Shown here in pieces: positions 1 through 64,000 of a DNA stretch of 64,000 nt. Both the position numbers and the translations under genes were made by a program. The notes beneath the pieces were generated by a model. That model worked only from the letters and a program-made list of their open reading frames with translations, made no database searches and was not told the origin of the DNA. The number at the start of each line of letters is the position of its first letter. Within the stretch, counting starts at the first letter, position 1. Source of the DNA: Bacteroidota bacterium (GTDB lineage Bacteria; Bacteroidota; Bacteroidia; Chitinophagales; LD1); contig JAPLES010000005.1 in the NCBI GenBank assembly GCA_026391075.1, positions 4,533 to 68,532 on the forward strand. The letters are read 5' to 3'.

Positions 1-3000
1 TAAAGATACGGTTCCTTTCTTCTCTTTCACCTTTCCGTTCAAATAAACTCCCTCTAAATAGTAAGTGTAAACTCCCGGATTCTGAATCACTCCTTTATAA
101 GTTCCATCCCAACCTAACCACTGATTTTGCGAATCAAAAACCTTTTCTCCCCAGCGGTTAAAGATTTTCAAATTTGCTTTTGCCAATCCCGAACCATACA
201 CAGTAAAGACGTCATTGTTGCCGTCTCCGTTGGGTGAAAATGCATTCGGCACAAAAATATCATCACCATTCCCTACATAGACGGTAACTGTTTGCGAAAC
301 GCTGCAATCATGCAAATAATTTACGACTAAATTATAAAGTGTATGTGTGTAAGGCGAAGCCACCACCGAAGAAGACTCACCACAATTCAATCCTGTGATA
401 GGCGACCACGAATAAAAATTGATATCGGCAGCGTTGTAACCACTCACATTCGAAACTAGTGTGATAGACTTTCCTAAGTCAATCACACTATCCTGCGGCA
501 AAATAGTTAACGTTGGTTTCACCGGCTCATAAACAAACACAATGGTATCTTTCATACAACCTTGTCCGTCCTTAATATAGAGATGGTAAGTTCCTGCACT
601 TAAATTTTCAAACAACTCACCCGACTGAAAATTAATTCCATCGGTTGAATAAGTATAAGCCACAGGAATTCCCGGTGTGCCGCCCGTTCCTTCAACGTGA
701 ATTGAAGCATCTGAATATTGCGGGCACGAAGCAGAATCAATCTTAAGTAGTGCAATATCAATCAGCGGTGGTGCTGTGAAACTTGTATTGAGAATCGTAT
801 CGCAACCATTGTTATCAGCAACAGTTACAGTATAAACTCCAGGAGCCAAATTGCTGATGATTGGTGTAATAGCACTATTGTTCCAAACAAATCCTATTGG
901 CGGAGTTCCGCCATTTACACTTGCTTCTACAGAACCATCCTTTGCATTCGCACAACTTATTTCATGCTTATTAATTAACTGTGCATTGAGCGAAGGAGGA
1001 TTAGTAAGCGTAACACTTCCTTGTGCCGCGCAAAGATTTACATCCTGCACCACTACATCGTATAATCCTGCAACAAGATTTGTTATCGTGCTGTTATCAT
1101 TCGCTCCCGGTATAACTGACCAATCATAAACATAGCCAGGTGTTCCACCGTTAGCAATAACCGTTGCAGTTCCTGTGGCATCGCCTGTGCAAAGCGGGTC
1201 GGTGTGCGTGAAAGAAATAGTTACTGCTGTTGGTTCAGAAATAGTTGCGGTAGTTGTTGCGGTGCAATTTTTTGAATCGGTTACAGTCACCAAATAATTT
1301 CCGGCAACAACACCATTCAAATCTTCGGTAGTAGCTAAGTTGCTCCATGCATACGTATAAGTTACAGTTCCTCCTGCCGCAGTAACATCAATAGCTCCGT
1401 TCGTTCCTCCATTGCAAATTTCATTCGTTACAGAAGTTACACTCACCGTCAATTGACTTGGTTCTGTTATAACAAACGAAGTAGTTGCGGTGCAGGCATT
1501 CAAATCTGTAACGGTTACCGACTGATTATTTGCAGCAAATCCCGAAGCAGGATTTGTAGTAGCTGCAATATTACTCCAGGCATAAGTATAACCCGGAGTT
1601 CCTCCGTTCACAGTCGCTGTTGCACTTCCGTCATTTCCACCAAAACACGAAACGTTTGTAGAAGCAGAAATCGAGACAGTAAGTAATGGCGGCTCAATAG
1701 CTGTCCACGAAGATTGTGCGGTGCAGCTGTTTGCATCTGTTGCGGTAACGGTATAAGTTCCAGGCCCGAGATTCGTGTTTGGATTTACAGCACCACCAAT
1801 ATTCCAATTATAAGCAAACGCTCCTGTGCCGCCACTCGCTGTTGCAAGAACACTTCCATTGTTCGCGCCAAAGCAAGTGATATTAAATGTGTCAAGCACA
1901 ATCGAAATTTGTGTTGGCTCAGTAATGTTTATGTTTCCCGAAACAGTTACACCTGCGCTATCAGTTGCTGTTACTATATAAACTCCAGCGCAAAGATTGC
2001 TCACCACATTTCCGTTAGTTCCTTCGCTCCACACAAAAGAGTATGGAGAAATTCCACCTGTTGCAGAAACAGTTGATGTGCCGTTGCAATAACCAAAGCA
2101 AAGATTACTAACGGTAACAAAAGTCAACTGAATTGGTGGCGGGTCGGTAACAACAGCGGTGTCAAAAAGGCAACATCCATTTGCATCGCACACGGTTACA
2201 TAATAAGTTCCGGCAAAAAGATTTTGAATAGTATCGTTTGTTGAACCTGTGCTCCAGCTATAAGTATAGTTGGGCGTTCCTCCATTGGCAATTACAAAAG
2301 CCCATCCTTCATTTCCTCCGTTCGTAATTGCATTGAATGAAAGTGTATTGATAACCAAACTGCTCGGCTGTGTAACACTTGCCGAACTTGTCGTTGTACA
2401 TCCCCGCGAATCAGTAACGGTCACTAAATAATTTCCAACACCAAGTCCGCTTATGGTAGCAGCATTTGGCTCTGAAGGACTCCATAAGTAAGAATAATTT
2501 GGAGCACCTCCGATAGGAGTAACAGTAATCATTCCGTTGTTAGAGCCGTTGCAGGTAATGTTTTGCGCCACCGAAATTGCAGTTAATTGAGATGGCACAC
2601 TCAACGTTGCAGCTGCAGTTCCCGAGCATCCTTGTGAATCGCTAATGCTTACCGTATAAGTTCCAGCTCCAAGATTTTGTATGGAATCAATAACAGGTCC
2701 ATTACTCCACGCATAATTAATTGGCGGAGTTCCGCCACCTGCTATGGCTACAATTTTCCCATCGCTTTGCCCGAAGCACGAAATCGAATCTATAATCAAA
2801 TTGATAGGAAGATTATTTCCGATAACCACATGCACGGTATCGTGAATCACACATGAACCTCCTGTAAGTGTCGCGAGATAATCGGTAGAAACATTTGGTG
2901 TAACAGAAAGCGTTGCGGAATTTCCTACAACTGAATTATTCGATAGATCGCGCCACTCATACACAAAATTATTTCCTGGTAGCGGGCTGCCCGTAGTGGT

Positions 3001-5682
3001 AGTGGTAAGCAGTAAATTAGGTGGCGTGCAGAAAAAAGTATCGTCAGGAAAAGCGTGAAATTGTACCGATGTATCTACATCTACATAAACAAAATCTTGG
3101 GTGTGGCATCCGTTGGCTGCGGTAACATCAACATGATAAATAACAGGCGTTTCAGGATGCGAAACGGGATTGTGAATAGTGGAAGGCACTGCTGCATTTA
3201 CACCAGAATTCGGGGTCCATGAAATTGGAAGGTTGTCAATATCAGTAACGCAAACAGTGAAAATTGTGTTGGGCCTTTTAGTAGAAGTAAGAGGAGTTCC
3301 AGTAACACCACACTGAGAAGTTGAACCTGCTGAATAGTAAACGGAATTAAAAGCAGTAGGAGTTACCCGCATTCGATTATTAAGAATTGGAGCACCTGCA
3401 GGATTTGTAAAACAGATATCAATGACCAAATTCGAAGTACCATCCCAGTCGTAAGGAAAATCAAGTTTATGAGTAATCCATCCATCAACAGTTCCAAGCA
3501 TTAATTTTTTCGGAGTAAATACGGTGACCAAATTTGGTTGCCATAAAAGTGGCGGACTTGCATTAGGTTCTACCGGCAACGAAGTGGCTTGCGTACATGA
3601 CATTTTAATTTCAAAATTCATTAAAGAGTCAATATTATTATTGGTGTGCACCATGTAAAAGGAAATACTATCAATGGCTCCGCCCGAGCCGATTTGCGCA
3701 ATCAATTCACTTTGCAAATACAAAAATTGATGTCGCGCACTGTTTTGGTAATGACCATAAATGGTTGGATATTGGGTGGGTGAATTGCTACTGAGCGTGG
3801 TACCCGTTCCAATTTGGCCTTGTACCACGTGACCTACGCATGGAGTATTACTAATGCCGCAACTTTGCGGATTTGCCACCACATTCAGATTTACTAAATC
3901 ACCGGGACACACAACTAATGGCTGTGCTTTCGCAACAATGTTTGGCCCCGCACCTGAAATATTTACTGTAAGCGAATCAGGATTTGTGCAACCATTATTG
4001 CCGGTGATATAACATTTGTATTGCGTGCTTCCGAGTGGACTTGCCACGGGGTTTGGAATAGTATCATTCGGCAAACCTGAAACAGGATCAAACAATCCTG
4101 CTGACGGCACCCACTGAAAAGTATATGGGGCATAAAGATTATCGGTAGTTGCATTTAAATTTACCTGACCGTTCAAACAAACAGTGCCCCCTGGTCCTGC
4201 ATCATAAACAAACGGTGGCGCAGCATTTACAAATACCGAATCGGTTCCGCAATCAGAAGTAAAATAATACATGGTTGGATTAACCGGAGAAACTGAAGGT
4301 GTGTAGCTCAAAGGATTTGAAACTGCATTAGGACCTACTGACGGTGTCCATGTAAAATTGGTTCCACCTGTTGCTGTCAATTGCACTGGCGTTCCGCAAA
4401 AAGTAAGACTTGCCGAAAGCACTTGCACTTTAGTAAACACACAAATGGAATAGGCACGAGTATATCTTCCGTTAATTGGGCAGTCGTTATTTTCTGCCGT
4501 TAAAATAAAATCGTGACAGCCGGTATCGCCCGGCAGAGGAGTCCAGGTAATGTGTGCGGTTACACTATCGCCCGTGCCTATCTGGGTCATTAGTGCTCCA
4601 GGTATAGCCGATGGAATACTATTGATATTACTGGTGAGCGTGAGGCTATGATTTGCGGGGTCATTACATTGTATATCAAAAGTAAGTGGTGTACCCGGGC
4701 AAACAATCACGTTCACCTGGCTCGCTTGAAAACCATTGGTAACATTTGAAATGCTATCGGCAAAAGGAATAGAAATAGTGCAAGGTAAAACAGCAACCTG
4801 CATATCGCGAATAGTAGTGCCTACCAAAACACCATTGCGGTATTCATTCACTTGTATGGCGAATACATCTACCTCCTGACTGGGGCAGGTATAACTTATT
4901 TGCCCATTGGACGAATCAAATTGAAAACTGTTTGGAGGTGTGGTGCTCATGGGTTGATTGGCCGACCAAATTCCGGTAAAAGCAAGCGGACTGTATCCCG
5001 CATTTAAAGGATTAATAAGCGTATAGGAAAGTGAATCTCCATCTATATCTGCTGCACCATTGTTATAGGTTATTAAAGAGTTCAGGCAAACAAAGGGTAC
5101 AGGCAAAGTAGAAAACGCAACAGAGCTATTGCAATAGGGCAATCCGGTAATTGGGTCATTGGTATTATTAATTAAGGATTGAATTCCAAAACCAAGACCC
5201 CCCCCACCTGCGTTTGCAAGATTAGTGATAGCTGCGTTTCTGCAACAAGTATTTGTTCTCAAGTACCAGCTGTTGCAAGCATAGGGTAGAGAGATAGTTC
5301 CTTCATACGTGTACATTTGAACACCTGGATAGGTAGGTGGAGAAGCTGCTGGATTGCCAGGACAATTGGCAGGATTTGCGCAACAGCTTTGACCAATTTG
5401 CGATGGACATAACTCCGAAACTTCAGTAGGTCCAGCTATTAAATCAACATTGAAATTAGTAACCGAAAAACCCGCACAACCATCATAAAGTTCTACGCTG
5501 AAAGAATTGCCCGGGTCAATACCATAGCAATCGCGATAAATTTTTAGAGTTACAGTGTAGTTGTTATTTCCGGTGCATACATACGAAAGGTCTGACCCCA
5601 TTACATGCGATGCGCGACTTGCTATGGGATTCAACAACCAAACTAAAAGTGCAAGGGAAATTATTTTGTAGAAATGCTTCAA
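1..5682 (-). CDS. Giant secreted adhesin-like protein with a Cys-rich N-terminal region, at least 10 tandem SprB-type repeats and a T9SS type B (gliding-motility-associated, CHU_C-like) C-terminal sorting domain. The 3' end runs off the window, so the last few codons are missing.
   Basis: Absent from the ORF track because no stop falls in the window. My own minus-strand translation (codon first bases at coordinates divisible by 3) is open for 1894 codons. If a stop interrupted it, the track would list a fragment, and it does not. An in-frame TGA lies at 5784-5782, and the first start-type codon after it is TTG at 5682. The N-terminus (M)KHFYKIISLALLVWLLNPIASRASHV looks like a signal peptide and is followed by MGSDLSYVCTGNNNYTVTLKIYRDCYG. 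The C-terminus reads FVPNAFSPNGDGNNDVFTVYG..KIFNRWGEKVF..GWDGTYKG..GVYTYYLEG..KGTVSL, which matches the type B sorting domain pattern. Confidence 0.85.
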   Translation of the reverse strand, partial: MKHFYKIISLALLVWLLNPIASRASHVMGSDLSYVCTGNNNYTVTLKIYRDCYGIDPGNSFSVELYDGCAGFSVTNFNVDLIAGPTEVSELCPSQIGQSCCANPANCPGNPAASPPTYPGVQMYTYEGTISLPYACNSWYLRTNTCCRNAAITNLANAGGGGLGFGIQSLINNTNDPITGLPYCNSSVAFSTLPVPFVCLNSLITYNNGAADIDGDSLSYTLINPLNAGYSPLAFTGIWSANQPMSTTPPNSFQFDSSNGQISYTCPSQEVDVFAIQVNEYRNGVLVGTTIRDMQVAVLPCTISIPFADSISNVTNGFQASQVNVIVCPGTPLTFDIQCNDPANHSLTLTSNINSIPSAIPGALMTQIGTGDSVTAHITWTPLPGDTGCHDFILTAENNDCPINGRYTRAYSICVFTKVQVLSASLTFCGTPVQLTATGGTNFTWTPSVGPNAVSNPLSYTPSVSPVNPTMYYFTSDCGTDSVFVNAAPPFVYDAGPGGTVCLNGQVNLNATTDNLYAPYTFQWVPSAGLFDPVSGLPNDTIPNPVASPLGSTQYKCYITGNNGCTNPDSLTVNISGAGPNIVAKAQPLVVCPGDLVNLNVVANPQSCGISNTPCVGHVVQGQIGTGTTLSSNSPTQYPTIYGHYQNSARHQFLYLQSELIAQIGSGGAIDSISFYMVHTNNNIDSLMNFEIKMSCTQATSLPVEPNASPPLLWQPNLVTVFTPKKLMLGTVDGWITHKLDFPYDWDGTSNLVIDICFTNPAGAPILNNRMRVTPTAFNSVYYSAGSTSQCGVTGTPLTSTKRPNTIFTVCVTDIDNLPISWTPNSGVNAAVPSTIHNPVSHPETPVIYHVDVTAANGCHTQDFVYVDVDTSVQFHAFPDDTFFCTPPNLLLTTTTTGSPLPGNNFVYEWRDLSNNSVVGNSATLSVTPNVSTDYLATLTGGSCVIHDTVHVVIGNNLPINLIIDSISCFGQSDGKIVAIAGGGTPPINYAWSNGPVIDSIQNLGAGTYTVSISDSQGCSGTAAATLSVPSQLTAISVAQNITCNGSNNGMITVTPIGGAPNYSYLWSPSEPNAATISGLGVGNYLVTVTDSRGCTTTSSASVTQPSSLVINTLSFNAITNGGNEGWAFVIANGGTPNYTYSWSTGSTNDTIQNLFAGTYYVTVCDANGCCLFDTAVVTDPPPIQLTFVTVSNLCFGYCNGTSTVSATGGISPYSFVWSEGTNGNVVSNLCAGVYIVTATDSAGVTVSGNINITEPTQISIVLDTFNITCFGANNGSVLATASGGTGAFAYNWNIGGAVNPNTNLGPGTYTVTATDANSCTAQSSWTAIEPPLLTVSISASTNVSCFGGNDGSATATVNGGTPGYTYAWSNIAATTNPASGFAANNQSVTVTDLNACTATTSFVITEPSQLTVSVTSVTNEICNGGTNGAIDVTAAGGTVTYTYAWSNLATTEDLNGVVAGNYLVTVTDSKNCTATTTATISEPTAVTISFTHTDPLCTGDATGTATVIANGGTPGYVYDWSVIPGANDNSTITNLVAGLYDVVVQDVNLCAAQGSVTLTNPPSLNAQLINKHEISCANAKDGSVEASVNGGTPPIGFVWNNSAITPIISNLAPGVYTVTVADNNGCDTILNTSFTAPPLIDIALLKIDSASCPQYSDASIHVEGTGGTPGIPVAYTYSTDGINFQSGELFENLSAGTYHLYIKDGQGCMKDTIVFVYEPVKPTLTILPQDSVIDLGKSITLVSNVSGYNAADINFYSWSPITGLNCGESSSVVASPYTHTLYNLVVNYLHDCSVSQTVTVYVGNGDDIFVPNAFSPNGDGNNDVFTVYGSGLAKANLKIFNRWGEKVFDSQNQWLGWDGTYKGVIQNPGVYTYYLEGVYLNGKVKEKKGTVSL
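545..2830 (-). repeat. Tandem array of about 10 SprB-type repeat units of roughly 76-80 aa (about 230 nt) inside the adhesin gene
   Basis: Each translated unit carries C-x-G-x2-[DN]-G...GG-[TA]-P-x-Y-x-[YF]-x-W...G-x-Y-x-V-x-V-x-D. Examples: NVSCFGGNDGSATATVNGGTPGYTYAWSN..QSVTVTDLNAC, NITCNGSNNGMITVTPIGGAPNYSYLWSP..YLVTVTDSRGC, SISCFGQSDGKIVAIAGGGTPPINYAWSN..YTVSISDSQGC. The units have diverged at the DNA level. Confidence 0.8.
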
Positions 5683-5815
5683 AATCTTGTGACTTTCGTT
5701 ATTCGTTTTTAAAGATGCGAAAGATAGAAATATGGTTGTAACTGCGGCAAAGAAAATTTGTAGCTTATTAAAACCCGTTTCTCAGGTTTTTGCAAAAAAG
5801 TTGAAGCAGCAAAAA

Positions 5816-6586
5816 CTATTTCGATTCTCGCGCCTTTTTGTATTTAAAATAGGTATACCGCATAGCGTAATTTGCCAGCACTAATCCGGTAGAGCCGTCT
5901 TTATATCCGCCTTTTATAATGAACCATTTGAACCAAGCAGCTAAAGGGCTCAAGAGAAGTTTGCCGATATGAAGCGGACGTTTTTGTTCGAGCAAATCTT
6001 CTGAAGCAATAGAAGAATATTGCTTCAGTTTTTCTTCCAACACTCTTCGTGTTTCGAAAGTGAAATGAAAAAGCGGAGACTCAATTTGCCCAATTGTTTT
6101 GTAACCATGCGGAGTTTCGTGAGCGCGGGTGCTGCGTTCATCAAACACCACTATTTTTTTATTGAACAGCCGAATTGGATAATCAGGACTGACAATAGGA
6201 TAAACTGTATGAACTTCTTTACCAAGTACATTCCATTTCCGTTTTATGGAATAAGCATCGTGTATAAAGCCGTTTATTTTTAGTTGTTGAATTTCCTGAA
6301 TTAATTCAGGCGAAGGAATTTCATCGCTATCAAAAGACAATACCCAATCGTGTTTGCATTTTGAAATAGCAAACTGCCGCTGTGCGCGAAAGTTATTGAG
6401 GGTGCGAAAAAAAATGCGGCATTTGAATTCAGCAGCAATTTGAAACGTGTCGTCAAAACTGCCGCTGTCAATAATTACAATTTCATCGGCAATGGGTTTG
6501 CTTGCTTCCAAAATCTGGCGCAAATACTTTTGGCTATCGCGGGTGAGGATGTAGAGGGAGAGGGAGGTCATGGGGCGAATATGCAA
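5816..6586 (-). CDS. Glycosyltransferase family 2 (GT-A fold)
   Basis: The 256-aa ORF has LYILTRDSQKYL..IVIIDSGSFDDT (nucleotide-sugar binding, DxD-like) and the acidic motif SFDSDE. The start could instead be the second Met at 6571. Confidence 0.75.
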   Translation of the reverse strand: MHIRPMTSLSLYILTRDSQKYLRQILEASKPIADEIVIIDSGSFDDTFQIAAEFKCRIFFRTLNNFRAQRQFAISKCKHDWVLSFDSDEIPSPELIQEIQQLKINGFIHDAYSIKRKWNVLGKEVHTVYPIVSPDYPIRLFNKKIVVFDERSTRAHETPHGYKTIGQIESPLFHFTFETRRVLEEKLKQYSSIASEDLLEQKRPLHIGKLLLSPLAAWFKWFIIKGGYKDGSTGLVLANYAMRYTYFKYKKARESK

Positions 6587-6590
6587 AGAA

Positions 6591-7586
6591 TCAAATCTTC
6601 ATCATCTCTCCCACTTCCAACAACCGCAGGTCACCATTTATTTTTTTCTCAGCTTCCAGTTGTTTTAAAACGCGGTAGGGTTCGCCCATAGGCTCATCAG
6701 CTAAATCGAAAGTGCCGTAGTGCATGGGTATTAGAGTCTTGGCTTTTAAATCGTGAAACACCTGCACCGCCTCGTGCGGATTGGTGTGCACATCCTGCAT
6801 CATAAACGAAGGCTCATAAGCCCCCGCGCCAATCATTGCCACATCAATGTTTGGAAAGAGCGAAGCAATTTGTTTCGGGTAATTGCAATAACCCGAGTCG
6901 CCACCAAAGAAAATATTTGTGCCATCGGCTTCAATCATAAAACTTCCGTAGAGCGTTTCGTTCAAATCCCACAGGTAACGATTGCTCCAGTGTTGAGTTG
7001 GCAAAAAAGTCATTTGCAAATTTTTGTGTGGCAAATTGTATTGCTGATACCAGCCCGCTTCAACAAATTTTAAATCGTCAATCCAACCCGAAACCAATTT
7101 GCCCGTGTTAAGCGAAGTAAGCAAGGTGAAATTATTTTGCGCTGCGAGTCTCTTCAATGTTGAAGCATCGCAATGGTCGCGGTGCGCATGCGAAAGCAAA
7201 ACGTAATCTATATTGGTAAAATCAGAAATAGCACAAGGCAGTTCGCAGTAACGCGCCACAACGCCTGAGATTCTTCCAAACACAGGATCAGTTAAAAAAC
7301 GAATGCCGTTGAGTTGAATGAAAAAACTGGCGTGACCGAGCCATACAATACAATCCTCTTTCTGCTTCAAAAAAGAATTTCCTTTTTGAACCGCAAGCCG
7401 CCATTTGTCATTTTTCTTTTCTTCCGCCTTTTCACTTTTAGAAGTTTTCCACTTTAATGCCTTGCTGAATTTGCCTTCAAATTTTTTATTGGGGTCAATG
7501 AACCTTCCGTTAATAACAGGGTTGCCCTTCCATTCGGGCAGGATAGTTTTGAGTGCAGGATTGTGGTGATAAGTAATTTTTGCCAT
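6591..7586 (-). CDS. MBL-fold metallo-hydrolase (NAPE-PLD-like/beta-lactamase-fold family)
   Basis: HxHxDH metal motif LLSHAHRDHCD, with downstream His/Asp residues (GGDSGY, PMHYGTF). I moved the start to ATG 7586 (MAKITYHHNP). The extra 15 codons of the long ORF (to 7631) have no support. Confidence 0.7.
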   Translation of the reverse strand: MAKITYHHNPALKTILPEWKGNPVINGRFIDPNKKFEGKFSKALKWKTSKSEKAEEKKNDKWRLAVQKGNSFLKQKEDCIVWLGHASFFIQLNGIRFLTDPVFGRISGVVARYCELPCAISDFTNIDYVLLSHAHRDHCDASTLKRLAAQNNFTLLTSLNTGKLVSGWIDDLKFVEAGWYQQYNLPHKNLQMTFLPTQHWSNRYLWDLNETLYGSFMIEADGTNIFFGGDSGYCNYPKQIASLFPNIDVAMIGAGAYEPSFMMQDVHTNPHEAVQVFHDLKAKTLIPMHYGTFDLADEPMGEPYRVLKQLEAEKKINGDLRLLEVGEMMKI

Positions 7587-7773
7587 GCAGTTATTACGAA
7601 CCAAAGAGAAAAAAATTTTCTTCTGACCCAAGCCTTCCTAATAAACCTAAAATGCACAACGGCTTTAAAACTTGTTCTTAAATTCGCCATCCTTTTTGAA
7701 AAAAGGTTATATATTGAACAGCAAATAAACGACACGCTATAGATTGGAAGTTTTACTTAATTAAATCAGCATT

Positions 7774-9978
7774 ATGGAAATAGCAGAAATGTCACCCGCG
7801 GAAGCGTTACAGGAATTTTTCGGATTCACCAAATTCAAAGGCACTCAGGAAGCCGTTATAAAATCGGTGTTGGCAGGCAAGGATACGTTTGTGATTATGC
7901 CCACGGGCGGAGGTAAGTCGGTATGTTATCAGTTGCCTGCACTCATGAGCGAAGGAGTGGCTATCATAATTTCGCCTCTTATCGCACTCATGAAAAATCA
8001 GGTTGACCTGATTAGAAATTACAGCGACCGCGACAGCATTGCTCACTTTTTGAATTCATCGCTCAACAAAACCGAGCGCAATGTGGTTATTAAGGACATC
8101 AGAGAAGGCAAAACTAAAATGCTTTACGTAGCACCCGAAACCTTAACCAAACAAGACACCGTTGACTTGTTCAAAGAAGTAAAGGTGAGTTTTATTGCTG
8201 TTGACGAAGCGCATTGCATTTCAGAATGGGGACACGATTTTCGTCCGGAGTATAGAAGGATTCGCGAAATTATTACAGCACTCGACCAAAAGTTGCCCAT
8301 CATAGCTTTGACCGCTACTGCCACTCCCAAAGTACAGGGTGATATTGTGAAAACGCTTGAAATGAAAAAGCCTAATATTTTCATTTCATCGTTCAACCGT
8401 CCAAATTTGTTTTACGAAATCCGCCCAAAGAAAACGCCACAACTTGCTATTAAAAACATGGTGCAGTTTATTAAACAACGCCCTGGCAAAAGCGGAATTA
8501 TTTATGTTATCAATCGCAAAACCTGCGATGACCTTTCTGAAGTTCTTCGTGCTAACGGAGTAAAAGCACAACCTTATCACGCGGGCTTGGATGGTAAAGT
8601 GCGCACCCAAACACAGGATGCTTTCCTCATGGAAGAGTTGGATGTAATCGTTGCCACCATCGCCTTCGGAATGGGAATTGACAAGCCGGATATTCGTTTC
8701 GTCATTCACTACGATATTCCTAAGAGTCTGGAGAATTATTATCAGGAAACCGGAAGAGGAGGGCGAGATGGATTATCGGGTGAGTGCGTGGTTTATTTTT
8801 CTTACAAGGATATTCAGAAACTTGAAAAATTGTTGCGCGATAAAACTGTGGCAGAGCGCGACCGCAATATACAACTCATCAACGAAACAGTAGCTTATAT
8901 TGAATCGGCTGAGTGCCGAAGAAAATTTTTATTGCATTATTTCGGTGAAGAGTTTGAGCAAAAAGATTGCAATTGCATGTGCGATAATTGCAAAAACCCG
9001 AAACCTAAAATTGATGTAACTGCTGATACAAAACTTGCCCTTGATGTAATTAAGGCAGTAAAAGAAAATCACGATTTGCCTTATCTGGTAAAATTGCTCA
9101 TTGGTAAAAAAGTAAAGGAAGTAACCGATTTTAAATACGACCGTCAGGCTTGGTTCGGAAAAGGTTCCGATAAAGACGACCATCATTGGAATTCGGTAGT
9201 GCGCAACGGAATGATACTTGGCTTAATTGACAAGGACATTGAAGAATACGGCAAACTGAAAATTACGAAGAAGGGACAGGAGTATATGAAGAAGCCAACT
9301 CCGCTAAAAGTTTCTATCAATCATAATTATGAAGATGACGGAACCGATGTGGTGGTAGAAGAAGCAAGTTCACACCGCGGTGTGCTTGACCCGGCTATGT
9401 TGAACTTGCTTAATAGTTTACGTAAGCAAGTAGGTAAACAAAACAATGTTCCGCCTTATGTAATCTTCCAGGAGTTTTCATTGGAAGAAATGGCCACCAA
9501 GTATCCGATAACTTTAGATGAGCTTTGCAATATACAAGGAGTAAGCCGTGGTAAAGCAGACCGCTATGGAAAGACCTTTGTAGATGCCATTGCCAAGTAT
9601 GTAAAGGACAACGACATTGAACGCCCGACAGACTTTGTGGTGAAAGGTGTAGTGAATAAGAGTTTAGATAAAGTGCGCATCATTCAGGCAATTGATAAGC
9701 GAATTTCTATTGATGAAATTGCGAAGATGCTCGGCATGAAACGCGGACAACTCATTAATGAAATTGAAACTATCGTCAACTCCGGAACCAAGGTGAACAT
9801 TGACTACTATTTGAAAAATATTATTGATGAAGAATTGATTGGTTATATCTATGAGTATTTCCGCGAAGCTAGTACCGATTCGTTGGATGCAGCCTGCGAA
9901 GAATTTAAAAATGATGATGTAGACATTGAAAACATTCACTTGGTGCGAATCAAGTTTATGAGTGAAATGGCGAACTAA
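7774..9978 (+). CDS. recQ: ATP-dependent DNA helicase RecQ
   Basis: Helicase motifs PTGGGKS, VDEAHCISEWGHDFRPEY (DEAH) and LTATAT. A RecQ Zn-finger Cys cluster is present (CRRKFLLHYFGE..CNCMCDNC), as is a C-terminal HRDC-like segment (VPPYVIFQEFSLEEMA). Length 734 aa. Confidence 0.93.
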   Translation: MEIAEMSPAEALQEFFGFTKFKGTQEAVIKSVLAGKDTFVIMPTGGGKSVCYQLPALMSEGVAIIISPLIALMKNQVDLIRNYSDRDSIAHFLNSSLNKTERNVVIKDIREGKTKMLYVAPETLTKQDTVDLFKEVKVSFIAVDEAHCISEWGHDFRPEYRRIREIITALDQKLPIIALTATATPKVQGDIVKTLEMKKPNIFISSFNRPNLFYEIRPKKTPQLAIKNMVQFIKQRPGKSGIIYVINRKTCDDLSEVLRANGVKAQPYHAGLDGKVRTQTQDAFLMEELDVIVATIAFGMGIDKPDIRFVIHYDIPKSLENYYQETGRGGRDGLSGECVVYFSYKDIQKLEKLLRDKTVAERDRNIQLINETVAYIESAECRRKFLLHYFGEEFEQKDCNCMCDNCKNPKPKIDVTADTKLALDVIKAVKENHDLPYLVKLLIGKKVKEVTDFKYDRQAWFGKGSDKDDHHWNSVVRNGMILGLIDKDIEEYGKLKITKKGQEYMKKPTPLKVSINHNYEDDGTDVVVEEASSHRGVLDPAMLNLLNSLRKQVGKQNNVPPYVIFQEFSLEEMATKYPITLDELCNIQGVSRGKADRYGKTFVDAIAKYVKDNDIERPTDFVVKGVVNKSLDKVRIIQAIDKRISIDEIAKMLGMKRGQLINEIETIVNSGTKVNIDYYLKNIIDEELIGYIYEYFREASTDSLDAACEEFKNDDVDIENIHLVRIKFMSEMAN

Positions 9979-10056
9979 AACAATTCGAGAATTTGGAAAT
10001 GTGATAATAAAATACAAAACCCAATAACCCGCAACCGGAAACCCGTAACGATTACG

Positions 10057-10845
10057 ATGCAAGATACATACGAAATAAAAATGCCGCAGTTTGAAGGTCC
10101 TTTTGACCTTTTACTGTTTTTTATTGAGCGCGATGAGTTGGATATTTACGATGTCCAAATTTTTAAACTCACCAACGACTTTTTGACTTACCTGCATCAA
10201 ATGGAAACGCTCAACATTGAAGTGGCGAGCGAATTTATTTTGGTAGCCGCTACGCTCATGCGCATAAAAGCAAAAATGCTTTTGCCACGTAAAGAAGTTG
10301 ACCCCGAAACAGGAAAAGAAATTGACCCACGCGAAGAACTGGTGAGCCGACTGATTGAATACAAAAAATTCAAAGAAGCTACGGAAGCCATGCGCAAAAT
10401 GGAAGAGGACCGGCAGAATATTACCAAGCGCGGAAATGCTTTGGCAGAAAATAAAGAGATAGCGGAGTTGTTCGAAACCGAATTTGAAATGCAGAGCCTG
10501 ACGATGTTCCGTTTGCTCAAGTCGTTTCAAAATGTACTCGACCGTTTAGCCAGAGAGAAATCGAAAAAGGTAGTGCATACGGTGGAAACGCCAGCTTATA
10601 CCATCAGCGGAGAAAAGATGGTGCTTATCGAAAAACTTTCTGCCGGAAATAAAACTGCTTTTGAATCAGTTTTTGAAGGAGTGGAAAATCGTGTTCACGC
10701 CATTTTCGTTTTTCTTTCGGTGTTGGAATTGATTCAAGAACAACAAGTCACTATTACGATTGGTGATGGGTACAACAATTTCTGGATAGAAAAACGCAAC
10801 CCGAATGAAGAGCAAGAAGTGGTGTTGGAAGGACAAGAGAATTAA
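10057..10845 (+). CDS. scpA: Segregation and condensation protein A
   Basis: The N-terminus FEGPFDLLLFFIERDELDIYDVQIFKLTNDFLTYL and the 262-aa length are typical of ScpA. Confidence 0.85.
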   Translation: MQDTYEIKMPQFEGPFDLLLFFIERDELDIYDVQIFKLTNDFLTYLHQMETLNIEVASEFILVAATLMRIKAKMLLPRKEVDPETGKEIDPREELVSRLIEYKKFKEATEAMRKMEEDRQNITKRGNALAENKEIAELFETEFEMQSLTMFRLLKSFQNVLDRLAREKSKKVVHTVETPAYTISGEKMVLIEKLSAGNKTAFESVFEGVENRVHAIFVFLSVLELIQEQQVTITIGDGYNNFWIEKRNPNEEQEVVLEGQEN

Positions 10846-10860
10846 AACCCTTTTCAAGGT

Positions 10861-12204
10861 TTAATAGGAAATAACCTTGGCGTTCTTCAACTTGCGCATT
10901 TGCGTGCGAATAATTTTCTGCACTTCCATATCGTCTTCATCGAGCTTAATTACTTCGCGCAAATTTTCGGGCGTAGCTTCAGTTAATTCAGGATTAAAAT
11001 ATCCATAACCTTTATAACTATTGTTCTCAATCCAAATCACCGAATTTTCATCGGGATGAATTCCGGTGCCTACAATAAAGAAGTTCGACTGCTTGTATAA
11101 ATATCTGCGCGCTGCGCGCTCCATATTTATATTGAAACTCTTCATTCCTTTTTCATCCATCACTCCCTTTTCTTTCATACGCGAACGAAGTGCAAACCAC
11201 TGGTGAAGATTGTTTTCTTCAATCAGTTTGGCAAGCAATTTATTGGCTGCTGCTTTTGACGAAAACCGCAACAGCAGTTCTCCGCTTTGCCAATCGAGTG
11301 GATGAATTTTCAACTGCACAAAACCAAGTTCGTCTTTATCAATAAATAACCCGTGAGTGAAAAGATGAGCGCGCGGTTTTTTGTTGAACTCGGGTAAATG
11401 CTTTTTCAATTCGCGATGCGCCAAAAGTTTAGCAGTGAGTTCTGTGCCTGATAGTTCGTAGTCAATATTTCGCATCAACTCATACATTCTAACCTTCTCA
11501 GGCGAATCGGCAGGCTTTGTAAAATCAGTAATTACTTTCTTGCGAATGTTCTTCGAGCCATCGAGGTAAAGAATTTTTCCGGTTTCATCTTTATAGTAAA
11601 ACACTCCGGCATCTTCGGGCAGCTTTTCAATTTCTGCTTTCGATAAGTAAGGCGGCAGCAAGTCAACATCAATACCGTGGTTCAGTTCTATCTCAATATA
11701 TTTTTGCGAACTCTGGTTGGCTAAAATATGTTGTAGCAATTTCACAGTCGCCTCCGCATCTCCTGTAGCGCGGTGACGGTCTTTTATTTCAATTCCCAAG
11801 CTATCGCAAATGTTTCCTAAGCTATAAGAAGTAAAACCAGGAATTACTTTGCGCGCAAGGTTCACCGTGTCTAATTGTCTGCGATTGAAATCAATTCCCA
11901 ACCGCTTAAACTCCTGACGAATCATGCCGAAATCGAACTTCACATTGTGCGCTACGAAAATGTTTTCATGCATCAATTCTAAAATCCGCTCATGTACTTT
12001 TTCAAAAGTTGGCGAGTGCTTTACCATTTCGTTGGTAATGCCCGTGAGCTTGGTTACGTAAGGGTCAATCGGTCGCTTGGGATTGAGCAGCGAAGAATAA
12101 GAGTCAATGATTCTTTCGCCATCAAACACAAAAATTGCCACCTCAATCACTCGGTCTTGCGAGGGGCTTCCGCCTGTGGTTTCTACATCAATGATGGCAT
12201 ACAT
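10861..12204 (-). CDS. DnaQ-like DEDDh 3'-5' exonuclease fused to a GIY-YIG-like (Cho/UvrC N-terminal-like) region
   Basis: Exonuclease motifs IIDVETTG, AHNVKFDFGM and HRATGDAEAT. The middle segment GVFYYKDETGKILYLDGSKNIRKKV..TELTAKLLAHRELKKHLPEFNKK resembles GIY-YIG but with diverged catalytic positions. Confidence 0.75.
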   Translation of the reverse strand: MYAIIDVETTGGSPSQDRVIEVAIFVFDGERIIDSYSSLLNPKRPIDPYVTKLTGITNEMVKHSPTFEKVHERILELMHENIFVAHNVKFDFGMIRQEFKRLGIDFNRRQLDTVNLARKVIPGFTSYSLGNICDSLGIEIKDRHRATGDAEATVKLLQHILANQSSQKYIEIELNHGIDVDLLPPYLSKAEIEKLPEDAGVFYYKDETGKILYLDGSKNIRKKVITDFTKPADSPEKVRMYELMRNIDYELSGTELTAKLLAHRELKKHLPEFNKKPRAHLFTHGLFIDKDELGFVQLKIHPLDWQSGELLLRFSSKAAANKLLAKLIEENNLHQWFALRSRMKEKGVMDEKGMKSFNINMERAARRYLYKQSNFFIVGTGIHPDENSVIWIENNSYKGYGYFNPELTEATPENLREVIKLDEDDMEVQKIIRTQMRKLKNAKVISY

Positions 12205-12299
12205 TAGGCGTGAAAATAATTATTTGACAAAATGCCTCTGATTCAATTTCCCAACAATTAAAAAGCGTAGGCGCTGGGTGTGTCCTTTAAAATTTACGC

Positions 12300-12959
12300 G
12301 TGCCGCACAAAAACATTTTTTATAATCGTGGTGTGAACAAGCCGCTTAAATATTTTCTTCCGCTCCTTCTCCTTTGTTCCTCTCATTTCGTAAAGGCGCA
12401 GATATTCGTTGAAGACACTTCACACCACCCTCTGTTTTTCGCGGCAAAAAAATTTGACAGCAAGTGCTATGTGGGTTTTGAAGGAATGGCTACGCAAATT
12501 CTGAAAACAAAAGCTGCCATGAATCTTGGTTTAAGTTTAAACTGGGTGGTCAATCATAAATTTGTAGTAAGCGCAAAATATCATGTGCTCACTACGCCTG
12601 TAAATATTCAACCGCGTGTTGCTCCCGATAATTCAGGCGATACCACCATTCGACCGATTATGCATTATGCAGGGCTTGGTTTCAGCTACATTTTATTCAG
12701 CAACAAAAAATTTTCTTTCCAACCTGAACTCTCAGCGGGGTGGGGGGCGGTGAAATATTCCTACAAAAACCAAAACTACCGCAAAGATTTTGCGGTTATC
12801 ATACCTGCTGTTTACGCAGTATATAATGCCACCAAACATTTTCGTTTTGGCTTGGGGCTTAACTACCGCCTTGCAATTGGCGGCTCACTCAACGGCTTAA
12901 AAGATGCCGACCTAAGCGGAGTGGGTGGTGTGATGTTTATAAGAGTGGGAACTTTCTAG
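12300..12959 (+). CDS. Putative small outer-membrane beta-barrel protein (function unknown)
   Basis: GTG start. Signal peptide ..LLLCSSHFVKAQ, alternating hydrophobic beta-strand pattern, and a C-terminal aromatic end ..MFIRVGTF. A strong terminator follows. Confidence 0.55.
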   Translation: MPHKNIFYNRGVNKPLKYFLPLLLLCSSHFVKAQIFVEDTSHHPLFFAAKKFDSKCYVGFEGMATQILKTKAAMNLGLSLNWVVNHKFVVSAKYHVLTTPVNIQPRVAPDNSGDTTIRPIMHYAGLGFSYILFSNKKFSFQPELSAGWGAVKYSYKNQNYRKDFAVIIPAVYAVYNATKHFRFGLGLNYRLAIGGSLNGLKDADLSGVGGVMFIRVGTF

Positions 12960-12964
12960 AAAAC

Positions 12965-12996
12965 AAAAATGCCCCCGAGTACTCGGGGGCATTTTT
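12965..12996. terminator. Bidirectional rho-independent terminator between convergent genes
   Basis: Perfect 32-nt palindrome AAAAATGCCCCCGAGT/ACTCGGGGGCATTTTT, a GC-rich stem flanked by an A-run and a T-run. Confidence 0.75.
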
Positions 12997-13014
12997 AGCA
13001 GAAGCAAATTTCGA

Positions 13015-13356
13015 TTACGATTTCTCGCTTACCGCGTCTTTCTTCATTGAGTTAATTCCTTTAATCATCATAAAGATGCTGAAGGCAACAATAATAAAAT
13101 TAAACACCGACTGAATAAAGGCACCATAACCAATGGCTACCAGCGCGGTTTTCGTGGCTTCGTCTGCCTGTTGCAGCACCACTTTCAAATCACTGAAATT
13201 AACGCCACCAATGGCTAAACCAATAGGCGGCATAATCACATCGTTTACTAACGAGTTTACAATTTTGCCAAACTCAGCTCCGATAATTATACCGACAGCC
13301 ATGTCCACTACATTTCCTTTCATAGCGAACTCTTTAAATTCTGATACCATTCCCAT
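13015..13356 (-). CDS. mscL: Large-conductance mechanosensitive channel MscL
   Basis: [46 protein letters not shown] matches the MscL TM1 and periplasmic-loop signature. Start set to the internal ATG at 13356 (or 13350); the ORF upstream to 13413 is unsupported. Confidence 0.9.
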
Positions 13357-13461
13357 AGTTGTAAATTTTAAGGGTGAATTAATATGAATTGAAAATAATT
13401 TTTGAAACCCCAAACAGGAATTATTCGGACGGAAATTTTTACGCCAACCCGTTAGGCTTAA

Positions 13462-14259
13462 TCAGATTTTTTCAAAAAGATTTTTTTCGACCCATCCCAC
13501 TTTGCCATCGGCTAAACGGATTTTATTCCAGTTGCCTACATGGTCAAGAATTTGGAATTTAATTCCCTCATGAATAGTGAAGAGGTCGGTGCCGTTGGCA
13601 TCTGGGGCGCTTTTTACGTTTACGTTTTCTGTAAGCAAAATAGCTTCGCATGAATTTTCTTCGGCATTACTTTGTTTAATGGCAAGCGAAACAGAGGTAA
13701 TAGAAAGGAGCAGAAACAAGATGCCAAGAAATAAAACGAATCCTTTTCTGGCAACGAAAATATAAACAGCAAACACTATCAACGCCACCCATACAAACCC
13801 AAGCGCAAAAACTCCCCAACCCTTTGATGATTGTGATGTGGTGAAATTGTTCCAGTTAGAAACAATAGCCATTTGCGGAACGGGAATTAGTTTGTCAACT
13901 ACTTTCAGTTGTGCAATTTTTAAATTGTGTGTAATGTCTTCATCTTCCGGAGCGAGTTTATGTGCGCGCTCAAAGTTCAGAATGGTTTTGCCGGTATTGT
14001 TCAACTTGAAATAACAATTGCCTAGGTTGTAATAAACTTCGGCTGTGCGATAACCCTGCGAAATAATTTTTCCGTAAGAAGCCTGCGCTTGTTCAAATTG
14101 ATTGGCTTTGTATTGTGCCGAAGCAGTTCTGTAAAGTTCGTTTGCGCTTTGTGCGGAGACATTAGACGTTAGACACAAGACTATAGACAATACAAAAAGC
14201 AGAGATGCCTTTCTGTAGAGTGATAACTGTTGTTTGTCAACTTTTATTTCCTGTCTCAT
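13462..14259 (-). CDS. batE: BatE-like protein (signal peptide, TPR repeats, TM segment, C-terminal SH3-like domain)
   Basis: TPR-like segments YRTASAQYKANQFEQAQ..YYNLGNCYFKLNN, hydrophobic segments, and the C-terminus GNWNKIRLADGKVGWVEKNLF (bacterial SH3-like). It lies directly downstream of the batD-like gene. Confidence 0.7.
   Translation of the reverse strand: MRQEIKVDKQQLSLYRKASLLFVLSIVLCLTSNVSAQSANELYRTASAQYKANQFEQAQASYGKIISQGYRTAEVYYNLGNCYFKLNNTGKTILNFERAHKLAPEDEDITHNLKIAQLKVVDKLIPVPQMAIVSNWNNFTTSQSSKGWGVFALGFVWVALIVFAVYIFVARKGFVLFLGILFLLLSITSVSLAIKQSNAEENSCEAILLTENVNVKSAPDANGTDLFTIHEGIKFQILDHVGNWNKIRLADGKVGWVEKNLFEKI
14156..14190. repeat. Heptad array, AGAC flavour (5 units), inside the batE signal-peptide codons
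   Basis: The + strand reads GAGACAT TAGACGT TAGACAC AAGACTA TAGACAA. Positions 14163-14188 are the inverted partner of 14260-14285. Confidence 0.85.
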
Positions 14260-14291
14260 GTCTATTATCTTGTGTCTATCGTCTAAACTCT
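14250..14291. repeat. Heptad array, GTCT flavour (6 units), filling the batD-batE spacer and the first batE codons
   Basis: The + strand reads CCTGTCT CATGTCT ATTATCT TGTGTCT ATCGTCT AAACTCT. It runs from the batD stop (14290-14292) across the batE ATG (14257-14259). Confidence 0.85.
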
Positions 14292-16161
14292 ATTTCACTT
14301 CATCTTCCAAATCTGCCATCAAATTCATAGCGGCATCATAGTTTTGTTTCATCTCTCCACCTTCCCCTACCGGTGAATACAAAGCGAGTTCGCAGGTGCT
14401 CAACAATACTTTCAGTTTCGAAATGGTTTCAGCCTTTGCGTTTCTAGCAAGCAACTTTTCTTCTACATTATCTTTCGAAAGTTCAGCCATGTCAATATTC
14501 AACTTGTCGCCTAAGTAACCCCAGATAGCGCGCGAAACTTCATCGTAGAAATTTTTCTTGTCACTCTTTGCCAAATGTTTTGCAGCAATGCTCAATCTCT
14601 TCTTTGCCAACTTGAGTGCTCTTCTTCTCTTAGTTCCTATTACATCAGCAGCAAGGTCTTCGTTTCTTCTTCTCGCCACCACCAAACCTATGAACAATAA
14701 AAACGGAGCCGAATACATCGCCACAAATCCGGCCGAGCCAAAAAATGAATTCCCTTTTTTGAATTCAGGTGTTGTTGTTTTAATGTAGCGAATATCCTGA
14801 CCAACCAATGAAACTTCTTCCTTGCTTACACCTGTCGCTCCGTTATTTGCATTTACATTTTTAGATGGTTCGCCAGTCACCTTCACTGTAAACTCAGGAG
14901 AGTTTATGCTAAAATATTTTGCGCTTGCTGGTTCGAACCATGAAAATGTTTTCGATTCAATTTTAAAATCACCGGGCTGGCGCGGAATGATAAGGTAGTC
15001 ATACTGTTTCGTTCCACTCATGCCACCGGCACTATTGCTGATGTTTTCTTTTGTTTTAGGGTCATACACTTCAAACTCCACAGGAAATTTAAGTGCAGGA
15101 GCATCTACAAATTTCAAATTTCCTGTGCCCGAAATTTTCAATGTGTATGTAATAGGCTCATCGGTTTTTGTTTCTTTGTTTGAAAGCGAAGATTCAAACT
15201 TGTAACTACCTACGGCTCCCGAAAAATCTGCGGGCTTGCCGTTTTCAGGAAGTTCTTTCACGTTCACTACTGCCGAAGAAGTTTTTAAAGTCATGGGCAC
15301 TTGCTGTATTTGCCCGAAAAAACTGCCAAAGAAATTTCTTTGATTGGAACGTACCTGCACTTGCACCACTGTTGAAAGTTCACATGAAGCCACCGGCAAA
15401 GCACCGGCACGTTGCGGATACAAATTGTATTTCAGAATTTCAATCGTGTTGTATTGCTTGCCGTTTATAGTTTCTATGGTTGGTCTGCGCTTAGGGTCAA
15501 GCTCCACTTCCTGACTCCAGTAGCCATCAAAAGCAGGGGCTTTTGTTACGTTGAAACCCGAAAGATTTTGGCGGAAATAAAGTTTGTATGCCGCGGTAAG
15601 CATTTCGCCTTTGTAAACCGAATTTTTATCTACCACTAATTTCATGAATACCTCATCCTTCAATTGTTTTTCTACATCGGCATTGTTGGTTTGCGGCTCT
15701 TCTTCTTCCTCTTGTCCTTGATTAAAGAAAGGATCATCAAACGGGTCAAAAGGATTTTGTTGTCTTCGTTGTTGTTGCTGTTGTTGTGCCACAGCTGCAG
15801 TTACTTCAATAGAAATTTCGTTGCTTTCCATAGTAACTCCACTCACTACAATACTCGCTTTGCCTATTTTAAACGCGCCTTGATTTTTTGGACGAAGAAT
15901 ATAATTGTAAGTAACACTTTGCGTTACGTTGCCATTTACCCATTGCCTACTAGTGGAAGTATTTGGCCCACCCAACACTTGGAAATCTGAAACAGCAGGC
16001 GGTTTCAAATTTGTTCCATTTCCGTTTTCAATAGTTAAGCTAAGTTGAAAATTAGAATTTAGCGGAACTGATTTAGGAGCAGAGGCATAAAATTTTGCTT
16101 GCGCAGAAGACGATAGACAATAGACGATAGACAATAGAAACACCAATGCAAAAATTCGCAT
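14290..16161 (-). CDS. batD: BatD-like oxygen-tolerance protein
   Basis: Signal peptide [22 protein letters not shown]. The N-terminal repeated Ig-like modules read F.A....V..N..F.L...I....-..P..SDFQVLGGP..S.S. A Gln/Glu-rich linker, a C-terminal TM segment and a basic patch (ARRRNEDL) follow. Start set to ATG 16161; the long ORF reaches 16242. Confidence 0.75.
   Translation of the reverse strand: MRIFALVFLLSIVYCLSSSAQAKFYASAPKSVPLNSNFQLSLTIENGNGTNLKPPAVSDFQVLGGPNTSTSRQWVNGNVTQSVTYNYILRPKNQGAFKIGKASIVVSGVTMESNEISIEVTAAVAQQQQQQRRQQNPFDPFDDPFFNQGQEEEEEPQTNNADVEKQLKDEVFMKLVVDKNSVYKGEMLTAAYKLYFRQNLSGFNVTKAPAFDGYWSQEVELDPKRRPTIETINGKQYNTIEILKYNLYPQRAGALPVASCELSTVVQVQVRSNQRNFFGSFFGQIQQVPMTLKTSSAVVNVKELPENGKPADFSGAVGSYKFESSLSNKETKTDEPITYTLKISGTGNLKFVDAPALKFPVEFEVYDPKTKENISNSAGGMSGTKQYDYLIIPRQPGDFKIESKTFSWFEPASAKYFSINSPEFTVKVTGEPSKNVNANNGATGVSKEEVSLVGQDIRYIKTTTPEFKKGNSFFGSAGFVAMYSAPFLLFIGLVVARRRNEDLAADVIGTKRRRALKLAKKRLSIAAKHLAKSDKKNFYDEVSRAIWGYLGDKLNIDMAELSKDNVEEKLLARNAKAETISKLKVLLSTCELALYSPVGEGGEMKQNYDAAMNLMADLEDEVK
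16108..16142. repeat. Heptad array, AGAC flavour, containing an exact 14-nt tandem duplication
   Basis: The + strand reads AGACGAT AGACAAT AGACGAT AGACAAT AGAAACA. GACGATAGACAATA occurs twice in tandem (16109-16122 and 16123-16136). This stretch encodes LSIVYCLSS of the BatD signal peptide. Confidence 0.9.
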
Positions 16162-16344
16162 ACCTGAAAATTCAAAAATGGATTTGCGCCACTTCGAATT
16201 TTGGACTTCGCACTTCAAACTTGTAACTATTCTCTTTCTCATTGGGCTCGCGAATATAATATGAACTTACGCCCGATAGCTACGATGGGTTAGCCCGTTA
16301 AATTTTTTTAGCAAAGAAGCATTGAGATTGAGCGAAGCTTGTCT

Positions 16345-16830
16345 TTATAGTTCTTCAAAAATTCCGGTTCCTTTGTTTTTTCGCACGTTGTTCCAGGTGA
16401 AATATTTTCCGTTCATGGCTACATAAACTCCAGCCGGTAATGTTTGAACAAATGCCAGGGCGCTTCCCAAATTAAATAAGCCGTCAGAACTTCCAAACTT
16501 GTAAGGAATCATAGCACCGGTAAGCACAATTGTTTTATTCAAATTAGCTAAGCCTAAAACTTTGGCGGTTTGTTCCATGGTATCTGTTCCGTGTGTAATT
16601 ACAATTTTTTCTTCCTCGCATTGTTGGCAATGGCTAACCATCAATTCGCGGTCGGCATCTTTCATTTCTAAACTGTCAATCATCATCAGCGTTCTTATCT
16701 GCACTTTCAGATTGCTTCGCCCTAATTGGAGAATTTCGGGCAAGTGAGTGTCTTTGAAAAACAGTTTTCCATTCAGCTCATCATACTCTTTATCGAAAGT
16801 TCCACCGGTAATTAAAATTTTTATTGCCAT
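16345..16830 (-). CDS. Short asparaginase-domain protein
   Basis: ILITGGTFDK (asparaginase N-terminal Thr motif region) and ITHGTDTMEQTA (second Thr motif). Start set to ATG 16830 (MAIKILITGG). Confidence 0.65.
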   Translation of the reverse strand: MAIKILITGGTFDKEYDELNGKLFFKDTHLPEILQLGRSNLKVQIRTLMMIDSLEMKDADRELMVSHCQQCEEEKIVITHGTDTMEQTAKVLGLANLNKTIVLTGAMIPYKFGSSDGLFNLGSALAFVQTLPAGVYVAMNGKYFTWNNVRKNKGTGIFEEL

Positions 16831-16873
16831 GGCGCGAAGAAAGAAAAAATGAAGTGGTTTCATCAAACTCGAT

Positions 16874-16902
16874 TTTGTCATCTCAATATTTTCCTATATT
16901 CG
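16874..16902 (+). promoter_or_regulatory. Possible Bacteroidota sigma-A promoter for the TonB-dependent receptor gene
   Basis: TTTG at 16874-16877, a 17-nt spacer, then TATATTCG at 16895-16902, which is a one-base deviation from TAnnTTTG. It lies about 40 nt upstream of ATG 16943. Confidence 0.25.
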
Positions 16903-16942
16903 ACACCACAAATCCCTCTAAACAGAAACCCCTAACAAAACC

Positions 16943-19834
16943 ATGAAGAAAATTTTACTTTTTGTTTTCATTTTGTTTGCAACAGCAACCTTATTTGCGC
17001 AAACAAAATCTATTATCGGAAAAATTATTGACACCAAAACCAAAGAGCCTATGACAGGCGCTAACGTGGTGGTGAAAGGAACTAAAATTGGTGCGGTAGC
17101 CGATGTAGATGGCAAGTTTGCGTTGGAAGTGCCCGTTGATGCAAAAACATTAACCATTACGTACATTGGTTATAACGCCAAAGATGTTTCTATTGGAAAT
17201 TCTACCAGCTTTAGCGTTTCAATGGAAGCTGCTGAAACTCTTAGTGGTGAAGTGGTGGTCACTTCCTCACGGGTGGCAGAATCGATTAAGCAAGCACCTC
17301 TGCAAATTGAAAAAATGACTTCGCGCGAAATCAAGAGCGCGGCATCGGGTGATTTTTATCAGAGCATTGGAAACTATAAAGGCATTGACATTATCACTAC
17401 CTCTTCGGGTTTCAAAGTAATTAACCTACGCGGTTTTGGAGATACGCGTTCACTAAGAACCAAACAATTTATTGATGGCATTGATAACGAAGCACCGGGT
17501 TTAAATTTTCAGATTGGAAACATGGTGGGAGCAAATGACTTGGATTTGGAGAGTGTAGAAATTATTTCGGGAGCAGCATCTTCTCTTTACGGAGCTAACG
17601 CCATGCAAGGTGTAATATCCATGCGCAGTAAAAATCCTTATGACTTTCAAGGTTTCTCAGCACAAATAAAAGGAGGGGGAACTTTAGCTCCTGCGCCTTA
17701 TGTAGATGCTCAGTTTCGTTACGCGCAAGCCTTTGGAAAAAGCCAACGTTTTGCTATCAAACTTACAGGTGAATACACGCAAACAAAAGATTGGGTTGCC
17801 GATGATGATTCGTTCAATCGCTATGGAAATATTAATGCCGATGTGAATGTGATTGGCGCGTTGCGCAAAAAGGTTTACTTACCCTATTGCCCTACTTGCC
17901 CCATCACAAATGAACAACACGATAAGTATGTAAAGTTGAATGGGTTTTTGGATTTTAATCCTACTGCTAACAATTTGGATTCAACGGTGCAGGGTGGTTA
18001 TGTTCATTTTCATGCACCTGGTTATATGGAAAAAGATTTAGCTGATTATAACGCGAAGAACGCGAAAATTTCAGCAGAGCTACATTACCGTTTCAAAAAC
18101 GATATTGAATTGATTGGTTCTTATAAGTTCGGTTATGGCACTGCAGTTTATCAAGCCACTGCTCGTTACCAAATTAAGGAGTTCACTTTTCACCAACCGA
18201 AAATTGAAATTAAAGGCAAAAACTTTTTTGTGCGTGCTTACGGGGCTATTGAAGATGCCGGTAAATCGTACAACATTGGTTTAACAGGGGCTTATATATC
18301 TCGCTCCGCTTTGCGCGATTCGGTTGCAGCTAAATATTCAAGCGTTTACTTCACCACTTTAGATTCAATTGTTGGTGGGTTTAGTAATTGCACCGATTGT
18401 TTTGAGAACAGGCCTAACGACCCGCGTATTGTTTATGCCCGACAGGTAGCCCGTGATGAATCGGAAAAAGAGTGGTATTCGGTAGGCTCGCAACTTTTTA
18501 AAGATTCGTTTAACCGTTACATTGCTGAAACAAACTCACTGGAAGGAACTAAGTTTTACGACAAGTCAATGATGTGGCATGTAGAAGGACAATATGATTG
18601 GGATTTTGTAAAATGGTTAGACATTATTACAGGAGCGTCTTACCGTATTTATATGCCTAACTCGCGCGGAACTATTTTTGAAGACACGGCCGGCAAAGTT
18701 TTACGCGTGCATGAAGTAGGTGCCTATTTACAAATGACCAAAAGATTGTTTAACGACAACTTTAAAATTATGGCTTCTATCCGAGTAGACAAGAACTCAA
18801 ATTTTAAGGCGCAGGTGTCTCCTCGTGGTTCATTAGTTTATACAGTTAAAGCAAAAAACAGCGATCATACTTTCCGCGCTTCGGTTACTTCGGCTTTCAG
18901 AACCCCAACTTTACAAGATCAATACTTGTATCTCAACATCGGTCGTTTATTCCTAGTAGGAAACTCCACCGGATATACCAACCTTTTTACGCGTGAATCA
19001 ACTCTTGAATATTACAGAACACCGGGCGATGCAGATGCAAAAAGTAAACTTGACCTCTTAAAACCAACCACACTCGCACCGCTTAAACCAGAGCAGGTAT
19101 TCTCCGTTGAGTTTGGTTATAGAACTGAAATTAAAAAGCGAGTTTATATTGATGTTTCGGCTTACTGGAGCCGGTATAGCAATTTTATAGGATTTCAACG
19201 GGTAGTTAAGACCCGTGCCGGTGATGCCAATGCCGACCGTACTTCTCAGGCATTTGAAGATGCAGTGAATTGCATTATCGTAAGTGATTCAACTAACTCT
19301 AAAGAGTTTGGTCCAGATCAAAAATATTATACTGTTTATCAAATGTGGGTGAATGCAACTACTAAAGTTCCATCGTGGGGCGCGGCTATAAGCATTGCTT
19401 ATTATGTAGGAAAAGGAATTACACCTTACGTTAATTATACCTACACCGACTTGGATGAAGCCAATCTAAAAAACAACGGAAGCACAGTACTTTCGGGTTT
19501 CAATACGCCTAAACACAAATTCAATATTGGTGTAAATGCGAACAAGGTAGTAGGTGGACTTGGGTTTAGTGCAAACTTTAAATGGGTTACCTCTTATAAC
19601 TGGCAAAGTCCTTTTGCCGATGGCAAAGTTCCTAGTTTCCATACGCTCGACTTCCAAATTTTCTACGACATAGAAAAAGCATATTCAACCATTCGTTTTG
19701 GTGCATCTAATATTTATAACAACCGCCACATTGAAGCGGTGGGTTCACCAAAAATTGGAGCCTTATACTATGCCGGTTGGACTTTCGATTTCAACAAGTT
19801 TAAAAAACCGGGAACTACTGCTTCGGCACAATAA
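16943..19834 (+). CDS. TonB-dependent outer-membrane receptor with an N-terminal carboxypeptidase-regulatory-like domain
   Basis: Signal peptide ..ATLFAQ, a CarbopepD_reg-like segment GKIIDTKTKEPMTGANVVVKGTKIGAVADVDGKFAL, the plug motif IEIISGAASSLYGANAMQGVIS, and a long beta-barrel. Length 963 aa. No adjacent SusD-like gene. Confidence 0.85.
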   Translation: MKKILLFVFILFATATLFAQTKSIIGKIIDTKTKEPMTGANVVVKGTKIGAVADVDGKFALEVPVDAKTLTITYIGYNAKDVSIGNSTSFSVSMEAAETLSGEVVVTSSRVAESIKQAPLQIEKMTSREIKSAASGDFYQSIGNYKGIDIITTSSGFKVINLRGFGDTRSLRTKQFIDGIDNEAPGLNFQIGNMVGANDLDLESVEIISGAASSLYGANAMQGVISMRSKNPYDFQGFSAQIKGGGTLAPAPYVDAQFRYAQAFGKSQRFAIKLTGEYTQTKDWVADDDSFNRYGNINADVNVIGALRKKVYLPYCPTCPITNEQHDKYVKLNGFLDFNPTANNLDSTVQGGYVHFHAPGYMEKDLADYNAKNAKISAELHYRFKNDIELIGSYKFGYGTAVYQATARYQIKEFTFHQPKIEIKGKNFFVRAYGAIEDAGKSYNIGLTGAYISRSALRDSVAAKYSSVYFTTLDSIVGGFSNCTDCFENRPNDPRIVYARQVARDESEKEWYSVGSQLFKDSFNRYIAETNSLEGTKFYDKSMMWHVEGQYDWDFVKWLDIITGASYRIYMPNSRGTIFEDTAGKVLRVHEVGAYLQMTKRLFNDNFKIMASIRVDKNSNFKAQVSPRGSLVYTVKAKNSDHTFRASVTSAFRTPTLQDQYLYLNIGRLFLVGNSTGYTNLFTRESTLEYYRTPGDADAKSKLDLLKPTTLAPLKPEQVFSVEFGYRTEIKKRVYIDVSAYWSRYSNFIGFQRVVKTRAGDANADRTSQAFEDAVNCIIVSDSTNSKEFGPDQKYYTVYQMWVNATTKVPSWGAAISIAYYVGKGITPYVNYTYTDLDEANLKNNGSTVLSGFNTPKHKFNIGVNANKVVGGLGFSANFKWVTSYNWQSPFADGKVPSFHTLDFQIFYDIEKAYSTIRFGASNIYNNRHIEAVGSPKIGALYYAGWTFDFNKFKKPGTTASAQ

Positions 19835-19856
19835 AATTATTTAGAAAAGTTTTTAC

Positions 19857-19897
19857 AAATGCCATCTCGCTAAAAAAGCAGATGGCATTTGTTTTTG
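19857..19897 (+). terminator. Rho-independent terminator after the TonB-dependent receptor gene
   Basis: AAATGCCATCT (19857-19867) pairs with AGATGGCATTT (19880-19890) around a 12-nt loop, followed by GTTTTTG. Confidence 0.7.
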
Positions 19898-20010
19898 TAG
19901 CCAATATTCGTACTACTGAAGATTAATGTTTTGATGAAGCAGAAAGGCTTTCGATGGCAATTACATTGCCGTCAATTGTATAAACAAAAAAATATGCCTA
20001 TCCACATTCA

Positions 20011-20151
20011 TACCTAAAACCTAAAATTAGGTTGTCATGTTGAACGAAGGCTTTGCGAAGTGAAACATCTTGTATTTTTCGTCCTAGAAATACAAGATTC
20101 CTCTCTACGGAAACCTTCGTTCGGAATGACAGTCGCTCTTTAGTTTAGGTA
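20011..20151. repeat. MITE/REP-like composite palindromic element between convergent genes
   Basis: Long imperfect palindrome at 20033-20131. TGTCAT pairs with ATGACA, GAACGAAGG with CCTTCGTTC, and ATCTTGTATTT with AAATACAAGAT, around the loop TTCGTCCTAG. It is flanked by the near-inverted TACCTAAAAC (20011-20020) and GTTTAGGTA (20143-20151). Confidence 0.6.
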
Positions 20152-20217
20152 AACAATCGGATTATCATTCAAAAAAAGAATAGTGTAATTGATTAGTGCG
20201 AAGTCAATCTAGTTTTG

Positions 20218-22605
20218 CTACTCTACAATTAATTTTTTGCGAAGCACTTGTGTTCCTTTCTCCAAACTTACGATATAAATTCCGCTACTGATAAGCGGCA
20301 ATTCAATTTCAAATTTTAAAGTTGTAGTTTGTTGTTTAGCAACCAACCTTCCGGTAGCATCAATAATTTTTATTTCACCGCCCAACCAATCTTTCTCTAC
20401 TAAAAACTGTAACCGCTTAGTTGAATTTGGATTTGGGAAAATGCGGAACCCGTTTTCATTAGCAATTTTGTTCAATGCGTTATAGATAAAACTGAATGCT
20501 GCTGATTGCGTTGAACATCCATACTGATTCGTTATGCTTACAGTATAATTTCCGCTGGCTACAGGTGTGTAGTCAGCACTGTTAGCTCCACTTATCAAAG
20601 CACCACTATCATACCATTGATAAGTAGCAGCACCCGCACTATTTGCCGATAGAACAGAGCCTTGTTGAGTAATGGTTATTTGCGGAGTGTCAACATAAAT
20701 TACGTTGAATGAAAGCGTTGAAGTAGAACCACATTCATTACTTGCATAAACCGAAACAGCACCACTGGTCATATAGCTGTTTACACTAAGCACCGAACTT
20801 CCTTGACCTGCAATAATATTCCAAGGATTGCTCGCTGACCAAACAATACTATCAGCATTATCTGCCGATGAAAGCGAAAAGTTTAAGGCATCATAGCTAT
20901 TTAAACAAACGGTGTCTATTCCATAAAGAATTCCTAAAGTTGGAATGGTTTGAACGGTCACATTGATGGTAGAAGGAACGCTTTGTCCGCAATTATTTAC
21001 CGCACTAACGCTTACGATTCCGCTGCTATTACCTACCGTGTAATCAATACTTGTGCTAGGGTTTAGTGTTACAACACTCCATCCATTTGGAGCTGACCAA
21101 CTGTATGTACTCGCACCACTTACCGGTGTAATAGAAAACGAACCCGAAGTTCCTGCACATAAATCAACCGCTCCGCTTATTGTTCCGGGTGTTCCAAGGT
21201 TAGAAGGAACAACAGTAATGGTTGCTGTAGTTGGCGATGAAGTACCGCAACTGTTCTGTGCGGTTACAGAAATGGTTCCACCATTTGCTCCCGAAGTCGC
21301 GGTAATTGAGTTTGTGTTACTGCCCGCTGTAATATTCCAACCGTTTGGCAAATTCCAATTATAAGTAGCACCCGCATCGTTGGTTACAGAAATGCTAAGA
21401 TTTGAAATATTTGAGCAAACGGTATCGGCAGAAGTAATTGCCGATGGAGTAGCTGGTGAAAAATTTTGAGTTACAGAAACCGAAACAGATGCGAGCGAAC
21501 AAACTCCATTTCCTACTACTACTGAATAATTTCCTGCAGCATTTACCGAAACTGTGTTAGCTGTGGAATTGTTGCTCCATAAATATTGAAAGCCTGTAGG
21601 GTTAGCTGTAAGTGTTGTGCTATTGCTGTTGCAAAAAAACGTGTTGCCCGAAATACTTGCATTAGCAGGAACGGTGTTGGTGCAAATTTGTTGAACTGTA
21701 GAAATGGTGGCCGTATCAATAAGGTTTTGAAATTTAGTCCAAGCTTCACAAACTCCTTTCAAATAGTAATCGAGATATGGATTGAGATACAGGCGTACTC
21801 TGCGTTGTTGTTCTGTACTTGATAAACCACCAGCAGTAATACAAGTGCCCTCACCAAAACCGCAATTAAAATTATTGTCAGCAAAGGCGCAATGATAACC
21901 CTTGATGAGATTGATATGAACCTTACAAGCCGAAGCAAGTGAGTCATACATTAACTGCTGATTCGCTGCATTTGGCGCAACGCAATCAAGCGTTCCCGAA
22001 AAAACTAAATGTGGTTTTGTAATTGCTTTGGCTGCAATAGATGCTTTAGGATTTGTTTCGGCAGCAGCAAAAGTGAAATAACAAGTGGGTGAAGTGGTGT
22101 ATTGATCAGTCAAAAAAGTTGAACCACCACCCATGCTATGCCCCCCAATAGCTAAACGCCCGGTAGTGCTTCCTGCAAAAGGTGAAGTACCTGCAAGAAT
22201 GAGGTCGGCAACCTTGGCTAAATCTTTTCCAAAATCAAGATGGCTTGGTGCAGGAATTATTCCTGATTCGGTCCTGGGAAAGCAAATAATATATCCGCTG
22301 TTCACTAGCGAATCCCACAAAGTTGTGTAAGCATCCCATGTCATACTGAAACCGTGGCCGAAAACAATTACGGGGAAATTTCCCGCAGCCACAGGAGTGT
22401 TGTTACCCGCAGAAGTTGCCGGATAATAAATTTCAGTTCCTATATCGCGCCCTGTTCCGCCAACAGGATTTATGGTTCCGCCACCAATGGCAAAACCACC
22501 CGTGCGCGATGCATCTTTAAAATTGATTGACTTGTGCCCGATTGGATATTGAGCAAAAGAAGCGAGAGAAAAACAAATGAGAAGAAGGGTGGAAAATTTT
22601 TTCAT
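20218..22605 (-). CDS. Secreted cutinase/PETase-like (dienelactone-hydrolase-fold) serine esterase with PKD-like Ig repeats and a T9SS type A C-terminal sorting domain
   Basis: Signal peptide ..SLASFAQ. The hydrolase core aligns by eye to cutinase/PET hydrolases: YYPATS, PVIVFGHGF, nucleophile elbow GGHSMGGG (Ser157, codon 22135-22137), Asp207 in GTLDCVAP, and His238 in KGYHCAF. About 5 PKD-like repeats follow (..VCSN..SISVTNDAGATYNWNLPNGWNITAGSNTNSITAT..ISVTAQNSCGTS..). The C-terminus FRIFPNPNSTKRLQF..IIDATGRLV..SGIYIVSL..KKLIVE fits a type A sorting domain. Confidence 0.8.
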   Translation of the reverse strand: MKKFSTLLLICFSLASFAQYPIGHKSINFKDASRTGGFAIGGGTINPVGGTGRDIGTEIYYPATSAGNNTPVAAGNFPVIVFGHGFSMTWDAYTTLWDSLVNSGYIICFPRTESGIIPAPSHLDFGKDLAKVADLILAGTSPFAGSTTGRLAIGGHSMGGGSTFLTDQYTTSPTCYFTFAAAETNPKASIAAKAITKPHLVFSGTLDCVAPNAANQQLMYDSLASACKVHINLIKGYHCAFADNNFNCGFGEGTCITAGGLSSTEQQRRVRLYLNPYLDYYLKGVCEAWTKFQNLIDTATISTVQQICTNTVPANASISGNTFFCNSNSTTLTANPTGFQYLWSNNSTANTVSVNAAGNYSVVVGNGVCSLASVSVSVTQNFSPATPSAITSADTVCSNISNLSISVTNDAGATYNWNLPNGWNITAGSNTNSITATSGANGGTISVTAQNSCGTSSPTTATITVVPSNLGTPGTISGAVDLCAGTSGSFSITPVSGASTYSWSAPNGWSVVTLNPSTSIDYTVGNSSGIVSVSAVNNCGQSVPSTINVTVQTIPTLGILYGIDTVCLNSYDALNFSLSSADNADSIVWSASNPWNIIAGQGSSVLSVNSYMTSGAVSVYASNECGSTSTLSFNVIYVDTPQITITQQGSVLSANSAGAATYQWYDSGALISGANSADYTPVASGNYTVSITNQYGCSTQSAAFSFIYNALNKIANENGFRIFPNPNSTKRLQFLVEKDWLGGEIKIIDATGRLVAKQQTTTLKFEIELPLISSGIYIVSLEKGTQVLRKKLIVE

Positions 22606-22636
22606 GAAATTTTGTTACTGTGTAAATCTAATCGTA

Positions 22637-23293
22637 TCAATTAAAAAATGCCCCCTGCTGCAAAAAAGGATTGGTTCTTCTTTCTACTCCTATAAATGTG
22701 TCATCCCCGTGACCGCAAAAAACTTTGACATCATCGGGCATGGTCATTAGTTTTTGCATAATTGAATTTAGCAGCACTTCGCCACTTGCTCCGGGTAAAT
22801 CGAAGCGTCCAACACTTCCCTGAAACAAAACATCCCCGCATACCACAATTCTTTCTGCTTCATTATAAAAAGACAAACTGCCTGGCGAATGCCCCGGAGT
22901 GAAAAGAGTTTTCAAAACCGTTTTGCCGAAATTTATTTCATCGCCTTCTTTCAACCAATGTTTTGGTTTTGGCGATGGCTCAACGCTAAAGTTAAAGAAG
23001 CTTTGAAAATCGAGCGCTTGATTCATCACCTTCCATTCTATTTCATGAAACTCGGGTAGCAGATTATATTTTTCGCAGAGAAACTTATTGCCGCCAAAAT
23101 GGTCGATGTGGCAATGTGTGTTCAGCAATTTCACTGGCTTTAGATGGTTTGATTCAATCGTTTGCACTAATTGATTTTGTTCAGATTCATTTGAACAACC
23201 TGCATCAATAATTACACATTCGTTGGATTCATCGGCCAGCATAAAAGTATTTTCCTGAAACGCATTAAAAGTGTGTTTGAATATCCGCAGCAT
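22637..23293 (-). CDS. MBL-fold metallo-hydrolase (glyoxalase II-like)
   Basis: NTHCHIDHFGG (HxHxDH), TPGHSPGS, and CGHGD near the C-terminus. Length 218 aa. Confidence 0.8.
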   Translation of the reverse strand: MLRIFKHTFNAFQENTFMLADESNECVIIDAGCSNESEQNQLVQTIESNHLKPVKLLNTHCHIDHFGGNKFLCEKYNLLPEFHEIEWKVMNQALDFQSFFNFSVEPSPKPKHWLKEGDEINFGKTVLKTLFTPGHSPGSLSFYNEAERIVVCGDVLFQGSVGRFDLPGASGEVLLNSIMQKLMTMPDDVKVFCGHGDDTFIGVERRTNPFLQQGAFFN

Positions 23294-23330
23294 TATTTAT
23301 TTTTTAAGTTTGAAGGCGTGAATATAAAAC

Positions 23331-23365
23331 AGACGACAGATGTTAGACGTTAGATAGAAGATAAA
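23331..23365. repeat. Heptad array, AGAY flavour (5 units), in the 5' leader of the 1168-aa OMP gene
   Basis: The + strand reads AGACGAC AGATGTT AGACGTT AGATAGA AGATAAA. Positions 23337-23364 are complementary to 23464-23491. Confidence 0.85.
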
Positions 23366-23396
23366 TGCAAAAACAAAACCTTCCGCTTGGCTTTTA

Positions 23397-26300
23397 ATGA
23401 TTTATTTCAAGAACAAAATATTTCTCTTTAATACTTTCAATTCCCGTTTCTGGTTGTTGTCTATTGTCTATTGTCTATCGTCTACCATCTGCTCAGCTCA
23501 GGGCAACGAAAAATTTGGACAAAATCGCGTTCAGTATAAAGACTTCAGTTTTCAGTATTACGAGAGCGACAACTTCATAACTTACTTTTACATGGGCGGG
23601 CAGGACATTGCCAAGTATGTTATCAAATCTGCTGAAGACAATGCCGATGAAATTTCCAAGCTTCTTGATTTTCATTACAAGCGCAAAATTGACATCATTG
23701 TTTATAACAACATCAACGAACTCAATCAAACCAATATTGGTATTTACGACCAAGGGCAAAACCCGGGCGGCACCATAAAAATCCCCGACAGTAAATTGTT
23801 TGTTTACTTCAATGGCGACCATCGCCATCTCGACAAACAAATTCGCGAAGGCATTGCAAAAATTTATGTCAGCAAAATGATATTGGGAAGTTCTGTAGGC
23901 GAAGTTTTATCCAACGCGGTTTTGCTCAACCTGCCCGACTGGTATAAAGTAGGTTTGGTAAAATACATTGGCGAACCTTGGAACAGCGATATGGAAGACC
24001 GCCTTCGCGATGGTATCATGAGTGGCCGATTTACGCGTTTGCGCAAACTTGAAACCGATGAATCTATTTTTGTGGGGCATTCCATTTGGCATTACCTAGA
24101 AGAGGTGCACGGCAAAAGCGCGGTGAGCAATATTCTTTATCTCACACGAGTAAACCGAAGTGTTGACAACGGATTTATGTTTGTGTTGGGCACCAATCTT
24201 TCAGAAACGTTGCAACAGTGGTATGAATATTATCTCAATCGTTTTAGCAGCGAAGCCAAACTAACCTCTATGCCCGATGACAGTTCGTTATTAAAGGCAA
24301 AAATCAAAAAGAACATTGATTACTACCAAACCAAACTAAGTGCCGATGGCAAATTTGTGGCATATGCGAGCAATGATATGGGTAGATATAAAGTTCATCT
24401 ACTGAATACGGAAACGCAAAAGAGCATCGTGATTTTTAGAGGAGGATGGAGAACCAATACCATTTTTACCGACCAATCAATCCCTTTGCTCGCTTGGGAA
24501 CCTTCGGGTAAAAAACTGGCGATTATCAGTGATAAACGTTCCAATATTTTCATTCGGTTCTATGATACCGAAACAAAAAAAATGGAGAAAAACCCCGTGC
24601 GCAAATTTCAAAAAGTGGTGAGCTTTAGTTATGTAGATTCAAAACAATTGGTGATGAGCGCCATTCAAAACGGGCAAACCGATATTTATCTTTACAACGT
24701 TGCATCAACCACTACCCGAAAACTGACAGACGATTATTTTGATGATTTGTATCCAGCCTATATTGAAGCGGACAGTGTGCGCGGAATTATGTTTGCCAGC
24801 AATCGTGAAGATGATACACTACGACCATTGCGTTACGAATCGCAACGGGTCAACAATCGTCAACTCGATTTATTTTTTTATGATTTAAATGCCAGTCAGA
24901 ATTTTCTGTATCGCGTTACTTCTACTCCATTTGCTGATGAATCCTTTCCGCAAAATTTTAGTGAAAAAGAATTTTGTTTTTTAAGCGAAGAGAACGGAGT
25001 GCGCAATAGGCACATTGGTCATTTTGAAACTGTGTTTGATCACAATGAAAAAAATATTCGTTTCGTTTCGAAAGAAACCGGAGAGCTTGATTCTGTTCAG
25101 GTGCCGGCAAATATTTCTGCTACCAGCATGCTTGATCCTGCAAACGATCAACTGAAAGATACTTCCATTGCTAAGGTTTATAAACTGGGTGGTGCTACCG
25201 CGGCTTATACGAACTATACGCACAACATACGCGAGCAAACAATAATTTCGCAAAAAAATCTTGCGCTTGATGTTTTTAAAATCAAAAACAAAATTCAATT
25301 GCGCAAATACAATTTGCAATCAACTGGTACTACCAGCGAACCTGTTTTTGATTACATGATACAGTTGCAGAAAAAAGAAATTGAAGCTACCAAAGCCCAA
25401 GAAAAAAAAGAAGAACCTGCTGTAAAATCCTTTGTAGAAAAATACGATTCGCTAAAAGTGAATCGAGGTAATCGTCAGTTCGATTTTCAAAGCGAATTTG
25501 ATTACGGCATAAAACTTTTCGATTGGGATTCGGCTTCTGCGTTGAAATTAAAAAGCACTAACGAAGGTTATGTGTTTCGCTTTTCGCGCGTGCGCCCATA
25601 CTTTATTCGCTTTATGGTTGACAAAGTAATTGCTCAAGTAGATAACAGCATTATGGTTACGCGCTATCAGCCATTTGACCCTTACAATCCGCAGTTCAAT
25701 ACACAACCGGTGAGTTTTATGTTCAAGTTTGGCATTACTGATTTGCTCGAAAACCATAAACTATATGGCGGATTTGCTTTGCCATTTAGCGGCATCAATA
25801 GCAATTCGCAATATTTTATAACCTACGAAAATTTGACGAAGCGGCTCGATACTAAATTCACCTTCTTCAGAAAATCGTATGGCAGCACGGCTACGGGCAG
25901 GCTTCCGTTTACGAATACGATTTTACCTGCAGATTATTCTTTGCCGTATAGCATTAAGACAAACTATGCCGAGTTGCAATTCAATTATGCGCTCGATGTG
26001 TTGAGCAGTTTACGTTTTAGTTTTTCGTTTAGAAACGACAAAGTAGTTTACAAATCAATCGATACCTTTTCATTACATCTGCCTAGCATTTCTGATAACT
26101 GGTTGTTCTTTCGGGCTGAATATGTTTTCGACAATTGCATGGAAGTGGCTACCAACATTCGCTATGGAACGCGCTTCAAAGTTTTTGGCGAAGTGCATAA
26201 AGAATTTCCTACCAAAAACAAAAATGTTTCAGACCGATTTGATTTTCCGGTGGTACAGTTCAACAATAAAGTGCTGGGTGTGTTTGGATTTGATTTGCGC

Positions 26301-26903
26301 CACTACCAAAAAGTTTACAAACAAATTATTTGGGCAAGTCGTTTAGCGGCTGGTGTTTCCTTCGGCAATGCAAAAATGATTTACTACTTGGGTGGAATTG
26401 ACAACTGGATTACCGGGCCGGGTTTCGATAAGTTTGACCGAACCACACCCATTAATCTCAATAACAATTACGCGTTTCAAACGCTCGCTACTCCGCTGCG
26501 TGGCTTTAAACAGAATGCCCGTAATGGCGATAAGTTCATTGTGTTTAATACCGAATTGCGCATTCCCATTTTTGCCGCACTCATTCGCGCACCCATACGA
26601 TCCGAGTTGATTCGAAATTTTCAAATCCTCGCCTTCTTTGATGCAGGCACTGCATGGGAAGGTGCTTCGCCTTGGTCGGGCAGCAATCCGCTTTACAACG
26701 AATCGGTGCCCAATGTTCCCAATAATCCTTCGGTTATTGTACACGTTCAAAAATACAAAACACCAATAGCCATGGGCTTTGGCCCGGGCTTGCGCACTTC
26801 TATTCTTGGTTATTTTATTCGCTTCGATACTGCATGGGGTTACGACACAGGAGAAGTGAGTGAGAAGCCAAAATATTATTTTTCGTTTGGTTTAGACTTT
26901 TAA
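23397..26903 (+). CDS. Large outer-membrane protein with N-terminal TolB-like (PD40/WD40-like) beta-propeller repeats and a C-terminal Omp85/surface-antigen-type beta-barrel
   Basis: Signal peptide ..[18 protein letters not shown]40-like repeats are [23 protein letters not shown] and [24 protein letters not shown]. The C-terminal region has [37 protein letters not shown] and the terminal beta-signal ..YYFSFGLDF. The stop lies 2 nt before the lptB ATG. Confidence 0.65.
23456..23490. repeat. Heptad array, GTCT flavour (5 units), encoding the signal-peptide core of the 1168-aa protein
   Basis: The + strand reads GTTGTCT ATTGTCT ATTGTCT ATCGTCT ACCATCT, which translates as [12 protein letters not shown]. 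Confidence 0.9.
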
Positions 26904-26905
26904 TT

Positions 26906-27646
26906 ATGCTCAAATTACGTTCAGAAAATTTAGTGAAGACTTACAAAGGCCGAGCCGTTGTAAATCATGTTTCGGTAGAAGTCAATCAAGGAGAAATTGT
27001 TGGATTGCTTGGACCAAACGGTGCAGGAAAAACAACATCGTTTTATCAAATCGTAGGATTGATTCCGCCCGATGAAGGAAAAATATTTTTGGGCGACAAG
27101 GAGATTACCGACTTGCCTATGTATAAACGTGCGCAACTTGGAATAGGTTATTTGCCTCAAGAGGCCTCTGTATTTCGCAATCTTTCGGTAGAAGATAACA
27201 TAGCCGCAGTTTTAGAAATGACAAAGCTTTCGAAGCACGACCAGAAAGAAAGGTTAGAATTATTACTCAGCGAATTTGGGTTGAATCGCGTGCGCACCAG
27301 TATGGGAAATATATTAAGCGGGGGTGAAAGAAGGCGAACAGAAATAGCTCGCGCACTTGCCACTGACCCTAAATTTATTTTGCTCGATGAACCCTTTGCA
27401 GGTATTGACCCTATTGCCGTAGAAGATATTCAACGCATAGTTGAAGAATTAAAACGTAGAAACATTGGCGTACTCATCACCGACCACAACGTGCAGGAAA
27501 CACTTTCCATTACCGACCGCGCGTATCTTCTGTTTGAAGGAAAAATTTTGAAAGCGGGAACTGCCGAAGAATTAGCAAACGATGAGCAAGTGCGCAGAGT
27601 TTACTTGGGGCAGAATTTTGTTTTGCGCAAACGAATTGCATCCTAG
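26906..27646 (+). CDS. lptB: LPS export ABC transporter ATP-binding protein LptB
   Basis: Walker [10 protein letters not shown], signature LSGGERRR, Walker [14 protein letters not shown]-loop ITDHNV, and the LptB-type C-terminus RRVYLGQNF. Length 246 aa. Confidence 0.9.
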
Positions 27647-27653
27647 TCATTTG

Positions 27654-29171
27654 ATGACGATGAAAAATTTCGACTGGAAAAATTTTCTTTTCCGCATTTA
27701 CCTCAAGCTTACTTTCCCCCCTGATTTTACCGCTGAAAAATCTATTCGACATCAGCAAAAGATTTTAAAAAAGATTCTTCGTCAGCTTTCCAATACTGAA
27801 TTGGGAAGGGATTTGAAGTTTTCCAAAATCAAATCTTACAATGATTTCAGAAACTGTGTTCTGGTTACTCAATATGAATTCTACGAAGGCTACATTGAAA
27901 AAATAAAAAGCGGTCAGCAAAAAGTAATAACCAATAAGCGAGTGAAATGGTTTGCAAAAACTGCGGGAACTACCAGCGGCAAAAGCAAACTGGTTCCCAT
28001 CACTACGCAAATAATGAAGCAGTGTCATGTGCGCGGAACTTTTTTTGCGCTCTCTAAAATCCACCAGAAGGATAAAAGCATGCGGCTGCTTAGTCACAAA
28101 AATCTTTTAATTCCCGGAGGTATTTACGACACGTTTGATTCCGGAATTACTGTGGCTGATGTTTCCGCTATAATCTCCATCAACATTCCATACATCTATC
28201 GCGGGTACTATACGCCCGATATTCATGTGCAAACGTTTTCCAAATGGGAAGAGAAAATCTCTAACGCAGTCAAACAAATTTCGAAGGAAGATGTAGGAAC
28301 CATGAGCGGTGTGCCAACCTGGATTTTATCAGTGCTACAAAAAATGAAGGAGGAATATCCGTTTGGAAAATTGATCGAAAAGTGGAAGAACCTTCAAGTG
28401 TATTTTCATGGAGGTGTAAGTTTTGAACCGTATCGCAAACAGTTTGAAGAATTAGTTGGCAAAGACGATTTCAATTTCTTCGAAGTGTATAATGCTACAG
28501 AAGGATTCTTTGGCATTCAGGAAAATTTGAAGAGCAATAACCTATTGCTGCTCACCGACAATTATATTTTCTACGAATTCATTCCGCTCGAAAATTTTTA
28601 TGCGGGACAAATGAATGCGATTGATTTACGCGAAGTAAAAGTCGAAGTGCCTTATGTTATGTTGGTGACGGCTCCCAATGGTTTGATACGATATATGATT
28701 GGCGATGTAATCACTTTTAAATCGTTGAATCCATTTACATTCAAAATTACAGGACGCACACAGGAATACATCAATGCCTTTGGTGAAGATTTATTGCTCA
28801 GCAACGTTGAAAACGCGTTGATGAAAACGAACAAAGAATTCGATTGTGCTGTTCGCGATTTTACGGTTGCTCCGTTCTACATCAATTTGGAGCAGAAAGG
28901 AAAAATTCAATTCGCTATTGAGTTTTCGAAACCGCCAATTGATGTTTCTGCCTATGAGAAACTGTTGGATGAAAATTTGCAAAGCGAAAATTCGAACTAC
29001 AAACAGAAGCGCACAAATAACCTAGCGTTATCTTCGCTCGAAGTAATCTCGCTACCAAACGAAACATTCTATCGTTGGCTCTCGTCAAAAAACAAGTTGG
29101 GCGGACAAAACAAAGTGCCTCGCTTAGTGAACGGAAGAAAGATGTTCGAAGAAGTTCTCGCGTTCGTTTAG
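27654..29171 (+). CDS. GH3 family (acyl-acid-amido-synthetase-like) protein
   Basis: AKTAGTTSGKSKLVP (GH3/ANL P-loop-like motif), YNATEGFFG, and a length of about 505 aa. Start set to ATG 27654, just after the lptB stop; the longer ORF from 27582 overlaps lptB. Confidence 0.75.
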   Translation: MTMKNFDWKNFLFRIYLKLTFPPDFTAEKSIRHQQKILKKILRQLSNTELGRDLKFSKIKSYNDFRNCVLVTQYEFYEGYIEKIKSGQQKVITNKRVKWFAKTAGTTSGKSKLVPITTQIMKQCHVRGTFFALSKIHQKDKSMRLLSHKNLLIPGGIYDTFDSGITVADVSAIISINIPYIYRGYYTPDIHVQTFSKWEEKISNAVKQISKEDVGTMSGVPTWILSVLQKMKEEYPFGKLIEKWKNLQVYFHGGVSFEPYRKQFEELVGKDDFNFFEVYNATEGFFGIQENLKSNNLLLLTDNYIFYEFIPLENFYAGQMNAIDLREVKVEVPYVMLVTAPNGLIRYMIGDVITFKSLNPFTFKITGRTQEYINAFGEDLLLSNVENALMKTNKEFDCAVRDFTVAPFYINLEQKGKIQFAIEFSKPPIDVSAYEKLLDENLQSENSNYKQKRTNNLALSSLEVISLPNETFYRWLSSKNKLGGQNKVPRLVNGRKMFEEVLAFV

Positions 29172-29200
29172 GAATTCATGGTTTTGAATAATTGCAGTTG

Positions 29201-30736
29201 ATGTTTAACTTACAAACGCAAATCCCAAATACTTTACCCGTGGCAGAGCAAAACGATTTTCAAAACATCGTTGATATTTCTCCTTTCCCCATTTTGATTC
29301 ACAAAATGGGTGTGGTGGTTTATGCCAATGCGCTCACCTTAGAAATGTTTGGCTACGCAAACGAACAGGATTTACTCGGCAAAAATTTACTGGAACTTAC
29401 CTTGGCAGAAGACAGACAAAAAGTGATTGGTGCTGTTACAAAAGGCGCGAAAGAAAAAACTGGTAATGCAGTTTTGGTTTCGCGTATGCTTACCAACGAT
29501 GGCAGGGTGATTCACGTTGAAACCAAAAGCTACACTATAAATTTTAAGGGAGAAGAATGTAGGTTGGCTGTTGCTTACAACTACGACTACATTACACAGG
29601 TAGAAAAGGAACTGCGTGACAAAAATATTTTCATTGAGAAAATAAATCAAACGCTTCCGCTGCACGTTTCCATTTTCGATTTGCCGACCATGAAATTCAT
29701 TTACCGCAATTATGATATAGCCACAACTTTGGGATATGCAGAAGATGAGGTAGAGAACATCATGCTGTTAGCTCATCCTGACTATGCAGAAGATGCAATG
29801 AAAAATTTGCAAAGTTTTTTGATGTTGAAAGAAGGCGAAATAAAAGCAGTGGTAGGAAAATATTTGACAAAAACGGGAGAGGTAAAACATCTCATTACTC
29901 GCGCCACTCCGTTTTTATTTGATGAAGCGGGAAGAGTGCAACAGGTGCTCACTACCACTGCTGACATTTCCGATTTACAAAATACACGCGAGCAGCTAGA
30001 TGAAAAAGTAAAAGAGCTTTCGCAAAAAAACGAGCAACTCGAAAAGTATATTACATCAAACACTGAACTTGAAAAATTTGCTTACATCGCTTCACACGAT
30101 TTGCGTGAACCTATTCGCAGCATAGTTGGATTTACGCAGTTACTTCAAAAACGAGCTACAGATAAAACCGACCCCGAGACAAAAGAATTTTTAGGGAATA
30201 TTATTGACAGTGCACAACGCATGAACACGTTGGTGCATGGCTTGCTCGATTATTCGCGCGTAACTTCAACAGGAAAACAATTTGAAAAGGTTGACACAAA
30301 CGAGTTGCTGAAAAAAGTCGCAGACGACTTAAAAGCAACGATTGAAGAAAACAAAGCAGAAATTATTTTTAAGAATCTACCCGCTGTGCAAGGCGATGAA
30401 ATTCAACTTCGTCAGTTGTTTCAAAATTTAATCAGCAATGGCATTAAATTCAGAAGCGAAAACAAAAAGCCCCGAATTGAAATAACCGCTCAATCGGAAA
30501 ATGGAAAACTTGTTTTCAAAATACAGGACAACGGAATTGGTTTGGATAAAAAATACCACGAAAAAGTCTTTCAAATTTTTACGCGCTTAAACAGCACAGC
30601 TAAATATCAGGGCTCGGGAATTGGTTTAGCCGTTTGCAAAAAAATTGTAGAACGCCACGCTGGTGAAATTTGGTTAGAATCGGAAACAGGAAAAGGAACT
30701 GCTTTTTATTTCACTATAGCTTCCGCTCAATTGTAA
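29201..30736 (+). CDS. PAS-domain sensor histidine kinase (cytoplasmic, orphan)
   Basis: Two PAS-like segments are followed by a coiled coil. H-box FAYIASHDLREP, N-box LFQNLISNGIKF, G1 DNGIGL, G2 GSGIGLAVCKKIV. Start taken as ATG 29201 (a TTG at 29192 is possible). Confidence 0.85.
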   Translation: MFNLQTQIPNTLPVAEQNDFQNIVDISPFPILIHKMGVVVYANALTLEMFGYANEQDLLGKNLLELTLAEDRQKVIGAVTKGAKEKTGNAVLVSRMLTNDGRVIHVETKSYTINFKGEECRLAVAYNYDYITQVEKELRDKNIFIEKINQTLPLHVSIFDLPTMKFIYRNYDIATTLGYAEDEVENIMLLAHPDYAEDAMKNLQSFLMLKEGEIKAVVGKYLTKTGEVKHLITRATPFLFDEAGRVQQVLTTTADISDLQNTREQLDEKVKELSQKNEQLEKYITSNTELEKFAYIASHDLREPIRSIVGFTQLLQKRATDKTDPETKEFLGNIIDSAQRMNTLVHGLLDYSRVTSTGKQFEKVDTNELLKKVADDLKATIEENKAEIIFKNLPAVQGDEIQLRQLFQNLISNGIKFRSENKKPRIEITAQSENGKLVFKIQDNGIGLDKKYHEKVFQIFTRLNSTAKYQGSGIGLAVCKKIVERHAGEIWLESETGKGTAFYFTIASAQL

Positions 30737-31688
30737 ACTCAATCAACTGCTCTACTGATTTGCGCGATTCACTTTCCGGAAATGCGTAAAGCAGTTTCAA
30801 AGCTTCATCGCGATACTCCATCATTTTCGTAGCTGCATAATCCATTCCGCCATTTGTGCGAACGGTATCAATTACCCAACGAACTTTCTCCGTGTTCTGA
30901 TTTTCGTTTTTAATAATGTTGATGATTTTTCTTTTCTCGCTACTTGAAACTTTGCTCAAAGTATAAATGAGCGGCAACGTCATTTTGCGTTCTTTAATAT
31001 CAATACCGCGCGGCTTGCCTATTTCTGCTTCTTCGTAATCGAACAAATCATCTTTAATCTGAAAAGCAATTCCGATTTTTTCTCCCATCAGTTTTACGCG
31101 CGCAATCTGAGCTTCATCTTTAGTAGTTGTAGAAGCACCACAGGCGCAAGCTGAAGCAATCAACGAAGCCGTCTTGCCTGTAATGATTTCAAAATAAATA
31201 TCCTCCTGAATATCGAGCCGTCTGGCTTTTTCCAACTGCAACAATTCACCTTCGCTCATGGCGCGGATGGTATCTGAAAGAATATGCAGCAACTGAAACT
31301 GGTCGTTTTCTATCGAGAGCAACAAACCTTTCGACAACAAATAATCACCAACGAGTACTGCAATTTTATTTTTCCAAAGCGCGTTGATGGAAAAAAACCC
31401 TCTGCGCTGATAGCTATCATCTACCACATCATCATGCACCAAAGTAGCGGTATGCAATATCTCCACCAGTGAAGCCGCTAGATAAGTGGCTTCGTTCAAT
31501 TCCCCGCAAAGACGGGCTGAAAGAAAAACAAACATCGGGCGCATCTGCTTGCCCTTGCGCGTAACTATATAATGCGTAATACGGTCGAGCAACGGAGCTT
31601 TGCTCTTCATACTTTCACGAAAGCGCACTTCAAACTCATCGAGTTCTTTGGCAATCGGTTTTTTTATTTCATCAAGATTCAGCGGCAT
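30714..31688 (-). CDS. Polyprenyl diphosphate synthase (long-chain, IspB-like)
   Basis: First Asp-rich motif LVHDDVVDDSYQRRG and second motif FQIKDDLFDY. Length 324 aa. Confidence 0.85.
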   Translation of the reverse strand: MPLNLDEIKKPIAKELDEFEVRFRESMKSKAPLLDRITHYIVTRKGKQMRPMFVFLSARLCGELNEATYLAASLVEILHTATLVHDDVVDDSYQRRGFFSINALWKNKIAVLVGDYLLSKGLLLSIENDQFQLLHILSDTIRAMSEGELLQLEKARRLDIQEDIYFEIITGKTASLIASACACGASTTTKDEAQIARVKLMGEKIGIAFQIKDDLFDYEEAEIGKPRGIDIKERKMTLPLIYTLSKVSSSEKRKIINIIKNENQNTEKVRWVIDTVRTNGGMDYAATKMMEYRDEALKLLYAFPESESRKSVEQLIEFTIERKL

Positions 31689-31865
31689 CGCAAGCGAATG
31701 TAATAACTGTTTTATAAAGACATTACGCTGCGCGATGATTACGCAGATAAATACATTGGATAGCTACAATTAGATAATGCAAAAATCAGAAATCCGTTTG
31801 CGTTTGTCTTATCGGTGAAATCAACGGCTGTTATCGGTGCAATCATCGCGAAGCGTAATATTTTT

Positions 31866-32750
31866 ATGTTCGCGCCCATGATTTCAGGCGAGCGGAATAT
31901 TATTCTTCAAAGCAAACATGGTCGTCCTTTTTTGGCAGATGTTTTTTATAAGGCAGATGGAAAGCAAAAACCGCTTATCATTTTCAGCCACGGCTTTAAA
32001 GGGTTTAAAGATTGGGGACCGTTTAATTTGGTGGCCGAAAAATTTGCCGAAGGAGGTTTTGTTTTCGTCAAATTTAATTTCTCGCATAACGGAACAACTA
32101 TTGATTCTCCCATAGATTTTGCCGACCTCGAAGCTTTCGGCAACGATAATCTTTCTATAGAAATGGATGATTTAGGTGTGGCGATTCATTGGGTTTGCTC
32201 CAATCAGTTTCCGGTTTCATCAAATGAATTTGATTTAGAAAAAATTTATCTCCTAGGTCACAGCCGCGGTGGTGGAATCTGTATTTTGAAAACCAAAGAA
32301 GATGCGCGGGTTAAAAAAGTTTGCACGTGGGCGAGTGTAAATGAATTCAGCAAATATTGGACAGAGGAGGAATTAGAAAAAATAAAACGCGATGGATTTG
32401 TGTTGGTGGGCAATGCGCGCACCAAACAAATGATGCCTATAAAATGGCAGTTGTACGAAAACTATTTCGCCAATCTTCCTCGCCTTTTTGTGCCTGATGT
32501 GGTGGAACAAATGCAAATTCCATTTTTAATCATTCATGGCACAAAAGATGAAACCATTCCAGTGCAAGCGGCAATTGAAATGAAAGGTTGGAACAAAAAT
32601 GCTGAACTGTTGTTGATAGAAAACGGCAATCATAATTTTGGCGGCAAGCATCCTTACACAGAGAATCAGTTGTCAAGCGATTTGGAAACTGCCGTTAAGG
32701 CAAGTGTTGAATTTATGCTTCGCAATGATTACACCGATAACACCCAATGA
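31866..32750 (+). CDS. Alpha/beta-fold hydrolase
   Basis: IIFSHGFKG (oxyanion region), nucleophile elbow LLGHSRGGG, IIHGTKDE (Asp) and GNHNF (His). Start set to ATG 31866. Confidence 0.7.
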   Translation: MFAPMISGERNIILQSKHGRPFLADVFYKADGKQKPLIIFSHGFKGFKDWGPFNLVAEKFAEGGFVFVKFNFSHNGTTIDSPIDFADLEAFGNDNLSIEMDDLGVAIHWVCSNQFPVSSNEFDLEKIYLLGHSRGGGICILKTKEDARVKKVCTWASVNEFSKYWTEEELEKIKRDGFVLVGNARTKQMMPIKWQLYENYFANLPRLFVPDVVEQMQIPFLIIHGTKDETIPVQAAIEMKGWNKNAELLLIENGNHNFGGKHPYTENQLSSDLETAVKASVEFMLRNDYTDNTQ

Positions 32751-32865
32751 TTTCACAGATAAGACCAACAGCCAAATCATTTTTTTGCATTATCGAATTG
32801 CATTTATCAAATGTGTTTAGCGGTTAAATCATCGCAAATCGTAATGAATTTAAAATAGGAAGAGT

Positions 32866-33729
32866 ATGACTATAAGCGTTGGCGGAGTAACCGAGCATTT
32901 TAACCTGCCTTGGAATTTAGCAGTTGAGCAAAATAAATTCCAGGAAGTTGGTGTTGATTTAAACTGGAAGTTTTTTCCCGGGGGTACCGGTGTAATGACC
33001 GAAGCCTTGAAGAGCGGTGAATTAGATTTAGCTATTCTATTGACCGAAGGTTTTATTTCTGCCGCTGCTAAAGGATTGAGAGCAAAAATTGTAAAAGAGT
33101 ATATCACCTCACCACTTGGTTGGGGAATTTTCACCGGAGCAAAATCGCAGTTCTATTCTATTTACAATCGTCAGCCAAAAAAATATGCTATTAGTAAATT
33201 GGGGTCAGGTTCGCACTTAATGGCCATGATACATGCCGAACAACGCGGAGAAAAAATTGGTGCCGAAGATTTAATAGAAGTAAAAAGTATTGATGGCGCT
33301 ATGGAATCACTTTCAAAAAACGAAACGCAAATTTTTTATTGGGAAAAATATACCACCAAGCCTTTTGTAGAAAATGGAATGGTGCGAATGATTGGTGAGT
33401 TCAGCGCCCCTTGGAGTAGTTTTTTAATTGTGGCTACCGATGCCGCACTATCGACAAAGAAAGACGCAATCAAAAAAATTCTTGAAGTGATAAATGAAGA
33501 AAGCAACCACTTCATTTCCTCAGTACAATCTATCTCTTTGCTTCAACAAAGATTTATGTTAAGTCAAGCTGATGCAAGCAGTTGGTTACATTCCACTGTT
33601 TGGAGTTCAGATTATTTAGTGCGCGCAGCAGGTTTAGAAAATGCAAAACAAGCACTTATAAAAATTGGAAGCGTAAATCCCAACTTGAAAATAGAAGAGT
33701 TATGTGATGCCTCACTCAAGATTCAATAG
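32866..33729 (+). CDS. Periplasmic-binding-protein-fold (NMT1/THI5- or ABC-substrate-binding-like) protein without a signal peptide
   Basis: The 287-aa ORF has an N-terminus ISVGGVTEHFNLPWNLAVE..GVDLNWKFFPGGTGVMTEALKSGELDLAILLTEG, typical of type II binding-protein folds. No cleavable leader is visible. Confidence 0.45.
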   Translation: MTISVGGVTEHFNLPWNLAVEQNKFQEVGVDLNWKFFPGGTGVMTEALKSGELDLAILLTEGFISAAAKGLRAKIVKEYITSPLGWGIFTGAKSQFYSIYNRQPKKYAISKLGSGSHLMAMIHAEQRGEKIGAEDLIEVKSIDGAMESLSKNETQIFYWEKYTTKPFVENGMVRMIGEFSAPWSSFLIVATDAALSTKKDAIKKILEVINEESNHFISSVQSISLLQQRFMLSQADASSWLHSTVWSSDYLVRAAGLENAKQALIKIGSVNPNLKIEELCDASLKIQ

Positions 33730-33747
33730 TTTCGAAAGTTAAAAGAG

Positions 33748-34188
33748 TTAAGGTAGCACTTCAGATTTTTGAGGCGCGGCTTCGTTTCTTTTCAAACTAA
33801 TACGTTTCAGCGTTTTTACATAATCAGGATTGCGGGCATATTTCTTTCTGCGCAAAAAGGTGTAGTAGTTTTCTTTCGGGTTAGTGTAATTATCATTCTG
33901 CCACCGTTTGTAATATTCAACACTTTTTTGCCAGGTCTCGAAACGCATATATTTTTTGGTAGAACGAAACGCAAACAAATTATTTCGCTTCATCAATAAC
34001 TTTGAAGTGAACCATCCTGTTTCGAGTATTGCTTGTTTCAAAACAATTTCAGGATGATTAATATCGGTGGCAAGAATGTAAGCGTACACACTATCTTTCA
34101 TTCCAGCTTTTGCACCCAGATATAAAACCAGAATAGCAACAACGAAAAAAGTGCGAAGAATTGTTTTTATAAAACGAAGTTCTGACAT
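33748..34188 (-). CDS. Membrane-anchored glucosaminidase-domain (GH73-like) protein
   Basis: N-terminal TM segment FFVVAILVLYLGA. The core LKQAILETGWFTSKLLMKRNNLFAF resembles the mannosyl-glycoprotein endo-beta-N-acetylglucosaminidase motif. Confidence 0.6.
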   Translation of the reverse strand: MSELRFIKTILRTFFVVAILVLYLGAKAGMKDSVYAYILATDINHPEIVLKQAILETGWFTSKLLMKRNNLFAFRSTKKYMRFETWQKSVEYYKRWQNDNYTNPKENYYTFLRRKKYARNPDYVKTLKRISLKRNEAAPQKSEVLP

Positions 34189-34322
34189 TGGCGAAAGATA
34201 AAAAAAGTGACTCGTTCATACGATTTGTTGTAGAATGTTTACATCAAAAACTCAAAATACAGGCAAGATTTTGAGCTAATTTTTTTGGTGATTGCCCCGG
34301 GTTTAACATCGCTAAGAAGCCG

Positions 34323-34352
34323 TTTGTTTATTCCTTTAAGAATTTATATTTG
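34323..34352 (+). promoter_or_regulatory. Candidate Bacteroidota sigma-A promoter for prs
   Basis: TTTG at 34323-34326, an 18-nt spacer, then TATATTTG at 34345-34352, an exact TAnnTTTG. It ends about 24 nt upstream of ATG 34376. Confidence 0.4.
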
Positions 34353-34375
34353 CACTCCCTTAAAAAGGGCACACC

Positions 34376-35323
34376 ATGTTACTTACAACAGACGTAAAAA
34401 TTTTTACCGGTACCGCTACCAAATATCTCGCAGAAGATATTGCAGACCATTATGGTCAGCCGCTGGGTAAAATGGATGTTCTTCGGTTTAGTGATGGTGA
34501 ATTTCAGCCCGAAATAAAAGAGTCAATCCGAGGTTCGTTTGTTTTTATTATTCAAAGCACCAATCCACCGGGAGACAACCTGTTGGAATTACTGATGATG
34601 ATTGACGCAGCTAAACGCGCTTCGGCAGATTATATCACCGCAGTAATTCCTTATTTTGGTTACGCCCGTCAGGATAGAAAAGATAGACCACGTGTAGGTA
34701 TTGCAGCAAAATTGGTAGCCAATCTTTTAACTGCAGCAGGAGCTAACCGTGTAATGACAATGGACTTACACGCAGGGCAAATTCAGGGCTTCTTCGATAT
34801 TCCGCTCGACCACCTAAACGGCTCAGCTATATTTCTTCCTTATATCAAAAAACAAAAGTGGAGCAATTTATGTTTTGCTTCGCCAGATGTGGGTTCGGTA
34901 AAACGTGCCCGTATTTATGCGCAGCAATTTAATGCCGATATGGTTATTTGCGACAAGTATCGCAAGCGCGCTAACGAAGTGGCAGAGATGACTTTGATTG
35001 GAAGTGTAGAAGGAAAAGATGTGGTTCTTGTTGATGATATGATTGATACCGGTGGAACACTTTGCAGCGCGGCAAGCATGGTTATGGAAAAAGGAGCAAA
35101 CAGTGTGAGAGCATTTTGCACACACGCAGTGCTTTCGGGTAAGGCGTATGAAAATATTGAGAAGAGCGCTCTCACCGAATTGATAGTAACAGATACGCTT
35201 CCTCTTACACAGGAATCGAAAAAAATAAAAGCGTTGAGTGTATCCAAACTGTTTGCGCAGGCAATCAGAAATACCCACGAGCACAAGAGTATTAACTCAC
35301 TGTTCGTTACTCAATCAGTTTAA
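34376..35323 (+). CDS. prs: Ribose-phosphate pyrophosphokinase
   Basis: YFGYARQDRK, DLHAGQIQGFFDIP and the PRPP-binding loop VLVDDMIDTGGT. Length 315 aa. Confidence 0.93.
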   Translation: MLLTTDVKIFTGTATKYLAEDIADHYGQPLGKMDVLRFSDGEFQPEIKESIRGSFVFIIQSTNPPGDNLLELLMMIDAAKRASADYITAVIPYFGYARQDRKDRPRVGIAAKLVANLLTAAGANRVMTMDLHAGQIQGFFDIPLDHLNGSAIFLPYIKKQKWSNLCFASPDVGSVKRARIYAQQFNADMVICDKYRKRANEVAEMTLIGSVEGKDVVLVDDMIDTGGTLCSAASMVMEKGANSVRAFCTHAVLSGKAYENIEKSALTELIVTDTLPLTQESKKIKALSVSKLFAQAIRNTHEHKSINSLFVTQSV

Positions 35324-35361
35324 AGAATCATTATTTTTTCACAAACAAATCCAAAACAAAA

Positions 35362-36024
35362 ATGGAAACAGTAGTAATCAATGCCACGCCAAGAACCGAA
35401 TTAGGAAAGAAGGCTACGCGGGCACTGCGCAAGGCAGGAAACATTCCTTGCAATCTTTATGGCGGAAAAGAAACGCTTAATTTTTATGCTCCGGTAGGAG
35501 AGTTTCGCAAACTGATTTACACGCCCGACTTTAGAGCGGCTGAAATCAATTTGAACGGAAAAACATACAAAGCCTTTGTAAAAGAATCGCAGTTTGAGCC
35601 GGTGAAAGACGCTATGCTTCACCTCGATTTTCAAGAGTTTGTTGACACCGTAAAAGTGAAAGTTTTTATTCCGCTTAAGCTTAACGGAACCCCGAAAGGA
35701 ATTATCTCGGGAGGAAGATTAGAGGCGCCTTTCAGAAAATTACATGTGTTGGCTTTACCAAAAGACATTCCTAATGTGATTGAAATTAACGTTGCTGATA
35801 TGGACCTAGGCGATGTTAAGAGAATCAAAGACATTCAGATTCCGGGAGTCACACTTTTACATGCTCCCGCTAATCCGTTTGCAAAAGTTCAAATACCTCG
35901 TACAGTTGTTGAAGAAGTTCCTGTTGCTGCTGCTACACCTGCTGAAGGTACTCCTGCTGCTGCCGGTGCTCCTGCTGCTGCCGCTCCTGCTGCCGATGCA
36001 AAGAAGGATGATAAGAAGAAATAA
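35362..36024 (+). CDS. rplY: 50S ribosomal protein L25/general stress protein Ctc
   Basis: L25 N-terminal domain (RTELGKKATRALRKAGNIPCNLYGG), a Ctc-type second domain, and an Ala/Pro/Lys-rich tail. Sits in the conserved prs-ctc-pth order. Confidence 0.88.
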   Translation: METVVINATPRTELGKKATRALRKAGNIPCNLYGGKETLNFYAPVGEFRKLIYTPDFRAAEINLNGKTYKAFVKESQFEPVKDAMLHLDFQEFVDTVKVKVFIPLKLNGTPKGIISGGRLEAPFRKLHVLALPKDIPNVIEINVADMDLGDVKRIKDIQIPGVTLLHAPANPFAKVQIPRTVVEEVPVAAATPAEGTPAAAGAPAAAAPAADAKKDDKKK

Positions 36025-36100
36025 AAGCCACGTTTCCTTCCCGCTGAGACAGACGGGATGAAACAAAATCCTCAACTAAGGAGAGGACTTTAAATACAAA

Positions 36101-36130
36101 GCCCTCGCAAGAAATTGTGAGGGCTTTTTT
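36101..36130 (+). terminator. Rho-independent terminator after rplY
   Basis: GCCCTCGCA (36101-36109) pairs with TGTGAGGGC (36116-36124) around a 6-nt loop, followed by TTTTTT (36125-36130). Confidence 0.7.
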
Positions 36131-36133
36131 ATT

Positions 36134-36161
36134 TACTATTGCCTATTCACTATTCACTTTA
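36134..36161. repeat. Heptad array, CACTATT flavour (4 units), directly upstream of the pth start
   Basis: The + strand reads TACTATT GCCTATT CACTATT CACTTTA, then GACA-ATG (ATG at 36166). Confidence 0.8.
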
Positions 36162-36165
36162 GACA

Positions 36166-36729
36166 ATGAGCTTTTTAATTGCAGGTCTCGGAAATATTGG
36201 CGAAGAATATGAAAACACCCGCCACAACATCGGCTTTAAAGTAGCTGATGAATTAGCGAAGTTGAATAGGGTATCGTATCAGTCAGAGCGTCTCGCTTTT
36301 TATGCTGAATACAGAAGCAGAGGAAAAAATATTTATGTGATTAAGCCAACTACCTACATGAATCTTTCGGGTAAAGCGGTTCGGTATTGGATGAACGAAT
36401 TGAAAATTCCACAACAAAATATTTTGATTGTGTTAGATGATTTGGCAATTCCTTTTGGCTTAATACGCATTCGTCAAAAAGGAAGTGATGGCGGGCATAA
36501 TGGATTAAAAGATATTGACCTTACCCTCGGCAATAGCAATTATGCGCGATTGCGTTTTGGTGTAGGTAATGAATTTGCAAAGGGCAAACAGGTAGATTAT
36601 GTATTGGGGAAATGGAATGCAGAAGAAAATAAAACACTGAACGAGCGAATTAAAGTATCCTGCGAAGCAGTCAACAGTTTTATGTTTGAAGGTATTGATA
36701 GAGCCATGACGAAATACAATAAGAGTTGA
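36166..36729 (+). CDS. pth: Peptidyl-tRNA hydrolase
   Basis: LIAGLGNIGEEYENTRHNIGF, YMNLSG, and GSDGGHNGLKDI. Length 187 aa. Confidence 0.92.
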   Translation: MSFLIAGLGNIGEEYENTRHNIGFKVADELAKLNRVSYQSERLAFYAEYRSRGKNIYVIKPTTYMNLSGKAVRYWMNELKIPQQNILIVLDDLAIPFGLIRIRQKGSDGGHNGLKDIDLTLGNSNYARLRFGVGNEFAKGKQVDYVLGKWNAEENKTLNERIKVSCEAVNSFMFEGIDRAMTKYNKS

Positions 36730-37139
36730 TGAAGAAATTATTTCTGGTGGCATCTCTTTTTGTGATAGGTATAACTGCTTGCAAAAAACAGTCAACAACA
36801 GATTCGGTTGTTTGTGAACGCTGCAAAATCATAGGTGTTTACACAGGAACATTTCACGATGTGGCAGGTTGTTACAGTTGCATACCTTATCTGGATACCA
36901 CCTACTATGGAAATTTTGTAGTTGACACAATACCATTCGACAGCATCAAAATCACTCGTAATTACGATAATTATGTTTGGAGATTGGCTTACAACGATTC
37001 AGGAAAATATAGCCGATGGGGCTGTTGCACCGTTGGAGAATCTTTAGAGTTTAAATTGTCCGATAGTGTCACTTATTTCTACAACAACGGTGGCAGCGGA
37101 GGTTATTTTAGAGAAGAGTTCAAGGGCAAAAAACTATAA
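36729..37139 (+). CDS. Cys-rich lipoprotein, function unknown
   Basis: The lipobox MKKLFLVASLFVIGITAC is followed by several Cys pairs (CERC, CYSC, WGCC). The ATG overlaps the pth stop (TTGATGA). Confidence 0.55.
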   Translation: MKKLFLVASLFVIGITACKKQSTTDSVVCERCKIIGVYTGTFHDVAGCYSCIPYLDTTYYGNFVVDTIPFDSIKITRNYDNYVWRLAYNDSGKYSRWGCCTVGESLEFKLSDSVTYFYNNGGSGGYFREEFKGKKL

Positions 37140-37146
37140 CACTAGT

Positions 37147-37749
37147 ATGAAAATTATTTGCATCGGTCGTAATTATTCAGAACACGCGAAGGAATTGAAG
37201 AACGAAATTCCTGATAAGCCGGTGGTGTTTTTAAAACCGCAAACAGCTTTATTAAAAGACAACAAACCATTTTACTATCCCGAATGGACAAAAGATTTGC
37301 ATTACGAAACCGAACTGGTTTTAAAAATTTGCAAACAGGGAAAATACATTGATGAAAAATTTGCGCGAAAATATTTTGATGAAGTAACTGTTGGCATAGA
37401 CTTCACTGCCCGTGATTTGCAAAGCCAACAAAAAGCAAAAGGATTGCCTTGGGAAATTGCAAAGGCGTTTGACAATAGTGCGGTGATAGGTGAATTCAGA
37501 AAAGCAAATGGTTCAGATGGTTTTAATTTCTGTATGAAATTAAACGGAACAGAAGTTCAAAAGGGAAACACGAACGACATGATGTTTTCCTTCGAAAAAA
37601 TAATTGTCTACGCCTCTCAGTTCTTCACTTTACAAACAGGCGATATGATTTTTACCGGTACACCCGCAGGAGTTGGTGCAGTAAAAATTGGCGACCGGTT
37701 AGAAGGATTTTTAGAAACAGAAAAAGTTTTTGATTTTGAAGTGAAGTAA
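37147..37749 (+). CDS. Fumarylacetoacetate hydrolase (FAH) family protein
   Basis: MKIICIGRNYSEHAKEL.., HYETELV, and the C-terminal GDMIFTGTPAGVG. Start set to ATG 37147; the long ORF from 37066 overlaps the previous gene. Confidence 0.85.
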   Translation: MKIICIGRNYSEHAKELKNEIPDKPVVFLKPQTALLKDNKPFYYPEWTKDLHYETELVLKICKQGKYIDEKFARKYFDEVTVGIDFTARDLQSQQKAKGLPWEIAKAFDNSAVIGEFRKANGSDGFNFCMKLNGTEVQKGNTNDMMFSFEKIIVYASQFFTLQTGDMIFTGTPAGVGAVKIGDRLEGFLETEKVFDFEVK

Positions 37750-37834
37750 GTCGAGTCTGCACCGAAGGTCAGACCCCATCTATTATTCCCAATCGCTCAA
37801 CAAAGTATCTTCCCATTTCTTTTATTTGTTCTGA

Positions 37835-39901
37835 ATGAAACCTTCTAAAGAAAATCTACTTCGCGCTTTTCAACTCATGTCAACTGCAAAAGCAATGACT
37901 GAATTGTATGAAGAGCGAAAAGATGTTTGTTCAAAATACGTGCACGCCACCAGTCGCGGACACGAAGCCATTCAGTTAGCTGCAGCATTTCAACTCAAGC
38001 CACAAGATTTTGTTTTTCCTTATTACCGTGATGATGCCATGTTGCTCGGTATGGGTTTTACTCCGTTTGAATTGATGTTGCAATTGCTGGCGAAGAAGAC
38101 CGATTATTTCAGTGGTGGTAGAACTTACTATTGCCATCCAAGTTCAAATCGCGCTGACCTTCCAAAAATTCCGCATCAAAGTTCTGCAACGGGTATGCAG
38201 GTTATTCCTGCTACAGGAACTGCACAAGGGTTACAATACAAGGAACAACAAAAGTTAGTGGAGTATAAAAAAGGAGAAGAGCCGCTTGTGATTTGTTCGC
38301 TTGGCGATGGAGCTATTACCGAAGGCGAAGTGAGCGAGGCTTTGCAAATGGCAGTGTTGCATAATTATCCAATTATTTATTTGGTGCAGGATAATGAGTG
38401 GGATATTTCGGCACACGCTAGCGAAATGCGCGCGCAAGATGCGCCTGAGTACGCGAAAGGTTTTAAAGGGTTGAAAGTAGAAAGCATTGATGGAACCGAT
38501 TACGAAGAATGTTTCGAAACCATGAGCCGTGTGGTGAATTATGTTCGTACACACCGCGCGCCTTATTTGGTTCATGCTAAAGTTCCATTGTTGAATCATC
38601 ATACTTCCGGTGTTCGCAAAGAATGGTATCGCCCGAAAGAAAATTTAGAAAGCGATGCACTGCGAGACCCATACAACAAGTTGAAAAAATATTTGCTCTA
38701 CGAAAAAGTAGCTGACTTAAATGCGTTGCATAAAACTGAAGAAGAAGCAAAACATTTAGTGAAAGAAGATTTTGAACGCGCGGTACTGGAACCTTTTCCG
38801 ACAGAAGAGGATTTAACCACGCATATTTTTGCGCCAACTCCAATTACCGAAGAAAGAGGAGAACGTTCACCTGCTAATGCTGATCCAATTATAATGGTGG
38901 ATGCCGCGCTTCACGCAGTTGATGAAATTTTGAAAAAAAATCCTGATGCACTTTTGTATGGGCAGGATGTAGGAGGAGAACTGGGTGGTGTTTTTCGCGA
39001 AGCCGCTTTGTTGGCTAAAAAATATGGCGATAAAAGAGTTTTCAATACGCCAATAATGGAAGCCTACATTGTTGGTTCAACTGTTGGCATGAGTGCGGCA
39101 GGTTGTAAACCAATTGTTGAAGTGCAATTTGCTGATTATATTTTCCCAGGCATCAATCAACTCTTCACCGAAGTTTCGCGTTCGTGTTATCTGACGAACG
39201 GAAAATTTCCGGTGCAAACTTTAATTCGAATTCCTATTGGTGCTTATGGCAGCGGAGGCCCTTATCATTCTTCAAGTGTTGAAAGTTTTGTGTTACAAAT
39301 AAAAGGTGTGAAGGTTTGCTATCCATCAAACGCTGCAGACATGAAAGGGCTTTTAAAAGCTGCATTCTACGATCCCAATCCTGTGGTAATGTTTGAACAC
39401 AAAGGACTTTACTGGAGTAAAGTAAAAGGCACTGAACTGGCAAAAACTATTGAGCCCAATGAGAATTATATGATACCTCTTGGCAAAGGAAGAATTGCTC
39501 TTGAAGCCAGCGCAGAAAAAATTGAAAATGGAGAATCGCTCACCGTTATTACTTATGGCATGGGAGTTCATTGGGCAATTAACGCTGCAAAAAATTTCGA
39601 ATCGCAAATTGAAGTGGTAGACTTAAGAACGCTGAATCCTTTGGATGAAGAAATGATTTTTGCTTCTGTAAAAAAGCATGGAAAAGTTATCGTGCTCACC
39701 GAAGAAACTATTACTCACTCTTTTGCCGAAGCCATAGCCGGAAGAATATCTTCCGCTTGTTTCCGCGATTTAGATGCGCCTGTAAAAATTATTGGAGCTG
39801 TAAATACTCCTGCTATTCCGCTCAACGAAAATTTAGAAAAAGCGATGCTGCCTAATGCCGAAAAGGTAAGAGAAGCAATGGAAGAGTTGTTGAATAACTA
39901 A
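37835..39901 (+). CDS. 2-oxoacid (branched-chain-type) dehydrogenase E1 component with fused alpha and beta subunits
   Basis: The N-terminal half has the TPP-binding motif SLGDGAITEGEVSEALQMA..YLVQDNEW. The C-terminal half is E1-beta-like (FNTPIMEAYIVGSTVGMSAAG, EVQFADYIF). It is a single 688-aa ORF. Confidence 0.85.
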   Translation: MKPSKENLLRAFQLMSTAKAMTELYEERKDVCSKYVHATSRGHEAIQLAAAFQLKPQDFVFPYYRDDAMLLGMGFTPFELMLQLLAKKTDYFSGGRTYYCHPSSNRADLPKIPHQSSATGMQVIPATGTAQGLQYKEQQKLVEYKKGEEPLVICSLGDGAITEGEVSEALQMAVLHNYPIIYLVQDNEWDISAHASEMRAQDAPEYAKGFKGLKVESIDGTDYEECFETMSRVVNYVRTHRAPYLVHAKVPLLNHHTSGVRKEWYRPKENLESDALRDPYNKLKKYLLYEKVADLNALHKTEEEAKHLVKEDFERAVLEPFPTEEDLTTHIFAPTPITEERGERSPANADPIIMVDAALHAVDEILKKNPDALLYGQDVGGELGGVFREAALLAKKYGDKRVFNTPIMEAYIVGSTVGMSAAGCKPIVEVQFADYIFPGINQLFTEVSRSCYLTNGKFPVQTLIRIPIGAYGSGGPYHSSSVESFVLQIKGVKVCYPSNAADMKGLLKAAFYDPNPVVMFEHKGLYWSKVKGTELAKTIEPNENYMIPLGKGRIALEASAEKIENGESLTVITYGMGVHWAINAAKNFESQIEVVDLRTLNPLDEEMIFASVKKHGKVIVLTEETITHSFAEAIAGRISSACFRDLDAPVKIIGAVNTPAIPLNENLEKAMLPNAEKVREAMEELLNN

Positions 39902-39952
39902 TACCCTAGAACTTCAAAGCAACTTACTCAACAAATATTATCTTGCGAGTTA

Positions 39953-41250
39953 ATGACCTGGAGCAATACTTACTTTGGAAAAAAATTTATCGAATGGAGC
40001 CTGTTTGGTATTGATGAAGCCATGCCCGATGCGTTGAAAAAACATATCCTGCTCACAAACAGAATCAACCTCACTTTGTTTGTTACTACTACTCCGTACA
40101 TTTTTCTCTTTTATTTTTTAGGTTTAAAACTCCATGCGCTAATGCTCATTCCGGTTTTACTTTCGCTGGGTTTTTGTTTTTTCTTGACTACGAAAGGTGC
40201 CAACTTAACATCACGCTCCTTACTAATTCTTGTACTCAATTTGGCGCTTGGCCTTTATTCTGTTTTGCTGACCAAGGCATCGTGTATGCACTATTTGTTT
40301 TTTGTTTTTTCTGCCACTCCACTTTTGATTTTTGATTTAAAAAAAAATTACCTATCACGTTCTCCGTTTTGTGTTCGGTAATTTTTTTTCTGGCCATAGA
40401 GTTTGAATGGATTCAACCCACTATAGAAATTGGCCACTTAGCCTTAATTATTCTTCGTTCGTCACTTACCATAGTAACTTTTATATGGCTCATGCTTTTG
40501 TTCGTGTATTTAGTAAGCGCCAACACAACTAGCGAAGAAAAACTACAGCATTACAATTTACAGTTGATACAGAAAAATAAAGAACTGGAACAATTTACAT
40601 ATGTAGCCTCACACGATTTGCAGGAACCATTACGCACCATTACCAGCTATGCCGAACTATTAAGGCGACAGCATTTAAGCTCACTAGACGAAAACGGAAA
40701 AAAATATTTGGAATACGTTTTCGCTTCTTCGCTTCGAATGAAAAAACTTATCAAAGATTTGCTTGATCATTCACGCATTGGACGAACTCACGTGCCAGAA
40801 AAAACAGATTGCAACATGCTATTGAAAGAAGTGCTAGACGATATGGCCATCTCTATTGTCGAAAGCAATGCACAAATTGAAATTCAAAAGCTCCCTATCG
40901 TTATTGCATTCCCTACCGATTTGAAACTGCTCTTTCAGAATCTTTTAGCTAACGCCATTAAGTTTCATAAAAAGAACGAAGCCCCGAAAGTGGTTGTAGC
41001 ATTTAGAGCCGATGCCAAAAATTGGATATTTGAAATAAAGGATAACGGCATAGGCATTGAAAAAAAATTTCAGGAAAATATTTTCGCCATCTTTAACCGA
41101 TTGCACACCCGTACAGAATACGAAGGCAACGGAATTGGTTTGGCTCATTGCAAAAAAATTGCTGCGTTGCACAGAGGCGTTATTGGCGTGCAATCGGAAG
41201 TCAATGTAGGAAGCACTTTTTATTTTACCATTTCAAAAAACATAGAATGA
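39953..41250 (+). pseudogene. Membrane sensor histidine kinase interrupted by a -1 frameshift at an A9 tract (pseudogene, sequencing error or phase-variable gene)
   Basis: The frame starting at 39953 encodes 4-5 TM helices and stops at 40379-40381. A second frame is open from 40336 (the track ORF starts at TTG 40369). It continues with more TM helices, then H-box FTYVASHDLQEP, N-box LFQNLLANAIKF, G1 DNGIGI and G2 GNGIGLAHCKKIA. Adding one A to the run at 40339-40347 joins the two frames (..FDLKKKLPITFSVLCSVIFFLAIEF..). Confidence 0.55.
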
Positions 41251-41675
41251 AACTCAAAACAAATCTGAATTGCGTAATTCTTATTGACGATGACGACCCT
41301 ACTAACTATTATCACAAAATGATTATTGAGCAATACGGTTGTGCGGAAAAGATTTTGATTTTTACAGGAGGTGAAAAGGCGTTGCAATATTTGTTGAGCA
41401 ACACGCAAGAAAACACCAGCTACTTAAAACCCGATTTGATTTTTCTAGACATCAACATGCCGCGCATGACCGGTTGGGATTTTTTGAAAGAGTATGCTAA
41501 ACTTCCCGATGAACAGAAGAGCAGAATTGTACTGATGATGTTAACCACCTCTTTAAATCCGGATGACGAAACCCTTGCGCATAACACCCCCGATGTATCC
41601 GGCTTTTATTTTAAGCCGCTGAGTAACGAAATGTTGGATGAAATTTTGATTAAACATTTTGCAGCTAACCTTTAA
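41247..41675 (+). CDS. Stand-alone response-regulator receiver domain protein
   Basis: Acidic pocket ILIDDDDPTN, phospho-acceptor Asp in LIFLDINMPRMTGWDF, then MLTTS and FYFKP. No output domain. The ATG overlaps the kinase stop (ATGA at 41247-41250). Confidence 0.85.
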   Translation: MKLKTNLNCVILIDDDDPTNYYHKMIIEQYGCAEKILIFTGGEKALQYLLSNTQENTSYLKPDLIFLDINMPRMTGWDFLKEYAKLPDEQKSRIVLMMLTTSLNPDDETLAHNTPDVSGFYFKPLSNEMLDEILIKHFAANL

Positions 41676-41753
41676 CTTTAGGATTATTGTGTTTATGTAT
41701 TTCTTTTTGATTTTTTATCAATCGGCTTTTAGCGTATTCTTTAAACTTGTGGC

Positions 41754-42791
41754 ATGAAAAAATATTTAGTTGTTGTTTTGATATGCCTTGCGTTTAGCTG
41801 TAATGCACAGCAAGCAAACGAAGAAACCTCTTTAGTAAAATGGATGAAGTTGGAAGACGCCTTGAAAGCGTACGACAAACAAGCCAAACCTATCATTATT
41901 GATTTTTACACCGACTGGTGCGGCTGGTGCAAGCGAATGATGGCTACTACTTATTCCAATCCGGGTTTGGCAAGTTATATCAACCAGAATTTTTATCCTG
42001 TAAAATTTGATGCCGAAGGAAAGGACACCGTTGAATTTCTAGGCAAAAAATATACTCCGCTTGGTGTGGGACAGCGAACCACACATGCGTTGGCAGCAAA
42101 ACTGCTGCAAAATAAAATGATGTACCCCACTACACTTTTTTTAAACAACCTCGACAAAACAAAAAATGAATTTGCGCTTAGCATGTTAGCGGCTGGTTAT
42201 TTGGACGATAAAAAAATTGAGCCCATGTTGGTTTTTTCACTGGAAAATGCGTTTCGCAATTCCAACTTCGATGATTTTAATGCTGCGTTTCAAAAAGCAT
42301 TTTATGATTCTACCACCGATAACAAAATCAATAAACTGAAATGGCAAACGCCTAAAGAATATTTTTCAAGAACCGAAAAGCATAGTAAGAAAGCCTTGGT
42401 TTATATAGGCACCGAATGGTGCAATTCGTGCAAGGTGATGAAACGCTCTGCCTTTATTGATGATTCAAGTGCTGCGTTTATCAAAGAGAAATTTGACTTG
42501 GTTGACTTTAGTCCGGAGAATTCGGATACCCTTTTTTATAAAGGACTACGGTATTACAACGCACATCAGCCGCAGTTTCCTTTTCACCAACTTGCCTTTG
42601 AACTAACACGCAAAAATTTTGTACTCCCAAGTCTGGTGATACTTGATGAAGACATGACCATTGCCGATGCCATTCCATTTTACATAAGTCCGGTTTTTAT
42701 GAAAGACATTTCTCGTTTCTACGGTAACGATGTTTACAAGAAAAAATCCTGGAAAGATTTTCAGGAATCTATCCATCCATTGCGCAACTGA
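41754..42791 (+). CDS. Secreted protein with two thioredoxin-fold domains
   Basis: Signal peptide ..AFSCNAQ. Two CxxC motifs sit in a thioredoxin context: FYTDWCGWCKRM and IGTEWCNSCKVM. Confidence 0.7.
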   Translation: MKKYLVVVLICLAFSCNAQQANEETSLVKWMKLEDALKAYDKQAKPIIIDFYTDWCGWCKRMMATTYSNPGLASYINQNFYPVKFDAEGKDTVEFLGKKYTPLGVGQRTTHALAAKLLQNKMMYPTTLFLNNLDKTKNEFALSMLAAGYLDDKKIEPMLVFSLENAFRNSNFDDFNAAFQKAFYDSTTDNKINKLKWQTPKEYFSRTEKHSKKALVYIGTEWCNSCKVMKRSAFIDDSSAAFIKEKFDLVDFSPENSDTLFYKGLRYYNAHQPQFPFHQLAFELTRKNFVLPSLVILDEDMTIADAIPFYISPVFMKDISRFYGNDVYKKKSWKDFQESIHPLRN

Positions 42792-42877
42792 TTCGAAATG
42801 TTTTATGGAGAGTGAAGCGACTACTTGGTTCAAAAAATAATCTTCATATTCGAACTCCAATTTTAAAATAGGAACCA

Positions 42878-45091
42878 ATGAAGAAAATCTACACAGCAGT
42901 ATTCACGTTATTTTTCATTTCTTCTTTTGCGCAAAACAACGTAGGTATTGGAATAGCGGTACCTGATGCCAGTGCTATCCTACACCTGGATGCCACCGAC
43001 AAGGGTTTTATTGCTCCCCGTATTACAAGCGCACAGCGTTTGGCTATTGCAGCACCGGCAAACGGCTTGTTGGTTTATGATTTAACCGTAAATTGTTTTT
43101 ACTACTATGCCTCACCATCGGGTTGGCTTTCGCTTTGTCAATTAAGTGGACCAACAGGACCTTCAGGTGCCAACGGAACAATAGGAGTTGATGGTGTAAC
43201 AGGTGCTACAGGAGCCACCGGACCACTTGGCCCCGCAGGTGGAGATTTATCAGGAATTTATCCTGACCCAACTGTTATCGGCTTGCAGGGAAACCCTGTT
43301 TCGAATACCATACCTACAGCGGGAAATGTGTTGACTTGGGATGGCACACAATGGATAGCTACAATACCTCAAGGTGATTTTTGGAAGTTGACAGGTAATA
43401 CAGGAACTACGCCTGCAACAAATTTTGTTGGTACTACCGATAACCAGGATTTGGTTTTACGAACTAACAGTATCGAAAAAATGCGGGTGACCAGCATTGG
43501 TGCTGTAGGTATCAATCAACCTGCACCTAACGGCACTTCTATTCTCGATATACAAAGTACAACCCTTGGAGTTTTATTTCCTTCCATGACCACCGCGCAG
43601 CGCGATGCTATTGCAGGCCCTGCGGTTGGGCTTACTGTTTACAACAATGTTTTAAACGTTCATCAATTTTGGAATGGAACATGTTGGGTAAACGTGGGGC
43701 AAACGGTTTGTTCGTTTGCCTATGCTACAACACTCAGTCACCCTGATGATTGTTTGCTGCGCTCTAACTTCGGTTCGGTTTCTGATACCATTACCGTATC
43801 ATTAGTTTCAGGAACCGCTTCACCTGTAATACTTTCTGCATCGGGTGTGCCTGCGGGTATTTTAGTTAACTTTTCAAATAGTTATGTAACACCAACTGCT
43901 ACTTCTATAGTAACCTTTACAGCTTTACCTACTGCGCAGCAAGGAACTTTCACTATTACTATTCTCGCTACTTCTGGTTCAGCCATTCAAACACTTACTT
44001 ATACTCTTACGGTTTATGATTACAACTTAAATCTAGCTACTTCGATAGGTACGGTGAATGAGTTAAATATTGCACCTAATACTACTAATGCTTCTACAAC
44101 AGTAACTATTGGAAATCCTGGCACTTGTGCATCAAGTGGTGCATCTGCGTTACTCTCTACTAATGGATTGCCACCTGGTGTAACGGCATCTTTTGGTACA
44201 AGTAACTTAGCTATACCGGGGAGTACCAGTTTAACCTTTACTTCTTCGGCTTGTGCAGTTCCAGGTACTTATGTCATACAGGTGGTGGCTACCATAGGAG
44301 TGCTTTCGTCCACTGTTAATTATACACTTACAGTAGCACCTTCAGTTATTGGCATTACAGCTAATGCTACCAATCTTAATTTATGGAGTTTAGCCGGCAC
44401 TCCTAACTGTCCTGTAGATGTTACCTTTAATATTGCTGCCGGTGTAATTATAGGAAGTGCGGCTACGAATCAGGCATCACTGTCAACGGGTAGTTTTTCG
44501 GGCGGCTCTAACATTGTTGTGAATAATGCAGGAACTATTGCAGGAAAAGGAGGAGATGGCGGAGAAAATTCTGACGGATTTCTTGGTTCTTGTTCTAACA
44601 GAGATGGATTCCCTGGAGGAAATGCAGTTGACCTTGGTAGTTCAGGTGTAACCTTTAATAACAGTGGTACTATTGGAGGAGGAGGAGGAGGAGGAGGTTC
44701 GGGTCAGGGGCGTACGAATAATTGTATATCGAGCAAATCGGGAGCAGGTGGTGGAGGTGGTGCAGGTTCAACTCCTGGCAATGCCGGTAGTGGCGGAACC
44801 AACTATGTATGCAATCCTGGCAATGCAGGAACAGCACTTACTGGTGGTGCTGGTGGAGCCGGTTGCGGAACGGGCGGTTGTTTCTTAGGTACTGCAACTT
44901 CGGGTCAAGGAGGTAACGGTGGTGACCTCGGTCAACCGGGTGCCGGAGGAGGAAATGGTTCAGGTGGAGTTACCGGTGGTGCGGGGCTTTGTAACAACGG
45001 AGTGGGAGGTGCAGCGGGTTGTGCTATAAAGACGAATGGTTACGCTTATTCAATTACAGGTACTGCTGTGTTAGGTCCTGTTTGTCCGTAA
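42878..45091 (+). CDS. Secreted surface protein with duplicated N-terminal modules, a short collagen-like G-X-Y run, Ig-like Thr/Ser-rich segments and a Gly/Cys-rich C-terminal region. No recognisable T9SS tail.
   Basis: Signal peptide ..FISSFAQ. The module NVGIGIAVPDASAILHL..GFIAPRITSAQRLAIAAPANGLLVYD is repeated as AVGINQPAPNGTSILDI..GVLFPSMTTAQRDAIAGPAVGLTVYN. The G-X-Y run GPTGPSGANGTIGVDGVTGATGATGPLGPAG lies at 43148-43240. The C-terminus from about 44500 reads NNAGTIAGKGGDGG..FNNSGTIGGGGGGGGSG..GAGGGGGAGSTPGNAGSGG..GQGGNGGDLGQPGAGGGNGSGG and ends ..LGPVCP. Confidence 0.6.
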   Translation: MKKIYTAVFTLFFISSFAQNNVGIGIAVPDASAILHLDATDKGFIAPRITSAQRLAIAAPANGLLVYDLTVNCFYYYASPSGWLSLCQLSGPTGPSGANGTIGVDGVTGATGATGPLGPAGGDLSGIYPDPTVIGLQGNPVSNTIPTAGNVLTWDGTQWIATIPQGDFWKLTGNTGTTPATNFVGTTDNQDLVLRTNSIEKMRVTSIGAVGINQPAPNGTSILDIQSTTLGVLFPSMTTAQRDAIAGPAVGLTVYNNVLNVHQFWNGTCWVNVGQTVCSFAYATTLSHPDDCLLRSNFGSVSDTITVSLVSGTASPVILSASGVPAGILVNFSNSYVTPTATSIVTFTALPTAQQGTFTITILATSGSAIQTLTYTLTVYDYNLNLATSIGTVNELNIAPNTTNASTTVTIGNPGTCASSGASALLSTNGLPPGVTASFGTSNLAIPGSTSLTFTSSACAVPGTYVIQVVATIGVLSSTVNYTLTVAPSVIGITANATNLNLWSLAGTPNCPVDVTFNIAAGVIIGSAATNQASLSTGSFSGGSNIVVNNAGTIAGKGGDGGENSDGFLGSCSNRDGFPGGNAVDLGSSGVTFNNSGTIGGGGGGGGSGQGRTNNCISSKSGAGGGGGAGSTPGNAGSGGTNYVCNPGNAGTALTGGAGGAGCGTGGCFLGTATSGQGGNGGDLGQPGAGGGNGSGGVTGGAGLCNNGVGGAAGCAIKTNGYAYSITGTAVLGPVCP

Positions 45092-45115
45092 TTATTTTTT
45101 CGAAAAAATTAGTTG

Positions 45116-45149
45116 AAAAGCCTTCTGTAGAAATGCAGAAGGCTTTTTT
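45116..45149. terminator. Bidirectional rho-independent terminator between convergent genes
   Basis: AAAAGCCTTCTG (45116-45127) pairs perfectly with CAGAAGGCTTTT (45136-45147) around an 8-nt loop. It is flanked by an A-run and a T-run. Confidence 0.75.
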
Positions 45150-46305
45150 AATGATGCGGCAAGTGAGGGTGCCAGCCCATTACCGTAATAAGAACGAAGA
45201 ATGAAATGATGTAAGCAAGAGCAATATGCCAGCCATTCAGTATCCAATCTTTCACACTCTTTGCTTCGGGATATAAAGTAGAAATAGCAACTCCTGCACT
45301 GGAGCCAAACCAAATCATGCTGCCACCAAAGCCAACACAATAAGCGAGCACCCCCCAATCGTAACCGCCTTGAGTAAGCGCTAGTTTTGTCAGTGGAATA
45401 TTATCAAACACACTCGAAACAAAACCAAGACCAAAAGCAGTTTGCCAACTGGCAGTAGGCAATTCTTCTACCGGCATCATAGATGCGCATAAAACTAAGG
45501 CGAGTAAAAAAACACTTCCGGGCAAAGCGAATTTTAATTCGTTCCATTCGGTTTTTATGATGAATGAACCAATGATAATTGCCAGCCAAACTCCCGCAGC
45601 AGGAAATTCAAGAACAACATTCGCAACAATTGCACCTGATAAAATCATGGCACAAACACCAATTCTTTTCCAACTAATTTTTGCTCCTGCTATTTCATCT
45701 TTCAAAATCGGTTGGTGCTTGTGCTGTTGTAACGAGGCGATAATTCCGAAAATAAAAAGTGCGGGAATAGCTGCTACGTATGCGTGAAGAACGTCCGCTG
45801 CATTTACGCCATCAATCCACATCATGGTAGTGGTGGTATCACCTACAACGCTGCCACTTCCACCTGCATTACTCGCTGCTACTATAGCCGCGATGTAACC
45901 GAGATGAACTTTCTTTTTGTAGATCACATGCGCCACACCACCGCCAATCATGGCCGCGGCTATGTTGTCGAGAAACGAAGAGAGAATAAAAACAAGAAGG
46001 AGTAAAATGAATCCGCCTTTCCAATCATCGGGTAAATAGTTTGGAAGTTTTGCCGGCACACCGGAGTGTTCAAAATGTTTTGCAAGAATGGCAAAGCCGA
46101 GAAGCAAACCGAAGAGATTCAACAAATCTTTCCATTCGTGCTGCGCGTGTTGAAGAAAATTAAATTCGGTAAAGAAAAATTTGTAAGCCAGAATAAGTGC
46201 CAAGCCTGTTAAAGCTACTTGCAATGTGCGGTGATGAAAAACCGCAACGCCAATAAGCGTAAGCCCAAAAATGAAGAATGCTAAATCAATTCCGAAGACT
46301 TGCAT
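45148..46305 (-). CDS. ArsB/NhaD-superfamily permease (NhaD-type Na+/H+ antiporter or citrate-transporter-like)
   Basis: About 11 TM helices. Motifs SSFLDNIAAAMIGG and GGSGSVVGDTTTTMMWI resemble NhaD-type signatures. Length 385 aa. Confidence 0.65.
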   Translation of the reverse strand: MQVFGIDLAFFIFGLTLIGVAVFHHRTLQVALTGLALILAYKFFFTEFNFLQHAQHEWKDLLNLFGLLLGFAILAKHFEHSGVPAKLPNYLPDDWKGGFILLLLVFILSSFLDNIAAAMIGGGVAHVIYKKKVHLGYIAAIVAASNAGGSGSVVGDTTTTMMWIDGVNAADVLHAYVAAIPALFIFGIIASLQQHKHQPILKDEIAGAKISWKRIGVCAMILSGAIVANVVLEFPAAGVWLAIIIGSFIIKTEWNELKFALPGSVFLLALVLCASMMPVEELPTASWQTAFGLGFVSSVFDNIPLTKLALTQGGYDWGVLAYCVGFGGSMIWFGSSAGVAISTLYPEAKSVKDWILNGWHIALAYIISFFVLITVMGWHPHLPHH

Positions 46306-46426
46306 GCAACAATGATAAACGATAATTAGATTAAGAGAATAAAAATGAAGACACGAATTGAACCAATTACACGAACTTGTATTTGCCTTTTAGTGGAATT
46401 CGGGAAATCCGTGTGTTTGTATTAAC

Positions 46427-46912
46427 CTAAGGATAATTGATGGGTGGATTATTTGTATAGGCAGGAACTGCAAGAAAACATTTTTTCTTGTTGAAGATAT
46501 AACTCACTACTGCTTCGCCTTTCACGTGGAATGGATTAGAAACATTCTGCAATTTTTCAAAATCATCGGGGTATTGTCGCAAACCATTATCGTGAAAACT
46601 TCCTCCTGTAATTTCGTAAGTAATATTGGTGGAAGAAGTTTTTGTTTTCACTTGCAAAGAAAAACCTGAATGATTTTCTTCCTGTTTCAATCCGTAAGTT
46701 CCTTCGGTATTGAACCAAACACTATCAAGTTCAATTTTGTATTTAGCAGGGCTACTCAGTTCTAAATTGTAACTCGTTCCATAGTGCCCTGCAATTCCTC
46801 CCGACCATTGTGTCCGCGAAGCCAAAACTAATTTCAACGGTTGACATTTTTTTGAGAACTGAAAAGAACAGAGAAGAAGAATCGCAAAGGCAAGAGCAAG
46901 AACACGTTTCAT
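46427..46912 (-). CDS. Hypothetical secreted protein or lipoprotein
   Basis: N-terminal signal-like MKRVLALAFAILLLCSF. No recognisable motif. Coding assignment rests on ORF length and its position between genes. Confidence 0.45.
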   Translation of the reverse strand: MKRVLALAFAILLLCSFQFSKKCQPLKLVLASRTQWSGGIAGHYGTSYNLELSSPAKYKIELDSVWFNTEGTYGLKQEENHSGFSLQVKTKTSSTNITYEITGGSFHDNGLRQYPDDFEKLQNVSNPFHVKGEAVVSYIFNKKKCFLAVPAYTNNPPINYP

Positions 46913-46960
46913 AATTTCATTTGTAACAAGACGGAATTTTGCTGTAATTCCACAAGCGCT

Positions 46961-48991
46961 TTATCTTTTCAAAGCATCGAGCGCATTTACTCCGCAATCC
47001 AAAAATGCGGCATACTCTTTTGCATCGGGTGTGTAACCGCGCGGATTGGCTAATAGTTTTTCATCGGGAGAAACAAGAACATAATAGGGCTGAGTATTTG
47101 CACCAAAATACTTCGCCTGCATTTCGCTGAATTTATTTCCGAGGGTTTTAATTTTCTTTCCCTGAAAAATTTCGCTGATATGCTTTTCGCTTTCCGGCAA
47201 TTCTTTTTTGTCATCTACATACAGTGAAACGATGACATACTTTTCTGATAAACGTTTCAACACTTCAACATCGGGCCAAACGTTCTCTTCCATTTTACGG
47301 CAATTAACACAAGCCCAACCAGTGAAGTCAATCATCAAAGGTTTATTCTCAGCTTTTGCTTTGGCAAGTGCTCCTTCATAATCATTCTTGATTGGCTCAA
47401 TGGCCGATTCTGTTTTGAGCAACGAATAAAATTTGGGTGGTGGAAAGCCGCTAAAGAAATGCAAATCGTTTCCGGGAATTCCATATGCGGTATAGACAGT
47501 GAAGAGCAAAGCAAGAACCGCTGCCGAAATTCTTACCGAAGAAAGTTTTTGTACTGGCGAATCATGAGGAAATTTCAATTTGCCTAGGAGATACACAAAC
47601 AATCCTGCACCACACAAGAACCACAATCCAAGAAACACTTCGCGTTTTAAAATTCCCCAATGAGCTACTAGGTCGGCATTCGATAAGAACTTTATTGCAA
47701 AAATCAATTCAACAAAACCGAGAACCACTTTCACCGAGTTCAACCAACCGCCCGATTTAGGAAGCGATTTCATCATGTTTGGAAACAAGGCAAACAAACC
47801 AAACGGAAGGGCGAGTGCAAAGCCGAACGAAGTCATTCCAGCAACCAGATTTAATTTTCCACTCGAAGAACTCAATGCTCCGACTAATAAGGAACCAATG
47901 ATTGGACCTGTGCAGGAGAAAGAAACGATGGCGAGCGTAAGCGCCATGAAAAATATCCCCACCATTCCGCCAACATTTGAGGCAGAGTCGGCTTTGTTGG
48001 CAATGAAGCTCGGCAATTCAATTTCGTAATATCCGAAAAAGGAAAATGCAAAGATGACGAAGATGGCAAAGAAGAAAACGTTCAACGGTGCGCCTGTAGA
48101 AATTTCATTGAGTGTATCGGGCGAAATATTGAAAATGAGAAACGGCACCGCGAGCAAAAAATAAATAAACACAATGCTGAACGCATAGAAGAATGCTTCA
48201 AACTTTCCTTTTGTTTTGCTCTCACTTCGTTTAGTGAAGAAGGAAACCGTCAACGGAATCATTGGGAAAACGCAAGGCGTAACTAAAGCCACCAAGCCAC
48301 CAATGAAACCAAGAATGATTATGGCGAATAAACTTTTATCTTCTGTTTCTGTGTTTGCTCCACAATCCTGTAAAGGCTTTCCAAATCTGTTTTCAGAAGA
48401 TGCAACTGCTTGTTGCGAAGAATCTTTTTTTACTTCGGTTTGAATAACTGCTTGAATTGCGGAATCAAATTTCTGTTGGTCAGAATTTATGAGGCCGCGA
48501 ATCTTGACGCTGTCAGTTTTTTTTTGAGGGTCGGCTGAAAGTTTCAAGTCGAATTCAAATTCTTTGTCATCGGGCGGCAAACAACTTTTGTCATCGCACG
48601 CCATGAACTCCAAGGTGCCTTTTAGTTTAGTGTCTTTGAGCACTTTTACTTTTTGTTCTAGCACCATATCACGTTCAAAATACTTCAAGTCAATATCAAA
48701 AACAGGGTCGTGTCCGCTATGAATTTTTGTTCCGCTTTCAATTGACTTGCCAATGAGTTGAACGTCCTTGTTTGTTTTATCAAAAGTAAGTGAAGTAGGA
48801 ATCGGTCCATCGCCTACAATGGTTTGTGTGTAGGTGTGCCACTTGTCGTCAATGGTTGCAGTGAAAATTAGTTTGTATTCTCCTTTTCCGGTTGACTCTG
48901 CTTTCCATGTCCATTTTACAGGCGTAACAATTTGCGCGAAAGAAAATTGAATCAATAAAATAGTGAAAAGCGAAATGAAAATTTTCTTCAT
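46961..48991 (-). CDS. dsbD: Thiol:disulfide interchange protein DsbD family (protein-disulfide reductase)
   Basis: A signal peptide and N-terminal periplasmic domain, then a central multi-TM core with VTPCVFPMIPL and SFSCTGPIIG Cys motifs, then a C-terminal thioredoxin domain (DFTGWACVNCRKME). Confidence 0.88.
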   Translation of the reverse strand: MKKIFISLFTILLIQFSFAQIVTPVKWTWKAESTGKGEYKLIFTATIDDKWHTYTQTIVGDGPIPTSLTFDKTNKDVQLIGKSIESGTKIHSGHDPVFDIDLKYFERDMVLEQKVKVLKDTKLKGTLEFMACDDKSCLPPDDKEFEFDLKLSADPQKKTDSVKIRGLINSDQQKFDSAIQAVIQTEVKKDSSQQAVASSENRFGKPLQDCGANTETEDKSLFAIIILGFIGGLVALVTPCVFPMIPLTVSFFTKRSESKTKGKFEAFFYAFSIVFIYFLLAVPFLIFNISPDTLNEISTGAPLNVFFFAIFVIFAFSFFGYYEIELPSFIANKADSASNVGGMVGIFFMALTLAIVSFSCTGPIIGSLLVGALSSSSGKLNLVAGMTSFGFALALPFGLFALFPNMMKSLPKSGGWLNSVKVVLGFVELIFAIKFLSNADLVAHWGILKREVFLGLWFLCGAGLFVYLLGKLKFPHDSPVQKLSSVRISAAVLALLFTVYTAYGIPGNDLHFFSGFPPPKFYSLLKTESAIEPIKNDYEGALAKAKAENKPLMIDFTGWACVNCRKMEENVWPDVEVLKRLSEKYVIVSLYVDDKKELPESEKHISEIFQGKKIKTLGNKFSEMQAKYFGANTQPYYVLVSPDEKLLANPRGYTPDAKEYAAFLDCGVNALDALKR

Positions 48992-49061
48992 TAAAAACTA
49001 ATTTTAAAGGTAGACGAAAATAGAAGAATAACCTTTCAGAGGTAAGTAGAATTAACGTGCC

Positions 49062-49544
49062 TTAACTATTCTTCCAGGCTTCCACGTTTCTTTTCATTTG
49101 GCGAATGTGAACAGGCACATGCTCTTCGTAAACTTTGAGCCATTGCTCAAAATTCATTACCCCGTTTTCAGAATGATTTACCGTGGCAGTTTCCCAGGTT
49201 TTATCATCAACAGTTTTAATCAAATCGTAAGAAGTTTTGCGAAGCAATTTGAAAAGCTCCAATGAATCCTCAATACTTTGCGAATGATAATCGAGATGTG
49301 TTGCCCATTTATTTTCATTGTAACCATATACTCCGCTGCCTGGTTCTGCAGTAAATCTGCGACAGCGCACGAAGGAGTTTGCTTCGCTATCGGCAATGTG
49401 AATAAGGATTTCGTGAATGCTCCATTTTTCGGGAGCGGGTTTCCACTGCCACATTTCTTTGGGAAATTCTTTTAATGATTCAATTAAAAGATTGTAGGCG
49501 TTGCCATAAGATTCAATGACTGTGTTACGCTCCTCCCTAGACAT
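49062..49544 (-). CDS. DinB-family (four-helix-bundle metalloenzyme-like) protein
   Basis: The 160-aa ORF has WSIHEILIHIADSE..., ..HLDYH.. and a C-terminal EEHVPVHIRQM, the conserved His pattern of DinB/YfiT-like proteins. Confidence 0.7.
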   Translation of the reverse strand: MSREERNTVIESYGNAYNLLIESLKEFPKEMWQWKPAPEKWSIHEILIHIADSEANSFVRCRRFTAEPGSGVYGYNENKWATHLDYHSQSIEDSLELFKLLRKTSYDLIKTVDDKTWETATVNHSENGVMNFEQWLKVYEEHVPVHIRQMKRNVEAWKNS

Positions 49545-49546
49545 AA

Positions 49547-50272
49547 CTACGCGTTACTGTAAAGCACCGTCATCTCCAGCACTTTGCTGATGAGAGATTC
49601 GAAAATAATTTTGCCATCGGTATTGAATAATGCTTTTTCAGAAGCCCGCTCTGGATGCGGCATCATACCGAAAACATTTTTTTGTGCGTTGCAGATTCCT
49701 GCAATGTTGTCGAGCGAACCATTCGGATTTGATTCTTCATTCACTTCACCGTTTTCATCGCAGTATTTAAAAAGAATCTGGTCGTTATCGTAAAGCGATT
49801 GAAGTGTGGCATCATCACAATAGTATCTTCCTTCACCGTGCGCAATCGGAATTTTTAAAACAGCTTCTTTATCAATTTTGCAGGTCAATAATGTTTTAGC
49901 AGTTTGTGGAGTGAGGTAAACATTTTTGCATTCATACTTCATGCTTTCATTGCGAAGCAAAGCACCCGGCAACAAATGGCTTTCGCATAAAATCTGAAAA
50001 CCGTTACACACACCTAAAACTTTTCCGCCATTATTAGCGAATTGAATTACGGCTTCCATCACCGGAGAGAAACGCGCAATGGCTCCTGTGCGTAAATAAT
50101 CGCCATAACTGAAACCACCGGGAAGAATGATGCAATCTTCAGTGGTGAACGCTGACAAATCAGTTTCCTTGTGCCAAATGTAACGCGCCTCGCAGCCCAT
50201 AACTTCTTTTACAACATGATACATGTCTTTATCGCAATTGGAACCGGGGAAAACAACTACTCCGAATTTCAT
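49547..50272 (-). CDS. purQ: Phosphoribosylformylglycinamidine synthase subunit PurQ (glutaminase)
   Basis: [14 protein letters not shown], nucleophile [10 protein letters not shown], and His/Glu in MMPHPERA. Length 241 aa. Confidence 0.92.
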
Positions 50273-50282
50273 AGAATATAGT

Positions 50283-51290
50283 TTAGATGATGTTGAATAG
50301 TGGAAGAAACTGCATGCTTAACACGAACAAAATTAGAATTAAATGAATGACTTCGGGTATCCAGTTTCTTTTTATGTGCATTAAAATCATGGCTACAAAA
50401 ATTGCCAATGGCAAACTGAACAAAACGAAGTGACTGAGACGGATGCTTTGTTGCAGCAACATAGCCACTGCCGACAGAACAATAAATAGAATAAGGGTGT
50501 TCGAAAACTTGCGCACCTGAATGAGCGATGAATAAAGTGCCGATGGCAGCAACACCAGCGATGCCGCTGTGCAAGCCGCCAAAGTTACAATCACTATTTT
50601 ATCAGGGGCTGATAAATCAATACCAAGCAACCAACCTTCCGCATGAATATTTGCAATAGACAAAAACATCTCTGAAGTGCGGTCGTTCCAGAAATAATAA
50701 GTGAACACGAGCAGAAACGGAGCAAGAAAGCCTGTAAGCACACCGAGCCATTCGCGCAATTTGAATGGGCGAACTGTAGCTATGCCTATGTAAGCAAACA
50801 ACACAAAGATGATGCAGGGGAAATAAAAGAGTGCGGCTACAGCGGCAAGAAATCCAATATCAAAAATATCTCCGTACGATTTTTCTTTTCGGATAAGTGC
50901 AAAAATGCGTGCCGAACACAGAATTAGAAATGTAAGTGCCAAGGATGCAGGCGACAGCAACAAACCTTCTTTAAAGAACGAAGCAAAAATAATGAAGACA
51001 GCGCCTGCCAAATAATTTTTCTTAGGCAGCATTTTGTTTTCATTTACAATGTTATTGATGAACAAGGCTTGCATAAAACAAAGCACAGCACCCAGTGATA
51101 AACTCATGATTCCGAAATTGAGCGACTTGATTTTTAAGAATCCAAACAACAAATTGCTTAAAGGTTCGTGGTGCTGAAAAACAAAATCGGTTTGGGGTAT
51201 AGTGAAAAAGAAAATGAGCCGGAACAATACCAGATAAATGATGTAGAAAGTAACTATTGAGGGATTATTGGATTTAAAAAACGAGAGCAA
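50283..51290 (-). CDS. Multi-pass inner-membrane protein of unknown function
   Basis: About 9-10 hydrophobic helices across 335 aa. TTG start at 51290. No catalytic motif recognised. Confidence 0.5.
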
Positions 51291-51301
51291 GGGAGGGAAT
51301 T

Positions 51302-51336
51302 AATAGTGAATAGTAAATAGTGAATAGTAACAGACG
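51302..51336. repeat. Heptad array, TAGTRAA flavour, with an exact 14-nt tandem duplication directly upstream of the membrane-protein start
   Basis: The + strand reads AATAGTG AATAGTA AATAGTG AATAGTA ACAGACG. AATAGTGAATAGTA occurs twice in tandem (51302-51315 and 51316-51329). On the gene-sense strand this is TACTATT CACTATT repeated twice, ending 11 nt before TTG 51290. Confidence 0.9.
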
Positions 51337-51357
51337 ATTTGCATTTTCATTTCCGCA

Positions 51358-52797
51358 TTAGAAAGTAATTTTTACCAATCGCAATGAACCGCTTTTGTAA
51401 CTTGGTATTAGCACCTCATCGGGTGCGGTTTGTTTTCCTAGTTTGGGCATGAGCATAATATCCTGTTCTTCTTGGTATGTCAACTGTTTCTTATCCTGTA
51501 TGCCCGTACTTGTAATTGAATATTCATTCAATGAGCCAGTGGTGGTAGGGTCATCTAAGTATAGAAAATGCATTTTATCTTTTTCGTTGAGCATTAAATA
51601 AGAAGAGTAAACACCATTGTCATCTTCGCTAGCTTGCTTCTTACGCAACACCGAATGCCACTCCATTATTCCGGCTGGATTGATAGAGAAGGTTAAGATA
51701 TCGTTGAATTGAAAAATATCGGTGGAGCGATAAGAATTATATCCCGGTTGCACACCAAGTGGAACCGACTGCTCGCGTGAATCTTTGATGTACGATTCAG
51801 CGATGAGCAAGATGCCGCCATCGTTGCGCAAAATAATTTTGCGAATGCTGAACGTGTATAAACTTTTGTTGGTCACGTTTTCGCGGCCGGTGAGTTCGGC
51901 AATAAAATCGTTCGAAAATTCGGTGTATTTCGTGTGGACCGCAGTGCCGTTATCGGGGTCGAAGCTGGAATACAGAAAACCATTAGCTACATTTTCGTTT
52001 GTGCGTTTTTTATCATCGTAAAAAGCACTCATCACCATGTTGCCGTTTTTGTTGTCAATTTCAAAATAGGGTTCATCAAAAATTTCTTTTTCGGTCAGCA
52101 GATTGTAAAAAGCAAAGCCGCCATTGTTGCTTAAATGCAAAACGTTATACACGCTGCCTTCGCCTCTGCTGGCGGGTTTTAGAATCAAAAACGAATTGCC
52201 TTTGTTGTCTATAAGCGCTTTCGATTGCTCCAGTTCCGATTCATCGCGGTTAAGCGGAACGGTTTTGTTGTAAAGCATATTAAGCGTGCGGTCAACGCAC
52301 ATAAACTTAATGCTCTCTACTTTTGCCTCGCTGAAAAACGGATAGTAAACCATTAAGTAGCTTTGGTCAACCGAAGGTTTAAAGCGCAGGTTCTGCGACA
52401 CTAATTCTTTGTGGTCGTAAATCGTATCGATAGAAACCGCTTTGCCTATTTCAATAAATTTTGAATTAACAGGCTGCGCCAGCAGCACCGAATATTTTTT
52501 TTGCTGCTCTAAATAAAAAATAACCGCGCCCGTTTTGTTGAGCATAATGTATTGCAACTGCCCGTCCTGGTTTTTGTAATCAATAATTTTATTGGTGACT
52601 AAGCGCAGCGAATTATCATACACGCTAATCACATCTTCGCTGCCGTAGAGGCGTACCACAATGCCATCGTTGTTCTTACCTACAATTTTAAACTTGCTTG
52701 TTTTAGCCGGCAGCTTGGTGGCATTTGAAATTTCTACCGACTGCGCGGAAACGGAAACGGAGAAGATAATGAAAAGAAAAAGTGATGAAATTTTCAT
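51358..52797 (-). CDS. Hypothetical secreted protein (479 aa)
   Basis: Start set to ATG 52797, giving the signal peptide MKISSLFLFIIFSVSVSAQ. The longer ORF to 52908 would overlap serS. No motif recognised. Confidence 0.5.
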   Translation of the reverse strand: MKISSLFLFIIFSVSVSAQSVEISNATKLPAKTSKFKIVGKNNDGIVVRLYGSEDVISVYDNSLRLVTNKIIDYKNQDGQLQYIMLNKTGAVIFYLEQQKKYSVLLAQPVNSKFIEIGKAVSIDTIYDHKELVSQNLRFKPSVDQSYLMVYYPFFSEAKVESIKFMCVDRTLNMLYNKTVPLNRDESELEQSKALIDNKGNSFLILKPASRGEGSVYNVLHLSNNGGFAFYNLLTEKEIFDEPYFEIDNKNGNMVMSAFYDDKKRTNENVANGFLYSSFDPDNGTAVHTKYTEFSNDFIAELTGRENVTNKSLYTFSIRKIILRNDGGILLIAESYIKDSREQSVPLGVQPGYNSYRSTDIFQFNDILTFSINPAGIMEWHSVLRKKQASEDDNGVYSSYLMLNEKDKMHFLYLDDPTTTGSLNEYSITSTGIQDKKQLTYQEEQDIMLMPKLGKQTAPDEVLIPSYKSGSLRLVKITF

Positions 52798-52849
52798 TCG
52801 CTCAAAACTAAGAAATACGTTGGCAAATAATCTTCGAAGCAACCTCTTC

Positions 52850-54115
52850 TTACCCAATTTTTCCAAACCCTGTATAAGCCTGCAAAGCCGCAGGTATTTT
52901 AATGCCATCGGCTGTTTGGTGATTTTCTAAAAGCGAAGCCACTATGCGCGGCAAAGCCAAAGCACTGCCGTTGAGCGTATGTGCGAGGCGTGTCTTTTTG
53001 TTTTCATCTCTAAAGCGCACCTTCATGCGGTTGCTTTGAAAGGTTTCAAAATTAGAAACCGAGCTTACCTCGAGCCAACGTTTTTGTGCCGCGCTGTAAA
53101 CTTCAAAATCGTAAGTAAGAGCGCTGGCAAAACTCATATCGCCACCACACAGGCGCAAAACGCGGTAAGGCAGTTCGAGTTTTTGCAGCAGCACTTCCAC
53201 ATGCTTCGCCATTTCTTCAAGCACTTCGTAGCTTTTATTGGGGTGCACTATCTGCACTATCTCCACCTTGTCAAACTGGTGCACGCGGTTGAGCCCGCGC
53301 ACATCCTTGCCGTAGCTACCCGCCTCTCTTCTAAAGCAAGGAGAGTAAGCGGTAAATTTTGCAGGCAGCGTTTCTAAAATTTCATCGCGCACAATATTGG
53401 TTACCGGCACTTCGGCTGTAGGTATCAGGTAGAAACCTTCTTCCTTGGTTACATACATCTGCCCTTCTTTATCGGGCAATTGCCCCGTAGCAAAAGCACT
53501 GGCTTCGTTCACCATGTGCGGAGGAATTACTTCCATATAGCCCGCTTCAATGGCATGGTCTAAAAAGAAACTAATCAGCGCGCGTTGCAGTTTGGCTCCC
53601 TGTTTTTTGTAAACGGGGAAACCCGCACCGGTAATTTTTACTCCGAGTTCCAAATCAAACAGGTCGTATTTTTTTGCCAAATCCCAATGCGGCTGTGCAC
53701 CTTCGTGCAACGTTGGAATTTCACCCATGGTTTTCACCACTTCATTTTCCTCGGGTGTTTTACCGAGCGGCACTGTGCTATGCGGTGTATTCGGAATGCG
53801 CACGAGGATATCTTTTATCTCGTCTTCGGCTTTGGCTAAATTGGCTTCAAATTGCTTAGAGTCTTCTTTCAGTTTAGCGGTTTCGGCTTTTTTGCTTTCG
53901 GCATCTTCCTTTTTGCCCTGTTTAAAAAGTTCGCCAATTTCTTTGGCTATCACATTTTGCTTCGCTAGGTTTTCATCCAATTTGGTTTGTATAGCTCTGC
54001 GCTTTTCGTCCAGTTGCACTACTTCATCAATAAGATTCAGCTCTTTAAAATTCTTTACAGCCAGGCGTTGTTTAACGGCTTCTGCATTGTTTCTGATGGT
54101 GGTAATTTCTAACAT
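52850..54115 (-). CDS. serS: Serine--tRNA ligase
   Basis: N-terminal coiled-coil arm and class II core: YLIPTAEVPVTN, SPCFRREAGSYGKDVRGLNRVHQFDKVE, and NGSALALPRIVASLLENHQ. Length 421 aa. Confidence 0.93.
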   Translation of the reverse strand: MLEITTIRNNAEAVKQRLAVKNFKELNLIDEVVQLDEKRRAIQTKLDENLAKQNVIAKEIGELFKQGKKEDAESKKAETAKLKEDSKQFEANLAKAEDEIKDILVRIPNTPHSTVPLGKTPEENEVVKTMGEIPTLHEGAQPHWDLAKKYDLFDLELGVKITGAGFPVYKKQGAKLQRALISFFLDHAIEAGYMEVIPPHMVNEASAFATGQLPDKEGQMYVTKEEGFYLIPTAEVPVTNIVRDEILETLPAKFTAYSPCFRREAGSYGKDVRGLNRVHQFDKVEIVQIVHPNKSYEVLEEMAKHVEVLLQKLELPYRVLRLCGGDMSFASALTYDFEVYSAAQKRWLEVSSVSNFETFQSNRMKVRFRDENKKTRLAHTLNGSALALPRIVASLLENHQTADGIKIPAALQAYTGFGKIG

Positions 54116-54373
54116 GGTTCAAAAATTTTGTCCGAAGGATCCCTTCGGGAAAACCGCGAATATAAAAATTGCAAGCCGCTGTTTACTAAGCACAATAACC
54201 AATCAGTTTATTCGTCTTTACCACAAGCAGCTTGTATTTTTTTAGCAATAAATATTCAAATTGCTATTGCCTTTTTTGCTTTCTAATATTACCTTGCTTG
54301 TATATCGTAAAGAATTTTATTTTCGCGTTCCGTAAAAAACGGGACGCTCTTACCAAATAAACCCTGATTTATA

Positions 54374-55243
54374 ATGAGACAGCTAAAGATTTCGAAATCC
54401 ATTACCAACCGCGAGAGTCAATCTATTGAGAAATATCTCCAGGAAATTGGCAAAGAAGACCTGTTAACCCCGGAAGAAGAGGTGCATTTGGCGCGGAGAA
54501 TACGTGCCGGAGACCAGACTGCTTTGGAAAAGCTAACCCGTGCGAATCTTCGTTTCGTGGTGTCGGTGGCTAAGCAGTATCAAAACAACTCGCTTTCATT
54601 GAACGACTTGATTAACGAGGGAAACTTAGGACTGGTGAAAGCCGCTCAAAAGTTTGATGAAACTCGCGGATTCAAATTCATTTCGTATGCCGTGTGGTGG
54701 ATTCGTCAGTCAATCATTCAGGCATTAGCGGAGCACTCTCGTATGGTTCGTTTGCCGCTGAACAAAGTGGGCTCATTGACCAAAATCAACAAAGTATTCT
54801 CTGAACTGGAACAAAAATATCAGCGCGAGCCAACTCCTGAGGAAGTAGCAATGGTATTGGAAATTACTGTAGAAGAAGTAGAAGCCACTTTGGGAATTTC
54901 TGCCCGCCACGTATCAATGGACGCTCCTTTTACCGATGGAGAATCAAACGCCCTGATTGATGTGTTGGAAAACTTCAATGCCGACAAAACCGATAATCAT
55001 CTTGATTACAAAGATTCATTGCGCATTGAAACCGAAAGAACACTCGCTTCGTTGACTGAAAGAGAAAAAGAGGTAATCAAATTGTTCTTCGGTATAGGTG
55101 TTGAACATCCAATGACTTTGGAAGATATCGGTGACAGCTTAGGCATTACCCGCGAGCGTATTCGCCAAATCAAAGACAAAGCAATTACCAAACTTCGCTC
55201 GCAAAGCCGCAGCAAAGCATTGAAAGCATACTTAGGTCAATAA
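54374..55243 (+). CDS. rpoD: RNA polymerase primary sigma factor (short Bacteroidota RpoD/SigA type)
   Basis: Region 2 [36 protein letters not shown] and region 4.2 [28 protein letters not shown]. Length 289 aa. Confidence 0.9.
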
Positions 55244-55264
55244 AAAAATTGGTCTGAAATTTTT

Positions 55265-55300
55265 AACCCCGCGAGGCAACTGTCAGCGGGGTTATTTTTT
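55265..55300 (+). terminator. Rho-independent terminator after rpoD (possibly shared with the convergent gene)
   Basis: AACCCCGC (55265-55272) pairs with GCGGGGTT (55286-55293) around a 13-nt loop, followed by ATTTTTT. It overlaps the stop codon of the minus-strand gene at 55292. Confidence 0.65.
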
Positions 55301-55777
55301 GCCCTTCGCTATAATTTCGGTAGTGCTGAATCCTTTGAGATAGGAAACTGTTTTTACTTCGCCACCATATTCATTTACAAAATCGCTGCCTACAATTTCA
55401 TCTTTTTGCCAGTCACCACCTTTCACCAGCACATCGGGATGAATGAAGTGAATGATGTTTTCAGGCGTGTCTTCTTCAAACAAAACAACCGCATCTACAA
55501 ATTGTAAAGCGGCAAGCAGAATAGCTCTTGATTGTTCATCATTCACTGGTCGGGATTCTCCTTTCAATCTTTTTACCGAAGCATCAGAATTTAAACCCAC
55601 AATTACTCTATCGCCAAATTCATTGCAGGTAGCCAGCAAATGCACGTGCCCCTGATGAAGAATATCGAAACATCCATTGGTAAACACAATCTTATCGCCC
55701 AGCATTCGCCAAAAGGCAATGCGCTTTTGCAATGCATCTGGAGAAAGTATTTTTTGTTCAATAAAATCTGAATTCAT
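55292..55777 (-). CDS. Cytidylyltransferase-fold adenylyltransferase (RfaE domain II-like D-glycero-beta-D-manno-heptose 1-phosphate adenylyltransferase)
   Basis: VFTNGCFDILHQGHVHLL (HxGH motif) and the 161-aa length are typical of the stand-alone RfaE C-terminal domain. Confidence 0.75.
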   Translation of the reverse strand: MNSDFIEQKILSPDALQKRIAFWRMLGDKIVFTNGCFDILHQGHVHLLATCNEFGDRVIVGLNSDASVKRLKGESRPVNDEQSRAILLAALQFVDAVVLFEEDTPENIIHFIHPDVLVKGGDWQKDEIVGSDFVNEYGGEVKTVSYLKGFSTTEIIAKGKK

Positions 55778-55861
55778 AGCACGCTAAAGTAAAATTGTAT
55801 TGTTTGCCTTTAGCCCCTTTTTGTTTCATCCCGCCTTACGCGGAAAGGGGGTTGGGGGTGG

Positions 55862-56890
55862 TTATTCTTCTAACGCGGGCTCCCGGTTAATTATTGCGAG
55901 AAGAATTAAGGAAATTACACCTGCTACCATTACCAAAGCAGTTTGCGCTGTCCATTGCACCAAACCGAAAGAAATAGCGGCACTTCCTACTACACCATAA
56001 AGTCCTAAAACAATTTGAATGAAGATGGGGTAAAGTCCTAGACCACCGGGAGTGAGTGAAAAAGATACTCCGCTAAAAAACAAACAAACACCCGCTGCCA
56101 TTAAACTCAAACCCGCAGTTTCGGGAAACATTTGAAAACCCACGTAACCCATTAACCAATACAAAGTCCAAATCATTATAGTGTGAAACAACAACAGAAA
56201 AGGATTTTTCACATCCTTGATTGAAATGATGCCCTTCATAAAACCACTTAGCTTTTCTTTCAAATCGGCCGCAATGTTTTCAAATCCTTTTGCACGTATC
56301 TGAGAACCGATAAAAATTATAAGACCTAAAGTAACTGCTATCAACACTCCGTACTTCACCATAGGATCAATTTGGTTCTTCTGAATAATTTCAGCAAAAG
56401 TTGTTTTAGAGTTCTGCGCTATTTGTTCATACAGCAAAAAGAATTTATCGTGCTCACCAATAATTAGTATGAGTACCACCACACCTAAACAAATCACATC
56501 TAACAATCGCTCGAGCACCATAGTGCCAATGGCTTTATCCAAAGGAATTTTTTCATAGCGCGCTAACACACCGCAACGGCTCACTTCGCCAAGGCGCGGA
56601 AAAAAGAGATTTAGAAAATACATAATCATCACACTCAAAAATGTGTTCCAAAATCCGGGATTGTAACCTAGAGAGCGAAGAAGTAATCTCCATCTTTCGC
56701 TTCTGAAATAATTACTTACTAAACCAATAATGGGTGGAAGTACTACCCAAAGGTAGTCGGCTCGTTTTATGTCATCGGCTACGTGTTGCTTATCACTCGG
56801 ACTCATTTGCCCAACAAACCAATAAACAAGAGCCACTCCTATTCCGAGCGAAACAACGAGTTTGATAATGTTGCCGAGATGCTTTTTCAT
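55862..56890 (-). CDS. Lysylphosphatidylglycerol-synthase-TM-region-like (flippase-like, UPF0104) membrane protein
   Basis: 342 aa with about 8 TM helices. The N-terminus KLVVSLGIGVALVYW.. and the motif region FFPRLGEVSRCGVL are as seen in this family. Confidence 0.6.
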   Translation of the reverse strand: MKKHLGNIIKLVVSLGIGVALVYWFVGQMSPSDKQHVADDIKRADYLWVVLPPIIGLVSNYFRSERWRLLLRSLGYNPGFWNTFLSVMIMYFLNLFFPRLGEVSRCGVLARYEKIPLDKAIGTMVLERLLDVICLGVVVLILIIGEHDKFFLLYEQIAQNSKTTFAEIIQKNQIDPMVKYGVLIAVTLGLIIFIGSQIRAKGFENIAADLKEKLSGFMKGIISIKDVKNPFLLLFHTIMIWTLYWLMGYVGFQMFPETAGLSLMAAGVCLFFSGVSFSLTPGGLGLYPIFIQIVLGLYGVVGSAAISFGLVQWTAQTALVMVAGVISLILLAIINREPALEE

Positions 56891-56920
56891 TTAGCGGTGA
56901 ATTCAATCACCTCGTTTTTC

Positions 56921-57271
56921 TTAATCAGTAATTTGATTGGAAGAATTTACGTGAACTGTAACTGGTTTATGAACTTTGTATTCATCCATACTCACCATGC
57001 AATACGAAATCACAATGATGATATCACCCACAGAAACTTTACGCGCTGCAGGACCATTCAAACAAATAGTTCCTGAGCCGCGTTCACCTTTTATAACGTA
57101 AGTTTCTAAACGTTCTCCGTTGTTCACGTTTACAATTTGCACGCGCTCATGCTCTACCAGATTTGCGGCTTCCATTAAGTTTTCGTCAACAGTAATACTG
57201 CCAATATAATTAAGGTCGGCCTGCGTTACAGTAACGCGGTGAAGTTTCGATTTGTAAACGGTTATAAACAT
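56921..57271 (-). CDS. panD: Aspartate 1-decarboxylase
   Basis: [23 protein letters not shown] contains the Gly-Ser self-processing site. Length 116 aa. Confidence 0.92.
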
Positions 57272-57321
57272 AGCGGGCGAAAGTAAAATAATTTGAGAAT
57301 CAGAATCAGCGCAAAGAAATT

Positions 57322-59313
57322 TTAGTCTTTCATTTTAATCAGCAATGTATTTGCCTCTACAAAAGATTTCTCTGCCACAAAAACTTCTTCCACTTCACCA
57401 TCGGTGTGCGCTTCAATAGTGGTTTCCATTTTCATTGAACTCATTACGAGCAATCCTTTGCCGCTTTGAATTTTGTCTCCTGCTTTCACTAACACCTTCA
57501 CAATTTCTCCCGGCATTGGTGCTATGTAACCACCTTTCACAATTTCAGTTCCAGGTTCAACAAAACGCGGAGCTTCTTTCAATTTAAATGTTCCAGCCGA
57601 TGGATGCTGTATAAAAATGTCGCGATTATTTTGCGCAATAAAAAATGATTGACGATGATTTTCTATAGAGAAATTAACCTGGTTATTTCTAACACTCACC
57701 AACTCTACAGAATAGTTTTTGCTATTGTTCGAAACTTCAAACTGATTGTTTTGCTTGTAACGGTATTCCAGTTTTATTTTCTGCTCAGCAAATTCAATTT
57801 CAAAAATTTGTGCCGAGTAAAAAATATTTCTCCAGCCATTCAACAAATGCGAAGCTTTTTCGTTTTGCTTTCGCTTTGACCAATCAAACAAAAGTGCAGC
57901 AATAGCCATTTCGTTTATTTCGCTTTCAGTCGGAGTTTTTTTGTAAGAAGAGAAATCGCGCTCAATCAATTTGGTATCGAAACTTCCGTCTATAAAATTT
58001 TTATGTTGAAGAAGTTCCTTCTGAAAATCTTTGTTTGTAGTAACACCCAATACAGCATATTTATCTAAGCCCAACAACATTTTCTGAATGGCTTCTGTTC
58101 TGTCTTTACCCGTTGCAATTACTTTAGCCACCATCGAATCGTAATGAACAGGAATTTCAGAACCGGTTTGCATTCCGCTATCAAAGCGCAAACCTTTTAA
58201 GCAAGGCTCGCTGTAAAAAAGTATTTCCCCAGTAGCAGGAAAGAAATTATTCTCCGCGTCTTCTGCACAAATTCTGCACTCAATAGAATGTCCTTGCTGT
58301 TTAATTTCATCTTGCTTTACCGAAAGCGGTTTGCCTTGCGCCACGTCAATTTGCATACGAACCAAATCCAATCCCGTAGTTTCTTCAGTAACCGGATGTT
58401 CTACTTGCAAGCGGGTGTTTACTTCTAAAAAGAAAAATGATTTTTCTTCTGCGCTATACAAAAACTCAACCGTACCTGCTCCTGTATATTTTACGGCAAA
58501 AGCTAATTGCACTGCGGCTTTTCCCATTTGCACACGCAACTCATTGGTAAGCGAAGGCGATGGACTTTCTTCAATTACTTTTTGGTAACGCCTTTGCATG
58601 GAGCATTCGCGCTCAAACAAATGAACATAGTTGCCGTGTACATCACCAAAAATTTGAATCTCGATATGCTTTGCCTTCGGAAAATATTTTTCAATCAAAA
58701 CAGTACTGTCACCAAAACTTTTTTCGGCTTCGCGTTTTGCAGCATCAATTGCCGCTTCGCTTTCTGCAGCAGAATTTACAATGCGCATTCCTTTTCCACC
58801 GCCACCAGCACTGGCTTTTATCAAAACAGGGAAACCGATTTTCTCTGCTTCTTTTTTTAATGTGGCAGTACTTTGGTCTTTACCATTATAACCGGGCACG
58901 GTTGGAACTTTCGCTTTTATCGCAATTTCTTTCGCACCAATTTTTGAACCCAATTGTGTAATTACATCAGCCGAAGGACCAATGAAAATAATTCCTTCAT
59001 CGGCAAAGCGTTTTGAAAACGTTGCGTTCTCTGAAAGAAAACCGTAGCCCGGGTGAATAGCATTTGCACCGGTTTGTTTAGCCGCAGCAATAATTTTATC
59101 CTGTACCAAATAACTTTCACCGGCTGCATTTCCTCCAATACAAATAGCCTCATCGGCTCGTTTTACAAACAGTGCATTTTTATCTGCATCGGAAAAAACA
59201 GCTACTGTTTTTATTCCCATTTCCGCTGCTGTGCGAAAAACACGAATAGCAATTTCGCCTCGGTTGGCAACTAATATTTTTTTGATTGTTTGCATTTGTC
59301 TATTGTCTAACAT
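57322..59313 (-). CDS. Acyl-CoA carboxylase alpha subunit (biotin carboxylase plus biotin carboxyl carrier domain; methylcrotonyl-CoA-carboxylase-like)
   Basis: [17 protein letters not shown]-grasp [26 protein letters not shown], and the C-terminal biotinylation motif [14 protein letters not shown]. The start could be the second ATG at 59295. Confidence 0.88.
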
Positions 59314-59336
59314 CTAATATCTGCTTCTTACATCCT
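59295..59336. repeat. Heptad array, GTCT/ATCT flavour (6 units), spanning the junction of the two carboxylase genes
   Basis: The + strand reads TTTGTCT ATTGTCT AACATCT AATATCT GCTTCTT ACATCCT. It covers the alpha-subunit start (59311-59313), the 14-nt spacer and the beta-subunit stop (59328-59330). Confidence 0.8.
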
Positions 59337-60926
59337 AAAAACTCCAAAGCCTTCGGCACCTTTAAATTCTGTTTGATGAATCACATCTAAACATAACTTC
59401 AAATAATTTCTGGTTTCGCGTGGGTCAATCACTCCATCATCCCAAAGTTGTCCGCTGGCATACCAAGCGTTGCTTTGTTTTTCAGCTTCTTTAACCATGT
59501 ACTCGGACATTGCTTTTCCTTGTTCTTCATCATATTGAATTCCCGATTTTTCTGCTGCCTGTCTGCCTATGGTTTGCATTACTCCTGCTAATTGGTCGGG
59601 ACCCATGACTGCAATTTTTGAATGAGGATAGCTGAAAAGAAATCTAGGTTTATAAGCGCGACCACACATGGCGTAATTGCCCGCGCCATAACTTGCTCCT
59701 GTAATAATGGTGATGGCAGGAACCGTAGAATTGCTCACCGCGTTAATCAATTTTGCTCCGTGCTTTATAATTCCTTCTTCTTCATATTTTTTTCCAACCA
59801 TAAAGCCGGTGATGTTTTGAAGAAATAAAAGCGGTGTATTATTTTGATTGCAAAGCTGAATGAAGTGTGCGCCTTTGTTTGCCGCTTCTGAAAACAAAAC
59901 TCCATTGTTGGCTATGATGCCTATTTGATGGCCATTAATTTTTGCATAACCCGTTACCAAGGTACTTCCATATGCAGGTTTAAATTCAGAGAAATCACTT
60001 CCATCAACTATTCGCGCAATTAATTCGCGCTGGTCGAAAGGAATGCGCACATCGGCAGAAACGACACCTAAGATTTCATCGTTGTCGTATTTTGGTTCTT
60101 GTATTTCTATCGTCTCTTGTCTATCGCCTATCGTTTGTTTTAAATTCGAAACAATTTCTCTTGCCAATCTTATTCCATCCATCTCATCTTCGGCCATGTA
60201 ATCAGAAACTCCCGAAACGGTGCTGTGCATTTTTGCTCCTCCCAAACTTTCTTCATCGGTAACTTCGTTGGTTGCCATTTTTACGAGTGGCGGACCGGCA
60301 AGAAAAACCTTGGCTTCGTTCTTCACCATGATGACGTAATCGCTCATACCAGGTATGTATGCACCACCAGCAGTGCTGCTTCCGAATACAATAGAGATGG
60401 TAGGAATTCCCAATTTGCTTCGTTGCGTAATGCCTCTGAAATTTGCTCCACCGTAATTAAAAATCTTTGCTTGTTCAGGTAGATTTGCTCCGGCACTTTC
60501 TACCATGTTTATCATGGGCAACTTATTTTCGGTGGCTATTTCGCCAATGCGCAAACCCTTTTGCAGGGTAGCATAATCAATAGCTCCGCCTTTAATCGTT
60601 CCCACGTTTGAATTGATCATGCACATTCTACCGCTTACAAAACCCATTCCTGCAACCACCGTTCCACCAGTGCCAAAACCATCGCCTCCCCATCCTGCAA
60701 AAGGACAAAGCTCCATGAAAGGAGAATCTACATCGAGGAGCATTTCAATTCTTTCGCGAGCTAAAAGGCGACCTGCTTTTTTAGTGCGCGCCAGATATTT
60801 TTCTTCGCCTTGAAAGAGTGCTTCTTTTTGTTTGGCTTCGAGCTCAACTATTTTCTCCTTCATCAAGGCTAAGTTGCGCTGATAGCTTTCGGAGTTGCGG
60901 TTTATTTTTGATTGAAATACTGACAT
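59328..60926 (-). CDS. Acyl-CoA carboxylase beta subunit (carboxyltransferase; methylcrotonyl-CoA-carboxylase-like)
   Basis: Two crotonase-like carboxyltransferase halves. Motifs include GRMCMINSNVGTIKGG, FGSSTAGGAYIPGMSD, NNGVLFSEAANKGAHFIQLC and GASYGAGNYAMCGRAY. Length 532 aa. Confidence 0.88.
   Translation of the reverse strand: MSVFQSKINRNSESYQRNLALMKEKIVELEAKQKEALFQGEEKYLARTKKAGRLLARERIEMLLDVDSPFMELCPFAGWGGDGFGTGGTVVAGMGFVSGRMCMINSNVGTIKGGAIDYATLQKGLRIGEIATENKLPMINMVESAGANLPEQAKIFNYGGANFRGITQRSKLGIPTISIVFGSSTAGGAYIPGMSDYVIMVKNEAKVFLAGPPLVKMATNEVTDEESLGGAKMHSTVSGVSDYMAEDEMDGIRLAREIVSNLKQTIGDRQETIEIQEPKYDNDEILGVVSADVRIPFDQRELIARIVDGSDFSEFKPAYGSTLVTGYAKINGHQIGIIANNGVLFSEAANKGAHFIQLCNQNNTPLLFLQNITGFMVGKKYEEEGIIKHGAKLINAVSNSTVPAITIITGASYGAGNYAMCGRAYKPRFLFSYPHSKIAVMGPDQLAGVMQTIGRQAAEKSGIQYDEEQGKAMSEYMVKEAEKQSNAWYASGQLWDDGVIDPRETRNYLKLCLDVIHQTEFKGAEGFGVFRM
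60102..60136. repeat. Heptad array, GTCT flavour (5 units), inside the inter-domain linker codons of the carboxyltransferase gene
   Basis: The + strand reads TATTTCT ATCGTCT CTTGTCT ATCGCCT ATCGTTT, which encodes KQTIGDRQETIEIQ on the minus strand. Confidence 0.7.
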
Positions 60927-60973
60927 ACGGATTTGTGTGAAATTTCTTCGGTCAAATAAAGCGGATTTTTAAG

Positions 60974-61029
60974 AATAGTGAACTCTTACTTAACAAGGAC
61001 GAGGGACGAGAGCGAGAGACGAGGGGGAT
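60974..61029. repeat. Heptad array: one TAGTG unit followed by GACGAGR units (the purine-rich arm)
   Basis: In 7-nt phase the + strand reads AATAGTG AACTCTT ACTTAAC AAGGACG AGGGACG AGAGCGA GAGACGA GGGGGAT. Confidence 0.75.
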
Positions 61030-61059
61030 GCAAATACAGGTTTTGCCTTTCTGTTTTAA

Positions 61060-61090
61060 CTCTTGTCCTTCGACCCTCGCCCTCGCCCCT
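61060..61090. repeat. Pyrimidine-rich heptad arm, the approximate inverted partner of 60995-61027
   Basis: The + strand reads CTCTTGTCCTTCGACCCTCGCCCTCGCCCCT. Its reverse complement is AGGGGCGAGGGCGAGGGTCGAAGGACAAGAG, compared with the left arm AAGGACGAGGGACGAGAGCGAGAGACGAGGGGG. Confidence 0.7.
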
Positions 61091-61133
61091 TTATTTCAGA
61101 AAAAGAAACATCTTTCGCCCATAAAGAATAAAA

Positions 61134-61727
61134 ATGATTTTCATAGCATTCCTACTCGGCTTTATCGGTTACTTACCCGTGGGCAATATCAATCTTACCG
61201 TGGTGCAACTTTCAGTGAACGATAAGCACCAGCGCGTATGGCTATTTATTTTGTTTGCCGCTTTTATGGAGTTTCTCTATTGTTTTTTCTGCTTGCGCGG
61301 CTTGGAGCGTTTGCTACGCGAGCCAGCTTTAATTCTTGTTTTGGATTGGGCGGGAGTTGCTATTTTTCTTGCACTCGGCATTTTTAGCATTTTCCAAAAA
61401 GTGAATACAAATGCCGATCAGCAATTTTCTTCGGGTATAAAACGAGGAGTGCTGATTGCCATTTTCAATCCATTGCAAATTCCGTTTTGGTTAGTTTGGG
61501 GAATATATGTGATGGACAAAGGTTGGGTGCAAAAGGAAATTTTCTCTATGGCGGTTTTCAGTTTGCTATGTAGTATAGGCACAATTGCCGTGCTTTGGTT
61601 GTATGCATATACAGGAAAAAAATTGGTGGCGCGCTTAAATCTGAACGCGGTTTTACTTAATCGCATGATTGGCGGCTTGCTGATTATGCTGGCATTTCTT
61701 CAAACAGCGAAGTTGTTGTTTGGTTAA
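61134..61727 (+). CDS. LysE/RhtB-type small-molecule exporter family membrane protein
   Basis: 197 aa with 5-6 TM helices. The N-terminus FLLGFIGYLPVGNINLTVVQ and overall topology fit the LysE-type translocator family. This is a family-level call only. Confidence 0.55.
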   Translation: MIFIAFLLGFIGYLPVGNINLTVVQLSVNDKHQRVWLFILFAAFMEFLYCFFCLRGLERLLREPALILVLDWAGVAIFLALGIFSIFQKVNTNADQQFSSGIKRGVLIAIFNPLQIPFWLVWGIYVMDKGWVQKEIFSMAVFSLLCSIGTIAVLWLYAYTGKKLVARLNLNAVLLNRMIGGLLIMLAFLQTAKLLFG

Positions 61728-61763
61728 GGATAATATCCTCTCACAATTTTTATTTTCGCCCTT

Positions 61764-62795
61764 ATGCAGGAAATTTTTGATAAAGCGAATTCGGTATTGG
61801 AAGAAATTAAAACGACTGTGGCGGAAAATGCCGAGCAGGCTGAGCAGTTTCGCATTAAATATCTCGGCACCAAAGGAATTCTAAAAGACCTTTTTGGGGC
61901 TATGGCTCAACTGCCCGGTGAACACAAAAAAGAATACGGTCAGTTGATGAATACGCTCAAGGCAAGTGCCGAAGCGAAACTCGAAGAACTGAAATTGAAT
62001 TTCGATTCCGGTAAATCTTCATCGAAAGAAATTCCTGATTTAACTGCACCGGGTTATGATATTCCTTTGGGCTCGCGACATCCACTGAGCATTGTTCGCA
62101 ATAAAATCATCAGCATTTTTTCGCGCATTGGTTTTGTAGTTGCTGAAGGACCCGAGATTGAAGACGACTGGCACAACTTTACTGCACTCAACACACCGCA
62201 GGACCATCCCGCGCGCGATATGCAGGATACTTTCTTTTTGACCGAGAATAAAAATCTTATGCTGCGCACACACACTTCATCGGTGCAAATTCGCAAAATG
62301 GAAAGTGAAAAACCACCACTTCGGTACATTTTTCCGGGACGTGTTTACCGCAACGAAACTATTTCAGCACGCGCGCATTGCACCTTTCATCAGGTAGAGG
62401 GATTGTATATTGATGAGCACGTTTCGTTTGCCGATTTGAAACAAACCATGTATTATTTTGCGCAGGAAATGTTTGGCAAAAATGTGGAGACGCGTTTCCG
62501 TCCTTCTTTTTTTCCTTTCACCGAGCCTAGTGCCGAAATGGATATTTCCTGTTTTGTATGCGGTGGCAAGGGTTGCCCGGTTTGCAAACATTCGGGTTGG
62601 GTTGAAATTGGTGGCTGTGGAATGGTGGATCCTTCGGTGCTCGAAAACTGCAAGCTCGATCCTAAAAAATATTCCGGATTCGCCTTCGGCATGGGCATTG
62701 AAAGAATAACCATGCTCAAATATCAAATCAACGACCTTCGCCTTTTCTTCGAAAATGATATTAGATTTTTGAAACAGTTTAGTGCGGCTGATTAA
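61764..62795 (+). CDS. pheS: Phenylalanine--tRNA ligase alpha subunit
   Basis: HPARDMQDTFF, LRTHTSSVQIR, FRPSFFPFTEPSAEMD, and GFAFGMGIERITML. Length 343 aa. Confidence 0.93.
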   Translation: MQEIFDKANSVLEEIKTTVAENAEQAEQFRIKYLGTKGILKDLFGAMAQLPGEHKKEYGQLMNTLKASAEAKLEELKLNFDSGKSSSKEIPDLTAPGYDIPLGSRHPLSIVRNKIISIFSRIGFVVAEGPEIEDDWHNFTALNTPQDHPARDMQDTFFLTENKNLMLRTHTSSVQIRKMESEKPPLRYIFPGRVYRNETISARAHCTFHQVEGLYIDEHVSFADLKQTMYYFAQEMFGKNVETRFRPSFFPFTEPSAEMDISCFVCGGKGCPVCKHSGWVEIGGCGMVDPSVLENCKLDPKKYSGFAFGMGIERITMLKYQINDLRLFFENDIRFLKQFSAAD

Positions 62796-62807
62796 TTTTT
62801 TGTGCGA

Positions 62808-64000
62808 TTACAATCCCGCATCTACCTTTTTCTTTGTAGCGCGCTCGCGGTAAGAACCACCTGTATTGGCTAGTTCATCCAAGAATTTTTTGGCTTCCTC
62901 CTTCTTTCCTTTTTGCAAAAGAATATTTGCCTTATACCATTTGCTGCCCTCTACAAACTTGGTTCCTTCTTTCAACAATTTGTCAAAATTCTTTTCACTC
63001 TTCTTGCTATTTCCATTTATGTAATCACTTATACCGCCAAAATAAAGCGCATCGGCACTCTTGGGTGTTTCGCGCAAAATTTCATCAAACTGTTGCGATG
63101 ATTTTTTGTAATCGCCACTATTGAAACTTCGCATGGCATCATCAATACTCACCACACTTGCTTTATCAAGTTCTTCGGTTTCTACAATACTTCCGCGCAC
63201 AACTTTTTGTGTGGTTGGCGCTTTGTCATCGTTTTGCTTTAATGCGTTTTGGTCTTTAGCATAACCATTTTTTTCAGCAGCTTTCTTTTCGCTTTTAGCG
63301 GCTACTTGTTTGCGTACGTTTCTTTCATCTTGTTCTAATTCTTCTTTCGCCTTTCCTTTTATGTTGAGTACCACACCAGCCGAAACAGCGGCAGGAGCAG
63401 CAGCATTATTAGTTGTTGCGGTTAATGTGGAATTAGTAACCGTAATAGTTTGAGCAACCTTGCCAGCACTCCCGGAACTGCCTAGAATTCCCTGTGTTGA
63501 TTTAGTAAGCGTAACGGGCTCATCTTTTTTTCGCAACGCTTGTTGTTCTGTTCCGTTTATATCTGGTAGTGGTTTGGTTACAGTGTTTCCCGTTGGAGCA
63601 ACTGCACTGCTTACATTAGTTGCAGGCAAAGTACTAGTAGCTGTAGAATCAGCCACGGCTTCTTGTTTTGCAGAAATTAAATTCTGTTGTTCTACTTTTT
63701 GTTCGAGCAAACTTTGTTCCGTTTGCTTTTCGGTTTGCATGGCTATCTGCTCTTTGTTGTTGCCTACATAAGTTATAAGTAGAAAACCAATACTGAGTAA
63801 CAAACCCACCAAGCCAGCTGCATAAGCAAACACTCTTGGTTGAATCTGAAACCCCGCTTTCTCTTTAAGCCCGCTGCGCTCTCTTACTTTTTTGTTGAGA
63901 CTCGCCACAGAAGCTATCACCGCAATTTTGTGATGCGTGCTTTGCAATCCTTCGAGGGCTTCCTGTGCAAACGGGTCGTCCTTCAAAAGTGCTTCAAACT
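62808..64000 (-). CDS. TPR-repeat membrane-anchored protein (5' end probably outside the window)
   Basis: The frame stays open upstream of the listed TTG at 63986 (..FEALLKDDPFAQEALEGLQ). It has one TM segment (FAYAAGLVGLLLSIGFLLITYV), a low-complexity Thr/Ala/Lys-rich linker, and C-terminal TPR-like helices (ADALYFGGISDYINGN.., WYKANILLQKGKKEEAKKFL). Confidence 0.6.
   Translation of the reverse strand, partial: FEALLKDDPFAQEALEGLQSTHHKIAVIASVASLNKKVRERSGLKEKAGFQIQPRVFAYAAGLVGLLLSIGFLLITYVGNNKEQIAMQTEKQTEQSLLEQKVEQQNLISAKQEAVADSTATSTLPATNVSSAVAPTGNTVTKPLPDINGTEQQALRKKDEPVTLTKSTQGILGSSGSAGKVAQTITVTNSTLTATTNNAAAPAAVSAGVVLNIKGKAKEELEQDERNVRKQVAAKSEKKAAEKNGYAKDQNALKQNDDKAPTTQKVVRGSIVETEELDKASVVSIDDAMRSFNSGDYKKSSQQFDEILRETPKSADALYFGGISDYINGNSKKSEKNFDKLLKEGTKFVEGSKWYKANILLQKGKKEEAKKFLDELANTGGSYRERATKKKVDAGL

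Follow-up and report, generated by a model that had tools for sequence, protein, structure and literature searches.

The window analyzed here, a 64,000-nt stretch of freshwater Chitinophagales DNA (GCA_026391075.1, contig JAPLES010000005.1, 4,533–68,532 of the forward strand), carries short arrays of tandem 7-nt units that concentrate at gene starts. On balance, we favor the view that in-register tandem duplication generates the arrays and that they are retained for a role at the mRNA level, where they would act in translation initiation or coupling. Arrays were scored by lag identity over a 28-nt window (at least 19 matches) using third-order Markov shuffles as the null. The scan found 10 period-7 arrays compared to 0.15 expected, with a shuffle maximum of 1, which upholds the original prediction that the periodicity is non-random. 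Periods 4, 5, 8, 10, 11, and 13 gave 0–1 arrays each, with 14 set apart as 2 × 7, and the sole enriched non-triplet period in 720 kb from other Bacteroidota loci was 7. Coding constraint cannot create a 7-nt period, as had been argued. TRF called period-7 repeats at 14157–14192, 16108–16138, 23457–23484, 36130–36158, 51302–51328, and 60997–61025, and it recovered the two predicted exact 14-nt duplications at 16108–16138 (2.2 copies, 100%) and 51302–51330 (2.1 copies, 100%). Arrays were present at the coordinates first listed, except that 60974 is a single unit and 60102 is weak alone and sits inside a coding sequence. The same arrays recur in independent assemblies (L002, L003, and L008); thus, they are not assembly artefacts. 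Only individual weak sites, for example 60102 and 60974, speak for chance patterns or assembly artefacts, and set against the excess over shuffles and the recurrence in independent assemblies, that explanation has a negligible probability.

The arrays cluster at translation starts as predicted. Among 34 arrays from the window and its close relatives, 24 are no more than 100 nt from a gene start compared to 16% of random positions (binomial p = 2.6e-12, a value that ignores the non-independence of orthologues). Six of the seven non-coding arrays end 1–7 nt upstream of an ATG (p = 2e-5), and only 2/7 leaders have stops in all three frames. Array orientation follows a rule. Purine-rich units in the sense orientation, consensus AGA-Y-R-W-T, fill the leader or inter-cistron spacer up to the AUG. 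The antisense units, TYGTCTA, read Leu-Ser-Ile-Val-Tyr-Cys-Leu in all three frames, a hydrophobic core in signal peptides, and in BatD, a BatE-like protein, and a tricorn-like protein the complementary-strand (TYGTCTA)n encodes the signal-peptide core LSIVYCL. Three of the arrays first listed (14156, 16108, and 23456) fall within coding N-termini, where they are read as signal peptides. Within 220 nt, 13/34 arrays have a significant inverted partner and 1/34 a direct one; the majority are unpaired. Start-enclosing inverted repeats (at least 16/20) occur at 6/203 starts, 0/205 mid-gene positions, and 2/204 stops. Six of the arrays first listed form three inverted pairs, in which three ATGs are flanked by opposite-sense arrays that give rise to predicted 24–40 bp hairpins A, B, and C. 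Their fold z scores against shuffles are -6.9, -2.8, and -3.2, respectively, and unpaired arrays show no folding advantage over shuffles (z = +0.1 to +1.5). The loops of the three hairpins (40–69 nt) are mutually unrelated, and the arms of hairpin C bear no relation to the A and B arms.

Hairpin A (minus strand, -48.8 kcal/mol) lies at the bat locus. Its 5' arm is a sense TAGAC-type array (14259–14291) that extends exactly from the batD stop codon (14292–14290) to the A of the BatE-like ATG (14259). Its 3' arm, a (NNGTCTA)n array (14157–14189) located from the fold and the translation, encodes LLFVLSIVLCLTSNVSAQ, the signal-peptide core of a BatE-like protein with TPR and SH3_3 domains (Pfam). 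The stem is unbroken in the window, L008, and L003; the long stem has no broken pair, the compensatory evidence amounts to a single base pair, the remaining changes are in bulges, and the loop sequence differs. Over the non-coding 5' arm, 30/33 nt match L003, compared to 57% identity at third codon positions (p = 2e-5). This identity, with the closer L001 and L002 different, could reflect recombination instead of selection. In split-gene orthologues the BatE-like start folds at z ≤ -2 in 6/6 cases, and in 3/4 unit types the start is enclosed by pairing between an upstream array and the one that codes for the signal peptide; in L004 the stem is entirely upstream. A fold of this type was not found at the BatE-like start of the three fused-gene and two distant orthologues examined. 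Some relatives encode BatD and the BatE-like protein as one fused gene and others as two, with the split at the array; the occurrence of the hairpin A junction is patchy and does not track overall relatedness. The (TYGTCTA)4 array at 16108–16138 (minus strand, TRF period 14) encodes the BatD signal-peptide core (10 residues; BatD assigned by Pfam), and no inverted partner was detected for it (partner test p = 0.35). The lag-7 scan added a GAAGTSC-type array (16191–16237, minus strand), absent from the earlier list, in the hypervariable N-terminal extension or leader of batD. The same place in batD orthologues holds GAAATCA, CAGAAAG, or period-8 AATTTTCG arrays.

Hairpin B (plus strand, -36.4 kcal/mol), whose stability was reached by 0/200 shuffles, belongs to the gene for an 1168-aa tricorn-like protein with homologues that contain Tricorn_N, Tricorn_2nd, and PD40 domains. 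Its 5' arm (23331–23379) includes an AGAY-type array (23331–23364) in the 5' UTR, and the last base of the array directly abuts the ATG at 23365. Its 3' arm (23446–23498; TRF 95% matches, and translation) includes the (TTGTCTA)n array (23456–23492) that encodes the signal-peptide core (18 residues). The ATG at 23365 may open a 10-codon uORF, MQKQNLPLGF* (23365–23397, plus strand), which is speculative and was read from the sequence; its stop overlaps the main ATG (UAAUG), and L095 retains its GATAAATGCAAAA. In one sequence pair, the window and the diverged orthologue L095, the 5'-UTR array keeps its AGA cores at 15/15 positions compared to 7/20 for the spacers (p = 5e-5). The earlier idea of a triplet signal thus survives in a weaker form, in which the periodic triplet may be the selected feature. 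None of L095, L096, L098, and L099 forms hairpin B. The Bacteroidota -7 box consensus is TAnnTTTG. A putative -7 box, TTAAGTTTG (23304–23312, plus strand), lies 18 nt upstream of hairpin B, and the box and the following AATATA are kept in five orthologous intergenic regions with otherwise different downstream leaders. This position would place hairpin B at the mRNA 5' end.

Hairpin C (plus strand, -40.2 kcal/mol) is in the divergent carboxyltransferase/lysE intergenic region, where the fold pairs a (GACGAGR)n 5' arm (60995–61022) with a (YCTCGYC)n 3' arm (61063–61091). A possible 10-codon uORF, MQIQVLPFCF* (61028–61060, plus strand), likewise speculative, fills the loop, and its ATG is 1 nt past the arm. 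Comparison with L088 shows that 141 nt bearing the hairpin are swapped for 21 unrelated nt between identical flanks. At the same locus, an unpaired AGAY-type array (59296–59327, minus strand, z = +0.1) makes up the whole 32-nt spacer from the carboxyltransferase stop (59328) to the biotin-carboxylase ATG (59295); a matching array is absent from this junction in the seven relatives examined. The weak AGAC-type array inside the carboxyltransferase (60102–60141, minus strand), detected by the lag-7 scan at a lower threshold, lies in an inter-domain linker (KQTIGDRQETIEI). The same linker carries a GAAGACG array in L088 and a GAAATCA array in L093.

Three other unpaired arrays precede genes. The lag-7 scan found an array missing from the earlier list (10007–10050, plus strand; AAAACCC AATAACC CGCAACC GGAAACC CGTAACG ...) that ends 7 nt before the ATG (10057) of scpA, assigned by Pfam, and folds no better than shuffles (z = +1.0). 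L002 lacks this array and has an additional ORF at this position. A (TATTCAC)4 array followed by TAGACA (36130–36165, plus strand, TRF) runs up to the ATG of pth at 36166 (Pth by Pfam), with a terminator-like GC hairpin upstream at ~36098–36128. The (TTCACTA/TTTACTA)4 array (51302–51330, minus strand, TRF period 14) occupies the spacer upstream of a DUF6427 membrane-protein gene (z = +1.5).

The original prediction described one composite family with abutting flavors, and this was not supported: the unit types share the period alone, what were described as abutments are lone AGAC or TAGTG words, and orthologous sites carry unrelated units. The suggested search of related genomes did find arrays at orthologous sites, with units such as GGTCAGT, GAAGTCG, GAAATCA, GGGCAGT, and TTCAAAR. 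The units are too diverse for one sequence-specific factor. Copy number is the same in L008 and L002 at 94–97% nucleotide identity, and arrays are far sparser in relatives L088–L094 (3 in 137 kb). Two Bacteroides alleles, L032 and L083, differ in array copy number by 7 nt. In gut Bacteroides, a heptamer array is interrupted by insertions of MITE-like elements.

The arrays belong to the known, unexplained class of heptanucleotide repeats (STRR/TAACTGA type), as a variant with heterogeneous units, and the likeness drawn earlier to cyanobacterial STRR repeats was apt. The (GGGANTN)n repeats of Xanthomonas and Nostoc are of the same class. The earlier view that no description of such a family was known in Bacteroidota is not supported, since TAACTGA and other heptamer direct repeats were reported immediately 5' of start codons in five Bacteroidetes (PMC4679880). 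The TAACTGA repeats read as stops on the forward strand and as LSVISYQ on the reverse (PMC4679880). An over-representation of heptamer simple-sequence repeats is cited in PMC4692102. The (ATCTTTC)n repeats of Haemophilus hmw, also of this class, form one arm of a 5'-UTR hairpin that is cut by RNase III (PMC12721329).

Initiation in Bacteroidetes proceeds without Shine-Dalgarno sequences and is tuned by mRNA structure (PMC6847099), and a role for the arrays as cis-acting initiation elements is proposed because Bacteroidota ribosomes ignore the Shine-Dalgarno and respond to structure. Array growth would occur in situ, through in-register tandem duplications that add 7, 14, or 21 nt at a time, and the arrays would persist almost only at gene 5' ends, as part of the mRNA. 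We infer that the arrays are transcribed and that they may influence translation and be bound by a factor. An unpaired array may provide a structure-free, A-rich platform, possibly read through its periodic AGA triplets by a single-strand-binding factor. A paired array would make initiation contingent on opening of the stem. A candidate opener of hairpin A, which reaches from the batD stop to the BatE-like start, is an upstream terminating ribosome, and a candidate opener of hairpins B and C is the uORF. The stems could also be opened by a protein that binds them or through cut sites for RNase III, as in hmw.

An appreciable though lesser possibility is that the arrays do nothing and are a neutral by-product of replication slippage that favors 7 nt, surviving only in weakly constrained sequence such as leaders, signal-peptide, transmembrane and n-regions, and linkers. 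Stop codons and hydrophobicity would then filter orientation, and the hairpins and core conservation would be incidental or recombinational. The prokaryotic excess of heptamer repeats has been attributed, speculatively, to polymerase slippage (PMC4679880, PMC4692102), and the exact 14-nt duplications and the 7-nt allele difference point the same way. Most arrays are not conserved: the unit at a given orthologous site varies, and an array present in one genome may be missing from a close relative, a turnover equally compatible with a near-neutral by-product and with a function. Arrays also occur in an internal transmembrane segment (L003 10507–10567, L004 1835–1876) and in the enzyme linker (60102, L088, L093). 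Neutrality is opposed by the excess of same-unit inverted over direct partners, complementarity that is retained while the unit changes between orthologues, a non-coding hairpin A arm far more conserved than synonymous sites, AGA cores conserved beyond their spacers, and array ends 1–7 nt before the ATG. The original prediction also matched the (U/G)AG spacing to that recognised by HutP, and the mechanism considered on this basis is a multimeric RNA-binding antiterminator of the HutP/TRAP type that reads (U/G)AG triplets with 4-nt spacers. The conservation of periodic AGA triplets in L095 is the pattern expected of a triplet-reading protein, but just three arrays (14259–14291, 23331–23364, and 59296–59327) read YAGA-N3 in the mRNA sense; in the sense strand the rest are GUCUA or UUCACUA or contain no UAG. 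The mRNA carries half of the AGAC-type arrays in antisense form (GUCU), and these are translated; the GACGAGR, NNNAACC, TTCACTA, and GAAGTSC units have no sense-strand UAG. No array lies within an intrinsic terminator because the hairpins enclose starts without a U-tract and the unpaired arrays fold like shuffles. The bat operon, tricorn-like protease, acyl-CoA carboxylase, pth, and scpA are mutually unrelated and unconnected with histidine or tryptophan metabolism. HutP is known as a Bacillota protein, and a scan of 20 window proteins turned up neither a HutP nor a TRAP domain. These data make an antiterminator very improbable.

Inverted pairs could instead be small mobile or recombining hairpins, MITE- or REP-like, that inserted beside starts, with periodicity from their terminal repeats. 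The indel of hairpin C between identical flanks, the patchy hairpin A junction, the presence in L003 and L088 of a further small, dispersed hairpin repeat (CCCCTAAATCCCCTAAAGGGGAC), and the insertion of MITE-like elements into a heptamer array in gut Bacteroides agree with this idea. It is nevertheless unlikely: the three hairpins are not a repeated element family because their loops are unrelated and the arms of C are unlike those of A and B, target-site duplications are absent, a transposase or RAYT-like gene was not seen among the proteins scanned, and the unpaired majority of arrays lacks an inverted partner. A DNA-level switch or operator, in the form of contingency loci whose 7-nt slippage would shift the frame of secreted proteins, invertible segments, or heptad operators for a DNA-binding regulator, is quite unlikely. 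CTCTT slippage in the Neisseria opa signal peptide shifts the reading frame, and TTTTGAT is the heptad operator of the Vibrio ctx promoter. Heptad repeats in promoters have precedents (bioRxiv 10.1101/2021.05.14.444153; hmw, PMC12721329), and the window has non-triplet repeats within signal-peptide coding regions, a BatD/BatE-like fusion or split at the array among relatives, and start codons flanked by inverted repeats. However, the arrays are short (4–5 units) and imperfect and hence poor slippage substrates, and their copy number is the same in L008 and L002. The loops of 40–69 nt are short for site-specific inversion and have one orientation in all orthologues seen (L002, L003, and L008), and a 7-bp spacing places successive sites on different faces of the duplex.

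A scan for lag identity (19 or more matches in 28 nt) identified 10 period-7 arrays in the window compared to 0.15 expected from third-order Markov shuffles, which confirms that the arrays are not random. Periods 4, 5, 8, 10, 11, and 13 gave 0–1 arrays each in the same scan. TRF and the lag-7 scan show that the arrays hold 4–6 head-to-tail units of 7 nt, and TRF recovered the stronger arrays together with two exact 14-nt duplications. Every array listed in the original prediction was located in the window sequence. The entry at 60974 consists of one unit only and is not an array. The array at 60102 is weak and lies inside a carboxyltransferase linker, but heptamer arrays of other units are present in the same linker of L088 and L093, two relatives of the carboxylase locus. 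The scan added two unlisted arrays, 10007–10050 before scpA and 16191–16237 in the batD leader or N terminus. The arrays recur in independent assemblies, and therefore they are not artifacts. A CTG-rich period-3/15/18 repeat at 35921–35999, the 3′ end of ORF 35362–36024, is an ordinary coding low-complexity tract with no relation to the heptamers.

The window has a G+C content of 40.7%, and its nearest relatives are metagenome-assembled genomes of uncultured freshwater Chitinophagales (Bacteroidota). Identity of the BatE-like protein ranges from 65 to 84% across seven GTDB species genomes and reaches 93% on a JGI metagenome contig; for the biotin carboxylase it is 91% in GCA_947481275.1. Pfam upheld the assignments of BatD (14290–16242, minus strand), the BatE-like protein with TPR and SH3 domains (13462–14259, minus strand), Pth, the carboxyltransferase, and the biotin carboxylase. 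The 1168-residue product of 23397–26903 had been labeled an outer-membrane protein, but its homologs bear Tricorn_N, Tricorn_2nd, and PD40 domains. Judged from these homologs, it looks like a secreted relative of the tricorn-type proteases and is no obvious outer-membrane protein. Gene callers run ORFs into the arrays. The biotin carboxylase (57322–59313) is called as 663 aa from the ATG at 59313, through the upstream array, versus 657 aa from the ATG at 59295, and calls for this 657-aa protein range from 663 to 674 aa. Its database homologs are 631–698 aa long, the majority 654–674.

AGAY-type units dominate the window with 7 arrays and 33 units, and at least four other unit types are present. 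The consensus of the 33 units is AGA-(C/T)-(A/G)-(A/T)-T. Units of this type in the mRNA sense are located in leaders. The antisense form, (TYGTCTA)n, is found within the first 40 codons, where three units are translated as L-S-I-V-Y-C-L. This heptapeptide is the hydrophobic signal-peptide core of BatD, the BatE-like protein (LLFVLSIVLCLTSNVSAQS), and the tricorn-like protein. Relatives repeat the signal-peptide pattern with other units, such as (TTGTCAA)4 read as LSIVNCQ in the bat-locus relative L005, and they also bear arrays in an internal transmembrane segment. The coding capacity of the units explains this orientation rule: sense units are A-rich with TAG or TAA, and antisense units are T-rich and hydrophobic in all three frames.

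The predicted concentration of arrays at gene starts was borne out. Of 34 arrays in the window and ten close loci, 24 are no more than 100 nt from a gene start, compared to 16% of random positions (p = 2.6e-12; arrays at orthologous sites are not independent of one another). Lag-7 identity averaged around 133 starts gave a small excess (0.304 at −50 to 0 versus ~0.28 for other lags); this measure is too diluted, and the array-level test was used instead. An ATG follows 1–7 nt after the end of six of the seven non-coding arrays (p = 2e-5 at a chance of 0.12 each). Four of these ATGs start the conserved proteins ScpA, BatE-like, Pth, and biotin carboxylase, and the other two begin candidate 10-codon uORFs. 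The arrays at 14260–14289 and 59296–59327 fill the intercistronic spacer from stop to start. The hexamer ATGCAA is present at 4/6 array-adjacent ATGs versus 3/49 gene starts.

Six arrays pair into three predicted hairpins, each with a heptamer array as an arm. Hairpin A, at the batD/BatE-like junction on the minus strand, has a 5′ arm at 14291–14259 and a 3′ arm at 14189–14157, with 29 long-range pairs (−48.8 kcal/mol, z −6.9). Hairpin B, in the leader of the tricorn-like gene, has arms at 23331–23379 and 23446–23498 with 40 long-range pairs (−36.4 kcal/mol, z −2.8). Hairpin C, in the carboxyltransferase/lysE region, has arms at 60995–61022 and 61063–61091 with 24 long-range pairs (−40.2 kcal/mol, z −3.2). 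The 5′ arm of hairpin A begins exactly at the batD stop codon and ends at the A of the next ATG, and the hairpin sits inside an operon and a coding sequence. In hairpins B and C, an ATG lies 1 nt past the 5′ arm. Shuffled sequences fold at least as well as the unpaired arrays (z = +0.1 to +1.5). Within 220 nt, 13 of 34 arrays have a significant reverse-complement partner, and 1 of 34 has a direct partner. Enclosing inverted repeats (16/20 or better) surround 6 of 203 starts, compared with 0 of 205 mid-gene positions and 2 of 204 stops. We did not detect Rfam (gathering thresholds), tRNA, or tmRNA matches anywhere in the window; the hairpins belong to no known RNA family. The longest inverted repeat of the window, at 31714–31867, has 64-nt arms that are 70% complementary and separated by 26 nt. 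It is found in the divergent region ahead of the gene at 31815 and includes another ATGCAAAAA.

The two array-adjacent ATGs without a conserved protein begin candidate uORFs at 23365–23397 (MQKQNLPLGF*) and 61028–61060 (MQIQVLPFCF*). The former overlaps the main ATG of the tricorn-like gene as UAAUG. The peptides are similar, and the likeness may be by chance. Upstream, at 23304–23325, TTAAGTTTG is followed ~8 nt on by AATATA. The five orthologous intergenic regions all retain both elements, and their downstream leaders differ. Bacteroidota promoters differ from the sigma70 type, and the TAnnTTTG −7 box was spotted by eye and backed by conservation. The two elements are probably a Bacteroidota −7 promoter box and start region. 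Such a box would place the array of the tricorn-like gene at the 5′ end of its transcript.

Among relatives, the batD/batE-like junction is a hypervariable heptamer-array segment between the conserved protein sequences …DLEDEVK and AQSANELYK…. The units are TAGAC/GTCTA in the window, L008, and L003; TTGAC/GGTCA in L001; TTCAAAR/YTTTGRT in L006; TTCGGAAA in L004; and GAAGTCG or GAAATCA in L002 and L005. BatD and the BatE-like protein are separate ORFs in the window (13462–16242, minus strand), L001, L003, L004, L006, and L008, and they are fused in frame in L002, L005, and L007 (around locus position 10000 / 3000). The heptamer-array segment is the fusion/split point, and the arrays mark where neighboring genes join or separate between relatives. 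The batD N terminus is equally hypervariable and includes period-8 arrays; period 8 also shows a mild excess in the close loci, at 7 arrays per 111 kb. The (AATTTTCG / CTTTCGCA)n arrays of this kind lie in the BatD N-terminal extension of L001 (~5470–5510) and L002 (~8110–8150), where the window has period 7.

The junction hairpin carries signs of constraint. At the batE-like start, 6/6 split-gene orthologs fold with z ≤ −2, and for three of four unit types the upstream array pairs with the signal-peptide-coding array to enclose this start. In L004 the entire stem precedes the signal peptide. Three fused and two distant batE-like orthologs do not fold this way. A metagenome scan with an alignment as query was too permissive; it returned mainly gut Bacteroides BatE homologs, which were used as an outgroup and not as close orthologs. 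The hairpin A stem of 29 bp is preserved in the window, L008, and L003, where one pair is compensatory (A-U to U-A), the remaining arm changes are in bulges, and the mid-loop is replaced. The non-coding 5′ arm is 30/33 identical compared to 57% at third codon positions of the adjacent gene (p = 2e-5). Recombination could be another source of this arm identity, because the closer relatives L001 and L002 have other units. Five in-register units in the tricorn-like 5′ UTR are common to the window and its ortholog L095; their AGA cores are 15/15 identical versus 7/20 for the spacers (p = 5e-5).

Other sites turn over. The 10007 array is missing from L002, where only the last ~20 nt before the scpA ATG are common to the window. 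In its place (L002 14172–14631 versus window 9979–10056) there is an extra ~135-aa ORF between the 734-aa gene and scpA. The 59296 array is missing from the same operon junction in seven relatives. Hairpin B is absent from four orthologs at 69–76% identity (L095, L096, L098, and L099), and its 5′ array cores alone persist, in L095 only. Hairpin C is a 141-nt segment in whose place L088 has 21 unrelated nt, with identical flanks on either side. The carboxylase-locus relatives L088–L094 hold 3 arrays in 137 kb, and thus array density is uneven even inside the clade. The unit number of the window's own arrays is unchanged in L008, L002, and L003. In-register tandem duplication is suggested as the origin of the arrays because the window contains exact 14-nt duplications and two gut Bacteroides loci, L032 and L083, show one 7-nt length difference. 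Two different genomes share a small repeat able to form a hairpin, CCCCTAAATCCCCTAAAGGGGAC (L003 ~7950–7975 and L088 9940–10075). In L088 it is joined by an inverted partner, CCCCCTTTAGGGGGTTGGGGG, within the biotin carboxylase N-terminal extension, and therefore the pair encloses the start codon.

These properties make the arrays a variant, not described before, of a recognized class of heptamer repeats. PMC4679880 and PMC4692102 cite heptamer over-representation among longer prokaryotic simple repeats, and the latter also cites three tandem heptanucleotides in Calothrix. The cyanobacterial STRR repeats and the Nostoc heptamers, which lie near start codons, are tandem, intergenic, and close to promoters and starts like the arrays studied here (PMC4692102; bioRxiv 10.1101/2022.06.06.494920). 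The window arrays have the STRR form of tandem 7-nt units in three or more copies, and period 7 is over-represented versus chance and other unit lengths in the window and in related and distant Bacteroidota loci. A genome carries several STRR unit families, and TTCAAAA-type units are also found in L006 and L032. In contrast to our arrays, the STRR arrays are often long, nearly perfect, and drawn from few genome-wide families (e.g., STRR1–3), and they are not known to be linked to signal peptides or start-enclosing hairpins.

A parallel in position is TAACTGA, whose repeats precede start codons by a few nt in Beggiatoaceae, cyanobacteria, and five Bacteroidetes (MacGregor 2015, PMC4679880). Its forward strand has stop codons and its reverse strand reads LSVISYQ; its function is unexplained, with translational regulation put forward and S1, Csp, or CsrA proposed as readers (PMC4679880). 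Both systems consist of short sets of a 7-nt unit (2–6 there) that are mostly intergenic and predicted to be unstructured. Both are placed in forward orientation a few nt upstream of starts without a Shine-Dalgarno sequence, as for 6/7 non-coding arrays here, and both have a translatable reverse strand at protein ends (LSVISYQ there, LSIVYCL here). Unlike that system, the window has 0 TAACTGA tandems and 6 single words. Forward stops in all three frames are found in only 2/7 array-bearing leaders, and a stop function of the sense arrays was dropped as a general rule. In place of one dominant unit there are several unrelated, heterogeneous types with a conserved core and a variable spacer, the reverse arrays are often signal-peptide cores, inverted pairs enclose starts, and the lineage is Chitinophagales.

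A conserved core with a variable spacer is also typical of Xanthomonas (GGGAATC)n/(GGGANTN)n and Nostoc GGGGA(Y)T (Rehm et al. 2015, PMC4692102). These repeats have ~4 units, are intergenic, and, like ours, differ in length and sequence at the same site among close genomes. The heterogeneous Xanthomonas (GGGANTN)n varies between close relatives, and an occasional inverted arrangement is able to form stem-loops (PMC4692102). Those units are G-rich and studied as G-quadruplex formers, whereas here they are A/T-rich, lack G-runs except in hairpin C, and many are translated. The only heptamer with an experimentally shown mechanism comes from a pathogen: (ATCTTTC)n forms one arm of a 5′-UTR hairpin in Haemophilus influenzae hmw1A/hmw2A, where RNase III cleavage sets expression (PMC12721329). 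An array as the arm of a long leader hairpin is likewise predicted for hairpins A, B, and C. The hmw arrays are hypervariable (phase variation), with at least 11 perfect repeats and a G-rich non-repeat as the other arm; here the arrays have 4–5 imperfect units and make up both arms, of which the 3′ one can be coding, and L002, L003, and L008 showed no variation in copy number. The Neisseria opa CTCTT unit, not a multiple of 3, lies in a signal-peptide coding region and is hydrophobic in all frames, and its perfect, numerous repeats drive frameshift phase variation. The window arrays resemble it as a non-triplet repeat translated inside a signal peptide but give no sign of opa-like phase variation.

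HutP sites (UAG-N4) and TRAP sites (GAG/UAG-N2–3) are conserved triplets at fixed spacing in leader RNA, and the AGA-N4 pattern here resembles them. The original prediction noted that the arrays, read on one strand, are (U/G)AG-N4 repeats with the HutP spacing. The sense arrays read C/U/A/G-AGA-N3, half of the arrays are antisense, and the other units lack UAG. There is no terminator or antiterminator context: the hairpins enclose start codons without U-tracts, and unpaired arrays fold like shuffles. The array genes are bat, tricorn-like, carboxylase, pth, and scpA, unrelated to hut, and no HutP or TRAP domain was found among 20 window proteins scanned against Pfam. A HutP or TRAP reading was rejected on orientation, context, and the lack of a cognate protein among the scanned window proteins. 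The hairpins could be copies of a MITE- or REP-like mobile element, but they have no common loops, target duplications, or copies, the arms of A and B are unrelated to those of C, and no target-site duplication was found at the hairpin C indel. An invertible DNA switch is disfavored by the single orientation seen in the window, L002, L003, and L008, a small sample. The HutP mechanism, the mobile hairpin, the DNA switch, and an artifact are all unlikely.

Bacteroidetes initiate translation without Shine-Dalgarno pairing; mRNA structure tunes the process, and the vicinity of their starts is depleted of AUG (PMC6847099). From the sequence comparisons we infer, at nearly an even chance, that the arrays act at the mRNA level in translation initiation or coupling. 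This role is favored because arrays run up to AUGs, complementary partners are over-represented, and pairing survives unit changes. It is also favored because one non-coding arm and one AGA-core set are conserved beyond neutral expectation. A near-neutral by-product is a serious rival, to which we give a clearly lower probability. Under the mRNA-level role, hairpin A would tie batE-like translation to batD termination, mimicking the fused state of the relatives. A bolder version, which we consider improbable, is a Bacteroidota-specific, Shine-Dalgarno-free initiation module of 7-nt-spaced AGA triplets plus an antisense arm. The AUG-abutting triplets would be read by a hypothetical multimeric single-strand RNA-binding factor or the ribosome itself, and the complementary array in the signal-peptide region would be a built-in antisense arm. 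Opening the start-enclosing hairpin would switch or couple translation of secreted proteins, so that one sequence would be regulator, spacer, and signal peptide together. If true, such a module would also give a function to the cyanobacterial and Beggiatoaceae heptamers, unexplained since 1990.

Heptamers near starts have been known since that year from cyanobacteria, then from Beggiatoaceae, Xanthomonas, and a few Bacteroidetes, with no accepted function. The arrays add three testable regularities in a phylum without Shine-Dalgarno use: arrays end at an AUG, their complement codes for signal peptides, and opposite-sense arrays form start-enclosing hairpins whose pairing persists through changes of unit sequence. 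The finding is real, more structured than the original prediction supposed, within a known class, and a tractable entry to an old open question.

In ~720 kb of other Bacteroidota loci, period 7 is again alone among the non-triplet periods in being enriched, with 47 arrays (many of them redundant orthologs) versus 1–3 for periods 5, 8, 10, and 11. Some alleles of the queA/ABC-F spacer in gut Bacteroides (L026–L087) carry (TAAATTA)n and others carry (AGTGAAG)n together with (GTTCAAA)n, and both kinds reach the ATG. Examples are L037 8800–8851, L032 8800–8925, L029, L045, L048, L081, and L050. One allele pair is one unit apart (126 versus 119 nt). Because similar arrays lie ahead of a conserved ABC-F gene in these gut Bacteroides, genetically tractable hosts exist for functional tests. 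Five gut Bacteroides loci contain MITE-like elements of ~180–256 nt with terminal inverted repeats (CAAGTTTCGCA…) inside an array.

What the first reader, a model, noticed from the sequence alone, without database searches (positions are those of the whole stretch)
14156..14291. A 26-nt inverted repeat made of heptads brackets the batE start codon
On the + strand, 14163-14188 reads TAGACGTTAGACACAAGACTATAGAC. The reverse complement of 14260-14285 reads TAGACGATAGACACAAGATAATAGAC. That is 23 of 26 positions complementary, with a few further pairs on each side.
In the minus-strand mRNA, the 5' arm occupies essentially the whole batD-batE spacer and ends at the base immediately before the AUG. 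The 3' arm encodes residues of the signal-peptide core (VLSIVLCLTSN). The AUG and the first ~23 codons sit in a 71-nt loop at the stem base.
I see three hypotheses:
- an mRNA stem that gates batE translation initiation or couples it to batD translation;
- a small invertible segment, in which inversion removes the ATG (I checked that the inverted orientation gives no in-frame fusion, since it reads ..TGT CTA TAG);
- a repeat insertion that was exapted as a signal peptide.
Basis: partly seen in the sequence, partly recalled or inferred. Interest (0 to 1): 0.6.

Follow-up and report, generated by a model that had tools for sequence, protein, structure and literature searches.

The report
Heptad-repeat hairpin over batE start
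The inverted repeat is real: two arrays of a 7-base repeat, one filling the batD-batE spacer and one encoding the BatE signal-peptide core, can zip the batE start into a long mRNA hairpin, and relatives rebuild it with unrelated 7-base units.

Summary
**Observation:** confirmed. Arms 14157-14189 and 14259-14291 are 33 nt and 85% complementary. The minus-strand RNA folds at -48.8 kcal/mol (z = -6.9).

**Not a singleton.** TAGACNN heptad arrays occur at seven sites in the window. They include a second inverted pair bracketing another start codon (ATG 23397) and the BatD signal peptide. Other heptad families are present too.

**In close relatives** (uncultured Chitinophagales), the batD-stop-to-BatE-signal-peptide segment behaves as a replaceable cassette.
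- Six of eight TAGAC-type junctions keep the hairpin.
- Other relatives carry unrelated heptads at the same place, again as inverted arrays.
- Against one relative at 84-89% nucleotide identity, the alignment breaks at the outer ends of the arms.
- Against another, fourfold sites are 53% diverged but the arms only 8-9%.
- batE was the structural outlier among 51 gene starts.
- 39 more distant orthologues lack the hairpin.

**Best reading (inferred):** an mRNA hairpin, specific to this clade, that occludes batE initiation and makes it depend on ribosome traffic. It is built from slippage-prone heptad repeats that also encode signal-peptide cores.

**Main rival:** a non-functional, self-maintaining quasi-palindrome.

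**DNA inversion:** no support.

**Limits:** fine-scale covariation is absent, and function is untested.

The parts
14259..14291 (-). 5' arm of the hairpin in the mRNA. Heptads UAGAGUU UAGACGA UAGACAC AAGAUAA UAGAC(A). It fills the whole 30-nt batD-batE spacer and carries TAG in all three frames.
14290..14292 (-). batD stop codon TAG, which is the first heptad of the 5' arm
14257..14259 (-). batE start codon. The A is the last stem pair and UG opens the loop. It lies inside the heptad run UAGACAUGAGAC.
14190..14258 (-). Loop, covering batE codons 1 to about 23. In relatives it carries further heptad arrays (TTGGCAG, GGGCAGT, ATCGGCA).
14192..14216 (-). Small inner stem-loop ACAGAAAGGCAUCUCUGCUUUUUGU within the loop. 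It encodes YRKASLLF and is kept in the TAGAC-type relatives.
14157..14189 (-). 3' arm. GUCUA-sense heptads that encode the BatE signal-peptide core (L)SIVLCLTSNVS.
13462..14259 (-). batE (TPR + SH3_3, 265 aa)
14290..16242 (-). batD (BatD domain). An alternative start is the ATG at 16161.
16103..16143 (-). Same heptad family, GUCUA sense, encoding the BatD signal-peptide core [11 protein letters not shown]. No inverted partner.
23326..23365 (+). Second hairpin of the same family: TAGAC-sense 5' arm in the leader of the 1168-aa gene
23445..23494 (+). Second hairpin: GUCUA-sense 3' arm encoding the signal-peptide core [14 protein letters not shown] 23397 lies in the loop.
59293..59325 (-). TAGAC-sense heptads filling an intercistronic spacer and abutting or overlapping the start of the 663-aa ORF. 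No partner.
60105..60134 (-). Degenerate TAGAC-sense heptads inside the 532-aa ORF

Best explanation
**What it is (shown).**
- A discrete cassette of about 137 nt runs from the batD stop codon to the BatE signal-peptidase site.
- It is built from two inverted arrays of an imperfect 7-nt repeat, TAGACNN.
- The purine-rich sense array cannot be translated, because it has TAG in every frame. It forms the intercistronic spacer.
- The complementary GUCUANN array is translated as V/Y/C/L/L/S/I-type residues. It supplies the hydrophobic core of the BatE signal peptide.
- The heptad family is dispersed in this genome, an uncultured Chitinophagales bacterium. Heptad arrays in general pile up at gene 5' ends in this lineage.

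**How it most likely works (inferred).**
- In the batD-batE mRNA the two arrays zip into a stem of about 30 bp. The stem buries the whole region upstream of the batE AUG.
- Bacteroidota ribosomes do not use Shine-Dalgarno pairing, and initiation is tuned by structure around the start codon.
- The closed hairpin should therefore block de novo initiation.
- batE would be translated only while the stem is prevented from forming. That could happen three ways: on nascent transcripts before the 3' arm is made, by ribosomes terminating at the batD UAG at the foot of the stem, or by ribosomes already crossing the 3' arm.
- This ties BatE output to batD translation and to ribosome traffic.
- A 30-bp duplex would also be a plausible RNase III substrate, which would reinforce the shut-off.
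- Slippage in units of 7 nt, kept in frame as 21 nt in the coding arm, makes the stem quick to build, tune and replace.
For: **Structure.** -48.8 kcal/mol, z = -6.9.

**Recurrence at this junction.**
- Six of eight TAGAC-type junctions have z between -3.2 and -8.5.
- Junctions with unrelated heptads again place inverted arrays at the start and in the signal peptide: L002 CCATTGA/TCAATGG, L170 TTCGGAA/TTCCGAA, L171 AAGTTCA/CTTTGGT, L172 CCAATTA/TTGGTCA, L173 CATTGAC/CAATGGTC. The long hairpin is the MFE fold in each.
- Each heptad type pairs best with its own partner arm.

**Discreteness.** The collinear alignment to L003 (84-89% identity) breaks at window 14155-14293.

**Constraint.** Against L162, fourfold sites differ at 53%. 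The non-coding 5' arm differs at 3/33, the 3' arm at 3/36, the loop at 17/69 and the next 36 nt at 20/36.

**Site specificity.**
- batE is the outlier among 51 gene starts, z = -8.7 against -2.7 for the next.
- None of 39 more distant orthologues reaches z below -2.

**RNA level.** The sense strand is more stable than the antisense strand in 12 of 13 junctions, against 54% of 48 control starts.

**Background.** Translation initiation in Flavobacterium johnsoniae is tuned by structure in the initiation region in the absence of SD (PMC6847099). In H. influenzae hmw1A a heptamer repeat forms one arm of a long 5'-UTR hairpin cleaved by RNase III (PMC12721329).
Against: - **No covariation.** Within the TAGAC clade the pairs are conserved but invariant. 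Only 2 of 36 pairs show double changes, the covariation term is +0.24, and arms are interchangeable between lineages.
- **Losses.** The hairpin is lost or weak in L164, L169 and L003, so it is dispensable.
- **Weak z-scores.** Those for L170 (-1.4) and L172 (-1.05) are not significant. L002 gives -1.1 in one frame and -3.8 in another.
- **Incomplete mechanism.** A ribosome stopped at the batD UAG would open only about the outer third of the stem, so simple coupling is not a full account.
- **Hairpins away from start codons.** Heptad hairpins also occur where no start codon is covered: window about 60995-61090, L014 7597-7914, and a viral contig, L180. A mutational process can therefore make them without this function.
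- **Non-independence.** The sequences compared are phylogenetically related.
- **No expression data** of any kind.
Confidence: 0.45

Rival explanations
1. Non-adaptive quasi-palindrome. Slippage-prone heptad arrays accumulate wherever sequence constraint is loose, namely spacers, n-regions and h-regions of signal peptides. Once two short complementary seeds face each other, hairpin-templated repair or template switching co-expands and homogenises both arms. The hairpin is then a self-maintaining mutational by-product that is tolerated, not used.
For: - Period-7 arrays are 5-30 times more frequent than arrays at lags 5, 8, 10 or 11. They are densest in the close clade, at 3.6 per 10 kb.
- They sit in signal peptides and transmembrane segments of many genes.
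- No fine-scale covariation.
- The hairpin is lost in some relatives.
- Heptad hairpins exist away from start codons and in an unrelated high-GC viral contig.
- An in-frame 7-aa (3-heptad) difference separates P0004 from L002.
- Mrazek et al. 2007, as summarised in PMC4679880, propose polymerase slippage for heptanucleotide repeats.
Against: - It does not explain why batE alone among 51 starts carries a strong hairpin, nor why that recurs there with at least five heptad types.
- The non-coding arm is conserved at 9% divergence where neutral sites are 53% diverged. Homogenisation could mimic this.
- The sense strand is biased towards G-U pairing.
Confidence: 0.3
2. RNA processing or stability element. 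The long duplex is an RNase III (or other) target that severs batE from batD and sets their relative mRNA levels, rather than acting on initiation.
For: - A near-perfect duplex of 28-30 bp.
- An experimental precedent of a heptamer-repeat hairpin cleaved by RNase III in hmw1A (PMC12721329).
Against: - Cleavage in the 3' arm would cut inside the batE coding sequence, so it could only lower BatE. That overlaps with the main explanation rather than competing with it.
- No data on RNase III in this organism.
- No terminator-like feature.
Confidence: 0.12
3. Miniature mobile element of the MITE or REPIN type. It would have heptad terminal inverted repeats, insert at the junction and bring its own start codon.
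For: - Discrete boundaries in the comparison with L003.
- Whole-cassette replacement in L170 and L002.
- Two tandem intergenic copies of an AATTACG-heptad hairpin element with similar flanks in L014.
Against: - The two TAGAC hairpins in the window share arms but not loops.
- No target-site duplication and no empty site seen.
- One arm is coding and under protein-level constraint.
- No transposase among the neighbouring genes examined.
- Arrays vary in units of 7 nt, as slippage predicts.
Confidence: 0.08
4. Site-specific DNA inversion switch. Flipping 14190-14258 removes the batE start.
For: Only the presence of an inverted repeat around a start codon.
Against: - The same orientation appears in the window, L001, L082 and all orthologues.
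- No inverted-junction match in the fetched loci.
- No recombinase among the neighbouring genes examined, 7.8-23.3 kb.
- A 69-bp spacer is very short for recombinase synapsis (general knowledge).
- The same architecture recurs with both arms inside the reading frame, where inversion makes no sense.
Confidence: 0.02

Closest known systems
Heptanucleotide simple-sequence repeats next to start codons: cyanobacterial STRR, and the TAACTGA repeats of Beggiatoaceae, Cyanobacteria and a few Bacteroidetes (MacGregor 2015, PMC4679880)
   Same: - Short arrays of 2-6 copies of a 7-nt unit, dispersed through the genome.
- Oriented towards, and ending within a few nucleotides of, start codons.
- Intercistronic spacers are filled by them.
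- Indels come in 7-nt steps.
- A role in translation is suspected.
   Different: - A different unit (TAGACNN and several others, not TAACTGA), and imperfect copies.
- The arrays come as inverted pairs that form a hairpin, whereas MacGregor found one inverted case among 170 sets.
- One arm is translated as a signal-peptide core.
Haemophilus influenzae hmw1A 5'-UTR hairpin (Rapun-Araiz et al. 2025, PMC12721329)
   Same: A heptameric repeat, (ATCTTTC)n, is transcribed and forms one arm of a long hairpin that controls expression of the downstream gene. Repeat number tunes the structure.
   Different: - There the partner arm is a non-repeat G-rich segment and the whole hairpin lies in the 5' UTR. 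RNase III cleavage raises expression.
- Here both arms are heptad arrays, the hairpin spans an intercistronic spacer plus coding sequence, and no processing has been shown.
REP/REPIN elements (Bertels and Rainey 2011, PMC3116915)
   Same: Two inverted short repeats separated by a spacer, forming a hairpin of about 100 nt, dispersed in the genome, with single 'orphan' arms also present.
   Different: - REPINs are extragenic, have family-specific conserved sequence including the spacer, and depend on a RAYT transposase.
- Here one arm is coding, loops are unrelated between copies, arms are tandem heptads, and no RAYT is known.
Coding repeats in leader peptides of phase-variable genes, such as the Neisseria opa CTCTT pentamers (own knowledge, not checked here)
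   Same: A tandem repeat whose unit is not a multiple of three lies in the signal-peptide coding region and is read in all three frames as hydrophobic residues.
   Different: - The opa repeats are perfect and switch the gene on and off by frameshift.
- Here the repeats are imperfect, every allele seen is in frame, and the changes seen are 21 nt or whole-cassette swaps.
Start-site occlusion and translational coupling hairpins in polycistronic mRNAs, such as RNA-phage coat/replicase (own knowledge)
   Same: A long-range stem hides a downstream start, and upstream translation or co-transcriptional kinetics opens it.
   Different: Those stems are unique sequences with documented covariation. Here the stem is built from a genome-wide repeat and is replaced wholesale.

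Membership tests
Heptanucleotide SSR / STRR-type arrays at start codons | Tandem direct repeats of a 7-nt unit | tested here: met
   - TRF period 7: 14157-14192 (5.1 copies, 72% matches), 16108-16138, 23457-23484.
- Lag-7 runs: 11, against 0-2 at lags 4, 5, 8, 10 and 11.
Heptanucleotide SSR / STRR-type arrays at start codons | The same unit recurs at many sites in the genome | tested here: met
   Seven TAGAC arrays in 64 kb. Hits number 9 against 0.10 expected, and 19 against 1.1 expected. A whole-genome count was not possible.
Heptanucleotide SSR / STRR-type arrays at start codons | Arrays oriented towards, and ending next to, a start codon | tested here: met
   14260-14291 (batE), 59296-59325, 36125-36165 (ATG 36166), and the 23326-23365 leader.
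Heptanucleotide SSR / STRR-type arrays at start codons | Copy-number change in 7-nt steps between relatives | tested here: inconclusive
   - P0004 and L002 differ by 7 aa, which equals 3 heptads.
- L167 has three GTCTTGT units where the window has one.
- No population data.
REP/REPIN | Two inverted repeats with a spacer forming a hairpin | tested here: met
REP/REPIN | Extragenic location | tested here: not met
   The 3' arm is batE codons about 24-33.
REP/REPIN | Copies share a conserved spacer or internal sequence | tested here: not met
   The loops of the two TAGAC hairpins in the window are unrelated.
REP/REPIN | A cognate RAYT (Y1) transposase in the genome | not testable with these tools
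   Only 64 kb of the genome is available. No transposase among the neighbouring genes examined.
Invertible DNA switch (inverton) | Inverted repeats flanking a segment that carries a promoter or start | tested here: met
Invertible DNA switch (inverton) | Both orientations present in sequence data | tested here: not met
   One orientation in all 14 junctions, and no flipped junction in 173 loci. Raw reads were not testable.
Invertible DNA switch (inverton) | A site-specific recombinase nearby | tested here: not met
   Neighbours are RecQ, ScpA, an RNase T-like exonuclease, MscL, asparaginase, a TonB-dependent receptor and a metallo-beta-lactamase fold protein.
Cis-regulatory mRNA hairpin occluding a start site | Stability well beyond composition-matched random sequence, with the start region inside the stem | tested here: met
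   z = -6.9. Positions -33 to +1 are paired.
Cis-regulatory mRNA hairpin occluding a start site | Structure conserved in orthologues | tested here: met
   Nine of 14 close junctions have z of -2.4 or below in at least one frame (L002 -1.1 in another). None of 39 distant orthologues and 3 of 48 control starts do.
Cis-regulatory mRNA hairpin occluding a start site | Compensatory base changes | tested here: inconclusive
   Only 2 of 36 pairs show double changes. Whole-arm replacement by other heptads keeps the pairing.
Cis-regulatory mRNA hairpin occluding a start site | Effect on translation | not testable with these tools
   Needs reporters, ribosome profiling or structure probing.
Rfam families | Match to a curated covariance model | tested here: not met
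   Nothing at the locus at E of 1 or below.

The most novel reading that the evidence does not exclude
This Chitinophagales clade may carry a general, so far undescribed system. In it, interchangeable heptad-repeat cassettes are written at gene 5' ends. Each cassette specifies a signal-peptide core and, as its inverted copy upstream, an antisense 'lock' on the gene's own start codon. That would be either a new evolvable layer of control over secreted and membrane proteins in bacteria that lack Shine-Dalgarno initiation, or a new kind of repeat-generating or mobile mechanism with dedicated machinery.
Probability: 0.12. Interest if true: 0.85.

Novelty: new variant of a known kind. Interest (0 to 1): 0.55.

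Why it matters
Bacteroidota start translation without Shine-Dalgarno pairing, and how they set the output of individual genes within an operon is still largely open.

This case offers a hairpin that can be assembled, tuned and replaced in 7-nt steps. One strand of it doubles as a signal peptide. That would be a simple and highly evolvable way to tie a secreted protein's synthesis to upstream translation.

It also shows that signal-peptide sequences in this lineage are shaped by a nucleotide-level repeat process rather than by protein-level selection alone. That affects gene-start calling, signal-peptide prediction and alignment of N-termini in metagenome-assembled genomes.

If the hairpins turn out to be non-functional, they are still a clean natural example of co-evolving inverted microsatellites.

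Tried and rejected
- **Metagenome scan.** The search for orthologous junctions used generic TPR peptide patterns and returned almost only distant gut Bacteroidales. Only L082 was close, and it proved mosaic against the window, so it was not used for rates.
- **Fine-scale covariation.** RNAalifold on 8 junctions and a cross-pairing energy matrix gave no lineage-specific co-evolution within the TAGAC clade.
- **Rfam.** No family.
- **Terminator and sigma-70 promoter scan.** No terminator. The one promoter-like hit lies upstream inside batD, and the consensus does not apply to Bacteroidota.
- **Flipped-orientation junction search.** None found.
- **Recombinase or transposase near the locus.** None found.
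- **DNA-level inverted-repeat search at more distant junctions and folding of 41 further orthologues.** No hairpin outside the close clade, so it is not an ancestral bat-operon feature.
- **Conservation of the second hairpin in L003.** Uninformative, because that region is 95% identical overall.
- **Terminator function.** Rejected: no U-tract follows the stem and the 3' arm is coding.
- **Source genome.** It is not among the GTDB species representatives (best BatE identity 84%), so no genome-wide census was possible.
Full report
**Observation**

The repeat finder extends the arms to 14157-14189 and 14259-14291: 33 nt, 85% complementary, 69 nt apart.

On the minus strand:
- batD is 14290..16242 and contains a BatD domain.
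- batE is 13462..14259 and contains TPR + SH3_3.
- The batD stop codon TAG (14292-14290) is the first heptad of the 5' arm.
- The A of the batE AUG is the last pair of the stem.
- The 3' arm covers codons about 24-33, the hydrophobic core of what looks like a Sec signal peptide. That is by inspection only.

RNA 14150-14295 (-) folds at -48.8 kcal/mol against -25.9 +/- 3.3 for 200 dinucleotide shuffles. This gives z = -6.9, and no shuffle is as stable.

**The heptad is a dispersed family**

The arm motif with up to 3 mismatches hits 9 times in the window against 0.10 expected. TAGACNNTAGAC with up to 1 mismatch hits 19 times against 1.1.

| Site | Context |
|---|---|
| 14157-14189 / 14259-14291 | The two batE arms |
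| 16103-16143 | BatD signal-peptide core [11 protein letters not shown], no partner |
| 23326-23365 / 23445-23494 | Second inverted pair. ATG 23397 of a 1168-aa protein lies in the loop. The 3' arm encodes [11 protein letters not shown]. -36.4 kcal/mol, z = -2.6 |
| 59293-59325 | Fills the spacer between two minus-strand genes and runs up to the start |
| 60105-60134 | Degenerate array inside a coding region |

Other heptads occur as well:
- CUAUUCA-sense arrays abut ATG 36166 and lie in the 51296-51333 spacer.
- A GGACGAG/CCCTCGC inverted pair lies in a divergent intergenic region at about 60995-61090 (z = -2.7).
- Period-7 runs number 11. Lags 4, 5, 8, 10 and 11 give 0-2.

The strand rule follows from the genetic code. 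TAGAC-sense arrays have TAG in all three frames, so they can only be non-coding or degenerate. GUCUA-sense arrays read as V/Y/C/L/L/S/I, a serviceable hydrophobic helix.

**Relatives**

BatE homologues place the window in uncultured Chitinophagales. I obtained junction DNA for 13 relatives.

- **Eight junctions, counting the window, are TAGAC-type.** Protein identity to the window is 70-92%. They share the layout stop-TAG / heptad spacer / AUGAGAC / loop / GUCUA array.
- **Six of the eight fold far better than shuffles.** The values are window -5.9, L162 -8.5, L167 -6.1, L168 -4.4, L163 -3.5 and L166 -3.2.
- **L164 and L169 fold no better than shuffles** (z = -0.9 each). L164 has lost the 5' arm.
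- **Other relatives carry unrelated heptads in the same architecture:**
  - L002 has CCATTGA in the spacer and TGGTCA(A/G) in the signal peptide.
  - L170 has a TTCGGAA/TTCCGAA pair nested upstream of an orphaned TAGAC 3' arm.
  - L171 (AAGTTCA/CTTTGGT), L172 (CCAATTA/TTGGTCA) and L173 (CATTGAC/CAATGGTC) have both arms inside the reading frame, as the charged n-region and the h-region. The long hairpin is still the MFE fold.
- **L003 has GAAGTCG heptads,** no stop codon (batD and batE read through) and no hairpin.

**A discrete, fast-turning cassette under constraint**

- L003 is collinear with the window at 84-89% nucleotide identity. The alignment breaks at window 14155-14293, the outer ends of the arms, opposite an unrelated 94 nt.
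- P0004 and L002 differ by exactly 7 aa, which is 21 nt or three heptads.
- Where the TAGAC type is retained, it is strongly conserved. The comparison with L162:

| Region | Differences from L162 |
|---|---|
| Fourfold sites in mature BatE | 53% |
| Non-coding 5' arm | 3/33 |
| 3' arm | 3/36 |
| Loop | 17/69 |
| Next 36 nt | 20/36 |

**Specificity**

- Among 51 called gene starts in L162, L170 and L171, batE is the outlier, at z = -8.7. The next is -2.7. Several other starts carry heptad-coded signal peptides and still do not stand out.
- Of the 41 further junctions folded, only L002, a close relative, reached z = -3.8. None of the 39 more distant orthologues (35-67% identity) went below -2.
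- The hairpin is therefore an innovation of this clade, not a property of bat operons.
- The sense strand folds better than the antisense strand in 12 of 13 junctions, by a mean of about 6.5 kcal/mol. This holds for 54% of 48 control starts. That hints at G-U pairs, and so at the RNA level. The junctions are not independent: about five heptad types are represented.

**What does not fit a classical regulatory RNA**

- RNAalifold on the eight TAGAC junctions finds 36 pairs, but only two have double changes, and the covariation term is +0.24.
- In a cross-pairing matrix, arms are interchangeable within the clade. Only between heptad types does each arm prefer its own partner.
- The structure is lost in some relatives.
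- Heptad hairpins occur away from start codons. Examples are window about 60995-61090, two tandem AATTACG elements in L014, and a perfect (GGTAGAC)n/(GTCTACC)n hairpin in a high-GC viral contig.
- A mutational route therefore exists. It would combine slippage with hairpin-templated correction of quasi-palindromes.

**Mechanism (inferred)**

Bacteroidota ribosomes ignore Shine-Dalgarno sequences, and initiation is tuned by structure around the start (PMC6847099). A 30-bp stem covering -33 to +1 should block de novo initiation at batE.

Translation would then be confined to situations in which the stem cannot form:
- nascent RNA, before the 3' arm is transcribed;
- ribosomes terminating at the UAG at the foot of the stem;
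- ribosomes crossing the 3' arm.

This links BatE to batD translation. A terminating ribosome would open only about the outer third of the stem, so kinetic or traffic effects are needed as well.

The duplex is also a plausible RNase III substrate. In H. influenzae hmw1A a transcribed heptamer repeat forms one arm of a long regulatory hairpin (PMC12721329).

I put this reading at about 0.45. The non-adaptive quasi-palindrome is at about 0.3.

**Rejected or disfavoured**

- **DNA inversion.** One orientation everywhere, no flipped junction, no recombinase nearby, and a 69-bp spacer.
- **Terminator.** None.
- **Rfam family.** None.
- **REPIN or MITE.** One arm is coding, the loops of the copies are unrelated, and there is no target duplication.

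**Comparison and novelty**

Already described:
- Heptanucleotide arrays abutting start codons are known in Beggiatoaceae, Cyanobacteria and a few Bacteroidetes (PMC4679880).
- A heptamer repeat acting as a hairpin arm is documented for hmw1A.

I did not find any of the following in the literature searches:
- the pairing of two inverted heptad arrays, one of which is translated as a signal-peptide core;
- its recurrence at one junction with at least five unrelated heptads;
- the cassette-like replacement.

I rate it a new variant of a known kind.

Noticed in passing
window 23326-23494: Second TAGAC-heptad inverted pair. It brackets ATG 23397 of a 1168-aa secreted protein of unknown family. The 5' arm is in the leader of a divergently transcribed gene, so no upstream cistron could open it. 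-36.4 kcal/mol, z = -2.6.
   Followed up: partly
window 60985-61090: Inverted pair of a different, GC-rich heptad (GGACGAG / CCCTCGC) in a divergent intergenic region. It covers no start codon. -41.7 kcal/mol, z = -2.7.
   Followed up: partly
window 36125-36165 and 51296-51333: Arrays of one further heptad (mRNA sense CUAUUCA) on opposite strands. One ends at ATG 36166, directly after a terminator-like GC stem and T-run. The other lies in a spacer between two minus-strand genes.
   Followed up: partly
window 16200-16228 and 16103-16143: The long batD ORF has a second, unrelated period-7 run (GAAGT-type) in a possible N-terminal extension. The true batD start could be ATG 16242 or ATG 16161 ([22 protein letters not shown]).
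   Followed up: no
L003 10001-10120: In MAG RH-26jul17-168 the batD stop codon is missing. batD reads in frame through a GAAGTCG-heptad segment and a signal-peptide-like stretch into batE. This is an apparent BatD-BatE fusion, or internal GTG initiation.
   Followed up: partly
L162 10510-10562; L168 1450-1499; L169 2659-2707; L170 10543-10585: The internal transmembrane segment of BatE is also encoded by a heptad array (GCTCTTT / GCTTTTT / GTTCTTT units) in several relatives. Heptad coding is therefore not limited to N-terminal signal peptides.
   Followed up: no
L162 4098-4215, 7181-7264, 8057-8170; L171 1714-1830, 2619-2700: Different proteins in one genome share nearly identical heptad-coded signal-peptide cores (LLSTVNCQLSTAQ, WSMVGSQWS). 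This parallels [10 protein letters not shown] in two proteins of the window.
   Followed up: partly
L014 7597-7914: Two tandem intergenic copies of a hairpin element of about 120 nt. Its arms are AATTACG heptads and its flanks are similar, which looks like a MITE or REPIN.
   Followed up: no
L180 9800-9940 (IMG/VR contig 3300031671_000017): A high-GC viral contig carries a near-perfect (GGTAGAC)n / (GTCTACC)n hairpin between two genes, ending 3 nt before an ATG. Inverted heptad arrays are therefore not confined to Chitinophagales. 51 viral stretches hold at least 4 TAGAC heptads.
   Followed up: partly
window 14293-14322 and orthologues: The last 30 nt of batD (ATGGCAGATTTGGAAGATGAAGTGAAA) differ at only 1-2 positions from L162, L168 and L166, although fourfold sites are 25-53% diverged. 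This suggests a nucleotide-level constraint just upstream of the hairpin.
   Followed up: no
L082 versus window: The 93%-identical metagenome contig is mosaic. Long stretches are identical, including the whole cassette, and alternate with blocks of 10-25% divergence. This points to strain recombination or chimeric assembly.
   Followed up: partly
window 16345-19834: In this clade batD-batE are preceded by an asparaginase gene (and, in L164, a lipocalin-like gene) rather than by batA-C as in L162 and L170. The operon context has been rearranged.
   Followed up: no

Follow-up and report, generated by a model that had tools for sequence, protein, structure and literature searches.

Heptanucleotide-repeat arrays of opposite orientation bracket the start codon of a secreted-protein gene in Chitinophagales: a candidate fold-back attenuator or an incidental by-product

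Why should the start codon of a gene for a secreted protein lie between two complementary arrays of heptanucleotides? The question is raised by the gene for an 1168-aa protein in the 64-kb stretch of Chitinophagales DNA analysed here (hereafter the window). A first-pass annotation, made from the sequence alone, had described an inverted repeat around the start of this gene, and the repeat finder recovered identical arms (23337-23364 and 23464-23491; 28 nt, 79% complementary and 99 nt apart) with an identical pair count of 22 Watson-Crick pairs, 3 G-U pairs and 3 mismatches. Perfect complementarity between the arms extends over no more than 6 nt, and a second register pairs 23331-23354 with 23460-23483. 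As had been claimed, the start codon lies in the 99-nt loop and the 3' arm falls in the signal-peptide core, where it forms codons 23-32, (I)VYCLSSTI(C), of the N-terminal sequence; the upstream arm ends 32 nt before ATG 23397, very close to the earlier estimate of about 33. The upstream array consists of five AGAYNNN units and stops 1 nt short of ATG 23366, the start of a uORF, and on the downstream side TRF reports TTGTCTA with period 7, 4.0 copies and 95% matches at 23457-23484. The 'OMP' label given to the gene is unsupported, as the sole domain signal in the protein is a weak match to a TolB-like beta-propeller; a lookup of the exact protein returned no record. The features discussed below are collected in Table 1.

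Table 1. Positions of the arrays and of neighbouring features in the window
Feature	Position	Strand	Remarks
-7 box TAAGTTTG	23305..23312	+	perfect Bacteroidetes consensus TAnnTTTG, upstream of the 5' arm
-7-like box TATATTCAC	23320..23328	-	may serve the divergent metallo-beta-lactamase-fold gene 22637-23293
5' arm	23331..23364	+	forward heptads AGACGAC AGATGTT AGACGTT AGATAGA AGATAA, TAGACNN family
Loop, 99 nt	23365..23463	+	short uORF, promoter-like motif, ATG 23397, n-region codons
uORF MQKQNLPLGF-stop	23366..23398	+	stop overlaps the main start (TAATG)
ECF-sigma-promoter-like motif, local copy GCAAAAAC-N16-CTTTT	23367..23395	+	resembles GCAAAAC-N16-CGTT
1168-aa secreted protein gene	23397..26903	+	weak TolB-like beta-propeller match
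Reverse heptad array	23450..23491	+	TGGTTGT, TTGTCTA x3, TCGTCTA, CCATCTG; 3' arm = 23464-23491; signal-peptide h-region
BatE 3' arm	14159..14196	-	reverse GTCT array, signal-peptide core VLSIVLCLTSNV
BatE 5' arm	14252..14289	-	forward TAGACNN array, fills the batD-batE spacer, overlaps ATG 14259
BatD signal-peptide reverse array	16107..16141	-	TTGTCTA TCGTCTA x2; no cis forward partner
Orphan forward array AGATATT AGATGTT AGACAAT AGACAAA	59296..59323	-	ends at the ATG of a biotin-carboxylase (accC-like) gene

Complementarity between the leader and the signal-peptide region of the 1168-aa gene reaches a score of 18.25, compared with 8.25 +/- 1.16 for dinucleotide shuffles (z=8.6), and a scan of the whole window for spaced inverted repeats yielded only three outliers, the 1168-gene repeat among them, all located at gene 5' ends. 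Folding against shuffled controls, a check that had been proposed for the stem, gave positive but modest support: the stem is present in both the MFE and the centroid structures of the RNA, with z=-2.58 for the sense strand (4/200 shuffles were as good) and -2.3 for the antisense strand, and the two strands fold equally well, so that no strand preference was detected. ATG 23397 sits unpaired in the 99-nt loop, and the start codon itself is thus not sequestered. At gathering thresholds Rfam found no match anywhere in the window, and at permissive ones only chance-level matches (E>5) appeared in 23200-23600.

Where do the two arms come from? Our analysis makes it very probable that both are opposite-orientation copies of a single dispersed heptad family, TAGACNN / NNGTCTA. 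Forward TAGACNN copies, ending at or next to an ATG, are found in the leaders of BatE, the 1168-aa gene and the accC-like gene, and reverse NNGTCTA copies form the signal-peptide cores of BatD, BatE and the 1168-aa protein, which have the GTCTA heptads in common. All five forward arrays of the window lie directly 5' of a start codon and point at it, and those of BatE, accC and pth end at a real gene start. The signal-peptide array of the 1168-aa gene is identical to that of BatD in 26/27 nt (E=4e-8). Its 5' arm shares about 83% identity over 35 nt with the array in the accC spacer, a likeness that exceeds the complementarity of this arm to its own partner, and contains a 12-nt perfect match to the BatE signal peptide; the accC-like array in turn is perfectly complementary over 14 nt to the signal-peptide array of the 1168-aa gene. 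Arrays without any partner are present at accC, BatD, pth and DUF6427. In the Chitinophagales DNA retrieved for this count, 34 period-7 arrays were counted, as against 0-4 for the other periods from 5 to 12, and the repeat units vary between genomes and genes (GTCTA, GTCAA, CTGTTGC, TTCCGAAT). The forward unit holds TAG stops and is therefore confined to non-coding leaders, whereas the reverse unit is open in three frames, reads LSIVYCL and is thereby tolerated in ORFs as a hydrophobic signal-peptide core. Two other origins were considered. A MITE or mobile cassette was rejected because no target-site duplications are visible and the BatE and 1168-aa loci have unrelated loops. The likenesses of the 5' arm to the accC spacer array and to the BatE signal peptide weaken the second, in which the arm would stem solely from local template switching on the signal peptide of its own gene.

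The recurrence of this architecture at batE, on the opposite DNA strand, had been taken as an argument against coincidence. The shared architecture is borne out and the recurrence is non-random, but it does not amount to two independently shaped hairpins, since both loci hold members of one dispersed heptad family. Once a gene has acquired a forward and a reverse array, as BatE and the 1168-aa gene would have done, an inverted repeat bracketing the start codon would arise automatically. Forward and reverse arrays pair equally well in every combination, and complementarity is therefore a property of the family and not of the locus: cis array pairs perform no better than trans pairs, and the 5' arm of the 1168-aa gene fits the signal peptide of BatE or BatD equally well. 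Such exchangeability could be read as the mark of a trans antisense network, in which the mRNAs of several envelope proteins are bound at their signal-peptide arrays by forward arrays on other RNAs, be it from the accC spacer, from the batD-batE spacer or from an unseen sRNA. The trans duplexes are at least as strong as those in cis (the acc array forms a 14-nt perfect match with the 1168-aa signal peptide, at -37.9 kcal/mol, and the BatE arm a 13-nt perfect match with the BatD signal peptide). However, we saw no free-standing array-bearing sRNA gene in the window, where Rfam has no matches either, and intramolecular pairing would win wherever a cis arm exists, which makes a network of this kind improbable.

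At the BatE locus, the stem is part of the MFE structure with z=-6.7 and recurs in 7 orthologs. At about 71% amino acid identity, 37-39 of the 42 nt of the upstream arm are conserved, and codon third positions show an identity of 0.77-0.93 within the signal-peptide arm compared with 0.55-0.68 elsewhere in the gene; this pattern of sequence conservation is a clear indication that the BatE arms are under purifying selection. The linker bases vary, while the AGAC and GTCT cores of 4 nt, spaced at exactly 7 nt, do not. No BatE covariation was significant, because the cores are invariant. RNAalifold, run on 7 BatE loci, chose a register one heptad off the best single-sequence register and found no covariation; in the corrected register, 80% of cells are paired and 5 pairs are double-changed, a weak signal given that 41/500 shuffles reach this value. 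Both BatE arms lie in an intra-operon spacer arrangement and are presumably co-transcribed.

The comparative alignment, also proposed at the outset, was less favourable to the 1168-aa locus: analogous repeats do occur in relatives, but the inverted repeat is significant in only 4/28 orthologous loci, with three different arm sequences, and as a leader element the 5' arm lacks conservation. In one relative that is 93% identical (L020), the inverted repeat is absent and 19 nt of the 5' arm are missing as a 19-nt indel. Across the 28 orthologs, the spacer that separates the conserved blocks is hypervariable, in length as well as in sequence. Only one SNP in the arms, a synonymous change from G-C to G-U, separates the window locus from its relative L001, and a metagenome scan for further close relatives returned 3 loci only. 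Analogous inverted repeats with different arm sequences were found in orthologs L010 and L024 and in BatE loci L032 and L034. In L010, an expanded spacer matches the gene's own signal-peptide/n-region perfectly over 14+13 nt, and in several loci the linker bases are complementary beyond chance, up to 19 contiguous pairs in L040. Comparison of cognate and non-cognate duplexes with RNAduplex in 25 orthologs showed no difference (-32.0 vs -31.6 kcal/mol), but this measure is dominated by U-rich versus A-rich composition and was therefore replaced by gapless scoring with shuffles. The ratio of G-U to A-C mismatches, used as an RNA-versus-DNA test, was 27:17, which is not significant.

Do both arms of the 1168-aa gene reside on the same transcript? 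Between them lies a bipartite motif, GCAAAAC-N16-CGTT, which is conserved in 21/28 orthologs and, by its sequence, looks like an ECF-sigma promoter (promoter features as in PMC5758882), the -10 part being degenerate in the window copy. With such a motif between the arms, the 5' arm may be off the main transcript. If the motif is a promoter, transcription would start downstream of 23364, the outcome that the first-pass annotation had itself named as speaking against its hairpin. A longer transcript with both arms could nevertheless arise from the perfect -7 box located 5' of the upstream arm. This box is conserved in orthologs, yet it also lies within the leader of the divergent gene. A window-wide count of TAnnTTTG revealed no intergenic enrichment, for which reason the upstream promoter is uncertain and the consensus was rejected as a general promoter predictor in the window; ATGCAAA and GCAAAA-N-GYKTTT, tried as window-wide motifs, were likewise rejected for lack of enrichment. 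The TATATTCGCG motif of the box assigned to the divergent gene recurs upstream of serS and batD. As for the uORF, its 10 codons are not conserved, the ATG being found in a minority of orthologs only.

We tentatively favour the idea that the paired arrays form a fold-back attenuator that is active only when both arms are co-transcribed. Initiation in Bacteroidota relies on unstructured A-rich leaders and not on Shine-Dalgarno pairing. Tuning of initiation by structure has been described in Bacteroidetes (PMC6847099). On an RNA with both arrays, the leader, rich in purines and otherwise unstructured, would fold back onto the signal-peptide codons, and closure of the initiation region into a stem-loop would attenuate translation. 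At BatE, the fixed and conserved intra-operon arrangement could link the translation of BatE to ribosomes that are completing BatD. In the 1168-aa gene, the arrangement appears to be young and variable; as its 5' arm lies upstream of the ECF-type motif, its action would be limited to longer transcripts that start at the upstream sigma-A-like box, in a manner comparable to the inhibition of IS10 read-through transcripts. An RNA-level regulatory role at this particular locus must be considered doubtful.

Nearly as likely as the fold-back attenuator is the possibility that the repeat at the 1168-aa locus is an incidental by-product without regulatory role. Slippage, ectopic conversion or template switching would spread the heptads, and the 5' arm would simply occupy a spacer that is free of constraint and separates two divergent promoters, so that the two arms would not share a transcript. 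The hypervariable spacer, the small number of orthologs with a significant inverted repeat, the 19-nt indel in L020, the lack of superiority of cis over trans pairing and the ECF-like motif between the arms are all consistent with this scenario. Template switching is able to create hairpin arms (PMC8794818), and among the long simple-sequence repeats of many bacteria heptanucleotide repeats are the most frequent kind, put down to polymerase slippage (Mrazek 2007, as summarized in PMC4679880). Against a mere by-product, a forward and a reverse array occur at the same start in 2 of about 55 genes, with a chance expectation of about 0.1 by rough estimate. Moreover, the expanded spacers of orthologs repeatedly complement their own signal-peptide/n-region with unrelated sequences, L010 being the best example; the BatE arms are clearly under purifying selection; and every forward array points at a start codon.

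The arrays could also serve as binding platforms for a protein each monomer of which reads a single heptad, function residing in occupancy and not in arm pairing, either an RNA-binding protein of the cold-shock-domain or S1 type or a DNA-binding omega-type ribbon-helix-helix repressor. Repressors of the latter type bind direct and inverted heptads, and the preferred heptamers of CspB and CspE are GTCTTT-like. According to the accounts of Morgan 2007 and Sachs 2012 given in PMC4679880, CspB binds heptamer repeats with one protein per heptamer. The invariance of the BatE AGAC/GTCT cores at exact 7-nt spacing with variable linkers, the partnerless arrays and the position of the 5' arm just upstream of a -35-like element would all fit such a platform. 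On the other hand, our analysis identified no candidate binding protein, the repeat units differ between genomes and genes, so that no single binding specificity fits, and the complementarity of linkers in several loci exceeds chance. We therefore view protein occupancy as rather unlikely.

Two kinds of genetic switch deserve mention, DNA inversion and frameshift switching, for which there is no supporting evidence. In the first, the repeat would act as a partial intergenic inverton, a recombinase flipping 23337-23491 and so taking both promoter-like motif and start codon away from the gene. Bacteroidota commonly carry invertons, the repeat does flank both elements, and the inverted allele, which lacks an in-frame start, would be OFF. 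However, the GCAAAAC...CGTT...ATG segment has a single orientation in 28/28 orthologous assemblies, no integrase, resolvase or transposase domain was detected among the ORFs of at least 150 aa in the window, the arms are imperfect (79% matched, with no perfect complement above 6 nt), the spacers measure only 41-99 bp and the four inverted repeats of the window have unrelated arms; inversion is the least probable of the readings considered here. In the second, slipped-strand phase variation, the signal-peptide array would become longer or shorter by one 7-nt unit, which would shift the frame and turn the protein off. The CTCTT repeats of Neisseria opa genes form a contingency locus of this kind in signal-peptide codons, and here too the unit is not a multiple of 3; in addition, the position at which one heptad type gives way to another differs between the window locus and L020. 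Yet the array has just 3 perfect copies, its length is equal and the frame intact in the window locus, L001 and L020, all retrieved orthologs are in frame, and the upstream arm would be left unexplained. This second mechanism is thus highly improbable as well.

It is tempting to speculate, with even less assurance than for protein occupancy, that genome-specific families of 7-8-nt repeats constitute a modular code at the 5' ends of Chitinophagales genes. Forward arrays would serve as initiation or leader elements, reverse arrays would time and again create and replace signal-peptide and transmembrane cores, and pairs of both would be attenuators or targets of a heptad-reading factor (e.g. of the cold-shock-domain type), co-regulating envelope proteins that include BatD, BatE and the TolB-like protein. 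If paired arrays do regulate, they would provide a simple and fast-evolving translational control in a phylum without Shine-Dalgarno pairing, in which duplication of a 7-nt unit on both sides of the start codon would lengthen the stem in a single step. Independently of any such role, heptanucleotide repeats spell out the signal-peptide cores of several unrelated secreted proteins, in arrays that are near-identical between genes (26/27 nt) and unusually conserved at synonymous sites. This bears on how microsatellite-like repeats shape coding sequence and on the automated prediction of gene starts and signal peptides in these genomes. It also calls for caution, as an inverted repeat bracketing a start can arise from two orientations of one family flanking the start codon.

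The arrays share individual traits with several known systems. The operators of the omega repressor (pSM19035) also consist of 7-bp units, direct and inverted, near a promoter; unlike these, the present arrays are 99 bp apart, with one in the coding region, and no such repressor was identified. The resemblance to Neisseria opa lies in a unit that is not a multiple of 3 within signal-peptide codons, and the differences in the mere 3 perfect units, the lack of frame-shifted variants among relatives and the complementary upstream array. With invertons, the locus shares an inverted repeat around a promoter-like motif at a secreted-protein gene; it departs from them in its single orientation in 28 assemblies, the lack of a recombinase in the window, its imperfect arms and its very short spacer. 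In the fold-back inhibition of IS10, a transcript must begin upstream of the 5' arm to be able to fold back. The same order of 5' arm, (promoter), start codon and intragenic 3' arm is found here as in the hairpins of IS10 read-through transcripts and of operon translational coupling, and the BatE 5' arm directly follows the stop codon of the upstream gene, as in coupling hairpins. Unlike in IS10, the main ATG lies in the 99-nt loop and not in the stem, and the arms are heptad arrays that are not conserved among orthologs of the 1168-aa gene.

The last comparison is with the TAACTGA-type heptamer direct repeats, which occur directly 5' of start codons in Beggiatoaceae, cyanobacteria and a few Bacteroidetes (MacGregor 2015, PMC4679880) and for which regulation at the post-transcriptional level by S1, Csp or CsrA has been proposed. 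Both have tandem forward 7-nt units that end within a few nt of an ATG (at the 1168-aa gene, that of the uORF), a forward unit with stop codons, a reverse unit that encodes a hydrophobic heptapeptide (LSVISYQ from TCAGTTA, LSIVYCL from TTGTCTA here) and indels in 7-nt steps. The 1168-aa locus has a tandem 7-nt unit in at least 2 copies, as do the TAACTGA-type loci, and its forward array ends 1 nt before the nonconserved uORF ATG 23366 and 32 nt before ATG 23397. Unlike in the TAACTGA type, reverse copies are systematically signal-peptide cores here, and forward and reverse copies bracket one start to give a long-range inverted repeat, whereas a single inverted set was reported for the TAACTGA-type repeats (PMC4679880). 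The unit is also distinct, TAGACNN/AGAYNNN, with further units in the lineage: the same kind of element, built from a different repeat.

The inverted repeat bracketing the start codon (ATG 23397) of the 1168-aa gene is real: a repeat finder returned arms at 23337-23364 and 23464-23491 (28 nt, 79% complementary, 99 nt between them) as well as another register one heptad away, and our recount gave the 22 Watson-Crick pairs, three G-U pairs and three mismatches of the first-pass annotation. The upstream arm reads AGACGAC, AGATGTT, AGACGTT, AGATAGA, AGATAA; the downstream arm, which encodes the signal-peptide h-region, lies within three TTGTCTA units, TCGTCTA and CCATCTG (TRF: period 7, 4.0 copies, 95%). 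Complementarity between leader and signal peptide scored 18.25, against 8.25 +/- 1.16 in dinucleotide shuffles (z=8.6). Scanning the whole window at spacings of 20-280 nt left three inverted repeats above background, all at gene 5' ends: 31714-31750/31831-31867, the batE locus and the 1168-aa gene. A fourth, weaker one lies at 61002-61025/61067-61090. Folding against shuffled controls placed the 1168 stem in both the RNA MFE and the centroid, but with an energy z of just -2.6, and the antisense strand folds equally well (z = -2.3).

The strongest spaced inverted repeat of the window, at 31714-31867 (37-nt arms, 31 Watson-Crick pairs, 80-nt spacer, fold z=-3.0), is non-heptadic and lies where an alpha/beta-hydrolase gene begins (at GTG 31815 or ATG 31866), its 3' arm ending at ATG 31866; its loop carries ATGCAAAAATCAGAAATCCGTTTGCGTTTG, resembling the 1168-locus loop. 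At 60998-61027/61065-61094, GGACGAG-type heptad arms pair with CCCTCG repeats in a divergent intergenic region before a LysE-type gene (ATG 61134), and the loop again begins ATGCAAATAC.

GTCTA/TAGAC occurrences in the window gather in six arrays (table). The signal-peptide arrays of BatD and the 1168-aa gene are identical at 26 of 27 positions (E=4e-8), and the array in the accC-like (biotin-carboxylase) spacer is ~83% identical to the 1168 5' arm over 35 nt, including the following AAATGCAAA, a match that alone is not significant. When each of the three forward arrays was matched with each of the three reverse arrays (a 3x3 matrix), the 1168 5' arm scored 18.2 against its cognate signal peptide, 19.5 against that of BatE and 18.0 against that of BatD; the accC array scored 21.8 with the 1168-gene signal peptide. 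Cis pairs in this matrix were no better than trans pairs; the complementarity is thus a family trait and not evidence of locus-specific co-evolution. The first-pass annotation had argued that recurrence of the batE architecture in an unrelated gene speaks against coincidence: the repeats at both loci are indeed non-chance, but their complementarity belongs to the shared heptad family. Because forward units contain TAG, they are excluded from ORFs; the reverse unit reads LSIVYCL across all three frames. Forward-oriented arrays of a second family, TATTCAC (= CACTATT), closely precede pth and the DUF6427 gene. In the Chitinophagales DNA examined, four-copy arrays of a 4-nt core numbered 34 at period 7 and 0-4 at the other periods from 5 to 12. 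Separately, the accC-spacer array has a 14-nt perfect complement in the 1168-gene signal-peptide array, 36 kb off, and a degenerate GTCT-type array (TCTATCG, TCTCTTG, TCTATCG, CCTATCG; plus strand, 60106-60133) lies inside the carboxyltransferase gene, opposite its coding strand.

Heptad arrays and TATATTCGCG motif sites in the window
Feature	Context	Coordinates	Strand
Reverse array NNGTCTA (sense strand)	BatD signal peptide	16107-16141	
Reverse array NNGTCTA (sense strand)	BatE signal peptide	14159-14196	
Reverse array NNGTCTA (sense strand)	1168-gene signal peptide	23450-23491	
Forward array TAGACNN	batD-batE spacer, overlaps ATG 14259	14252-14289	
Forward array TAGACNN	upstream of 1168 gene	23331-23364	
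Orphan forward array TAGACNN	fills carboxyltransferase/biotin-carboxylase spacer, ends at real biotin-carboxylase ATG	59296-59323	minus
TATTCAC array	ends at ATG of peptidyl-tRNA hydrolase (pth)	36130-36165	plus
TATTCAC array	ends ~8 nt before TTG start of DUF6427 gene	51298-51334	minus
TATATTCGCG motif (TATATTCAC)	before MBL-fold gene	23320-23328	
TATATTCGCG motif	before serS	about 54157-54165	
TATATTCGCG motif	before batD	about 16251-16260	

BatE is the better-supported case. Its stem lies in the MFE (z=-6.7), and the MFE structures of seven orthologs contain it too; 37-39 of 42 nt of the upstream-arm region are identical at ~71% aa identity, and third codon positions of the signal-peptide arm have an identity of 0.77-0.93, compared with 0.55-0.68 over the remainder of the gene. 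The loop is divergent, the AGAC and GTCT cores and their 7-nt spacing are conserved, and these alignments indicate that the BatE sequence is under selection. Elsewhere BatE inverted repeats use other units (octamer TTCCGAAT in locus L032, TTGAC in L034), and in L035, at 85% identity, little of the upstream arm survives. Covariation in the arms of the aligned BatE orthologs was not significant; over all loci, G-U and A-C mismatches stood at 27:17, which is not a significant difference. A fold-back role at BatE is plausible.

Within the BatE loop, a separate and fast-evolving heptad array (TTGGCAG, GGGCAGT or GGCAATC units) encodes the n-region (L039 486-515, L040 2522-2550, L043). T-rich arrays (CTCTTTG, TTGCTTT, TCTTTGT; four or more copies each) lie within batE homologues ~0.5 kb from the start (L040 3026, L043 1120, L045 1115), well past the signal peptide, and would encode hydrophobic residues. 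The BatD n-region and leader consist of GAAGTSC heptads, AAGTCCG x4, CAGAAAT x3 and three to four ATTTTCGA octamers, which contain the palindrome TTCGAA (window 16160-16215, minus strand; L032 8019-8120; L034 and L035 batD starts; L037 143-175). These octamers, which code for FISEF-NFRI, are also present in the L032 BatE homologue and the L010 1168-gene homologue.

Loci related to the 1168-aa gene come from Chitinophagales MAGs; protein identity is 94% for L001 and 93% for L020. The label 'OMP' is not established; the product is a secreted protein whose sole domain signal is a weak TolB-like beta-propeller. In most orthologs the signal-peptide core is heptadic but built from differing units (GTCTT, CTGTTGC, TTTTGCC, GTTCT, TGTCTGC); among them are loci without the upstream arm, for example L007, L029 and L017. 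In the comparison of orthologs, the leader/signal-peptide repeat is significant just in the window (z 8.6), L001 (6.8), L010 (5.0; arms AATTCGGAAATTCG) and L024 (10.2; TTGAC-type arms). In L020, 19 nt of the 5' arm are missing. There, TGGTTAT units replace two GTCTA units at the same total array length, so the arms change together, yet are evolutionarily labile. Within the arms the window and L001 differ at a single site, a synonymous C-to-T by which a G-C pair becomes G-U. A 10-codon uORF (23366-23398) in the window and L001 ends in a stop overlapping the main start (TAATG); in L020 (~3000-3020) the uORF start position reads ATA, and the gene start bears an 11-nt tandem duplication (ATGATTTACCA|ATGATTTATTT).

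The repeat would work as a fold-back stem if its arms were co-transcribed. Of 28 orthologs, 21 carry (G/T)NAAAAC-N16-CGTT in the loop, with a spacer of exactly 16 nt and variable sequence; the ATG follows the C of CGT by 12-20 nt. This motif, also written GCAAAAC-N16-CGTT (window 23367-23395; homologous position in L002-L031) looks like an ECF-sigma promoter; ECF-class promoters have AAC at -35, CGT at -10 and 14-17 bp spacers, as in sigma-V (GCAAAC and CGTC; PMC5758882). The window copy, GCAAAAAC-N16-CTTTT, is degenerate at -10. In L029, where the 1168 homologue follows a same-strand gene, the motif is absent, and its counterpart L007 has only the degenerate AAAC-N17-CTT. If the motif is a promoter, the 5' arm lies upstream of -35, is not transcribed from it, and sits in a hypervariable spacer between the motif and the TATATTCA/G box of the upstream neighbour, a divergent metallo-beta-lactamase (MBL)-fold gene. 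A perfect, conserved Bacteroidetes -7 consensus, TAAGTTTG, stands at 23305-23312. Since this box also falls inside the leader of the divergent gene, and since its consensus showed no enrichment in the window's intergenic DNA, it is an uncertain promoter candidate. The TATATTCGCG motif common to the serS and batD upstream regions may be a -7 box variant; at the MBL-fold gene, serS and batD it stands on the sense strand, 10-50 nt before the start. Upstream of batD, AAC-N17-CGTAAG, similar to the bipartite motif, is found in three of four genomes compared (the window, L034, L037), L035 having TGCAAG instead of CGTAAG.

DNA inversion looks very unlikely: all assemblies show one orientation, the longest perfect arm complement is 6 nt, flipping the segment would leave the gene without an in-frame start, and a search of the window's ORFs of 150 aa or more found no recombinase. 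Phase variation is very unlikely too, frame-shifting length variants being absent among the loci compared. Known RNA families gave no match. The arrangement at the 1168-aa gene is young and variable, and its arms may not share one transcript. A regulatory role appears unlikely; an incidental origin, by which the arms would simply have met as family members, is a slightly less doubtful reading, and the two stand close. The most fitting description of the repeat is two arrays of one dispersed heptad family, forward and reverse, paired at the 5' end of a gene. The literature has precedents for heptamer repeats located at start codons, so this case is not a new category; the family shares its coding logic with the TAACTGA/TCAGTTA repeats, stop-bearing in forward and translatable in reverse orientation (PMC4679880).
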